The translations under genes were made by a program, and so were the position numbers. Of a DNA stretch of 34,811 nt, positions 1 to 34,811 are shown one piece after another. Numbering within the stretch: position 1 is the stretch's first letter; every line of letters starts with the position of its first letter. Below the pieces are notes generated by a model. That model ran no database searches. It was not told where the DNA came from and was given only the letters and a program-made list of their open reading frames with translations. The stretch lies in assembly GCA_964388035.1 (NCBI GenBank), contig CAYLZE010000049.1:1-34811 (forward strand). Direction: 5' to 3'. The stretch comes from an uncultured archaeon (lineage in GTDB: Archaea; Asgardarchaeota; Lokiarchaeia; Sigyniarchaeales; SOKP01).

Positions 1-389
1 TGCATATTCAATATTTTATCTTTTCTTTCAACCACATCCTCAATTTTAGAGACGAGTATTGAGGAGCTATTTGTTGCTATGATTGAATGAGATAGAGCAG
101 GTTTATCAATTAGAGAAAAAACTTCTTTTTTTAATTCTATTCTTTCTGGGATAGCTTCAATGATAAGATTAGCATCTGCGATAGCTTCGGAAAGATTCTG
201 ATGTTCAGTGACTTCACCAGATATATTTTTTCTTTTCTTTTTTCTCGTTAGTGATCCTGCTATTTTGCATAGCTCCTCAGAGTATATATCAAATATTCGT
301 ATTGTATTATCATATAAGACAAAATGATTAATAATTTGTTTTCCCATAAAGCCAATGCCTATTAAGGCTATAGTTTTTATATCGCTCAT
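1..389 (-). CDS. 3-hydroxyacyl-CoA dehydrogenase family protein, N-terminal NAD-binding domain (runs off the left edge)
   Basis: Not in the ORF track. Manual translation from ATG at 389 gives MSDIKTIALIGIGFMGKQI...ADANLIIEAIPERIELKKEVF...IIATNSSSILVSKI...LNM. This contains the Rossmann GxGxMG, the EAxxExxxxK motif and ATNSSS. An upstream GGGTGA ribosome site is present. Confidence 0.9.
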   Translation of the reverse strand, partial: MSDIKTIALIGIGFMGKQIINHFVLYDNTIRIFDIYSEELCKIAGSLTRKKKRKNISGEVTEHQNLSEAIADANLIIEAIPERIELKKEVFSLIDKPALSHSIIATNSSSILVSKIEDVVERKDKILNM

Positions 390-432
390 TAATATTTCAC
401 CCTTTCTTTTACAATTTTGTAAAAATTGTAAA

Positions 433-900
433 GTGATGACCGGCTCTTCCACAACCTTATACGAGATTGGTTTTATGGATTATAATCTATCCGGGCATAA
501 TCGTTGGATTTGTCTTAGACCCCAGGTATACGAAGAAAAAGATCCGAAAAGATATTTAGATTTGAGAAGAAAAGCGGATACGGAGGATTATTTTATAGCA
601 AGCGTAAATTCAATTGCCGCTTTGGGACAACTATTGGTATAGTTAATAGCGGATCAAGGATTTCAGCGTATCCTTTTGCAGCTAAAAAAGTAATTCTTTG
701 TTGCATGATTTCAAAAAATTACACCTTCTCTAGAAGACGCTATGAATCGAATAAGAGAATATATATATCCTTTAGAAAACGAGAGAGCATTAAAAGCGTA
801 TGGATTTACATCGTCAATAGGAAAATGGGTGATTATTGAAAAAGAAATAATTCGGCATAGAATTACTTTGATTCTTGTTAAAGAAAAGTTAGGATATTAA
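433..900 (+). pseudogene. Degraded LUD-domain (lactate utilisation LutC/YkgG-like) gene
   Basis: Three pieces join into one LUD-like protein. Frame 1 reads GSSTTLYEIG...DYFIASVNSIAALGQLLV to TAG at 640. A shifted frame (642-698) reads NSGSRISAYPFAAKKVIL. Frame 1 resumes at 700 with VA*FQKITPSLEDAMNRIREYIYPLENERALKAYG...RITLILVKEKLGY*. There are two compensating frameshifts and an in-frame TGA at 706, and the 5' end is missing. Confidence 0.75.
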
Positions 901-1005
901 TGTGTTCAATTTATTCTTATTATTCTCATTAGTTTTAAAATTTAATCCTATTTTAAGGAATAAAACCTTTTTTTCAAAGTAACTTATTTATTTCTTGAAT
1001 TTTTT

Positions 1006-1641
1006 ATGAAAATATTAAATGTAAAGGATATTGAAGACTTCTATTTTTCAGAAGCTATGAAAATTTATTTAGATAGCTTCTCTGCAAAAGAAAGACAATC
1101 GATTGAACTTATCCAAAAACAAATTAAAGAGAATCGAAATAAATTATTTATTGGAATAATTAGAAACGATTTAGTTGTTTTTTCATTAATATATAAGTTC
1201 AAAAATCCCAAATTTTATCTTTTAGATTATTACGGTGTTAATCAAAATTATCGTAACCAAAAGATTGGAACTTTTTTTTTAAAAGCATTATTTAAAGAAA
1301 TGAAACTAGACGAAAATGAAATCTTTTTAATCTTTGAAGTAGAAGACCCACTTTACGGAATTAATAGAAACGAAAAAATTAGAAGAGTTCAATTCTATAG
1401 ATCACTTGGTGTAAGACAAATTGGCGGTATGAAATATATTTTACCTCCATTAGATGCTGGAAAAGAATCAACTGATATGATCATTATGATATACCCCATC
1501 CCTAAACATAGAAGCATTACTCAAGAAACATTATTATCACTTGTAAAAGAGCTCTATATTGAAAAATATAATCGAAATCCTAATGATCCGCTACTTACAA
1601 AATGTCTAGGATTTATTCCAAAAAATATACGTTTTATTTAA
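1006..1641 (+). CDS. GNAT-family N-acetyltransferase
   Basis: LLDYYGVNQNYRNQKIG (acetyl-CoA-binding motif A), IFEVEDP, RRVQFYRSLG, YILPPL. Confidence 0.8.
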   Translation: MKILNVKDIEDFYFSEAMKIYLDSFSAKERQSIELIQKQIKENRNKLFIGIIRNDLVVFSLIYKFKNPKFYLLDYYGVNQNYRNQKIGTFFLKALFKEMKLDENEIFLIFEVEDPLYGINRNEKIRRVQFYRSLGVRQIGGMKYILPPLDAGKESTDMIIMIYPIPKHRSITQETLLSLVKELYIEKYNRNPNDPLLTKCLGFIPKNIRFI

Positions 1642-1714
1642 ACTGTAAATTATTTGAAAACTCTAAAATTCGTATAATATTTCTATTAAAAAAAAATAAT
1701 AATATCAGCAGTGA

Positions 1715-1999
1715 TTAACCTTTTTTCAGTAATCTTTTTATCGCTTTTGCTACTGCAAAAGCCATTAATGGAGGAACAGCATTTCCCACTTGTCTGTATC
1801 TTTCCATCATATTTCCGAAAAAACGATTATTATCCGGAAACGATTGTAAGCAAGCTACTTCTCTTCCAGATATTGCTCTATGTTGGATAGGATGTATAAA
1901 TCGGCCTGGAGCACTTACACAACCACAATTTCCCGTGATAGTATCTGCTGGTCTATTTAAATTAAGTCTTCCGTAAATATTAGGATATCCTCCTTTCAA
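1715..1999 (-). pseudogene. C-terminal fragment of a C5-cytosine DNA methyltransferase
   Basis: Contains the end of the target-recognition region (RPADTIT...IHP), motif IX (RAISGREVACLQSFPD) and motif X (YRQVGNAVPP). An in-frame TAG lies just upstream (2003-2005). No motif I (FxGxG) or catalytic PC motif is present. Confidence 0.8.
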
Positions 2000-2252
2000 T
2001 AACTATTTTCTTTTTAAAATGTTGTTATCATGCAATAATCTGAAGAATGATAGTTAATGCAAATATGGTGATATAATTTTATTAAATTGGGATTTTAAGC
2101 TTCAAAACATGTAAGGGATAATAATCCTTACTATAAATTTAAGGAATTAGGATTTGACGAATATAATGAGAAGATTTACCGTGGAAGTGATTTTGCATTA
2201 AAATGGTAAATATTTTTCTCAATTTCTTCTTTTCGGGCGAATTATTGAACCT

Positions 2253-2930
2253 TTACAGTCTTAATTGTTCCAATCTATCCTTCAATTCTCTCAAGATGTA
2301 TTGTCGGAATTGAGATGCATCAAAACGTCCTGAATTGAACTCATAAGGTTCTAAAATTTTTTCGCGGATTCTCATATCAGCTTCTGCTTTTGCTGCTCCT
2401 AAACATACACTATAAAAGTAATAAAACAGAGCGGGTGCCTTAACCGATTTTATTTCTTCTCGATCTACAGCATCTTGTAATAACTGAATGCCTTGTTTAA
2501 TAAACTCAAAAGGGCGATATGATTGTTCTAATTTGCCTTCTTTTTCAGAAGGAGGAGCTGGAACAAAATTCATCATTTGAAATCGTTTATAATTTGAGCT
2601 TGCAAATTCTAAGTATAATTCGGCCCATTTTATGCAAAAATCAATGAAATCTCCTTCATGACTCTCAACTAGTTCATTAAATTCATCTTGATAAGCTTGA
2701 TAATGTTTCATCCTAACGGCAATCCACAATTCTCTCTTGCTTTCCACATAATTATAGAGATTGGCTTCAGACATGTCCAGTCGCCTGGCTAATGCTCGCA
2801 TTCCGAAGCCATAAGGTCCTCTTTTTACGAATAAATCCATGGCTTCATCCAATATTGCATCAAATTGTGCTTCTTTATTTTCTCCTCTCGCTCTCTTCTT
2901 AGTTTTAATTTTCTTTACCATTTTAAACAA
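2253..2930 (-). CDS. TetR/AcrR-family transcriptional regulator
   Basis: ILDEAMDLFVKRGPYGFGMRALARRLDMSEANLYNYVESKREL is a TetR HTH. The start may be the ATG at 2921. Divergent from the radical SAM gene at 3309. Confidence 0.92.
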   Translation of the reverse strand: MFKMVKKIKTKKRARGENKEAQFDAILDEAMDLFVKRGPYGFGMRALARRLDMSEANLYNYVESKRELWIAVRMKHYQAYQDEFNELVESHEGDFIDFCIKWAELYLEFASSNYKRFQMMNFVPAPPSEKEGKLEQSYRPFEFIKQGIQLLQDAVDREEIKSVKAPALFYYFYSVCLGAAKAEADMRIREKILEPYEFNSGRFDASQFRQYILRELKDRLEQLRL

Positions 2931-3230
2931 CCATAGATGGTGCTCAATTTCCTTTAATCAATTTTACAGGAAATGATTCAGTATTATTTTCCTAAATCGT
3001 GGGAATAGGGGGTGATTTAATCTTCAATAATAATTAAGTTTAACTGATTTGGTAATTATGCCATTTTTTAAATGACACTAATAAGCAAATATCCTATAGA
3101 TTTTAAGAATCTTACGATAAAACAGTATTTCTTTAGTTTTATAACCATTTAAGTTTAAAATTCAAAAAAATAAAGAAAATAAAATTTAATTTATATTTGT
3201 ATTCAGGAATAAAAAAGAGGTTTCGAAAAG

Positions 3231-3248
3231 AGGGAAGATTTTTATAAA
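3231..3248 (+). promoter_or_regulatory. Putative archaeal BRE/TATA promoter for the 3309 gene
   Basis: Purine-rich AGGGAAGA followed by TTTTTATAAA, about 60 nt upstream of the GTG start. Confidence 0.4.
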
Positions 3249-3308
3249 ACTGATATTTTTTCTTTTTAACGAAAATTTATCGGTTAAAAAATAAATTATT
3301 GAACTATC

Positions 3309-4790
3309 GTGAAAATTGCCTTAATTAATCCTAGCCCAATTTTAGGAGAAGGAGAACATTTTTATGGACAAAAATGGCCCCCCCTTGGAATATTGTTATT
3401 AGGGACAATCTTGAAGGGGCAAGGACATCAAGTTTACTTGCTGGATCAAGCGAGTACAGAATGCAGCAATGAGAAATTGCTAAAATGGATAAAAAGGGTC
3501 GATCCAGAACTATTAGGATTTTTGACCATGACTGTAGGATTTTTATCAACGATTAAAATATCTGAAATGGTAAAGCAGTGGAATTCAAACATTAAAATTG
3601 TGTTAGGTCATTATCATCCCACACTTTGTGATGATAAAATTTTAAATAAATATCATCATCTTGTAGATTATTGTGTTAGGGGAGAAAATGAATATATTCT
3701 TTCTAATTTGATAAATTTCTTGGAAAAAAAAAATGGGGAGGAGCCTAAGGATATATTAGGTCTCAGTTATTATTTTAACGGAAAATTTAAACGAAATCCC
3801 GATTGTCCTGTAAATAAAAATTTGGATAATTTACCTTTCATTGATCGCTCTTTAATCAATTTTCCCTATCGACAGAATTTAGCCGGTATTGAATTAATGG
3901 ATTCAAAATTAGCTACTACCTTTTTTACTCGTGGTTGTCCTTATGGTTGTAGTTATTGTGCGGTGTCAAAATTTTCAAATAGACAATATAGGTCTAAAAC
4001 TCCCGAGAAGTTAATAGAAGAATTTGGTTATCTAAATTCAAAAGGATATTCTGAAGTTGCTTTTGTAGATGATAATTTTTCATTTAATCTTAAAAATGTG
4101 CTCACATTTTGTAAATTGTTACGGAAAGAGAATCTCGACATGGATTGGCACGTTGAAATGCGTGTGGATAGAGTTTCGAAGCAGTTATTTGAATACATGG
4201 TATCGGCCGGTTGTAAATCGGTAAGTTTTGGAATCGAAAGCGCTAATCAAAGAATCTTAGATTATTACAATAAACGAATCACGCCTACTCAAGCTCTCAC
4301 GGCAATTAAGAAAGCTAAAGAAGCAAAAATGAATTTTATAATCGGCTTATTCATGATAGGTGCCCCATTCGAGACGATAGCCGAGTGTCAAAACACTGCA
4401 AACTTTGCTTTGAAATCAAACGTGGATTATTTCTTTCTGAATGTGGTAGAAACTTGGCCCGGAATTCCAATGTGGGATGATTTGGTATCAAAAGGATTAA
4501 TTAACGAGAATGAACGGTGGGAAGCTTCCACTAGAGTAATGGATTTAACCCATACGGAAGCAGAAAGGCAGAAGATTTTGGATCTAATTACACAAACTTA
4601 TCGGGAATATATTTCTCTTAGTCGAGTAGGTTGGTTGTTCAAGACCATCCCTGATTTAATATTGAACTCGTATAAAAGACGACTTAGTTTGAATTTTCTG
4701 AAACACATGAGAACGGGAGCAAGGACTTTTGTGAGATTAAGAAATCTTAGATTATCGGGATTTGGAAAATATACAATCGATGATAAATGA
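3309..4790 (+). CDS. B12-binding domain (class B) radical SAM enzyme
   Basis: N-terminal cobalamin-binding domain (LINP...PPLG...LGHYHPT...RGE); RGCPYGCSYC (CxxxCxxC), VDDNF, FGIES, FMIGAP. GTG start. Confidence 0.93.
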   Translation: MKIALINPSPILGEGEHFYGQKWPPLGILLLGTILKGQGHQVYLLDQASTECSNEKLLKWIKRVDPELLGFLTMTVGFLSTIKISEMVKQWNSNIKIVLGHYHPTLCDDKILNKYHHLVDYCVRGENEYILSNLINFLEKKNGEEPKDILGLSYYFNGKFKRNPDCPVNKNLDNLPFIDRSLINFPYRQNLAGIELMDSKLATTFFTRGCPYGCSYCAVSKFSNRQYRSKTPEKLIEEFGYLNSKGYSEVAFVDDNFSFNLKNVLTFCKLLRKENLDMDWHVEMRVDRVSKQLFEYMVSAGCKSVSFGIESANQRILDYYNKRITPTQALTAIKKAKEAKMNFIIGLFMIGAPFETIAECQNTANFALKSNVDYFFLNVVETWPGIPMWDDLVSKGLINENERWEASTRVMDLTHTEAERQKILDLITQTYREYISLSRVGWLFKTIPDLILNSYKRRLSLNFLKHMRTGARTFVRLRNLRLSGFGKYTIDDK

Positions 4791-4857
4791 TAATTAAGGA
4801 ATGTGAATCTCATATATCCTGTATAAATCAATTTTATTTAATTTCTATCGAAATATA

Positions 4858-5613
4858 TTATTCTATAACAAGATTCTTGAGAGTAATGAACTCAGCTTTA
4901 GAAGATATAGCTTTTTTAATAAAAGCATTTAATTTTAAGATAAATTGCTCTCCGGTATTAATCCATCTATCCGGTCTGAATAGGAGATTTTTAATCTTAT
5001 CCGCCCTGCTCATTCTTAAAAGAAGTAATTTTTTCATGTTAACAGCTTCCCAAGGATGAAAATCTAAAATGATGAGATTTTTTTTAAAAATACTTCTCTC
5101 CACCAAATTATAGCTTAGATTTAATCTAAAAAACATGGTGTAATCTGAAGGAGGAAATTCAACAATTTGATTGTTATATATCTGATAAAAATGTAAGTTT
5201 TTTAAGTTTCTTATTGAAGAATCGTAATGAAATCCTAGATTACTTAATATTTTAAATAAAAATTTTGGAGGTCTTAAATAAGGTGCTCTAAATCCAATTA
5301 TCTCCGATCTATTACAAATATCCTCTAAGAGTTCTTTGTTCTGATTGATTATATCGTATATTTCCTCAATACTTAAATGATTTAATCGTTCATGATTGAA
5401 ACCATGACAAGCAATCTCATGATCGTTTCGTTCAATTAATTTAATAAGTTCTGGATACCATTTAGCTACATTTCCCGTACAAAAAAAAGTACCTTTAATG
5501 CTATATTTATCCAGAATTCGTAAAATCTTTACTAATCCTGATTTTATACCAAAATCTGTATTTAGAATGTTTGGCAGATCTCTTTCAACATCAAAGGTTA
5601 GTGCAATTTTCAT
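4858..5613 (-). CDS. Polysaccharide deacetylase (CE4/NodB family)
   Basis: LTFDVE, GTFF, HEIACHGFNH, GFRAP, YDSS and FHPWE motifs. Confidence 0.9.
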   Translation of the reverse strand: MKIALTFDVERDLPNILNTDFGIKSGLVKILRILDKYSIKGTFFCTGNVAKWYPELIKLIERNDHEIACHGFNHERLNHLSIEEIYDIINQNKELLEDICNRSEIIGFRAPYLRPPKFLFKILSNLGFHYDSSIRNLKNLHFYQIYNNQIVEFPPSDYTMFFRLNLSYNLVERSIFKKNLIILDFHPWEAVNMKKLLLLRMSRADKIKNLLFRPDRWINTGEQFILKLNAFIKKAISSKAEFITLKNLVIE

Positions 5614-5760
5614 ATTATAAAAAGCAATTAATTTTCGAAGTTAGGGCATTTTTAGCAATTAATTATAAAAAAAATGAATATTTAACGTCTTTAATACCTA
5701 CCTTTTTAATTTTGAAAATCTATTTCACTCACTAGATAACCTCACACAAGAATGTTCATT

Positions 5761-6531
5761 TTAATCATCCTTTTTTGCCAATTCAGAATAAGTGCTTTTC
5801 ATTGAAAAATATTGATTAATTCTTGTCATGCTTCGTTGAAAAGATAGATGCCTTCCGCTCGTTAATACCGAAATGAAATTAAGAGTTTTTATTTTTCCTC
5901 TGTGCATTTTTCGAATCAAATATATTAAAGAATCTGAGAAAACTTTATCAATTCCTAATGAATTTGGAGGCTGTTTAAATCCACCTACTTTAAAAAATAT
6001 ATCCCTCCGGACTATAATATTGCAACCGGAAAGCTCTGGATATCCTAAAAGGGTTTTAAAAAAATAATACATGTGCATGAAGAAATTTTGAAAGAAATAG
6101 GTGGTAATAGTGAATTTTATTGTATTACATAATTTTAAAGAGAGTGCTTTTCCATCAAAATATTTAAATCTGGCGCTACAAGCAAGTAGATTATCATCGT
6201 TTGCGAATATTTTAGCAATTTTATGTAAAAATAATGGTTCTATTAACGTATCGGCATCTAAAAAAAGAATTAATTCACCGGTAGTTTTTGTCATGCCATA
6301 ATTTAGTTGGTTAGCCTTGCCTTTTTGCGGCGATATGTACACTTTAGCGAAATTTTTGGAAATATCTACGGTGTTATCTGTACTTTGTCCATCTATAACT
6401 AAAATCTCAAATGGTGTTTCGCAAATTTGATTTATTACTGCCACTAGCACTTCTTTTATATTATATTCCTCATTATAGGTGGGAATTACTACAGAAATTT
6501 TTGAGATATTAGTAGTGTTAATTATCTTCAC
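5761..6531 (-). CDS. Glycosyltransferase family 2 (soluble, single domain)
   Basis: SVVIPTYNEE, IDGQSTDNT, GKANQLNYG, FLDAD, GGF. GTG start. Confidence 0.92.
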   Translation of the reverse strand: MKIINTTNISKISVVIPTYNEEYNIKEVLVAVINQICETPFEILVIDGQSTDNTVDISKNFAKVYISPQKGKANQLNYGMTKTTGELILFLDADTLIEPLFLHKIAKIFANDDNLLACSARFKYFDGKALSLKLCNTIKFTITTYFFQNFFMHMYYFFKTLLGYPELSGCNIIVRRDIFFKVGGFKQPPNSLGIDKVFSDSLIYLIRKMHRGKIKTLNFISVLTSGRHLSFQRSMTRINQYFSMKSTYSELAKKDD

Positions 6532-6588
6532 TTTTTATGGGAAGTTTAGATAGTTATAAAGAATAAGAATGATTTGAATTTAATTTTG

Positions 6589-8454
6589 TTAGATCTGCCA
6601 CGTTTCAAAGAACTTTGAAATTACATCACATGCCAACTTAGGAGAACCATCTGGTTTAATTAAACCAAATCCTTTTAATTCGTCATCTTTCCATTCATGA
6701 ATGATTATCCCATTAACGAAAATATCTTTCTTTAATAGTTTAAATACTTCAGAAAATGCTTTAGATTGAGCTTTTTCATCATATTCTAATTGAGAAGAAT
6801 TCTCATAAAATTGGATTGGCATTGGTCCGAATTGAATTGGATTTGGTACGGTTTGAAATCCTAATTCTGAGATAATAACGGGTTTTTTAAAATTCTTTAA
6901 ATATTGAACGTGCTGCTTAAAAAATTGAGTTGCTCGATAAATAGGACTAAGTTTAAGCGTTTTTACTTTTACACCAGGTAACAATTCCATGTATTTTGAA
7001 AAGACGTCACTAAAATAAAGATTACAACAAATAATATCGAAGTGTTTCCACGGTACAATTCTAGTTTCCCAAGAACCGCACGCATACGATACTATGCCAT
7101 TGAATTCTTCCCGGACTTTTTTGGATAAATTTTCTAAATAACCCGTGAGTTCATTTTTTTCTTTTCCAATTTTATCAAGTTTTAGGAGGGGTGTACCGGG
7201 AACACCGGGAGTTAATTCTAAAAGAGAAGGAGTAAATTGGGAGAAAAATTCTTCATTAAATCTATTAACATGACCAGATTTGTCATCACTAAGTTCTAAA
7301 CTTAACTCATTTCCGATACAAAAAATATCAACTCCTGCCTCCCGAGCTTTTTTTGCATGCATCAAGCAAAAATCTTCAAATTCCTCGTATGTTAATGAAG
7401 CATCTAATTGTGGTTTATCAAGTCCTTCAGGATAGACGTATTTTGGAGATAAAATAACGTTAAGTCCGAGCTCTTTAGCCACGGAAACAAGATCATAAAC
7501 ATTACTTTCTGGTTTCATGGCATCAAGCCGGATGGTATTAATGTTCATGGTTTTTATTGCATTTTTCAATTGCGCTTTAAATTCACGAGGATTTGTTGGG
7601 ATCCATCCCATCGATTCATGTAGAAAATGGATACCCTTAAAAAGTCCATAAACACCCGCAAAAGCATTAATGCGTTTTAATCCTTTTTTAAGAAAGAGAT
7701 CCACGAATCCGGGGAACATTTGAAATGGTCTGGCAGTCCATCCCATCAATTCTACGGTATTTACTTTACCTTTTTTTAACATTTTGAAAATTTTATCTTG
7801 ATCCTTCGGGTTATTAATGCCGGGACCAATGATATTAAAATAGCGTCCAATCTGGTGAACCGTATGAGCATCATCTGATCCTAGAATAAACATTTGAGGA
7901 CGTAATTCCAAAAGATATGAACACATAGAATTAAGAAAAGGGGGTAGATCGGCGTGGAAATACTCAATTCCATCAAACTGGAACTTTTTTATTTCTGAAA
8001 TTTTTAACCCGCCAAATGTTCTAAAGATTCCTTCAACGGGATGAAAAGGATGAGCTATTACTGCTAAACCACCTTGTTCATGAGTTTTTTCGATAACTTC
8101 TTGAATGGGTATCTTTTCTCCCAGTTTTACTGGAATTTCAGCATCCAAACCATAAGAAAGAATATCCCCGTGCTCACTATCAACTTCTTCCGCACAGATG
8201 TATCCACATTGGGGGTACTTTTCTTTTATATATGCCCTGGCATGATCAGCCACTCTTATATTATTATGATCCGTCAATGCAATTAGATTTACTCCGGCTT
8301 TAACCAAGTGATCAATAACTTCGCGATATTCCGCCCCATCAGAAAAATTAGTATGATTATGTGAAGAGAAGATGAGATATCCTTCCTTCTTTAATTGTTC
8401 TAATTCATTTTTTGAAATTCTTCTAACTTCAGGTACTTGAATTCCATTAGACAT
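6589..8454 (-). CDS. Fusion of a PHP-domain metallophosphoesterase and a clan GH-A-like glycoside hydrolase TIM barrel
   Basis: The N-half has PHP metal ligands HNHTNFSDG, TDHN, EEV, AHP and GSDDAH. The C-half has NTIR, IGNEL (acid/base NE), VSYA...W...FDII, KPVIISELG (nucleophile E) and GFGL...KLA. Confidence 0.8.
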   Translation of the reverse strand: MSNGIQVPEVRRISKNELEQLKKEGYLIFSSHNHTNFSDGAEYREVIDHLVKAGVNLIALTDHNNIRVADHARAYIKEKYPQCGYICAEEVDSEHGDILSYGLDAEIPVKLGEKIPIQEVIEKTHEQGGLAVIAHPFHPVEGIFRTFGGLKISEIKKFQFDGIEYFHADLPPFLNSMCSYLLELRPQMFILGSDDAHTVHQIGRYFNIIGPGINNPKDQDKIFKMLKKGKVNTVELMGWTARPFQMFPGFVDLFLKKGLKRINAFAGVYGLFKGIHFLHESMGWIPTNPREFKAQLKNAIKTMNINTIRLDAMKPESNVYDLVSVAKELGLNVILSPKYVYPEGLDKPQLDASLTYEEFEDFCLMHAKKAREAGVDIFCIGNELSLELSDDKSGHVNRFNEEFFSQFTPSLLELTPGVPGTPLLKLDKIGKEKNELTGYLENLSKKVREEFNGIVSYACGSWETRIVPWKHFDIICCNLYFSDVFSKYMELLPGVKVKTLKLSPIYRATQFFKQHVQYLKNFKKPVIISELGFQTVPNPIQFGPMPIQFYENSSQLEYDEKAQSKAFSEVFKLLKKDIFVNGIIIHEWKDDELKGFGLIKPDGSPKLACDVISKFFETWQI

Positions 8455-8511
8455 TGTATATAGTTTTAAGTAATAAATACAATTTAAGATTTATAGAGAA
8501 TTAAAATATTA
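8455..8511. promoter_or_regulatory. Compact divergent promoter region
   Basis: Only 57 bp separate the divergent start codons. TTTATA lies at 8490-8495 on + and CTTAAAT at 8488-8482 on -. Confidence 0.5.
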
Positions 8512-9615
8512 ATGGATAGAATGAATAAAGGATTCATAATCTCATTTGGTTTCTTATTAATTAGTGCAATTGCGATAATTTTATTTATTATCAACAAGAT
8601 ATTTTTCCCTATATCTTGGATCGAGTCTTTAACATATTATGTGGAATTCTTTTTACTATTAATTTTCTATGATATCAGCATTTACTTTTATGGGGTTAGT
8701 TTAATTGCTTATGTTTTGCTATTGCCGCTATTTGTATTGGGATATAATTTATCAAAAACCAAACAATTAACGGGTTCAATCTTATATGTGTCAAGTTTAT
8801 TTGGATTTGCTTTTATCACATTCATTATTATTAATTATAACTACGTCGGACTCTTATTTAATGTAGATTTATCCCTAACAACGCGGCTTAGCCTTATTTT
8901 GCTTTTTTTACCGGTAAATTTTGCTTTTAGTTTCGTATTATTTTTAGCTTCTATTGATCAATTTATTTTTCTTAAGGATTTAGTCCAAGCACGTAAGGTA
9001 TGGAATCATAAATTGTTAAATTACGACATTGAAACGAAAGGAAAAATGACGTATATCAACATTGAGACAAACGAACACATCTTTACCCCCATTCCGATGC
9101 TAATAATCGCAAAATATCTTCAAACCGAAGGATACTCGATAGCTTGGTTTGTCAAAGGGGCATTTAATCACTTATTCTCACTAATTATAACTTATTTGAC
9201 GGGATGGCCACGAGCCCGGAATGTATTATTTCGTTTATTGGGATTGAAAATTGGAGATAATTGCCATATCTCTGAAAGAACAGTTATTGATCCTCTTCTT
9301 CCAGAATTAATAGAATTTGAAAATGGAAGTGGGTGTGGAATTGGCGTCAAGCTCTTCACACATAATGCCATGAACATCAAACATGGAAGTTTTAGTTTCG
9401 GACCCATAAAGGTCTGCGAAAATGCAAGAATAGGAGCATATTCTCTTATTTTACCGGGAGTCACCATCGGAAAAGGCTCGATAATTGGAGCAAATTCCGT
9501 AGTAACGGAGGACATTCCACCTTACTCAATCGCTCATGGTTCTCCTGCAAGAATTATACGTGAAATGACAGAAGAAGAAAAGGAAGAAGTAAATAAGCAG
9601 TTTGAATTAATATAA
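8512..9615 (+). CDS. Membrane-anchored hexapeptide-repeat (left-handed beta-helix) acyltransferase
   Basis: About 4-5 hydrophobic helices in the first 150 aa. Then LLGLKIGDNCHI...FTH...IGAYSLILPGVTIGKGSIIGANSVVTEDIPPYSIAHGSPARII, the maltose/galactoside O-acetyltransferase-type C-terminus. Confidence 0.85.
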   Translation: MDRMNKGFIISFGFLLISAIAIILFIINKIFFPISWIESLTYYVEFFLLLIFYDISIYFYGVSLIAYVLLLPLFVLGYNLSKTKQLTGSILYVSSLFGFAFITFIIINYNYVGLLFNVDLSLTTRLSLILLFLPVNFAFSFVLFLASIDQFIFLKDLVQARKVWNHKLLNYDIETKGKMTYINIETNEHIFTPIPMLIIAKYLQTEGYSIAWFVKGAFNHLFSLIITYLTGWPRARNVLFRLLGLKIGDNCHISERTVIDPLLPELIEFENGSGCGIGVKLFTHNAMNIKHGSFSFGPIKVCENARIGAYSLILPGVTIGKGSIIGANSVVTEDIPPYSIAHGSPARIIREMTEEEKEEVNKQFELI

Positions 9616-9688
9616 AGGAAGATAAAAAATTAATAGCATGTATTGATTAGCATTTTCACCAGATCCTTAGAATAAAATAGGTATAGAA

Positions 9689-11137
9689 ATGAATACAATA
9701 TTAATTTATCCAAAACTTGATTTCTCAGGGGCCCAACTTGCCACGCCTCCTTATTCCATTCTTTTTATCGCAGATTACCTCCTAAAAAAGAGCATTAACG
9801 TTAAGATTTGCGATTTAAGATTTGACTCCATTAATCTATTAGAGGAAATGATTTCAAATCTAGAACCAGAGTATATCGGTATTTCTGTAATGACCGGCCC
9901 CCAGATATATCATGCTTTAAGAGTAAGTAAGTTCATAAAAGAAAATTTTGATAAAATTAAAATTGTTTGGGGTGGGATTCATTCTACTATTCTTCCAACT
10001 CAAACCCTTCAAAATAAATTTATTGACTTTATTGTTAGAGGTGAGGGTGAGAAAGCTTATTATGAGTTAGTTAGTGGTAAAAATAAAGCAGATGTTCACG
10101 GGCTTTCATTTAAGGTGAATAAGAGGATTGTGCATACCCCCGAACGTGAAGTATTGACAACTTCAGAATTAAATCAATTAAAAATACCTTGGAACCTGAT
10201 AAATCCAAAGAATTATATAAAAAATGGAAATATCAACATGATAACAAGTCGCGGCTGTCCATATAAATGTGCTTTTTGCATCAATTCTTTTTCCACTATG
10301 GGTTGGAGGGGATGGACAGCCGAGAAATGCATGAAAGAAATCGATATAGCTATGAGTTATGGTGTTAAGAGAATTATTTTTTTTGATGATAACTTTTTCG
10401 CCAATTTTAAGCGAATTCCAGCTCTTTTTTCTTACTTTAAAGAGCAAAACATAACATGGAAAGCAGAATTACGCGTAGATCGCTTAAATTATTCATTAGC
10501 TAAACAAGCAAGGGAACATGGTTGTGAGCAGATGTTTTTTGGAGCAGAATCTGGGTCACAAAAGGTTTTAAATATATTAAATAAAAAAATAACTATTAAA
10601 GATATAATTAATAGTGCTCGAATTACCGGGGATGAAGGCATCTTTGCTGATTATAGCTGGATGATAGGAATACCCGGAGAAACTAAAGAGGATATACGAA
10701 AAACTCTTACCTTAATTAAAAATATCAAACAAATCAACCTTAATTCTGAATTCTCAATAAAAATACTGTTTCCATATCCTAAAACAATGATCTATATGAA
10801 AGCCCTTAATGAAGGATTCACGCCTCCCTCTAATTTAATTAGTTGGTCAAAAATTCGCAGAGAACGGGCATCCCGTTATTTAAAGCATAAAAATTATCTT
10901 GAGATGATTTCAATCACTAGTGCTATGGTCGGGAAAAAAATTTTTGAACAAGAATTTCCCATCTTTAAATTAATAAAATTGCCCGCTTCATTTCGATGGA
11001 AACATGAAATTTTTAATGTTGGAATTGAAAATTTATTCTATAAAATGTTTAGGGGTATTATTGAAAAAGTAATTAGCAAGGATAATTCATTTGAATATGA
11101 TCCTTTTGCACATAAAATTATTGCTATTAAGGTCTGA
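9689..11137 (+). CDS. B12-binding domain (class B) radical SAM enzyme
   Basis: WGGIHST, VRGEGE, SRGCPYKCAFC, FDDNF, FGAESG, MIGIPGE. Confidence 0.93.
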   Translation: MNTILIYPKLDFSGAQLATPPYSILFIADYLLKKSINVKICDLRFDSINLLEEMISNLEPEYIGISVMTGPQIYHALRVSKFIKENFDKIKIVWGGIHSTILPTQTLQNKFIDFIVRGEGEKAYYELVSGKNKADVHGLSFKVNKRIVHTPEREVLTTSELNQLKIPWNLINPKNYIKNGNINMITSRGCPYKCAFCINSFSTMGWRGWTAEKCMKEIDIAMSYGVKRIIFFDDNFFANFKRIPALFSYFKEQNITWKAELRVDRLNYSLAKQAREHGCEQMFFGAESGSQKVLNILNKKITIKDIINSARITGDEGIFADYSWMIGIPGETKEDIRKTLTLIKNIKQINLNSEFSIKILFPYPKTMIYMKALNEGFTPPSNLISWSKIRRERASRYLKHKNYLEMISITSAMVGKKIFEQEFPIFKLIKLPASFRWKHEIFNVGIENLFYKMFRGIIEKVISKDNSFEYDPFAHKIIAIKV

Positions 11138-11211
11138 TGAGGAGAGCCTAATATATTCTTTCTAATTTTATAATAGAATCAAGTATAAAAAAATAATTAA
11201 ATTTAGGATAA

Positions 11212-11697
11212 TTACATTCTAGAATCGCTCGTTTCCACATCCGTTCCCTTATTTCGGTTGAAAATCTCGGTCATTATCATGGCAAAATTTTGTTGTCTTT
11301 GCTTAAAATTATCTTTAGGTTCATCACTATTTCGATTTAAAGTAAGTTTCCATTGTCCTAGTTTATAATTCCCCTTCTTATCTATAATCAAAAGACCATT
11401 TTTTCTTTTTTTGAATTGAACCATAATTTGACCATTTCCTTTAGGGATTATGTTATAAACATCATACCAGCGCACCCATTTACTTTTACCGGCAGACATC
11501 AATGCAGTTGAATAACCCATTTTTATTCTCCAACTGAAACCATTATCACTAGCTACTAAAAAACCATTTTCTTTATCAAGTTTACATTTGGAGGTTATAA
11601 TTGGGTCACCAACGGGGTCTGTTTCTAAAATCTTTTCAAACATCTTTTCTCTGCCGGGAGAAACTTCCCAACCTTGAATAAAAGGCATATTTTTCAC
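11212..11697 (-). CDS. Hypothetical soluble protein (possibly PH-like fold)
   Basis: 161-aa non-overlapping ORF with GTG start. Beta-strand-like alternating pattern followed by a C-terminal helix. No family recognised with certainty. Confidence 0.7.
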   Translation of the reverse strand: MKNMPFIQGWEVSPGREKMFEKILETDPVGDPIITSKCKLDKENGFLVASDNGFSWRIKMGYSTALMSAGKSKWVRWYDVYNIIPKGNGQIMVQFKKRKNGLLIIDKKGNYKLGQWKLTLNRNSDEPKDNFKQRQQNFAMIMTEIFNRNKGTDVETSDSRM

Positions 11698-12067
11698 CTT
11701 GTTTTATCGTCTTTTTTAATTTATTTTTGAGTGTCTTTAAAATTGACGAATAAAATATGATCATCATTATTTTTAAAATTATTTATTTTCCTATTTTTAT
11801 TTGTTAATAGAATACAACTTGTTAATTTCAAATTATCATCATCAATTTCCAGAATCTTTAATAATGTAATACTCAAGTGGAAATTAGATATTGCTGTATA
11901 AAGTAAAAGCTTTAATCTTTTGGGTAAGTTATTTTATTTATTCTATAGCAAATATTTAATTTGAAATTTTGATAATTAAAGTATCTTAAAACAGAGATAG
12001 TAATCTTTATAAGGTTATTTTTTACATTATTATTATACCAATAATTGAAAATAGTAAGATAAAAATC

Positions 12068-12550
12068 ATGCGTTGTCAGTGTGGAGAAGAATTTTTAAGT
12101 CCTAATCAAAAATATTGTTATCGATGTGGAAGAAAAAATCCATATTTAATGTTATCAAGAATGGCAGGTTATCAACCAAGTTCTGCTCAGTATGCAGGAC
12201 CTCCGGGACCTTACTCCATAATTTGTTTATTTTTAGCACTATTCTCCCTATTTATGGTAATAATATCTATTGGTATTGGTACTGGATTTAGCGGAAATAT
12301 AATATTCTACAATTCCAATAGCCAAAAAATTTTTCTTTTGGGAGTAGAGGTGCTCATGCTGAACTTTATAGGTTTATCTGCGGCAATTACTTCAAGAATA
12401 AGTAGCGATAAAGCAGGCAAGTTTGAACCAATAAATAACATTGAGAAAGTCGGAGGTGTCTTCTCGATCTTTGGAATTGTAATTAATTCATTCGCAATGA
12501 TTGGAGCCATTTATTCTGTCATGCAGGGCACAGCAAATATTTTTTTTTAG
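12068..12550 (+). CDS. Zinc-ribbon membrane protein, paralog 1
   Basis: CQCG...CYRCG, a polar linker, 3 TM helices and the motif KAGKFEPINN. Confidence 0.85.
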   Translation: MRCQCGEEFLSPNQKYCYRCGRKNPYLMLSRMAGYQPSSAQYAGPPGPYSIICLFLALFSLFMVIISIGIGTGFSGNIIFYNSNSQKIFLLGVEVLMLNFIGLSAAITSRISSDKAGKFEPINNIEKVGGVFSIFGIVINSFAMIGAIYSVMQGTANIFF

Positions 12551-12831
12551 TATTAATAATACTTCTCAAAATTGATTAAATCATAATGTAAAATACACGT
12601 TAGATTGGTCTCGCCAACCTTTTGATAATGAGTAGATGAGAGAATATCAGTTATTGGCATCCTTTAAAAGATCTTTAAACAAACAAAATATTGGAAAAAA
12701 AAATACTGAAATTAGGAATAATGATTAATGAATAGTAGGATATATCGAGTATATCCGTGTTTTAAGGGTTAAGAAATTGCATAAAAGAATATTTAAAATA
12801 ATAAAAATTAAATTTTGAAGTGATTATAATA

Positions 12832-13389
12832 GTGTATTGCCTGAATTGTGGCGAGAAATTAAAAAATGGTATAAATTTCTGTCCTAAATGTGGTAATCAA
12901 GTTCCATCTTCAGAGTCATTTTCCCAAGATACATTCAGAGAAACCTCATCAACAATAACTCAGTCAAATTCAACATATGATAACTATGCTGTTAAAACTA
13001 ATGAACCCTTGCAAATTAAAGAAGAAACGAGATCGAAATCAATAAAGTGTCTAGCCTTCTCTTTACTATCCTTTTTAATGGCAATAATTGCATTTATTCT
13101 CGGGGGATCATTTTTTTTTCTTTATTCTCGATACTTTTATGATTTTCTATTTTTGATACCGTTGGCAATAAGTGTGACAATTATGAATATTATGGGATTA
13201 ATTTTTGGAAAGATAGCTAGAATACTTAACAGAAAGGCTATAACGGCTGAGTTAGATAATAGCATTAGGAAAACGGGAAAGAGTTTTGCTATATTTGGGG
13301 TTATTCTGAATTCAATATCAATTGTAGTTCCACTGGTTTTTCTGGTTATTATCATCCCGACCATGTTAATTCTCCCAAGAATAATGTAA
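12832..13389 (+). CDS. Zinc-ribbon membrane protein, paralog 2
   Basis: CLNCG...FCPKCG, 3 TM helices, KAITAELDN. Start moved from 12820 to the GTG at 12832 by analogy with paralog 3 (GTG TAT TGC, with GAAGTGA upstream). Confidence 0.85.
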   Translation: MYCLNCGEKLKNGINFCPKCGNQVPSSESFSQDTFRETSSTITQSNSTYDNYAVKTNEPLQIKEETRSKSIKCLAFSLLSFLMAIIAFILGGSFFFLYSRYFYDFLFLIPLAISVTIMNIMGLIFGKIARILNRKAITAELDNSIRKTGKSFAIFGVILNSISIVVPLVFLVIIIPTMLILPRIM

Positions 13390-13704
13390 TTATTAGGATT
13401 AATAAATGCTCGCAATGATCAGAGCAATTTATTCAGTTCTTTAAGGTATAATAGTTGAATTTTATTTAGTAATAATGTTGTCTCTAAAAATTTTTTTTTT
13501 AGGTTAAAGAGTTTGCTGGATTGTGCAATTCATCCCATTGAGCAAGGTAATAGTAATTTAAATTCTTATAAAAATCTAGATATTGACAACAATTAATAAA
13601 TCATGTGAAATATCGAAATTTTCAATAATTTTAGAAGCAAATAAATAAATATGGGGATATATATATATTTCATAATAAACTAATACTTAAAAGGGAGTGA
13701 AATC

Positions 13705-14265
13705 GTGTATTGCCCATCTTGTGGGGAGAAATTAAAAAGTGGTGTAAAATTCTGCCCTAAATGTGGAACTCCAATTCCATCTTCGGAAGAACCTACCTTA
13801 GACTCACCAACAGAAAATCAACAAAAAACGCCACAAGCAACTCTGGAATCCCCATCAATATATGATAAGTATGCGGTAAAGACCCAAGAAGCCATGCAAA
13901 CTGGTGGAGGAACGAGTTCTAATTCAAATAAAAGTCTGATGTTTTCTGTAATTTCCCTTATCTTAGCAATAATTGCATTTATTGTGGGAGGAGTTGGTCC
14001 TATTGGCATTTCTTCTTATTCTTATTATTATTATGTAGCTTTGATTATAGTGGGGATTACAGTGACTATTTTAAATGTTTTAGGATTAATTTTTGGGATC
14101 GTAGCGAAATCTTTTAGCGGAAAAGCTGAACGGACAGAACCAAATAATAGTATAAGGAAAGTGGGAAGCATTTTTGCTATATTTGGGATTATAATTAATG
14201 TAATTGCATTAATAGTCGCATTGATTTTTCTGATTATTATTATACCATTTTTGATATTTTATTAA
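13705..14265 (+). CDS. Zinc-ribbon membrane protein, paralog 3
   Basis: CPSCG...FCPKCG, 3 TM helices, KAERTEPNN. GGGAGTGA ribosome site before the GTG. Confidence 0.88.
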   Translation: MYCPSCGEKLKSGVKFCPKCGTPIPSSEEPTLDSPTENQQKTPQATLESPSIYDKYAVKTQEAMQTGGGTSSNSNKSLMFSVISLILAIIAFIVGGVGPIGISSYSYYYYVALIIVGITVTILNVLGLIFGIVAKSFSGKAERTEPNNSIRKVGSIFAIFGIIINVIALIVALIFLIIIIPFLIFY

Positions 14266-14294
14266 GAGTTAACAAAATTAATCCTATTTTGATC

Positions 14295-14312
14295 TTTTTT
14301 TTCTTTTTTATA
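14295..14312 (+). terminator. Oligo-T terminator candidate
   Basis: T8-C-T6-ATA, 30 nt after the 14265 stop. Confidence 0.45.
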
Positions 14313-14536
14313 AAGTGCAAAAAAGTTAGATTTATGCAATAGGTTAAAATGCCGTGCCAATTTATATCTATTTTAAATCTCTAAATCGATGTTTTAATAT
14401 TCAAAAAAGAAATTCCATTCCAAGAAAAAATTATTTGTCAATTTAAACTAGATTTTTAAAATATAAGAAAATTTAAATATCTAATAATAAATATATTAAA
14501 TTATAAAAGTAATTCTAAGACATTAACCAAAAAAAC

Positions 14537-15082
14537 ATGTTCTGCCCTAATTGTGGGTTCATAATAGAAAGCCCAGAGAATAAGTTCTGTTCAAATTGTG
14601 GATATCAAATCTCCATTTCAGACGGTAAACAAGAAAATTTCTTAACCGCTCGAACAGTTATTGGAGATGAGACGGATCTTTCATCTAAAGATGATGATAT
14701 TGAAAAAAATCATCAAATATCAAAACCTTTTAAAGAATTGGGTTCACTTTCAAAAAGAAGCTTAATATTTTCATTAATATCAATAATCTTGTATTTTATT
14801 GCTCATCTTATTGGATTGAATTCAATTACGAAAAATATTAGCTGTTTCAATTGTGCTTCTTATTTAAACAGGTTATTTATCGCATTGATATTAATCATAT
14901 TTATCCTCATTGGGGGAATAACATCTGGAATTATCTCAAGCGTGACCTTTAAAAAAGCAAGGTTATTTGAACCAGAAAATTGGATTCAAAGCATTAGTAA
15001 TATAATTGCAATTTTTGCATTAATTTTAAGTTCTTTATTTTTGACCTTTATCATAATCTTCTTTTCATCTCTTTTCCTTTAG
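14537..15082 (+). CDS. Zinc-ribbon membrane protein, paralog 4
   Basis: CPNCG...FCSNCG, 3 TM helices, KARLFEPEN. Confidence 0.85.
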   Translation: MFCPNCGFIIESPENKFCSNCGYQISISDGKQENFLTARTVIGDETDLSSKDDDIEKNHQISKPFKELGSLSKRSLIFSLISIILYFIAHLIGLNSITKNISCFNCASYLNRLFIALILIIFILIGGITSGIISSVTFKKARLFEPENWIQSISNIIAIFALILSSLFLTFIIIFFSSLFL

Positions 15083-15201
15083 CATTATCTATTTGATATC
15101 TAGTCCACCATCTTAAAAGGGAAAAAAGTTAGAACTTTAATAATTAAGATGAATTAAACAAAATATTATATAAAAGATAATTATTCCAAAATGAGAGAAA
15201 A

Positions 15202-15672
15202 ATGTTTTGTCCAAATTGCGGTTCTAGAATAGATAATATATATCAAAATTTCTGCCATATATGTGGTCAAGAAATTCCTACTTCAAAATTCCCTCAAATA
15301 CAAGGTGACCACTCTCGACTGGTCATCAATAGTGATTCAAGGGCAGTGAATAGAACTGGAGATATAATTCAAATAAGGGTATATCAAAAAGGTAAGGCGG
15401 GTTTTTATTCGATAACATGTATAATATTAGCATTTGCTTCCTTTGCGCTCTTCCAAATTGCTGTTGAAATCCTTTGGGGAATTGAAAATGTTATCTATTT
15501 TAATATTATAGGATTAATTTTAGCTATTATTTCGATATTAAGTTGGAAAAAAGCAAGGGAATTAGAATCAAAAAATACAGCTAAGAGAGCGGGTGGTATT
15601 CTCTCAATCATCACTACCATTTTCAATTCAGTAGCATTAACAGTATTAATTATATTAGCGGTAAATGGATAA
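15202..15672 (+). CDS. Zinc-ribbon membrane protein, paralog 5
   Basis: CPNCG...FCHICG, 3 TM helices, KARELESKN. Confidence 0.85.
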   Translation: MFCPNCGSRIDNIYQNFCHICGQEIPTSKFPQIQGDHSRLVINSDSRAVNRTGDIIQIRVYQKGKAGFYSITCIILAFASFALFQIAVEILWGIENVIYFNIIGLILAIISILSWKKARELESKNTAKRAGGILSIITTIFNSVALTVLIILAVNG

Positions 15673-15826
15673 TATGTATCCTATTTTGGTTTTAGTTCAT
15701 TTTAAAAGAAAGAAAAAAACTCATAAATAATTCAAAAACTTAATACATTAAACCTTTTAAGCTTTCAAATTTATAATCAAATCCAATGGAAGTTTTTTTG
15801 ATAATAATTATAATAGTGATAATAAT

Positions 15827-16675
15827 TTGAGTAGTGCTGAAATAAGGGGGAAATTACCATTAATTCTTGGTTTATTTATTGCGATTATATTAGTTACTGC
15901 AGAAGTGGATTGGGTCGCAGAACATTCAGAAGTCGGTTTATTCCTTAGATTTACATGGCTAATTATTCTCTTAAGTGTAGGAATAATATTTCCTCTAATA
16001 TTCATATATCTTGCTGGAAATAATATACGAGTGAGAAAAGAATCTGATAAAAAATGGTTTATACTATCTCTCGTGTTATACGGAATTGCTAACGGTATTC
16101 CCCCCTTTTTTTACATTTATCTTAAGATATCTCCTGGTTTTTTCTTATTTCTTCAATTAGGCTTATTTGGCTTAGTACCTGCATTTATTTATCAACCGAT
16201 CAATCCAAAGAACCGGTTTTTAATCTTAATAATTTTGAGCATTGTAGTATTAATCCCGTTAACAATTCTATTAAATATAATAATAGATTCTCTGTGGATA
16301 AATCCTTTAATGGACAAAACCATCTATTACTTGGTATTTTGGGGATTCTTTTCCGTCTTTATTTATTTTTTTATGGGTATCGGTTGGAAATTTGGGGGAG
16401 GAAAAAGAAGAGAAAGTTGGAATATTTTCATGTCGGGCATGTTAATACAATTTAGTACCTTAGAAGATTTTTTATATTTTATATTAAATGGGGAATCTCT
16501 TCCAGGAAATTGGCCATGGATGAGCAATTTTGTCATTAACTTAGAATCTTTATTTGGTCACGTACCAACTGATTTAGATCTTTTGATTTTCTGTGTAATA
16601 ATGATTTTAATTGCACTATTTATACTATTAGACGGATACGGTTATATTTGGATTAAAATAAAGCAAAAAAAGTAA
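15827..16675 (+). CDS. Hypothetical polytopic membrane protein
   Basis: 282 aa, about 8 hydrophobic segments, and a polar intramembrane-looking motif LEDFLYF...PGNWPW. TTG start uncertain. Confidence 0.75.
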   Translation: MSSAEIRGKLPLILGLFIAIILVTAEVDWVAEHSEVGLFLRFTWLIILLSVGIIFPLIFIYLAGNNIRVRKESDKKWFILSLVLYGIANGIPPFFYIYLKISPGFFLFLQLGLFGLVPAFIYQPINPKNRFLILIILSIVVLIPLTILLNIIIDSLWINPLMDKTIYYLVFWGFFSVFIYFFMGIGWKFGGGKRRESWNIFMSGMLIQFSTLEDFLYFILNGESLPGNWPWMSNFVINLESLFGHVPTDLDLLIFCVIMILIALFILLDGYGYIWIKIKQKK

Positions 16676-16717
16676 ATTCTAAAAAGATTAGGATTTCACA
16701 AGATCCCCTTTAAGGAT

Positions 16718-17956
16718 TTAAATCCAAGAGATTATTGAGGAACATCCCATTCCATTACTTTTATCACATCTCCCAAGGATCTTAAAAGCTGATCCCTCAT
16801 ATCCACATTCTGGACATTTGGTTCGTGATATTAATTCCACTTTATCATCTACCGAAACCGCGTGTTTTACAGATGCGCTACTTCCGAAAGGGGTTAAAAC
16901 TTCTAATATCCCTTGGTCTCCTTCTTTTTTCAAGGGTTCTAAACTTTCAAGATCTCTGATTATAATTCTAGAATATGGGGGAGAATGGAATATGAAATCT
17001 TCATGCTTATCAGACCAGTGAGCACCAAACACAATAGGGCATTCTGTAAAGCCGTATATATCAATGACTCTTTTTCTATCCGTTCCAAATAATTCAGCAA
17101 CGTTTGAGACAAAATCCAGCTTATTAATAGGATCATATTTAATTTGAGCTTTATGTCCATCCCATCCACCACCACCGATTACTACATCAAAATCTTTACC
17201 CAAATTATAAGAGATCTTATTTTCTCTCATGTATTCTAAGCATTTATTAATTAAGTGATTACTTCCTCCGATTGCTATGTATTTCTGTTCTTCTAGAGAT
17301 TTTTCTAAATTTTTTTGGATGGTTTTTAAAAGATAATTTTGTTTAATATAAAATCCCGCTACAATACTCCGAGTTTTAATTATTGCGTTCAATGCTCTTA
17401 CAACAGAAAAACCAAAAAGGAATTTAACTTTACACATCTCGGCATTAACACGATAATAATTACCGCTATATGCCCGCACGGGTCTTAACTTGGTATATCT
17501 TAAGCAAAATCTATCTAATAATTTTGCACTGGGAGAAAAAAGATAAACCGTTGTTCTATTCCAATCTCTTGGAATAAAGTCCATGTAGCATTTTCTTGCC
17601 ATTTCATCAAGAAAATTCATGTCATTTTCATTAACTCCGACAAGGGAGGGAATTCCAGTCGTCGAAGAGGAACAATTCCAGAATAAAACTTCTTCTTCTG
17701 GAATTTTCAAAAGCTTTTTATATAAATTTTGGCTTTCCTTATAAAATTTAGTTGGGATAAATGGGATTGACTCTAAATCATCAATAGTGTTTAAATCGTC
17801 AATTTTAAATTCAGCGGTTTCAACCAATTTTCTATAAAACTTATTCTTTTCCATGTTCTCAGAGATAATCTCTCTCATTAATCTGATGAATTCCACATCG
17901 GCATAATCTTTTTGTAATGTAACTTGAATGGAAGGTCTATTTTTGCTGATAGTCAT
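16718..17956 (-). CDS. LuxE-like acyl-protein synthetase (LuxE/PaaK adenylate-forming family), copy 1
   Basis: IPFIPTKFYK, SSSTTG (P-loop), GGGGWDG, DIYGFTE, P..RIIIRD, DD, FKILGR and a terminal GCS matching the acylated Cys region of LuxE. Confidence 0.85.
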   Translation of the reverse strand: MTISKNRPSIQVTLQKDYADVEFIRLMREIISENMEKNKFYRKLVETAEFKIDDLNTIDDLESIPFIPTKFYKESQNLYKKLLKIPEEEVLFWNCSSSTTGIPSLVGVNENDMNFLDEMARKCYMDFIPRDWNRTTVYLFSPSAKLLDRFCLRYTKLRPVRAYSGNYYRVNAEMCKVKFLFGFSVVRALNAIIKTRSIVAGFYIKQNYLLKTIQKNLEKSLEEQKYIAIGGSNHLINKCLEYMRENKISYNLGKDFDVVIGGGGWDGHKAQIKYDPINKLDFVSNVAELFGTDRKRVIDIYGFTECPIVFGAHWSDKHEDFIFHSPPYSRIIIRDLESLEPLKKEGDQGILEVLTPFGSSASVKHAVSVDDKVELISRTKCPECGYEGSAFKILGRCDKSNGMGCSSIISWI

Positions 17957-18299
17957 TTTTTTTTTGGATCATTTAATTTTTTTTATTATAAATATAGTGG
18001 ATAACATGTTTAAAAAATATGCTTTCTTAAGATAAAAAAGGGTTTTTAAATTGAGTGTTAAAACTGTTAAAAAGGGGTTCTATATGAAAATTCATTCATA
18101 GACATGAATTTTTCTAATCAAAATTCAAGTAATTTAAGTCTCTCTATTGTTAAATTCTGTAATTAAATTAAAAAATGCTCTACTCCATAAATCTATTAAA
18201 GTCTTTTCTTATAAAAGTCAATTCTTATTTCTATTCCAATATAATTTTACATGTAATTGATTAGTGGAAAAATAATACCTTCGGTATCTTATTAAAAAT

Positions 18300-19088
18300 A
18301 TGAATGTGAAAATAAAAAATTGGAGTGCTTACATTTTTCAAATAGGTTTATTTTCTATTTTCACCATAATTTTAATTTTTATTGAGTTTCGCTGGGTAAT
18401 GGAAATATATTTTCATCCATATCTTCCTGAATGGAATCTACCCATAAGAATCGCCATTCCCCCCGTTCAAGAAATCCTTTTATCAATAGGATATATCGCC
18501 TTTTTCATTTTTAATTTCGGCATAGCAAGCTTTTCCATGTATGTTTTTATTTTTATCCTTCACGTATTAGATTCAAATTTTGCAAGAACAGTGCCAATAT
18601 GTGCTTTTGCAATCGATTGCTCCTTAGTAAATTTATTTTTATTTCATTTCATTTTTAATAAAAAAATATATTTCGATTATTTCATGATATATTTTCACCT
18701 CCACCTTTTATATCAAATTCCAGCTTTAATTTCTCAACTCACGGGGATAATTATATTTATTAATTTCTTTACACTCTTGATAAACTTAAGGTTTGGGATG
18801 CAAGGAATAAAAAATAGACGACTGCTTGGCTCAAATCTCTTAACTGATTTAATTCATAGTCTATTAATAGTTAATGGCTTTATAGCACTTATTTTTTTCT
18901 TTTACTACCTAACGGTCTTAAGCATTAACATAGTTGGTTTTATTTTAGGTTTGACCGCTGCAATCATTTTGGTTGTTATTATTAACAATTTTCTGAAAAG
19001 GAATAAATTCTATTATCCAATTCAAGCTATTGCTGATTTTAGAAAAGAGAAACTTGCACATCACCCTCAAGAGGGAGATTCCGATTAA
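18300..19088 (+). CDS. Hypothetical polytopic membrane protein
   Basis: 262-aa non-overlapping ORF with about 6-7 hydrophobic segments. Confidence 0.7.
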   Translation: MNVKIKNWSAYIFQIGLFSIFTIILIFIEFRWVMEIYFHPYLPEWNLPIRIAIPPVQEILLSIGYIAFFIFNFGIASFSMYVFIFILHVLDSNFARTVPICAFAIDCSLVNLFLFHFIFNKKIYFDYFMIYFHLHLLYQIPALISQLTGIIIFINFFTLLINLRFGMQGIKNRRLLGSNLLTDLIHSLLIVNGFIALIFFFYYLTVLSINIVGFILGLTAAIILVVIINNFLKRNKFYYPIQAIADFRKEKLAHHPQEGDSD

Positions 19089-19310
19089 TTTACTGATTTT
19101 GGAAGATTAGAAATTTTTCTCATAAATGTATCGAATTGTAAAATCAAATATTTATTTATCAATGGGGGCGTTAGAAGAAAATGGAAAATTTAGAATAAAA
19201 TTCCTTGAATCCATTGAATTTCTAAATTTCTATATTTTTAGAAAATATCTTTTTATTTATAAATCAAGAATTTATTAATTCTTAAAAATGATAAATAGAA
19301 ATAATAAAAT

Positions 19311-20750
19311 TTAGAACCGTTTTTCGCTCAATGAATCTAAAACCCTTAGCGATGAAGGGAAATCTTTAGCAAGATTTTTGAATTTATCTCGACGATAAGG
19401 ACTCATAATTGATCTCGTAAATTGCTTGAAAATAAATTTTGGTCTTGCTAATGAATAAAAGTTTTTATATGTTCTTTTAATTATGTCTTCAAGAGCCTTT
19501 GCTTTAACCCCATAAAATGGTAGGTCAGGTACTCGAACACCCGTCGCCCAATATTTTTCTTCATCTAATTTATGTTGATCGATTAACTCTTGCCATATTT
19601 TGATTCCGGGAAATACTTCAAAAATATGAAACATTGCGTAATCGATATCTAAATTTAGTGCAAGTTTAATAGTAAGTTGGATATCGCTAATTTTTTCTAT
19701 GGGAGAACCCATAATGAAAGAGGCCATCAAGAGATCGATTCCACCTTTCCTTGCTTTTTTAATCGCGTTTTTACATTTCGCGGGAGTGATGTTTTTTTGA
19801 TAATAGTCGAGAATTCTTTGACTCCCGCTTTCCATGCCAAAAAATATCGATTTAAAATTAGCTCTATTCATGTATTCATACATTTCCCTTGTTCCTTCGA
19901 CTCTTCCTTCACAATGAAAGATTAAATCAATCTTTTCTTTTCTAATATTTTTGCATATTTCAATTACCCATTGCGGCTTTAATGTGAAATTATCATCCAT
20001 TACCATTATTTCTCGATATCCTTCAGCTTCTAATAGTTCTAACTCTTGGATTATATTATTTACCGATCTATATCGCCAGCTTCTTTGATTAACTGAACAA
20101 AACCTGCACTGAAAAGGACATCCACGACTCATAATTATGGTTCCTGATTTCTGCTCTGAAAGACTTATACCCCCAAGAGACATTTTATATTCATTGTTCT
20201 TGAGCAGCTTACGATCTGGAATTGGAAACTGATCTAAATCTTCTTCTAATTCGCGTGGAGGAGTTGATACAATTTTATCTCCTTCTCTATAAGAAATACT
20301 CTTAACTTCTTTGTAATTAGGTGTATGATTTTTAATCAAATTTAATAATTCTACCAATACATGTTCCCCTTCGCCACAAACACAAAAATCAATAAAATTG
20401 TATTTACTTAATATTTTATCAGCACAAACCGTGTGATAATTGCCAAGAATAGTAATGATATTTGGATTCCATTCTTTTGCTATCCTTGCAATTTCAATTC
20501 CTGAGAGAAAGGATCTGGTTAAAACGGAAATACCTATCACGTCTGGGTCCTTTTCTTTTATCCAACCTAATACTTGAGAAAAAGTGTAATTTGTTGCTGC
20601 ATGATCTAAAATAGATATCTCATATCCTTCTTCTTTCAATACACCGGCAATATATAGCAATCCTAAGGGCTCTGCAAAACCTGAAAACATTGGTCTGAGC
20701 TCTTTTTTATCCAATTCCATTGGAACAGGATTAATTAATGCAATTTTCAT
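19311..20750 (-). CDS. B12-binding domain (class B) radical SAM enzyme
   Basis: MKIALINP, EPLGL, LGNYHT, GEGE, SRGCPFQCRFC, MDDNF, FGMESG. Confidence 0.93.
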   Translation of the reverse strand: MKIALINPVPMELDKKELRPMFSGFAEPLGLLYIAGVLKEEGYEISILDHAATNYTFSQVLGWIKEKDPDVIGISVLTRSFLSGIEIARIAKEWNPNIITILGNYHTVCADKILSKYNFIDFCVCGEGEHVLVELLNLIKNHTPNYKEVKSISYREGDKIVSTPPRELEEDLDQFPIPDRKLLKNNEYKMSLGGISLSEQKSGTIIMSRGCPFQCRFCSVNQRSWRYRSVNNIIQELELLEAEGYREIMVMDDNFTLKPQWVIEICKNIRKEKIDLIFHCEGRVEGTREMYEYMNRANFKSIFFGMESGSQRILDYYQKNITPAKCKNAIKKARKGGIDLLMASFIMGSPIEKISDIQLTIKLALNLDIDYAMFHIFEVFPGIKIWQELIDQHKLDEEKYWATGVRVPDLPFYGVKAKALEDIIKRTYKNFYSLARPKFIFKQFTRSIMSPYRRDKFKNLAKDFPSSLRVLDSLSEKRF

Positions 20751-20828
20751 TGTTTTTCCACTTACAACATGGATTTAATAACATTTCTTATTCTAAGAAA
20801 AATTGAAATTAATATTAATGATTCATTA

Positions 20829-22334
20829 TTAATTATCATACGTCCCAAATCCTCTAGGTTTCGATTCTCGAAAGGTAGTTATCGCATTCATTGCATCTTT
20901 GAAATTTGTCATTATATTGCCCGCCATATTAAGCATGAATTTACTTCTTATCATTCGGAGCATCATTTTAAGAAGAAATATTTTCTTTCTTTCAAATGAA
21001 AAAAACCGCTGATAGGCATTACGAATTTCCTCTAGCATGAGCTCTCTCTCTTTAGGAGATAATAAAAAGTCAATGACTCTTGTTGTTGTTTCCCAACGCT
21101 CCACGTCATGAATTTCATTACCCACACGAGTTTTTACAATGTCATGGGCATTAATAATCCCTTTTGAAATATAATCATCCCAAAACTGAATTCCCGGAAA
21201 GATTTCGACCACGTTAAAAAATGGCACATCTATATCTGAGTTTATAGCGAATTCAATTGTATTTTTTACTTCATCTAATGTTTCAGTAGGTGCTCCTAGC
21301 ATGAATAATCCTACAATGAGATCAATTTTTGCTTTCCGTGTTTTCTTTATAGCTTCATTAAATTGTGCAATTTTGGTTCTCTTATTGTAAAGATTTAGAA
21401 TCCGTTGGTTTGCGGTCTCAAATCCATACCACATTGACTTGCATCCTGATTTTCTCATCCAATTTAACATCTCTTGAGAAGTTTGATCTACACGTCCATC
21501 AGTATGCCAATCGATATCTATCTTTTCTTTTTTAATTAACTCGCAGATCTTGATTGTTCGTTTGGGAAGTAAGGTAAAATTATCATCAACAAAATTCAAT
21601 TGCGTATAACCTTGTGCTTGGATAAAGAGCATTTCTTCTACGATATTTTCAGGACTTCTCATGCGAAATTGGCGTTTTGCAAATTTGGTACAAGCACAAT
21701 ATGCACAATTAAAAGGACACCCTCGGGAAGAGATAATGGAAGTTAATTTTGATTTTGAAAAGTCAAACCCAGAAAAATTCCATTTATAATCATAATCTAT
21801 TAGCGTTCTATCGGGAAATGGGAGTGCATCTAAATCCTTGATTAAAGGAGCATCTGGAGTGATAATTATTTTATTATCGGCATTCCGAAATGCTAATCCG
21901 TTAATATTTTCTGGTAGACTATCATTCTGTTTTTCTAAAAATTTGCATAATTCTAAGAAAGTGAATTCCCCCTCCCCTCTAATGCAATAATCAACATATT
22001 TTCCGTATTTCTTAAGTATATTTTCAGCTTCCATAGTAGGATGGTAATGTCCTAAAATTACTTTTATGGAGGGATCAAATTCTTTAATATATTTGATAAG
22101 GTTGATCGCGGGCAGAAATGCCACCGAAAAAACAGATATTCCCAGAATATCAGGTTTTATCTGTTTGATCCAGCTTAAAACTTTATCTTTATCATAAAAT
22201 TTAGCTGCAGCGTCAAGTAATGAAACTGAATATCCGTTTTCTTTTAAAATTGTACCTATATATAAGATACCTAATGGAGGCCAAGGAGAATAAATCTTGG
22301 TTTCCAAGCTCGGGTTAATTAATCCTATTTTCAA
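20829..22334 (-). CDS. B12-binding domain (class B) radical SAM enzyme
   Basis: MKIGLINP, WPPLG, LGHYHPT, RGEGE, SRGCPFNCAYCAC, VDDNF, YGFET. TTG start. Confidence 0.93.
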   Translation of the reverse strand: MKIGLINPSLETKIYSPWPPLGILYIGTILKENGYSVSLLDAAAKFYDKDKVLSWIKQIKPDILGISVFSVAFLPAINLIKYIKEFDPSIKVILGHYHPTMEAENILKKYGKYVDYCIRGEGEFTFLELCKFLEKQNDSLPENINGLAFRNADNKIIITPDAPLIKDLDALPFPDRTLIDYDYKWNFSGFDFSKSKLTSIISSRGCPFNCAYCACTKFAKRQFRMRSPENIVEEMLFIQAQGYTQLNFVDDNFTLLPKRTIKICELIKKEKIDIDWHTDGRVDQTSQEMLNWMRKSGCKSMWYGFETANQRILNLYNKRTKIAQFNEAIKKTRKAKIDLIVGLFMLGAPTETLDEVKNTIEFAINSDIDVPFFNVVEIFPGIQFWDDYISKGIINAHDIVKTRVGNEIHDVERWETTTRVIDFLLSPKERELMLEEIRNAYQRFFSFERKKIFLLKMMLRMIRSKFMLNMAGNIMTNFKDAMNAITTFRESKPRGFGTYDN

Positions 22335-22360
22335 TTTTTTTTTACACCAATAAGTTTCTA

Positions 22361-23806
22361 TTAAAATAAATCCGGAGGGTTATTGATTAATTTTATAAAT
22401 TTGTCCATATCTTTAAAATTAAGGTGGTTTAAAATGATTTCTCGCCGGTATTTACTTATCAAAGTTCGGAAGGCAGCTTTAGCCAAATATCCCGGTCTAA
22501 AAAATTTCAGATGGAACTGATCCTTTATTATTTTAAAGATCATATCGCGTTTCATTTTTGCAATCGGCAAATCGATCAAGTCCACACCCGTTTCCCAATA
22601 TTTGTTTTCATCTATTATTTTATTGTTTATTAAGTCTTTGAAGATTTGAGTTCCTGGTAACGCTCGTAAAAAAATAATATGGGGAAAATCGATATCCAAT
22701 TTTGAAATAAATTTGAGGGTATCAATTGCTTCTTCATAGGTTTCATCTAATGCACCTATTATGAAGGATCCAATAATGAACTTGAATCCCGCTTTCCTTG
22801 CATTTTTTACAGCAATTTCACTCATTTGAGGCGTAATTCCTTTTTTGTAATAATTCAAAATTCGCTGTGAACTACTTTCGATTCCATACATTAAGATCTC
22901 AAAATTGGATCCATGCATCAATCGTAGTAAATCAATGGAGCTATTATTAACTCGTCCATCACAGATAAAAGAAATATCTAACTTTTCCTTTTTAATTTTC
23001 CTACATAGCTTGATAACTCTTTTTTTATTTAACGTGAAATTATCATCTACAAAAAGGATTTCACGATAGCCTTGATTGTTCAAATAAATAATTTCATCAA
23101 AAATATTATTCACTGACCTTGTTCGCCAAATTCCCCGAGAATAAGCAGAACAACCGCAAAATGTGCATGAATATGGGCATCCTCGAGAAGAGACCATCGT
23201 GGCAAATTTTCGTTTTGTTACATCAATACCACCAATTCGATTTCTGTACATGTCCGGAATTAATGTTCTATCGGGAAAAGGCAATAGATCAAGATTCTTT
23301 ATATAGGAGTGATCGGGATTTTCTTTTATTTTTCCATCATTTCGATAAGTTATACCTTTAATGTCACTAAGATTTGCATCTGTAGCTAGTTTCTCTACGA
23401 GTTCTGCAAATACTTGTTCGCCTTCTCCTCTTACACAGATATCAATTGAACTATAGTTTTCAAGAATTTTTTTTGAATAAAATGTTGCTAAATAGTTACC
23501 CATAATGATAATCAAGTTAGGATTCCAGATCTTTAAAGTTTCAGAAATTTCTTTAGCATTTTGGAAAGAAGAGCATAAAATGGAAAAGCCCACTATATCG
23601 GGATCTTCTTTTTTAACCCAGTTTACTACCTCCAAATTGCTATATTTAAAAGCGGCTTGATCGAGAATTTTCATGTCATGCCCTTTATTTCGTAAAGAAG
23701 TAGCCAGATATAAGAGCCCTAATGGAGGAGCAGAAGAATAAAATAATGTTTCACGCTTATTTTCATGGGATATCGACGGACTAGGGTTGATAAGACAAAT
23801 TTTCAT
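22361..23806 (-). CDS. B12-binding domain (class B) radical SAM enzyme
   Basis: MKICLINP, PPLGL, MGNYLAT, RGEGE, SRGCPYSCTFCGC, VDDNF, YGIES. Confidence 0.93.
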   Translation of the reverse strand: MKICLINPSPSISHENKRETLFYSSAPPLGLLYLATSLRNKGHDMKILDQAAFKYSNLEVVNWVKKEDPDIVGFSILCSSFQNAKEISETLKIWNPNLIIIMGNYLATFYSKKILENYSSIDICVRGEGEQVFAELVEKLATDANLSDIKGITYRNDGKIKENPDHSYIKNLDLLPFPDRTLIPDMYRNRIGGIDVTKRKFATMVSSRGCPYSCTFCGCSAYSRGIWRTRSVNNIFDEIIYLNNQGYREILFVDDNFTLNKKRVIKLCRKIKKEKLDISFICDGRVNNSSIDLLRLMHGSNFEILMYGIESSSQRILNYYKKGITPQMSEIAVKNARKAGFKFIIGSFIIGALDETYEEAIDTLKFISKLDIDFPHIIFLRALPGTQIFKDLINNKIIDENKYWETGVDLIDLPIAKMKRDMIFKIIKDQFHLKFFRPGYLAKAAFRTLISKYRREIILNHLNFKDMDKFIKLINNPPDLF

Positions 23807-23926
23807 TAAAATTTAACTCTCTTCTAAGGGTTTACTCGTTTCTAATTTTTATTTTTTTAGTGTGATGTGAACATTAATAATTCATGTTTAAATTTAAGTT
23901 GTTTTTTTATTATAGTTAAAATCCTT

Positions 23927-25225
23927 TTAATAAATCCAATTAAATAGAGAAGAGCAACTCTTACCTTGCGCATTTTCCAAGCGACCTTTTATTCGGAAAG
24001 TAGCCCCTTGATAACTGCATTCGGGGCATTTGCTATTTGAAATCAATTCGACAACATCGTCAATCAGAACCGCTTGATTCACCGATCCATTCACACCAAA
24101 TGGCGTGATGACTTCTAATAATCCACTTTCTCCATTATTTACCGGTTCTAAAGACTCTTGATCTCTTACTATTATTCGTGTTGTATCCGGGCAATGATAA
24201 ATAAAATCTTGATACTTTTCAGACCAATGTCCTCCAAAAAGGGTGGGGCCTTCCGTAAAAGCATAGATATCTGCAATTTCATTTGGTTTGATATTGAATA
24301 ATTTTTCAAAAGTTTTAATGAATTTGACTTTATCGACATTTCCCATCTTGGCTTCTCCTTTAACACCATCCCAACCACCGCCCCCACAGCCAACTATTGC
24401 TTTACCATTCAGATCGTACGAGCGATTTTCCTTTAACAATCGCTTTTCGAACATGTTATTCATTAAGAGCGGACTGCCACCAAAAATAATTTTACTGACT
24501 TCGATTTCTTTCCAATATCCCGTTTTTAAAATAGAATTTATCATTTTTAACATTTTACTAACATCTAAAACAAAGGCCCCTCTTATCGAGAGAGTAGAAA
24601 GTATTGCTTTAATCGTGCTAAAAAATTTGGCTTTTACTAGGTATTCTTCATGTCCGTAATATTCCCAAGGTTTATTCATACAGGCTGTAAAATAGCGAGT
24701 TTTTTTTAGATACGGAAATCCTTTTAGATTCTTTCTAACCATTAAGGAAAAGGTTAAACGATTCGGTGCAAAGTTAAAGACTAAGCATCTCTTTGAATTT
24801 TGCTTTAAATCTTTCCATCGAAAAAACTCAGAAAAGACCTTTATTGAATTATATTGAAGTTGGTCAAAATCTTCTACAGTTCTGGGTACTATGGATGGAT
24901 CTCCTGTAGTAGATGAAGAGCAAGAAAAGAGAGCGATCTTATTCAAAGGAACTTTTAAAAGTGTTATCGTTAAATTATTAGATTTTTTATATATATTAGA
25001 GGGAATATATGGGATCTCTGATAAATCTTGAATTTTTAATTGATCTGGAACGGAGAATTTAAATTTCTCTACAAGTTTATTCCGATAAAGTTTACAATTC
25101 TCATTGGATAAAATAATTTGTTCCAGTATTTTTTTACAAAAATCCTCATCAGAATAATGGAGAGGTTTAAAATCAAAATATTTGGTCTGTAATTCCTCTG
25201 GTAAATAGTCCTTGAAGCTAAACAT
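23927..25225 (-). CDS. LuxE-like acyl-protein synthetase, copy 2
   Basis: IPYIPSNIYK, SSSTTG, GGGGWDG, DIYAFTE, RIIVRD, DD, FRIKGR and a terminal KSCSS. ATG at 25225 preferred over TTG at 25234. Confidence 0.85.
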   Translation of the reverse strand: MFSFKDYLPEELQTKYFDFKPLHYSDEDFCKKILEQIILSNENCKLYRNKLVEKFKFSVPDQLKIQDLSEIPYIPSNIYKKSNNLTITLLKVPLNKIALFSCSSSTTGDPSIVPRTVEDFDQLQYNSIKVFSEFFRWKDLKQNSKRCLVFNFAPNRLTFSLMVRKNLKGFPYLKKTRYFTACMNKPWEYYGHEEYLVKAKFFSTIKAILSTLSIRGAFVLDVSKMLKMINSILKTGYWKEIEVSKIIFGGSPLLMNNMFEKRLLKENRSYDLNGKAIVGCGGGGWDGVKGEAKMGNVDKVKFIKTFEKLFNIKPNEIADIYAFTEGPTLFGGHWSEKYQDFIYHCPDTTRIIVRDQESLEPVNNGESGLLEVITPFGVNGSVNQAVLIDDVVELISNSKCPECSYQGATFRIKGRLENAQGKSCSSLFNWIY

Positions 25226-25255
25226 GGTAAGCAACCATTTTGTAAGTATCCTTTT

Positions 25256-25333
25256 TTATGAAAGAACTTTCCACATATTTTTAAAAAAGAAAAACAAGAT
25301 TAGATGAAAAAACTTGTCCAAACTTTTTTCCAT
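25256..25333 (-). CDS. Candidate 25-aa hydrophobic micropeptide (MEKSLDKFFHLILFFFFKNMWKVLS)
   Basis: Read manually. The ATG is preceded by GAAGGAGA at canonical spacing, and the ORF ends 30 nt before the luxE-like ATG. No homology support. Confidence 0.3.
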   Translation of the reverse strand: MEKSLDKFFHLILFFFFKNMWKVLS

Positions 25334-25393
25334 AGAAATCTCCTTCTCGGAAAGCAAGATAATTCTTTGAACTTTTATTTTCTAAATTTATAT

Positions 25394-25404
25394 AAAAAAA
25401 AAAA
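25394..25404 (-). terminator. Oligo-T terminator candidate
   Basis: T11 immediately after the stop codon of the 25405..26757 gene. Confidence 0.5.
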
Positions 25405-26757
25405 TTAATTAGAGGATAGAGCTATTATTTCTTCCTCTTCTTTTTCAAATAACATTGGTGTCTTTTCCCACGACATTTCTTTAGGAAGTTGGAACTGATG
25501 TAAAAACATGAAGAGATGGATATAGCCACTTATCAAAAATAATAATAACACGCTATAATGTTTATCCCCATACTTTCTTATGGCATTAAATAAAAAGCCG
25601 AACTGGAAGAACAAACAAGAAAGAGTCCAAAATAATAGATAAAATTCCCCAATCAGAAAGTAAAATAGAGAGAACGCAATCACGATAGGAATCCAGGTAT
25701 CTAAATTTCCTAAGAGCATCATTGTCATATTTCGTGAGATGATAATCGATTTTCCATTTTTATCCCCTTTTTTCATTGCCATTAGTTGAGGCATGTCAAA
25801 TATAAATCCTGCTAACCACCGTGTACGTTGCTTGACCAAGATATCCCATGTATTTGGAACATATTCATAAATCTTTGCTTTGGGCGTAAAAAGTATTTTA
25901 ACTCCATCCAAGTTTAAGAGTACAGATAAATAAAGATCTTCTGTCATTGAATCTTCGTTAAATCCTCCATAATCCAAAAGACATTTAGTTCTGACTGCGA
26001 AATTTCGACCAAAGGAGTATGCTGAAGAACCTAACCGATTTTTTATTTCAAACGTTAATCCTCCACCAGAAATCATGGCATAATCAAGTAAAATTCCTTT
26101 GGTTAATGTATTCTCTTTCCAATTCTCTACCAATACGGGACCAATTACAGCATTATTTTTTTCCTCGTGGAATGGATTCATTAATTCTTTTAACGTGTAA
26201 GATTGCAAGATGCAACCAGCATCATAGAGGACAACGATTTCATTTTTTACATGTTTTAACCCATAATTCAATGCTGGTGGTTTTCCTTTCTTAGGGAGAT
26301 TTTCGGATAAAATTGTTATATCCAAATTTTCATGTTTATTCGCAAAAGATTTGCAAAAATCCAAGGAATCATCAGTTGATCCACTAATTATAAGAATTAG
26401 TTGAATTTTCTCTTTAGGATAATCTGTTTTAACAATTGAGTTCAAAGTTCTTTCTAATAATGTTTTTTCACTTTTCGAAGCTATTAAAATACTAATAGGG
26501 GTAGTATAAGAGGTTTTAATTCGATAACCGCTTCCAAAGGATGATAAAAAATGTATCCCGTAATAGAGTATTAAACCCAAAAAGAATCCTAATCCAATTA
26601 ATGGAAATATAACCCACCAATAAGTTAAAGGATTAGTAAAGAACAGATCTATTGTTCCTTTTACTCCGGATGGAAAGGAGGGAGGAAATATCAGGTGTAA
26701 TATTACATAAAATACCACTAATATTAGTCCGTAAAGTACAATTTTTCCAATTTTCAT
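25405..26757 (-). CDS. Membrane-embedded GT2 glycosyltransferase (cellulose-synthase-like)
   Basis: 2 N-terminal TMs; GKPPALNYGL, TED and QRTRW; C-terminal TMs and WEKT. Confidence 0.9.
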   Translation of the reverse strand: MKIGKIVLYGLILVVFYVILHLIFPPSFPSGVKGTIDLFFTNPLTYWWVIFPLIGLGFFLGLILYYGIHFLSSFGSGYRIKTSYTTPISILIASKSEKTLLERTLNSIVKTDYPKEKIQLILIISGSTDDSLDFCKSFANKHENLDITILSENLPKKGKPPALNYGLKHVKNEIVVLYDAGCILQSYTLKELMNPFHEEKNNAVIGPVLVENWKENTLTKGILLDYAMISGGGLTFEIKNRLGSSAYSFGRNFAVRTKCLLDYGGFNEDSMTEDLYLSVLLNLDGVKILFTPKAKIYEYVPNTWDILVKQRTRWLAGFIFDMPQLMAMKKGDKNGKSIIISRNMTMMLLGNLDTWIPIVIAFSLFYFLIGEFYLLFWTLSCLFFQFGFLFNAIRKYGDKHYSVLLLFLISGYIHLFMFLHQFQLPKEMSWEKTPMLFEKEEEEIIALSSN

Positions 26758-26824
26758 TTCTGCTCACCCATTTTTTTATCCGTTTTATATTGTATTTTTA
26801 ATATAATTCATATCGTTTTGAAAA

Positions 26825-27760
26825 TTAACCATTTTTATTTTCCATTGTTTTAAGTTGCTTCCAAATATAGCTACTAGATTGAAGAGAGGACATTACCATT
26901 ATAAATAGTAAAACGACTTGATAAATTAACATGCACCATGTTACTATCCCTCCATGAATAACCGACCAAATAGCAGCAGTAGTAGGATTAATTAGATAAG
27001 TTATCATCACGATAAAACTTGAAATACCATATATCAGAAAGAATGTAACCATGATTATAATTCTGGTAATCCTTTCTCCCGCAAATGGTTTTGTTTCAAG
27101 TAATCCTAATCCTTCATGTCTTGCTCTCATGTATTCATAGATAAAAATAAGTAATATGTTTGTCCAGACAATCCACGTGAAATCAAGACCAAGGCTCGGG
27201 ATGATCAAGAGGCTAGTAGGAACTAAACATACTAACATTAAAATATCACTAATTCGATCGATGATGTTATCTAACCAAGCTCCAGTTTTAGATTTGATAT
27301 TCAACAATCGCGCAATAGTGCCATCGATCCCATCAATTATTCCCGTAAATGCAACTAAAAAAGCAACGGGAAGAAATATAAATCCATAGAATGGTTGTTG
27401 CGAAATCAAATCTAAGGTTTGCCCTTCACTAGCTATAATGACGCCATAAAAGATAAAGAATGATAATATTAAGTTCATTATAGTAACTTTGTTGGGACTT
27501 ATACCCCACTTTATAAAAATCTTTGCACCCTTATATGTCATGGGCATGTAGAATGATCCAGAAGGATCTTTTTTCATTTGTGCGAATTGCTCTTCTAGTT
27601 TATGCCCCTGCCCATGATCTTTTAACCAATCTTTTATGAAATCATCCAAGCTCATGAGATCTTGTTTAGGTGCTGTTCTTGACCGACCAGCAAGTAATAA
27701 TATTATAAGGAAGCCTAGTAAAACTAAGGGAAATATAATTCTAAATATAATTTCTGCCAT
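26825..27760 (-). CDS. CDP-alcohol phosphatidyltransferase family protein
   Basis: ISPNKVT and the full signature DGIDGTIAR-x7-GAWLDNIIDRISD, plus YMRAR and ER..R. Confidence 0.93.
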   Translation of the reverse strand: MAEIIFRIIFPLVLLGFLIILLLAGRSRTAPKQDLMSLDDFIKDWLKDHGQGHKLEEQFAQMKKDPSGSFYMPMTYKGAKIFIKWGISPNKVTIMNLILSFFIFYGVIIASEGQTLDLISQQPFYGFIFLPVAFLVAFTGIIDGIDGTIARLLNIKSKTGAWLDNIIDRISDILMLVCLVPTSLLIIPSLGLDFTWIVWTNILLIFIYEYMRARHEGLGLLETKPFAGERITRIIIMVTFFLIYGISSFIVMITYLINPTTAAIWSVIHGGIVTWCMLIYQVVLLFIMVMSSLQSSSYIWKQLKTMENKNG

Positions 27761-28083
27761 AAAAAACTCATTTTTTTTTTAATTTTAATTTAAGTATTGA
27801 ATTGTTAATTAGTAATTAAATTATATTGAAAAACATATTTAAGCTTTACGCAAATCAGTCAATATTTCATTTACAGCTAAATGGCTAATGATAGATAATA
27901 TTCTATTAAATTTATAAATCTTTAACCTCGCATCATTCAATTTATCAATGTTTTTTAAATTAAACCTCTTGATTTACTTATATCCTTTTCTACTTCTTCA
28001 TTTCAACCTCTAATCTATTATTTTTTTTCATTTTTCCCATAAGAATGATTTTTTTAAGGTCATAATTAAAAGGGATTATCATT

Positions 28084-28782
28084 TTATACCTCCCGAATCA
28101 TTAATTTTTTAGAATCAGAAAGGCATGGAAAAAGGAGGGAATAATAAGGAGTTTTAATATAAAAAGTAAGTGATTTTTTAAAATAGGAAGAAGTAATAAG
28201 AAAAATCAGATTAGAATCTTTCTTATTTCTAAATTTAGATACTTTTTTAAGCTTATAATTATCAATTACTCTTGTAATTTTCTTTTTTGTCGAAAGGGAA
28301 AGAAAACTTTTATTCCATTCAAATTCATATCCAACTTTATTTTCATCATCCAATGGAGCACCTATCAATTCAGGGATGATTCCAAATATGTTATACTGGC
28401 CCAAATATTGAGGTTCGGATTCCTCTTGGATCTCCCGAATGCAATCTTCATCACTAAAATTTAAAAATGTCCTTTTCACAAAACAATGATAAAAACAAGC
28501 ATCAATATAACAATATAAATGAGCAAAAAGAATAATGTCAATTAATTGTCCAAGGCTAAATTGGAATGAATGATATTCTGCGGGCAAGAAGAACAATAGA
28601 TTAAGATAAGGAAGATCAGGAAAAAATATAGATTGGCCAGAAACAAAATAATTATTCAAATATGAAATTATAATTAAATCATCGACTAGAGAGAGATATA
28701 TGAAAGTGATTGGCAAGCAAGAAAAACTGAATATAAATATTAAAATTATTTTTGATAATCTATATTTCTCTTGAACAAGCAT
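28084..28782 (-). CDS. Hypothetical membrane-associated protein
   Basis: 232-aa non-overlapping ORF with N-terminal hydrophobic segments and an upstream GAGTGA. No family recognised. Confidence 0.6.
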   Translation of the reverse strand: MLVQEKYRLSKIILIFIFSFSCLPITFIYLSLVDDLIIISYLNNYFVSGQSIFFPDLPYLNLLFFLPAEYHSFQFSLGQLIDIILFAHLYCYIDACFYHCFVKRTFLNFSDEDCIREIQEESEPQYLGQYNIFGIIPELIGAPLDDENKVGYEFEWNKSFLSLSTKKKITRVIDNYKLKKVSKFRNKKDSNLIFLITSSYFKKSLTFYIKTPYYSLLFPCLSDSKKLMIREV

Positions 28783-29245
28783 GGAACAATCACTCGCTAT
28801 TTATTCTTAGTAACTTAAATTCTTCTCTACTACAAATTGAACTCGTACTTTTTATTATAATTAATGTTTTTAAAATAATTTTTAGTTCTACTACTATTTA
28901 AATTTTTATTATTAGAATTTATAAGCCTCGGAAATTATTTTAAATGTCCACATATCTTAAATTGCTCCATGCATCGCATGGATATTCTCAATCAAGAATT
29001 AGACTATGCCTTTAATCTACATTAGTAAATTACTTATCAACGGTATTCCAAATGATTATTATATTTAAAAATAATCAACGAATTTTTTTCATTTATTTTC
29101 ATAAAACACAGGTAAATAGTAGCGATGGAGATTTAAGGATTCCCGTTCACGTGTTAATAGAACATTGATTATTATAAAAAAAAATCTAATATCTTCAATT
29201 AATTAGAAAAATACAAATAGAGGAGGATAAAAGAAAAGGGTTCAT

Positions 29246-31198
29246 TCATTCTTTTCTTAATTTTGGTTTAGCCATGATGTAGCCGCACTTCGGGCATATC
29301 AAATACATGCGGAATTCCTTCATGCTATTAAAGAAACTTGCACCAAGAATTCCTGCAGGAAGAGTAAAGAGAGAAACTCCAAGGAATGCAAAACAAATCG
29401 TAGCCAACCTTCCCGCGGTGGTTATTGGATAGATATCACCAAATCCAGTTGTTGTAAATGTTATTACTCCAAACCATAACGTTGCGGGAATATTTTTAAA
29501 TTTCTCGGGTTGAGCATCTTTTTCTAAATGATAAATTACTGTAGATGCAATAATGAGGAAAAGAACACAAAGGAGAAGAGTGGTAAAAAATTCCTTTTTC
29601 GAGTACTTGACGATTGAACCAATTACATCAAAAACTGCAAGAAAATGACCAATTTGAAAGACTACGAACATGCGGAGAGCTAACAAAATGGGAATCCCCA
29701 TTGGAAATGCAAAAAATAATAAGACCGTTAGATAAAGCGCTATGAGGTAGATCAAATCCATTACACCCAAAAAGCTTCGCATGTAATTTAACCTTCCCAA
29801 CTTTGGATCTTGGTATTTTTTATCATCAGAAGCAACCACACTCCAAATTCTTAGTATATATTCTATAGTAAATGCTGCTACTGAAATTAATAATACAACA
29901 AATATCACGATCCGATTCTCTTGATAAAGTATTGGATTAGTTTCTGCCATGATTGCTAAGACGTTTAACGTGATAAGGGTTGAAAAAAATACAAAAATGA
30001 AGAATTGTAGTAAGTTTCGAGGGTATCTAAATTCAAGGTTTTGAAAAAACATTTTTTGAATTATAAAAATATCATCTTCTGGAGATTCTTGAGTCTTTTC
30101 CACTTCTTCCAGTGCTTGTGTAATAATTTTTGGTTTTCTTCCTTTAGTTTTTGCGAAGAGATCTCGCAATAATTGATTCCGATCAATGACTTTATGACAA
30201 TTAGGACAAGCTTCAAATTGGGGGTTTCTTGATTGAATTTCATCCACAAACCCAGAACCTATGACGCTAGCGGGTAATAAGAACAACGTGATACCCATAA
30301 CGGAAATAACGGAAGAAACTAATTTGCCCATCGTTGTAACTGGTACAATCTCTCCATAACCTATAGTAAATAAATTTATCGCAGTAAACCACATTGAGCT
30401 AAATAAATTTGTAAAAACTGTTGGTTGAGCATCATGCTCTGCGAGAAATACTAACACGGATCCCAAAAACATTAAAAGCATTGATAACATGAAAGTTATT
30501 AACAATTCTTCTTTTTTGTCTTTAATTACCGAAAATATAACATCAAAGGATTGTGAATATCTTACTAACTTAAAAAATACTATCAAATGGAGAATTCTTA
30601 CCCATCCACGCTGCGGATTATCCATCGAAATTACCAGACCAAGAAAAATTGACACCACGCTAAATAAATCTACCATTGGAAGGAAATTAAACATGTATTT
30701 AAGGCGCTTAAATTTCACGTCTTTGTACTTAGGGTTAATATCACAGATCCAAACTCGTAAAATTAATTCCACACTAAAAATACATAAAGCAATTATTTCA
30801 ATAGTTTTTAGAACGAGAAAATAATCATTTTGAATGTAATCAACAGTTTCGAATAAAATGGTAAATCCACTGGCGAGTGATGTGATTATGAATAATATTG
30901 ATAAGAGGGTTGAGGGTAAATCTGAGAATCTTGTTAAATTTAATAAGGTATAAATTTTAATTTTAATTATTTGAAAAGATTTATTCGTCCTTTTAGTTCC
31001 TTGCGATGAAGAGATTAATTGACTTTCAGATTGTGCCATTAGTGAATTTTGGCTGACGATTTCCTTTTGGTTTGATTTCTTAGGGATATCTTTTAAATCA
31101 TTTAATTTTTTTAACGCGTTTTGATGAAATTTACTATTAATATGACTAAGGGAATCAGGATTTTCTAATTCTTTTCCACAAATTAAACATTTAGGCAA
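29246..31198 (-). CDS. Tandem-duplicated (2x6TM) voltage-gated-type potassium channel with N-terminal C2H2-like zinc finger
   Basis: Two ion-transport repeats (FSVELILRVW / FTIEYILRIW; EHDAQP / EKDAQP). Filters are TIGYGE and TTGFGD, and each repeat is followed by CPxC. The N-terminus reads CLIC-x11-HINSKFH. TTG start with GAGG upstream. Confidence 0.9.
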   Translation of the reverse strand: MPKCLICGKELENPDSLSHINSKFHQNALKKLNDLKDIPKKSNQKEIVSQNSLMAQSESQLISSSQGTKRTNKSFQIIKIKIYTLLNLTRFSDLPSTLLSILFIITSLASGFTILFETVDYIQNDYFLVLKTIEIIALCIFSVELILRVWICDINPKYKDVKFKRLKYMFNFLPMVDLFSVVSIFLGLVISMDNPQRGWVRILHLIVFFKLVRYSQSFDVIFSVIKDKKEELLITFMLSMLLMFLGSVLVFLAEHDAQPTVFTNLFSSMWFTAINLFTIGYGEIVPVTTMGKLVSSVISVMGITLFLLPASVIGSGFVDEIQSRNPQFEACPNCHKVIDRNQLLRDLFAKTKGRKPKIITQALEEVEKTQESPEDDIFIIQKMFFQNLEFRYPRNLLQFFIFVFFSTLITLNVLAIMAETNPILYQENRIVIFVVLLISVAAFTIEYILRIWSVVASDDKKYQDPKLGRLNYMRSFLGVMDLIYLIALYLTVLLFFAFPMGIPILLALRMFVVFQIGHFLAVFDVIGSIVKYSKKEFFTTLLLCVLFLIIASTVIYHLEKDAQPEKFKNIPATLWFGVITFTTTGFGDIYPITTAGRLATICFAFLGVSLFTLPAGILGASFFNSMKEFRMYLICPKCGYIMAKPKLRKE

Positions 31199-31420
31199 TT
31201 ATAATCCTCATTATTCTTTTAAATTAATTTTACTAGTAATGTAAATATTATTTAAATATTTCAAATTGGTATTAATTCGAAATTTACTCATAAAAAGATT
31301 GAATACGAGTGACAAATCCCCCATAAATTTAATAATCAAAATAAGAGAAGAGGAAAAAATTATTTCTCTAAATTAGTGGAAAGTAATTCTACATTATCAA
31401 CTTGATAATTTAAATTATCT

Positions 31421-33862
31421 TTATCTCCTAAATCTAATATCGCTATGGTTTATCAATTTATATACTCGTACTTTCAAGAAGTCCGTAATTAGAAATAGAA
31501 TGAAAGCATAAGCCCAAACAAATCCCGCTAATGCCCATCCCATAGGTGGTAACAAGAATCCATACACCGTGATTAACGTAGCAATAAATTGGGTGATTAC
31601 TATTGCTAAAAACAAAATCTTGGCCGGCCTTCTAGACCAGAACGGTCCTTTTGTTCTCGCTACGAAAATCGTCAAATGTCCTGCAACTGATAACTTTAAA
31701 TAAATGAAGGATTGCAATACGTCAGAACTTAAATGAAAAATTTCAAGTCCAATATAGAAAATTCCAAATGATGAAAATACACCTATTATTCCCAAATATG
31801 TTGCAATTGATAATAATTCTCTCATATTCCATCTTTGCGGTCTATTATCAAATCTAACCTTATCATATGAAATTGTGATAATCGGAATGTCATTCAAAAT
31901 TGCTAAAAGAACGATCATGAGGGCTGTTACAGGATAAAAACCGAAAATGATAATTGCAAGAGTAATAAAAAATAAAATTCGAAGGGTTTCTGCAATTCTA
32001 TAAATAGCATAATTTGTCATGCGTTGAAAAATTTTACGGCTTTCTTGTATTGCATCTATCGTTACCGAAATGCCAGGTTTTGTGAGGACTATATCCGCTG
32101 CCGATTTCGCAGCATCGGTAGATCCCGACACCGCTATTCCTGCATCGGCCTTCTTAAGTGCAGGAGAATCATTCACTCCATCTCCTGTCATACCGACAAC
32201 ATGACCTTTTTTCTGTAATAATTCTACTAAACGATATTTATGTTCAGGGAAGAATTGCGCAAATCCATCTGCAACCTCTACGATTCTTTTAGCATCATGA
32301 TCACTTAAATTTATGAAAGAAGATGCAGGTATGATATTTTGACCTAAATTTACTTTCCCTGCAATTTCTTTAGCGATTGCGACGTGATCCCCCGTAACCA
32401 TCTTGACATTGATTCCCATTGATTGTGCTGTCTTTATGGTCTCAGCAGAATCTTCTCGAGGAGGATCAAATAATGCTATTAGACCAACGAGATTCCATCT
32501 TCCCATTTCATCTGTTTTAATCACACCCAATGCTCTATATCCCCGACTTGCAAAATTATTGACAGTCGTATTAACCTCATTTTCCAGTGTTCCTTTATTA
32601 TAACATAGCGAAAGCATTACTTGGGGTGCTCCTTTGCTAACTTTTATGGGTTTACTATTTTTTATTAAAATACTTTCGGTTCGTTTGCTAATCGGATCAA
32701 AAGGAATAAATTTTTCTAACGTGAAATTTTTTAGATTATCTTGAACTTCCTTAAAACGCTTTCCTTCATTGATAATGGCATTATCGATAGGATCTTGATC
32801 CTCTTCTCTAGATGCAAGAATAGAATAGAGTAAAACATCATTTTGATTAAAATCGTCATAAGTATGAATATCGCCCACAGTTAATTCATTTTTAGTTATA
32901 GTTCCAGTTTTATCAGAGCATAAAACATCCATGCTTGCCAACTCTTCAATTGCTACTAACTTGCTTACTATTGCTTCTTTCCTTGCCAATGCCATGGCGC
33001 CAATAGCTAAGGTCACTGAAAGTACTGCGGGCAATGCAGCTGGAATTCCAGATACCATCAAAATTAAAGCGAATTGAAGGGTTGTGAGAAGTCTTTCATG
33101 TCTAAACAAAGAAACTATAAAAATTATTAAAACCATGGCGATGGCGAGTGTTATCAAATAATTTCCTATCTTTAAAACAGCTCGCTGAAAATGGCTCACA
33201 GTTTTAGCTTCTCCAACAAGTTTGGCAGTTTTTCCAAAAAAAGTATTAAGTGCAGTATTTGTCACGAGTGCGTCCATTTCTCCTTGTTTTACGATAGTAC
33301 TTGCATAAACTTCATCCATTTTATGTTTTTCTACAGGTAAAGATTCTCCTGTTAAAGCGGACTCATCTAATAATAAATAATCCCCTTCTACGGGTTTAAT
33401 ATCAGCAGGAACAATATCCCCAAGACGAACACGTATATAATCACCGGGCACTAATTCACGGGAGGGCAATACACACCATTTTCTGTCCCTTAAAACACGG
33501 GCATGTAGGGCTAATCGTTGCTTTAATAAAGCAATTGCATTATCAGCTTTATGTTCCTCCCAAAACCGGATTATTGCATTAACTAATAGCAACGATAAAA
33601 TTATTATGAAGTCATCTAATTGCTGATCTATGATTGACATTATTACAGCAGCTTCAATCATCCAAGGAATAGGTCCCCAGAAATTTTTCAAAAGTTTAAA
33701 AATTGCTCTTTCTTTCTTTTCTGGGATTTCATTCGGCCCAAATTGTTCAAGACGTTCAATAGCTTCTTCTGATGTTAATCCTTTCTTAAGTTCAGATAAT
33801 TCACAAACCAATTCGGTTTCATGTCCTTTCACATCTCTAGATTTAATTTTTATAGAACTCAT
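31421..33862 (-). CDS. P-type ATPase, P3A plasma-membrane proton-efflux type
   Basis: TGES, GIPAALP, DKTGT, KGAP, DPPR, TGD, GDGVND and the P3A-diagnostic AILND. FWGPIPWMIEAA near the N-terminus. ATG at 33862 preferred to TTG at 33877. Confidence 0.93.
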   Translation of the reverse strand: MSSIKIKSRDVKGHETELVCELSELKKGLTSEEAIERLEQFGPNEIPEKKERAIFKLLKNFWGPIPWMIEAAVIMSIIDQQLDDFIIILSLLLVNAIIRFWEEHKADNAIALLKQRLALHARVLRDRKWCVLPSRELVPGDYIRVRLGDIVPADIKPVEGDYLLLDESALTGESLPVEKHKMDEVYASTIVKQGEMDALVTNTALNTFFGKTAKLVGEAKTVSHFQRAVLKIGNYLITLAIAMVLIIFIVSLFRHERLLTTLQFALILMVSGIPAALPAVLSVTLAIGAMALARKEAIVSKLVAIEELASMDVLCSDKTGTITKNELTVGDIHTYDDFNQNDVLLYSILASREEDQDPIDNAIINEGKRFKEVQDNLKNFTLEKFIPFDPISKRTESILIKNSKPIKVSKGAPQVMLSLCYNKGTLENEVNTTVNNFASRGYRALGVIKTDEMGRWNLVGLIALFDPPREDSAETIKTAQSMGINVKMVTGDHVAIAKEIAGKVNLGQNIIPASSFINLSDHDAKRIVEVADGFAQFFPEHKYRLVELLQKKGHVVGMTGDGVNDSPALKKADAGIAVSGSTDAAKSAADIVLTKPGISVTIDAIQESRKIFQRMTNYAIYRIAETLRILFFITLAIIIFGFYPVTALMIVLLAILNDIPIITISYDKVRFDNRPQRWNMRELLSIATYLGIIGVFSSFGIFYIGLEIFHLSSDVLQSFIYLKLSVAGHLTIFVARTKGPFWSRRPAKILFLAIVITQFIATLITVYGFLLPPMGWALAGFVWAYAFILFLITDFLKVRVYKLINHSDIRFRR

Positions 33863-34213
33863 AATACCGATTTGCAATGTTTTAAATTTTATTGGAAAAT
33901 TAATTAGATTAATCTAATAAAGTTAATGTCTCATTTTTATTTGTAAAGAATTTGAACATAATTGGTTAATTTATTATTCAAATTTTATAAAATAAAGTTT
34001 ACGAGGAAAAATATTATATCTAAACCATTCTTATTAAGAGAAATGATGAAATTTCTCCCGGAATTTTATTTTCTCGCTAAATTATGAAATTATAATTCAT
34101 CATGATTGGTATAAATGAATTTAGAAATGGAGAACTTAAATGTAAAAAGATTTTTGGGGTTATTTATTATAAGGTTAAAATATATAAAATAATAAAATTA
34201 TAAGGATGATCAT

Positions 34214-34811
34214 TTGAATTCAAGAGAGAGGGTAATTACTTCCTTAAATCATGAAGAACCCGATATGGTCCCTCTCGATTTAGGAGGGAACCAGTCTGGA
34301 ATCCATATCAAGGCTTATGTAAAATTATTAAATTATCTAGGTATTGAGGATGAAGAAATTCAGACCTATGATTTTGTCCAGCAACTTGCAGTTCCTTGTG
34401 AAGAATTACTTAAGAAATTTCAAATAGATACTCGTTATATTCGTCCCCTGGGAGGGATGGTAAAAATTGATGATTTTAAACCTCAATATGAAGGGAAATA
34501 TGTAGGAGTATATGACCAATTCGGCGTGTTTTGGGGCAATTATGCAGATAAAGATGTAAAGGATATTTTATATTATGATCCCGTCATTCATCCTTTTGCA
34601 GATTTTAAAACAATACAAGAAATTGAAAATTATGATTGGCCAGATGGAAAGGATAAGTCCCCTTTTAAAGGATTAAAAGAACATACAAAAAAGCTAAGAG
34701 AAGAAACCGATTATGCGTTAGTTACTCCCCCAACAGGTTGTATATATGAATATACCACCTTTTTATTTGGGTTTACTAAGGTTTTAAGATATTTGCGCAG
34801 AAAACCCGAAT
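34214..34811 (+). CDS. Uroporphyrinogen decarboxylase (URO-D)/MtaA-CmuA methyltransferase superfamily protein (runs off the right edge)
   Basis: Not in the ORF track. From TTG at 34214 it reads MNSRERVITSLNHEEPDMVPLDLGG...DQFGVFW...HPFAD...ENYDWPD, the typical N-terminus of this family. Confidence 0.8.
   Translation, partial: MNSRERVITSLNHEEPDMVPLDLGGNQSGIHIKAYVKLLNYLGIEDEEIQTYDFVQQLAVPCEELLKKFQIDTRYIRPLGGMVKIDDFKPQYEGKYVGVYDQFGVFWGNYADKDVKDILYYDPVIHPFADFKTIQEIENYDWPDGKDKSPFKGLKEHTKKLREETDYALVTPPTGCIYEYTTFLFGFTKVLRYLRRKPE

Follow-up and report, generated by a model that had tools for sequence, protein, structure and literature searches.

What product, if any, links five class B radical SAM genes, two LuxE-like ligase genes, and a set of lipid- and glycan-type enzymes on one contig of an Asgard archaeon? 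The host is a Promethearchaeota (Lokiarchaeia) metagenome-assembled genome from salt-marsh metagenomes, which bears out the Asgard affiliation that the preliminary description of this DNA had raised. The window is the whole stretch of 34,811 nucleotides analyzed; a 3-hydroxyacyl-CoA dehydrogenase fragment is found at the start of the contig. Pfam finds every gene listed in the preliminary description, and the window also holds five Zn-ribbon/3-TM paralogs, two 7-TM orphans, and a 161-aa orphan that were absent from that list:

2253..2930, minus strand: TetR-family regulator, divergent from rSAM1 (TetR_N, 41.5 bits)
3309-4790, plus strand: rSAM1, class B radical SAM enzyme (Pfam; sister to the rSAM4 group in the tree)
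4858..5613, minus strand: CE4 (NodB-type) deacetylase (PF01522, 79 bits, domain from residue 3)
5761..6531, minus strand: small GT2 (GT2a), 256 aa (PF00535, 106 bits)
6589..8454, minus strand: fusion of a PHP-type metallo-phosphoesterase and a GH113-like glycoside hydrolase (Pfam and NCBIfam)
8512..9615, plus strand: membrane-anchored hexapeptide (LbH) acyltransferase (Hexapep, 48 bits)
9689-11137, plus strand: rSAM2, class B (Pfam; a lineage separate from rSAM1/3/4/5 in the tree)
11212..11697, minus strand: 161-aa orphan (u161), paired with rSAM2 by co-occurrence
12068..15672, plus strand: five tandem Zn-ribbon/3-TM paralogs (Pfam zinc-ribbon matches; TM prediction)
15827..16675, plus strand: 7-TM orphan membrane protein u282 (TM prediction)
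16718..17956, minus strand: LuxE1, second LuxE/PaaK-type ligase (PF04443, 98.8 bits)
18300..19088, plus strand: 7-TM orphan membrane protein u262 (TM prediction)
19311-20750, minus strand: rSAM3, class B (Pfam)
20829-22334, minus strand: rSAM4, class B (Pfam)
22361-23806, minus strand: rSAM5, class B (Pfam)
23927..25234, minus strand: LuxE2, LuxE/PaaK-type adenylate-forming ligase and anchor gene of the island (PF04443, 78.5 bits)
25405..26757, minus strand: GT2b, membrane "synthase-type" GT2 glycosyltransferase, 450 aa (Pfam)
26825..27760, minus strand: CDP-alcohol phosphatidyltransferase (CDP-OH) paralog, 311 aa, first gene of the co-directional core

Distribution of the island

These genes form a real island, patchily shared inside one family. 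They are co-located in Asgard relatives as one conserved biosynthetic island: CDPOH-GT2b-LuxE is a fixed core in 35 of 46 orthologous loci from other species (GT2b itself is found in 40), and the membrane hexapeptide acyltransferase (29/46), the small GT2 (27/46, normally divergent from the acyltransferase), and the CE4 deacetylase (20/46) usually lie within 10 kb of it. The last three are lacking from one-third to one-half of the loci, with contig ends as part of the cause. The two halves of the island, represented by the CDP-OH paralog (32 of 68 family genomes) and the acyltransferase (49 of 120, largely the same genomes), also co-occur at the genome level, and at least 20 genomes carry both on one contig with 3 to 22 kb between them. 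About half of the family's genomes have the island; the same-genus genome G001 lacks both markers, and a search of 232 other Asgard genomes did not turn up the CDP-OH paralog. This pattern is best explained by an accessory island restricted to the lineage of a single Lokiarchaeial family. Our literature search found no description of it, in agreement with the earlier remark that no characterized cluster has this combination.

Around the core, gene content varies. Zn-ribbon/3-TM family members lie inside the island in 23/46 loci and u282 in 10/46, while u262 sits between GT2b and LuxE in three other loci; neither 7-TM protein has a Pfam match, and an Atlas search with u282 returned nothing usable. 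The TetR gene, originally counted as a cluster member, is absent from all 52 related loci examined, and its membership is therefore doubtful. Accessory genes in relatives are of glycan-tailoring types (sulfotransferase, the UDP-galactopyranose mutase Glf, extra GT2s), with SCP2 and START-like lipid-binding proteins next to them.

Enzyme families and predicted topology

The CDP-OH paralog matches PF01066 (CDP-OH_P_transf; 44.7 bits, Pfam). Its N-terminal TM helix is joined by roughly 60 aa of linker to a catalytic domain with several TM helices, and the Dx2DGx2ARx8Gx3Dx3D motif is intact and kept in 36 orthologs. Its best NCBIfam match is archaetidylinositol-phosphate synthase (72 bits versus a cut-off of 180), and its PDB sequence matches are AF2299, PIPS, and DIPPS. 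The genome encodes myo-inositol-1-phosphate synthase and five further CDP-OH transferases, including two better AIPS-like copies; the island enzyme comes on top of housekeeping enzymes of the AGPS-, ASS-, and AIPS-like types. GT2b, with two N-terminal and about four C-terminal TM helices, scores 104.9 bits against Pfam Glyco_tranf_2_3. It retains the TED and QRTRW motifs and the C-terminal WxKT loop, and a conserved YDAG replaces DxD, with loss of the second Asp. Its AF2 model (pLDDT 92.6) has the predicted fold of cellulose and hyaluronan synthases, with BcsA, PcManGT, and hyaluronan synthases as top Foldseek matches (TMq 0.50-0.58).

The two ligases are 40% identical (BLASTP 5e-81). LuxE2 has orthologs at 61 to 75% identity in about 45 Promethearchaeota species, and in several relatives LuxE1 orthologs or a third paralog group adjoin the membrane acyltransferase. 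The P-loop SSSTTGDPS, YxFTE, and Cys427 near the C terminus of LuxE2 are invariant and occur also in the genome's LuxC-linked LuxE. By sequence, the LuxE-like ligase had no PDB match at E<=0.01. The AF2 model of LuxE2 (pLDDT 83) points to a fold of the PaaK type, most like that of enzymes adenylating aryl or small acids; its nearest folds (ClxA, PaaK1/2, BT_0428, EhpF, AjiA1, and NatL2) are aryl-acid ligases from benzoxazole, phenazine, and phenylacetate pathways and include enzymes that condense the adenylate directly with amines or hydroxyls (ClxA, NatL2, AjiA1, EhpF). Fatty-acid activation, which the first proposal named beside that of carboxylic acids in general, is unproven given this fold.

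The acyltransferase is predicted to begin with five TM helices, the LbH domain coming after them, so its earlier label as a membrane enzyme was right; its best NCBIfam match is heptaprenylglyceryl-phosphate O-acetyltransferase (75 bits versus a cut-off of 300). GT2a carries canonical DGxSTD and DAD motifs, kept in 26 orthologs, and CE4 keeps HxxxH and RxPY, with TFDVE as motif 1. CE4 is predicted to be cytoplasmic, since it has no predicted signal peptide or TM helix. In the PHP-GH113 fusion, the GH113 part is well supported (48 bits versus a cut-off of 27), and the PHP part, sub-threshold in Pfam (22 versus 26.4), is supported by a CehA/McbA metallohydrolase domain (61 bits). The fusion, again with no TM helix or signal peptide predicted, is a cytoplasmic, rare accessory: the gene exists as first described, but it is not conserved with the island in most genomes, and among six relatives examined only G006 has an ortholog. 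Overall, no export signal is predicted in any of the soluble enzymes, among them CE4, the ligases, the radical SAM enzymes, and PHP-GH113, and TM prediction makes GT2b, the acyltransferase, and the CDP-OH enzyme integral membrane proteins.

Class B radical SAM enzymes

All five radical SAM proteins combine B12-binding (PF02310) and Radical_SAM (PF04055) domains above the Pfam cut-offs. An alignment of 24 sequences, made up of rSAM1, 3, 4, and 5 (not rSAM2) and their relatives, shows invariant CxxxCxxC cysteines; in the tree, the same four form one island-specific clade. rSAM5, rSAM4, and rSAM3 follow LuxE2 in tandem, with gaps of 120, 26, and 78 bp. About 19 class-B-like genes in the 5.47-Mb genome would place roughly 0.09 in 25.5 kb, where five are found; the corresponding Poisson tail (~4e-8) overstates the significance, because tandem paralogs are not independent events.

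In the preliminary description, these five enzymes modify an activated carboxylic or fatty acid in several radical steps of the pathway. They are a variable accessory tailoring module and not the pathway's core: the rSAM5-4-3 triple stands behind LuxE in only six complete and one truncated of the 46 loci, an rSAM1 ortholog (69% identical) adjoins CE4 and PHP-GH113 in G006, and rSAM2 occurs in five other loci, between GT2a and CE4 and every time with u161. The latter protein has no Pfam match; Atlas feature matches to bPH_3 clusters (0.91-0.94) offer a weak lead toward a PH/GRAM-like fold. Nothing ties the radical SAM enzymes to lipid tails, nor does any fall in a characterized non-lipid family. 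None reaches an NCBIfam cut-off, and all equivalogs are far below; the best family matches are HpnJ and BchE, the lipid-related models matched (HpnR, ladderane, Ta0216) score under both, and the best solved relative of rSAM4 is AprD4, an aminoglycoside sugar enzyme.

Candidate product and comparison with known systems

Enzyme families, topology, and gene order together point, at roughly even probability, to a cytoplasmic-face pathway to an acylated glyco-phospholipid or (short) lipoglycan with variable tailoring. The extra CDP-alcohol paralog would convert CDP-archaeol to a dedicated phospho-alcohol lipid, most like one with an inositol-phosphate head group, or alternatively put a phospho-alcohol on a glycan. 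The BcsA/HAS-fold GT2b would then attach at least one hexose or HexNAc unit, from which cytoplasmic CE4 would remove the N-acetyl group. The PaaK-fold ligases would adenylate a carboxylic acid, whose acyl group may be loaded as a thioester on their conserved C-terminal cysteine or handed straight to a hydroxyl or the newly freed amine, and the 5-TM hexapeptide acyltransferase and small GT2 would attach more acyl and sugar groups. A species-variable set (here the five radical SAM enzymes and PHP-GH113; in relatives sulfotransferase, UDP-galactopyranose mutase, other GT2s, and other radical SAM enzymes) would complete the molecule by methylating or rearranging its sugar or acyl part. The glycosylated phospholipid or surface conjugate proposed earlier is retained as the most economical product; fatty-acid activation and lipid-tail chemistry are unsupported. 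Counting against this reading, the fold and best family of GT2b are those of processive polymer synthases, its DxD lacks the second Asp, CE4, GT2a, and the acyltransferase are not in every locus, and no flippase or exporter was recognized. A soluble product is possible, as a membrane CDP-OH transferase can use soluble substrates (DIPP synthase).

The resemblance of GT2b to BcsA, hyaluronan synthases, and PgaC/IcaA, with TED, QRxRW, and the WxKT loop retained, invites a synthase-dependent exopolysaccharide of the PNAG, chitin, or hyaluronan type. GT2b would polymerize and extrude a HexNAc-containing polymer that is partly deacetylated, re-acylated, and trimmed, the CDP-alcohol transferase supplying a lipid primer or phospho-alcohol decoration; IcaADBC and PgaABCD are paralleled by this combination of GT2, CE4, acyltransferase, and a glycoside hydrolase. 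We consider this unlikely, because CE4, the ligases, and the glycoside hydrolase fusion have neither signal peptide nor TM helix with which to get to a polymer outside the cell, ATP-dependent ligases and radical SAM enzymes require the cytoplasm, GT2b is far below the PgaC/IcaA cut-off, and a PgaD/IcaD-like or export partner was not identified. Lipid-linked or oligosaccharide intermediates better fit this membrane and cytoplasmic topology. The aryl-acid ligase folds nearest LuxE2 instead suggest a specialized-metabolite cluster, in which an aromatic or small acid, perhaps with prenyl, hydroxyl, and methyl groups introduced elsewhere, is coupled to an amino-sugar scaffold to give a membrane-associated natural product or cofactor-like molecule and not a structural lipid. 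A patchy, accessory distribution is typical of such clusters, and in eight related loci the core is bordered, on one side or the other, by an ABBA prenyltransferase/U32/SCP2/SPASM rSAM/B12 rSAM module, whose f27 radical SAM enzyme forms the sister lineage of rSAM1/3/4/5. That module is lacking from most loci and lies here on other contigs (C138 and C139), three enzymes of the core belong to lipid or glycan families and are integral to the membrane, and relatives' accessory genes are mostly glycan-type, all of which makes this reading distinctly improbable.

The reading stressed in the original proposal, in which LuxE activates a fatty acid, class B enzymes modify its unactivated carbons as Grs, HpnP, and HpnR do, and the result is installed in a lipid, would bear on fatty-acid-containing Asgard lipids, a link that is speculative. 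The Pfam LuxE assignment and conserved C-terminal Cys agree with it, as does the dehydrogenase fragment at the contig start, and class B enzymes have precedent for modifying archaeal lipid tails (bioRxiv 10.1101/2025.10.20.683597). We nevertheless hold it very unlikely: the ligases fall well short of the LuxE and PaaK cut-offs in NCBIfam (LuxE equivalog scores of 63 and 38 versus 550), the genuine LuxE-LuxC pair sits elsewhere in the genome, the radical SAM enzymes are lacking from most islands, and their matches to lipid models fail as above. That the genes are an accidental collection of paralogs and envelope genes with no common function might be read from the use of both strands, the interrupting Zn-ribbon membrane genes, and the unconserved TetR and PHP-GH113; synteny in 46 loci and co-occurrence that persists through rearrangements contradict it and leave it a negligible chance.

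The proposed acylated glyco-phospholipid or lipoglycan pathway has partial parallels in known systems. As in the hopanoid HpnI-HpnK-HpnJ module and calditol synthase Cds, GT2, deacetylase, and class B radical SAM enzymes share a locus, and HpnJ ranks first or second among the family matches of all five radical SAM proteins; however, scores are low (HpnJ 149-187 versus 578, HpnI 30 versus 310), the island's radical SAM enzymes are optional, and its ligases, CDP-OH transferase, and LbH acyltransferase are without hopanoid counterpart. PgaABCD/IcaADBC and NodC/NodB/NodL/NodH likewise pair a membrane GT2 (TED, QxxRW) with CE4 and an O-acyltransferase, relatives add a sulfotransferase, and the island CE4 is cytoplasmic like NodB. 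Yet PgaC/IcaA (92 versus 422), NodC (32 versus 550), and NodB (57 versus 240) cut-offs are missed, DxD is changed to DAG, neither PgaD/IcaD nor NodA has a recognized homolog, and acylation would use ATP-dependent ligases instead. Set beside the LuxE acyl-protein synthetase and PaaK-family ligases (PaaK1/2, ClxA, NatL2, AjiA1, and EhpF), the island's ligases have the ANL P-loop, YxFTE, and a PaaK-type fold, and they share the C-terminal Cys with the genome's LuxC-linked LuxE, but LuxC, LuxD, or LuxAB do not adjoin them.

The early mycobacterial PIM operon comprises the pgsA1 PIP synthase, the PatA acyltransferase, and PimA, and the early eukaryotic GPI steps use PIG-A, PIG-L, and PIG-W. Like the former, the island sets a CDP-alcohol (inositol-phosphate-type) transferase gene beside glycosyltransferase and acyl-handling genes; the GPI likeness lies in GlcNAc transfer, after which de-N-acetylation and acylation take place on the cytoplasmic side of the membrane. 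The enzymes are nonhomologous: GT2 takes the place of GT4 and CE4 that of an LmbE/PIG-L-type enzyme, and PatA/PIG-W give way to an LbH transferase together with a PaaK/LuxE ligase. The CDP-OH enzyme fails the AIPS/PIPS cut-offs, and inositol use is putative. The proposed order of glycosyltransferase, deacetylase, and ligase or acyltransferase follows the known logic of the PIM/GPI, Nod-factor, mycothiol, and HpnI/K/J pathways.

Gene content and host of the island

Pfam searches confirmed all genes of the preliminary description at their positions; the window also contains five Zn-ribbon/3-TM paralogs, two 7-TM orphans (u262 and u282), and a 161-aa orphan (u161). The two 7-TM orphans show no detectable relatedness to each other, an Atlas feature search with u282 returned nothing usable, and the same search with u161 gave only a weak PH/GRAM-like lead.

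Annotated genes of the window, with strand and domain evidence
2253-2930, minus: TetR regulator (Pfam)
3309-4790, plus: rSAM1, class B radical SAM (PF02310 + PF04055)
4858-5613, minus: CE4 deacetylase (PF01522, 79 bits)
5761-6531, minus: GT2a, small family 2 glycosyltransferase (Pfam)
6589-8454, minus: PHP-GH113 fusion (Pfam)
8512-9615, plus: hexapeptide acyltransferase (Pfam), five predicted N-terminal TM helices
9689-11137, plus: rSAM2, class B radical SAM (PF02310 + PF04055)
12068-15672: five tandem Zn-ribbon/3-TM paralogs
16718-17956, minus: LuxE1, LuxE-like ligase (PF04443, 98.8 bits)
19311-20750, minus: rSAM3, class B radical SAM (PF02310 + PF04055)
20829-22334, minus: rSAM4, class B radical SAM (PF02310 + PF04055)
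22361-23806, minus: rSAM5, class B radical SAM (PF02310 + PF04055)
23927-25234, minus: LuxE2, LuxE-like ligase (PF04443, 78.5 bits)
25405-26757, minus: GT2b, membrane family 2 glycosyltransferase (Pfam)
26825-27760, minus: CDP-alcohol phosphatidyltransferase (PF01066 above cut-off)

The window is an entire contig (C49, 34.8 kb) from a MAG of 5.47 Mb with ~30% G+C and 96.7% completeness. Its DNA is found in salt-marsh metagenome runs, and no RNA run was among those matched. The preliminary description had left an Asgard host as a condition; the host is indeed Asgard, as a search with the LuxE2 protein placed all orthologous loci in Promethearchaeota/Lokiarchaeia MAGs, and the genome carries Asgard signature genes, e.g., those with Roadblock and gelsolin domains. 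Logan contigs from three salt-marsh runs cover every bin of 8001-28000 in two of the three; these contigs (~1 kb at ~5x) are too short for long-range contiguity, which is backed by synteny in other assemblies. Outside the island, and not conserved with it, a 650-aa protein with two Ion_trans repeats (29246-31198), a two-repeat 6-TM channel, adjoins a P-type ATPase.

Conservation and distribution in relatives

The proteins of the window were compared with 46 loci of other species and with six long contigs representing other genera of its family. The CDP-alcohol transferase, GT2b, and LuxE2 genes form a fixed, co-directional core in 35 of the 46 loci, and many of the remaining loci are cut by contig ends. 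Within 10 kb of this core lie the membrane acyltransferase (29/46 loci), GT2a (27/46), and CE4 (20/46); the Zn-ribbon/3-TM family occurs inside the island in 23 of the 46, usually directly after the LuxE gene, and its members appear to travel with the island. Among genomes, the island-type CDP-alcohol transferase was found in 32 of 68 from the family, with a single occurrence in a second family and none in the 232 other Asgard genomes searched. The acyltransferase is present in 49 of 120 family genomes, mostly those with the CDP-alcohol transferase, and at least 20 genomes carry the two on one contig, 3 to 22 kb apart; both are missing from the sole other genome of this genus. Because synteny across the 46 loci and co-occurrence of the two halves at the genome level agree, the co-location proposed from this one contig reflects a real accessory island, patchy in distribution and subject to rearrangement, and not a chance neighborhood. 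A 35% identical GT2b relative in another Asgard genome stands alone, and the linkage is therefore confined to the family-level island. The PHP-GH113 fusion and rSAM1 recur in one genus only among the six long contigs. None of the related loci examined has the TetR gene, which leaves its role as island regulator unsupported.

The relatives also carry neighboring genes of other kinds. In 14 loci, an MSMEG_0568-family radical SAM and a 265-aa double-zinc-ribbon protein regularly lie upstream of the CDP-alcohol transferase; the radical SAM (5401-6537 in locus L033) scores 287 bits (cut-off, 304). In the genome studied here the radical SAM gene is found on contig C35, and the 265-aa protein has no match. 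This genome also has at least 15 small B12-binding (corrinoid) proteins, which fits methyl-transfer metabolism; one of its many ~210-aa corrinoid-protein genes (contig C66, 7966-8301) contains an in-frame TAG.

Enzymes of the core and the tailoring layer

The CDP-alcohol transferase belongs to its family by an intact Dx2DGx2ARx8Gx3Dx3D motif, kept in 36 orthologs, and ~8 predicted hydrophobic segments. Against the AIPS/PIPS equivalog it scores 72 bits (cut-off, 180), and two other genes of the genome reach 146 to 154 as AIPS-like; the enzyme is thus an additional and divergent representative of the AIPS/PIPS group. Elsewhere the genome encodes AGPS-like, ASS, and inositol-1-phosphate synthase enzymes in addition to the two better AIPS-like ones. 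The family to which GT2b belongs is small, with only 16 clusters at E<=1e-30 in a set of 1.84 billion representatives, and the GT2b model (pLDDT 92.6) has a fold like those of BcsA, PcManGT, and hyaluronan synthases (TMq 0.50 to 0.58). GT2b keeps the TED and QRTRW motifs, but its DxD is replaced by DAG (YDAG; the metal-binding second Asp is Gly) in 38 of 38 orthologs, and it falls below the cut-offs of the PgaC and NodC equivalogs. The first Asp of DDGSTD is likewise Ser in all 38, whereas DAD and DGSTD are retained in relatives beyond the family. In CE4 the PF01522 domain begins at residue 3, and conserved HGFNH and FRAPY motifs supply the His-His and RxPY of a deacetylase; motif 1 reads TFDVE, not TFDD, and the NodB equivalog score is 57 bits against a cut-off of 240. 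Neither signal peptides nor TM helices were predicted in CE4, PHP-GH113, the ligases, or the radical SAMs, and all tailoring is therefore placed on the cytoplasmic side.

LuxE1 and LuxE2 are 40% identical, and both exceed the PF04443 cut-off of 24.9. The ANL P-loop SSSTTGxPS, YxFTE, and a cysteine eight residues before the C-terminus (C427), which from Vibrio LuxE we take to be the acylation site, are invariant in both, so that the domain, adenylation motifs, and C-terminal cysteine of a LuxE are all present. The same motifs and cysteine are invariant in a third LuxE of the genome, linked to its sole LuxC on contig C14. Pfam found no LuxC in the window, and the NCBIfam LuxE equivalog gives the island ligases 63 and 38 (cut-off, 550). 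As they share motifs and cysteine with the LuxC-linked enzyme, we regard LuxE1 and LuxE2 as orphan paralogs of true LuxE. The C14 pair itself (8203-11195, locus L079) is a canonical acyl-protein synthetase and acyl-CoA reductase, adjoins FIST, gelsolin-like, and Roadblock genes, and is widespread in relatives, which suggests that this Asgard family forms fatty aldehydes or alcohols.

A sequence search with LuxE2 matched nothing in the PDB, and its model (pLDDT 83) has its nearest folds in ClxA, PaaK1/2, BT_0428, EhpF, AjiA1, and NatL2, all aryl- or small-acid-adenylating enzymes. Several of these PaaK-type ligases couple the adenylate directly to an amine or hydroxyl. The modeled fold weakens the assumption of a fatty-acid substrate and is consistent with formation of an amide or ester. 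The membrane hexapeptide acyltransferase has a LuxE paralog as its immediate neighbor in several relatives, an adjacency that suggests that an acyl-S-LuxE thioester could be the donor for this transferase.

All five radical SAMs combine a B12-binding domain (PF02310, 63 to 81 bits) with a CxxxCxxC radical SAM core (PF04055, 71 to 92 bits), the hallmark of class B. The cysteines C210, C214, and C217 are invariant in an alignment of 24 sequences comprising rSAM1, rSAM3, rSAM4, rSAM5, and relatives (rSAM2 not included). The genome has ~19 class-B-like genes, five of them in one 25.5-kb stretch of the window, and the tailoring set of this island is unusually rich in such enzymes. None of the five reached the cut-off of any curated NCBIfam family, including the equivalogs HpnJ, BchE, HpnR, PhpK, ladderane, and Ta0216: the best matches are BchE and HpnJ (143 to 204 bits; cut-offs, 481 and 578), and every other family, the lipid-associated models HpnR, ladderane, and Ta0216 among them, scores below these. 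By sequence, the solved structure closest to rSAM4 is that of the aminoglycoside sugar diol-dehydratase AprD4; TokK, OxsB, and CysS come next. Radical SAMs that act on archaeal lipid tails are known (GrsA/B, Gmm, Cgm, and Ted; bioRxiv 10.1101/2025.10.20.683597); our tree covered all class B radical SAMs of the genome and the related loci. In it, rSAM1, rSAM3, rSAM4, and rSAM5 form one island-specific clade, in which rSAM1 is sister to the rSAM4 group and whose own sister is a radical SAM of a prenyltransferase module neighboring the island; rSAM2 is a separate lineage, always accompanied by u161. The rSAM5-4-3 triple follows LuxE2 directly in only 6 complete and 1 truncated of the 46 loci, any class B enzyme occurs in 28, and a radical SAM of some kind in 39; radical chemistry is therefore a recurrent, interchangeable tailoring layer and not part of the core.

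Proposed product, alternatives, and known parallels

The preliminary description read these genes as a pathway that activates a carboxylic or fatty acid, modifies it radically in several steps, and installs it on a glycosylated phospholipid or other surface conjugate. This reading is supported in part. The cluster itself is genuine and probably encodes a pathway to a membrane glycoconjugate; nothing tested here supports the two chemical steps, fatty-acid activation, for which the nearest ligase folds are of another kind, and radical modification of the lipid. The most economical reading, which we hold with evenly balanced confidence, has an acylated glyco-phospholipid or short lipoglycan made at the cytoplasmic face of the membrane. 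A dedicated phospho-alcohol lipid would be made first, glycosylated, and de-N-acetylated; it would then be re-acylated by the ATP-dependent ligases and the LbH transferase, receive further sugars, and finally pass to a species-variable tailoring set. In relatives, tailoring genes include a sulfotransferase, UDP-galactopyranose mutase, another GT2, an alpha/beta hydrolase, and small radical SAMs, and lipid-binding SCP2 and START-like proteins are encoded near the island.

The main rival is a PNAG- or hyaluronan-type exopolymer, which the fold of GT2b favors; with the deacetylase and the hydrolase both cytoplasmic, we consider it unlikely. Somewhat less likely again is a specialized metabolite built on an aryl acid. 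This would agree with the ligase fold and with a module adjoining the core, on one side or the other, in eight relatives (L023, L027, L033, L046, L051, L057, L062, and L064), but in the genome studied here the module lies on other contigs (C138 and C139), and we rejected it as part of the window. The module consists of a U32 peptidase-like protein, SCP2, an ABBA (Orf2) aromatic prenyltransferase, two SPASM radical SAMs, and two class B radical SAMs, and it resembles a route by which a prenylated aromatic lipid could be made independently of oxygen.

The literature searched holds no paper describing this gene combination, in line with the initial impression that no such cluster had been characterized. 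The island is conserved yet strain variable and joins a phospholipid head-group enzyme, a synthase-type glycosyltransferase, ATP-dependent acyl ligases, and many radical SAMs; this combination suggests a class of surface or membrane glycoconjugate that is as yet undescribed and for which lipidomes of salt-marsh sediment and enrichment cultures could be searched directly. The island is in addition a source of new, phylogenetically isolated class B radical SAMs and orphan LuxE-type ligases, and by itself it does not settle whether Asgard archaea have fatty-acid lipids.

An improbable but specific version of the glyco-phospholipid reading would be a GPI/PIM-like anchor made in one Lokiarchaeial family by nonhomologous enzymes: an N-acylated glucosaminyl-(inositol)phospho-archaeol or lipoglycan whose sugar or acyl group would be C-methylated or ring-contracted by the island-specific cobalamin radical SAMs, with an acyl thioester passing from a free-standing LuxE to the LbH acyltransferase. 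The early steps of PIM and GPI synthesis and the HpnI/K/J, Nod-factor, and mycothiol pathways follow a logic parallel to that of the island, but the island enzymes are either not homologous to theirs or below the family cut-offs, and these pathways therefore serve as working analogies and not as memberships.

Follow-up and report, generated by a model that had tools for sequence, protein, structure and literature searches.

Prokaryotic Kv-type potassium channels are normally homotetramers of single six-transmembrane (6TM) units. Concatenation of 6TM subunits, from one to two to four per chain, is the textbook route to the two-pore channels (TPCs), Nav and Cav, and is treated as a eukaryotic innovation; the filters of TPCs are of a non-K+ (Na+/Ca2+) type and lack GYG. 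Tandem 2x6TM K+ channels have been reported from eukaryotes, with no prokaryotic example among them (PMC7576140), and a study of K2P channels, including the viral Kpov, described tandem K+ channel architecture as undetected in prokaryotes (PMC13715775). The origin of multi-domain channels is ascribed to intragenic duplication in a further paper (PMC5150636). A structural-modelling survey of Asgard proteomes leaves channels unmentioned (PMC12962969), and the ‘VIC’ protein of MK-D1 (PMC7997004), considered as an earlier report, was rejected as a different protein, with 8 TMS and a match to TC 1.A.1.31.1 (E 4e-7). In the literature searched, which mostly does not cover subscription journals, we found no description of a prokaryotic 2x6TM K+ channel, and the design is otherwise reported only from eukaryotes and viruses.

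Here we describe a gene in a 34,811-nucleotide stretch of DNA (the window) from an Asgard archaeon. It is very probably a genuine, conserved concatenated K+ channel gene, with two Kv-type modules per chain, that originated from a single-repeat family with a CPxC tail, independently of the eukaryotic TPC, Nav/Cav and protist tandem Kv channels.

A two-repeat channel gene in one Asgard order

The gene lies at 29246..31198 of the window, on the minus strand like all the features described below, and encodes a 650-residue two-repeat (2x6TM) K+ channel from a TTG start to a stop codon at 29246-29248. Its 650 codons contain no internal stop, and it is the sole long frame in this interval in the ORF listing of the window. 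The TTG start is supported by a finger motif conserved 2-3 residues after it, and by GAGG at 31206-31209, 7 nt upstream. This GAGG and an AT-rich, TATA-like stretch at about 31242-31260 are putative expression signals, and the gene probably carries its own such signals within 31199..31260. An operon reading was rejected: neither the upstream P3A H+-ATPase nor the downstream ORF adjoins the channel in 16 related loci (1.5-kb flanks), so a conserved operon is absent.

Pfam detects two Ion_trans domains (E 3.6e-38) and two Ion_trans_2 (PF07885) domains (E 1.2e-26), the two Ion_trans (PF00520) stretches scoring 131.6 bits against a cut-off of 25. Repeat 1 (residues 77-341; 30176..30970), delimited by Pfam, AlphaFold2 (AF2) and the r1 clade described below, comprises an S1-S4 voltage-sensor domain, an S4-S5 linker, S5, a pore helix, S6 and a CPNC hairpin. 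Repeat 2 (residues 386-650; 29249..30043), delimited by its best Pfam stretch (402-624), AF2 and the r2 clade, comprises a pre-S1 helix, S1-S6, a pore helix and a CPKC hairpin. The basic cytoplasmic linker between them (residues 342-385; 30044..30175) is recognized in the alignment and has lower AF2 confidence. The two repeats are 30% identical across 231 columns (E 7e-42). In the AF2 model of the single chain (mean pLDDT 82.1, pTM 0.72), either half has S1-S6 and a pore helix, with the helices of repeat 1 spanning residues 94-324; each repeat is therefore able to fold as a 6TM unit. The first-pass annotation of this DNA, which had proposed two full 6TM repeats in one polypeptide, is borne out by these results.

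Selectivity filter 1, TIGYGE (residues 278-283), is found at 30350..30367, and filter 2, TTGFGD (residues 583-588), at 29435..29452, exactly where that annotation had placed them. Both fit the K+ signature T-x-G-[YF]-G-[DE] and are nearly invariant across the two-repeat family. The difference between the two filters, which had also been pointed out, proved to be conserved: repeat 1 has GYG throughout the family, and in repeat 2 crown-group members have GFG and deeper ones GYG. Conservation extends to the P-A-[GS] hinge that follows the filter, to the pore helices and to the charge-transfer centres, and identity within each repeat clade is about 50%, with clear purifying selection. From the sequence, we infer that the channel selects and conducts K+. 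With two Kv-type subunits in one protein, a pore should need only two chains, not four, a dimer suggested by the architecture. The two chains would assemble one pseudo-four-fold pore, in which filter strands alternate between GYG and GFG.

The source genome holds one copy of the gene, and its own protein cluster, P0002, was matched at 100%. Overall, the two-repeat gene occurs in about 45 protein clusters from independent assemblies (JGI, NCBI, ENA and Logan), whose source names are all Asgard. A protein search of 400 species genomes of the Asgard phylum (E <= 1e-10) recovered it from 18, including the source (17 others), and these belong to just two families within a single order. All matches to the channel part were two-repeat, with no single-repeat family member in these genomes, and one extra match consisted of the N-terminal finger alone, without the channel part. 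The fused form, first noticed in this one chain, is thus kept in the same genus (68% identity) as well as in the other Asgard genomes and clusters. The stop-free frame recurs in 15 further species genomes and in the clusters, with 35-68% identity and a conserved linker, and family members are 560-650 residues long, without introns or cytosolic domains. Even within its own taxonomic family the gene is patchy (16 of 134 genomes) and therefore dispensable. A search among longer proteins for a four-repeat Asgard form yielded P0242 alone, a GC-rich four-repeat protein that was rejected because it has non-K+ filters and is probably eukaryotic.

Voltage sensors, cysteine knuckles and the N-terminal finger

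The S4 segments of the two repeats are unequal, as judged from the alignment and a census of S4 charges. S4 of repeat 1 (residues 197-214; 30557..30610) has R, H, V, K and R at every third position, and the charge-poor S4 of repeat 2 (residues 503-519; 29642..29692) has L, R, V, Q and H. Across the two-repeat family, repeat 1 carries 3-4 basic charges in S4 and repeat 2 carries 1-2; in this protein, repeat 2 has a single basic residue, the K515 of the family being Q. The sensor residues invariant in the family are K210, R213 and D177 in repeat 1 and H518 and D481 in repeat 2, and a charge-transfer centre is kept in both (F141/E144/D177 and F443/E446/D481). The single-repeat, CPxC-tailed relatives have a full S4 ladder of six basic residues. 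After the fusion, the halves specialized. What repeat 1 retained is a plausible voltage sensor, although a reduced one (R, R/H, neutral, K and R, plus a charge-transfer centre of F-x-x-E and D). Repeat 2 retained its charge-transfer centre, but most of its gating charges are gone and a His has become fixed at the last position of S4, so it is probably a weak or non-voltage sensor, comparable to the unequal sensors of TPCs.

Each S6 is followed by a cysteine knuckle in a predicted beta-hairpin, identified from the alignment and AF2: CPNC after repeat 1 (30197..30208; C331 and C334 invariant; hairpin 328-339) and CPKC after repeat 2 (29285..29296; C635 and C638 invariant; hairpin 632-643). In both repeats the CPxC lies about 53 residues past the filter (CPNC at 331, filter at 278; CPKC at 635, filter at 583), and the 650-residue chain stops 12 residues past CPKC. 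The lone CPxC knuckle after each S6 would be unable to hold zinc unaided. By analogy with the Rad50-type zinc hook, a dimer would probably bring its four knuckles together in pairs, as two Zn(Cys)4 clasps beneath the gate, and such clasps would turn even the ancestral tetramer into a dimer of dimers. In the literature consulted, this possible mode of assembly is without description for Kv channels.

Residues 1-30 (31109..31198) form a C2H2-type, zf-met-like finger (C4, C7, H19 and H25), defined by the alignment and modelled at a pLDDT of about 90. It begins 2-3 residues past the TTG start and is kept in three other clusters; in the family alignment, the finger is limited to one subclade (P0001, P0003, P0010 and P0016). 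The same finger module is present on a histone-fold ORF in L018, where the zf-met match (E 0.006) is below threshold.

Origin of the fused gene

More than 400 single-repeat relatives match at E about 1e-50, with 33-38% identity to each repeat. These proteins are about 265 residues long with one 6TM module, and 118 of the 120 checked have one CPxC, mostly as CPHCG, about 53 residues after the filter, as in both repeats. Their hosts include Methanoregula, Methanothrix, Methanofastidiosia, Theionarchaea, Dehalococcoides and Bacteroidota, and their database names are ‘ion transporter’, ‘voltage-gated potassium channel’ and, once, ‘KQT subfamily’. A search of the ESM Atlas returned single-repeat clusters only, one of them with Zn_ribbon_3 on 16% of its members. 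The single-repeat family has the S2-S3 motif, the P-A-G hinge, the post-S6 GxGF segment and the CPxC position in common with both repeats. Its members have one repeat per chain (presumably forming homotetramers) and a full S4 ladder, whereas the Asgard chain is built of two repeats whose S4s are reduced and unequal; its filter 2 contains GFG, and its CPxC motifs have N or K in place of H.

Both repeats nest inside the single-repeat CPxC family in every tree. In a careful ML tree with more taxa, first repeats form one clade (r1; 99/97) and second repeats another (r2; 97/91), with mirrored internal branching, and r1, r2 and one single-repeat protein unite as a trichotomy (83/82), with the Methanoregula group outside. 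In all family members, the r1 HMM profile scores better on first repeats and the r2 profile on second repeats, the margin being 26-223 bits. The placement of r1 and r2 together inside the single-repeat family fits a single fusion or duplication event, and their sisterhood is moderately supported. Phylogenetically, then, the 650-residue channel is a derived two-repeat offshoot of the single-repeat CPxC family. The gene very probably arose in an ancestor of one Asgard (Lokiarchaeia-type) order, and the most probable route is that a prokaryotic single-repeat channel gene, encoding about 265 residues with a CPxC tail, underwent tandem intragenic duplication.

Several other explanations were weighed against this one. 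That the two-repeat frame stems from faulty assembly or gene calling, or from recent read-through between neighbouring genes, has in its favour only the general expectation of a single 6TM unit per prokaryotic Kv-type subunit; the stop-free frame in 15 further species genomes, the roughly 45 clusters from four data sources and the conserved linker refute the idea, leaving its probability virtually nil. It is also very unlikely that the protein is a degenerate, sensor-like or regulatory membrane protein that does not conduct K+. Its reduced S4 charges in both repeats, its patchy distribution and the extra finger of obscure role on this variant might suggest as much, but both filters are canonical and nearly invariant, and the hinge, pore helices and charge-transfer centres are kept under purifying selection. 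A closer question is whether two already diverged single-repeat paralogues, formerly a heteromeric pair, were fused, as opposed to one gene being duplicated in place. A first tree of 100 rows made r2 sister (84) to two Methanoregula-group single-repeat proteins, which resemble r2 in having a His at the last S4 position and in lacking the third S4 charge, and each repeat is slightly nearer to single-repeat proteins (34-35% identity) than to the other repeat (30%). However, the identity figures are also explained by faster divergence after duplication, the careful search joins r1 and r2 to the exclusion of the Methanoregula group, and an AU test does not reject r1 and r2 as one clade (p-AU 0.46). 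Nor was a split or pre-fusion state found: no second channel gene adjoins the single-repeat genes in Methanoregula loci, and the channel matches in the 400 Asgard genomes were all two-repeat. We therefore regard a fusion of paralogues as unlikely and favour duplication in place.

A more far-reaching alternative is that one and the same duplication underlies the Asgard tandem and the eukaryotic TPC, Nav/Cav or protist tandem K+ channels, so that the Asgard gene is a surviving intermediate of the eukaryotic series. The Asgard host and a whole-chain fold nearest to TPCs (Z about 21) are in keeping with this, as is a 99-row tree in which eukaryote-type multi-repeat proteins, r1, r2 and the Methanoregula single-repeat proteins form one weakly supported (85), unresolved group. 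Yet in that tree the r1 and r2 clades contain no repeats of eukaryote-type channels; the repeats of every multi-repeat protein tested group with one another and not with r1 or r2, and their r1/r2 HMM differences are mostly small, with no r1/r2 alternation, which marks these proteins as independent duplications. In addition, identity to TPCs in structural alignments is only 11-15%, the K+ filters differ from those of TPCs, and the gene does not extend beyond one Asgard order, where it is patchy. The trees were built without TPC, KCNQ, MVP, dinoflagellate or oomycete tandem channel sequences, and a name look-up gave no recorded names for divergent family members or for multi-repeat proteins of uncertain identity. 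Because eukaryote-type repeats cluster by protein outside r1 and r2, and both Asgard repeats nest in a prokaryotic single-repeat family, we conclude, as far as sequence analysis can tell, that the Asgard duplication was independent and not ancestral to TPC, Nav or Cav, as the first-pass annotation had suspected. A shared duplication is extremely improbable, and there is a slim chance that the CPxC-tailed archaeal lineage was also the source of eukaryotic KCNQ-like and protist multi-repeat channels, Asgard archaea and early eukaryotes having then concatenated one inherited subunit in parallel or even shared the first duplication; the unresolved group in the 99-row tree and KCNQ as the top relative of solved structure would fit such a history. 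These data do not demonstrate that eukaryotic multi-domain channels derive from Asgard archaea.

Comparison with described channels

Each repeat is Kv/KCNQ-like by sequence. The animal channel KCNQ (Kv7) is the top relative of solved structure both by sequence (KCNQ2, E 6.5e-26, both repeats) and by Foldseek (29-31% identity), and it has in common with the Asgard protein the S2-S3 motif EY..R(I/L)W ... GRL and the segment LPAGILGSGF after S6. KCNQ is a single-repeat tetramer with long C-terminal helices A-D (calmodulin-binding and coiled-coil); no such helices are found in the sequence, Pfam matches or AF2 model of the Asgard protein. One repeat superimposes on Kv4.2 with Z 17 and an rmsd of 2.4-2.7 Å, and the match to the MVP-type archaeal K+ channel (NCBIfam NF040645), at 61.6 bits, is below the cut-off of 300.

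A structure search with the whole chain returned TPC2, TPC3 and AtTPC1 at Z 19-21 over 445-485 residues (TPC2 8ouo_A, Z 21.2 with 485 residues aligned; TPC3 6v1q_A, Z 20.4 with 445 aligned, at 6.7 Å). Like the Asgard protein, TPC1-3 have two 6TM repeats per chain and unequal voltage-sensor domains, one of them well charged. They differ from it in their separate duplication origin, as well as in sequence, and the best 60 PDB sequence matches, led by KCNQ and Kv, contain no TPC. Unlike TPCs, the Asgard protein has no EF-hands or long cytosolic linker domains (Pfam). Thus, the earlier description of the channel as TPC-like is apt for chain architecture, over both repeats, and fails for family membership, given the low identity and the K+ filters.

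In the Asgard family, the first concatenation step has occurred naturally in a prokaryote and been conserved, and the outcomes expected from theory are already apparent: the two halves co-evolve, and their voltage sensors and filters are unequal. Because these are visible in a small protein without introns or cytosolic domains, and single-repeat relatives are still living, the family is a tractable system for structural and electrophysiological study of how pseudo-symmetry evolves. K2P channels, including viral Kpov (PMC13715775), are tandem-pore dimers with the same GYG/GFG filter asymmetry, but have a 4TM/2P design without voltage-sensor domains. The eukaryotic 2x6TM K+ channels (PMC7576140), like the Asgard family, combine K+ filters with unequal S4 charge, and their first and second repeats likewise fall in separate clades and are about 30% identical.

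A two-repeat potassium channel gene

The channel gene (29246-31198, minus strand) spans 650 codons in one uninterrupted frame and is single-copy within the 5.47-Mb genome. Its product has two Pfam Ion_trans domains (E 3.6e-38) and also two copies of Ion_trans_2, the K+-pore domain, and its first and second repeats (r1 and r2) align over 231 columns with 30% identity (E 7e-42). The first-pass annotation had described two 6TM repeats in one polypeptide, each with its own K+ filter, and this description holds: the halves are homologous, twelve TM helices are predicted, and the filters lie at exactly the coordinates it gave, TIGYGE in repeat 1 (residues 278-283; 30350-30367, minus strand) and TTGFGD in repeat 2 (residues 583-588; 29435-29452, minus strand). 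The start codon is TTG; a GAGG lies 7 nt ahead of it, and a Cys2-His2 finger that begins 2-3 residues downstream is kept in three other clusters, both of which support this start.

This finger (C4, C7, H19, H25; pLDDT ~90), present in four clusters only, is a movable module, since in a further genome of this family it stands at the head of a histone-fold ORF. That 122-codon ORF (P0396; L018:1483-1848, plus strand) consists of the finger (47% identity to channel residues 1-73; zf-met, E 0.006), a lysine-rich linker and an archaeal histone fold (CBFD_NFYB_HMF, E 1.2e-9). An antisense ORF of 111 codons inside the channel gene (30489-30824, plus strand) is most likely a chance frame of AT-rich DNA.

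Directly upstream, on the same strand, lies a gene for a plasma-membrane proton-efflux P-type ATPase (P3A; 31421-33877, minus strand; TIGR01647, 1033 bits against a cut-off of 615). An electrogenic H+ pump adjoining a K+ channel is suggestive of a functional pairing; the adjacency is absent in 16 related loci. Downstream, a 232-aa ORF (28084-28782, minus strand) is without a Pfam match and does not recur in related loci.

A fused family in Asgard archaea

A search of 5.8 billion proteins returned about 40 clusters of 550-700 aa with full query coverage and 36-65% identity, drawn from JGI, NCBI, ENA and Logan assemblies. All source names are Asgard, mostly "Promethearchaeota", with one each of Hermod-, Hod- and Thorarchaeota. 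Screening 1.84 billion representatives with a profile added seven further, divergent two-repeat members. A search of 400 species genomes from this phylum gave matches in 18, including the genome studied here; 16 of the others are among 134 further genomes of its own family, and one is among 14 genomes of a sister family in the same order, with none elsewhere among the 400. The frame is stop-free and of two-repeat length in 15 related genomes; of the remaining matches, one ends at a contig edge and one runs through two TAA codons upstream of its frame. One further genome match is the N-terminal finger alone.

The first-pass annotation had allowed that the fusion might be missing from relatives or be produced by assembly. 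Neither proved to be the case, as an artefact is ruled out by the four independent data sources together with the 15 stop-free frames. Recurrence of the fused form across many clusters and related genomes thus indicates a genuine family, of long standing in one Asgard order and patchily distributed.

Three proteins from Logan/JGI contigs (P0043, P0250 and P0252) form a divergent two-repeat branch lacking either CPxC knuckle. Their repeats still prefer the r1 and then the r2 profile in order, and P0043 has a fully charged repeat 2 S4 and TMGFGD as its second filter.

Origin and independence of the duplication

A search for shorter proteins found over 400 K+ channels with a single 6TM repeat, 260-290 aa long and with 33-38% identity to either repeat (E ~1e-50), in methanogens, Theionarchaea, Dehalococcoides, Bacteroidota and other hosts. 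A single terminal CPxC (mostly CPHCG) lies ~53 residues past the filter in 118 of the 120 checked, and both repeats of every core fused-family member carry CPxC at the same position. In maximum-likelihood trees the r1 clade (99/97) and the r2 clade (97/91) are both nested in the single-repeat family and show mirror-image internal branching. A careful tree grouped r1, r2 and one single-repeat protein at 83/82, and an AU test did not reject r1 and r2 as one clade (p 0.46). On these sequence comparisons, the simplest reading is one event behind both repeats, with tandem duplication in place its likeliest form. Two paralogues may instead have fused, though this is less likely: a Methanoregula subgroup of single-repeat channels has in common with repeat 2 a reduced S4 and a terminal His, but these genes have no adjoining second copy. 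The subgroup (loci L019-L024; S4 R, R, W, K, H; filter TIGYGD; CPHC), with the same S4 losses as the Asgard repeats, may be their closest single-repeat kin or may have changed in parallel.

The first-pass annotation also saw here a probable independent example of the duplication step proposed for eukaryotic channels, and this is supported. When every repeat was scored against separate r1 and r2 profiles, the first repeat of all Asgard-type members favoured r1 and the second r2, the margin being 26-223 bits; other multi-repeat proteins mostly showed small differences and no alternation. In a 99-row tree, repeats cluster within each of these other multi-repeat protein groups and never inside r1 or r2. 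Among solved structures ranked by sequence, KCNQ (Kv7) came first (E 6.5e-26), then Kv4, Kv2 and Kv1, and no TPC appeared in the best 60. The Asgard channel thus repeats the first concatenation step independently. That it is an ancestor of eukaryotic channels is rejected, the profile scores and tree pointing to a separate duplication.

The profile search also returned many proteins of 2-6 repeats, those named being eukaryotic (e.g. Diphylleia rotans transcripts). Five GC-rich proteins on short contigs (P0243, P0249, P0253, P0259 and P0367) have two to four K+-signature 6TM repeats without CPxC; their kin are multi-repeat proteins of the protist Diphylleia rotans (EukProt), and a quick tree places them inside the prokaryotic CPxC family or close to it, each with a separate internal duplication. 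P0242 (1155 aa), the sole match above 1138 aa, combines four Ion_trans repeats with filters that are not of the K+ type and an S2-S3 motif like that of KCNQ.

Proposed working and comparison with known channels

Each filter has the canonical form, the P-A-[GS] hinge is retained, and both sensors keep the charge-transfer centre (F141/E144/D177 and F443/E446/D481). K210, R213, H518 and four Cys are invariant. Of the six basic S4 positions of the single-repeat channels, repeat 1 keeps four (R, R/H, neutral, K, R) and repeat 2 one or two, its last position always being His (here L, R, V, Q, H). From these features, we predict that two chains would form one K+-selective pore with alternating GYG and GFG strands. 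Repeat 1 would be the main voltage sensor and repeat 2 a weak or re-purposed one, possibly sensing protons or metal via His518. Each CPxC may be half of a zinc-ribbon-type site, such that knuckles of neighbouring repeats would come together as two Zn(Cys)4 clasps beneath the gate. If so, the ancestral homotetramer would have been a dimer of dimers, and thus well suited to a two-repeat fusion.

Tandem Kv-like channels are known from dinoflagellates, oomycetes and chlorarachniophytes (PMC7576140) and, like the Asgard family, have separate repeat clades, ~30% identity and unequal S4 charge. The same paper reports none in prokaryotes, and a 2026 paper describes tandem K+ channel architectures as undetected there (PMC13715775). 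The two-repeat family is unlisted in an Asgard transporter survey (PMC7997004), whose MK-D1 hit has 8 TMS and is another protein. The Asgard proteins are a real, conserved prokaryotic 2x6TM K+ channel family, with no earlier description in the literature searched.

A single-chain AlphaFold2 model, built with a 33-sequence family alignment (mean pLDDT 82.1, pTM 0.72), has six TM helices and a pore helix in each half, with S4-S5 linkers that are helical and each CPxC enclosed in a short beta-hairpin. Its best whole-chain structural matches are TPCs, namely TPC2 (Z 21.2, 485 residues aligned), TPC3 (Z 20.4, 445 residues, 6.7 A) and AtTPC1 (Z ~20), all spanning both repeats at 11-15% identity. Taken alone, one repeat matches Kv4.2 (Z 17, rmsd 2.4-2.7 A over ~240 residues), and Foldseek ranks KCNQ2, KCNQ5 and KCNQ1 at the top, at 29-31% identity. 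As modelled, the Asgard channel has the build of a TPC protomer, made from Kv/KCNQ-like modules.
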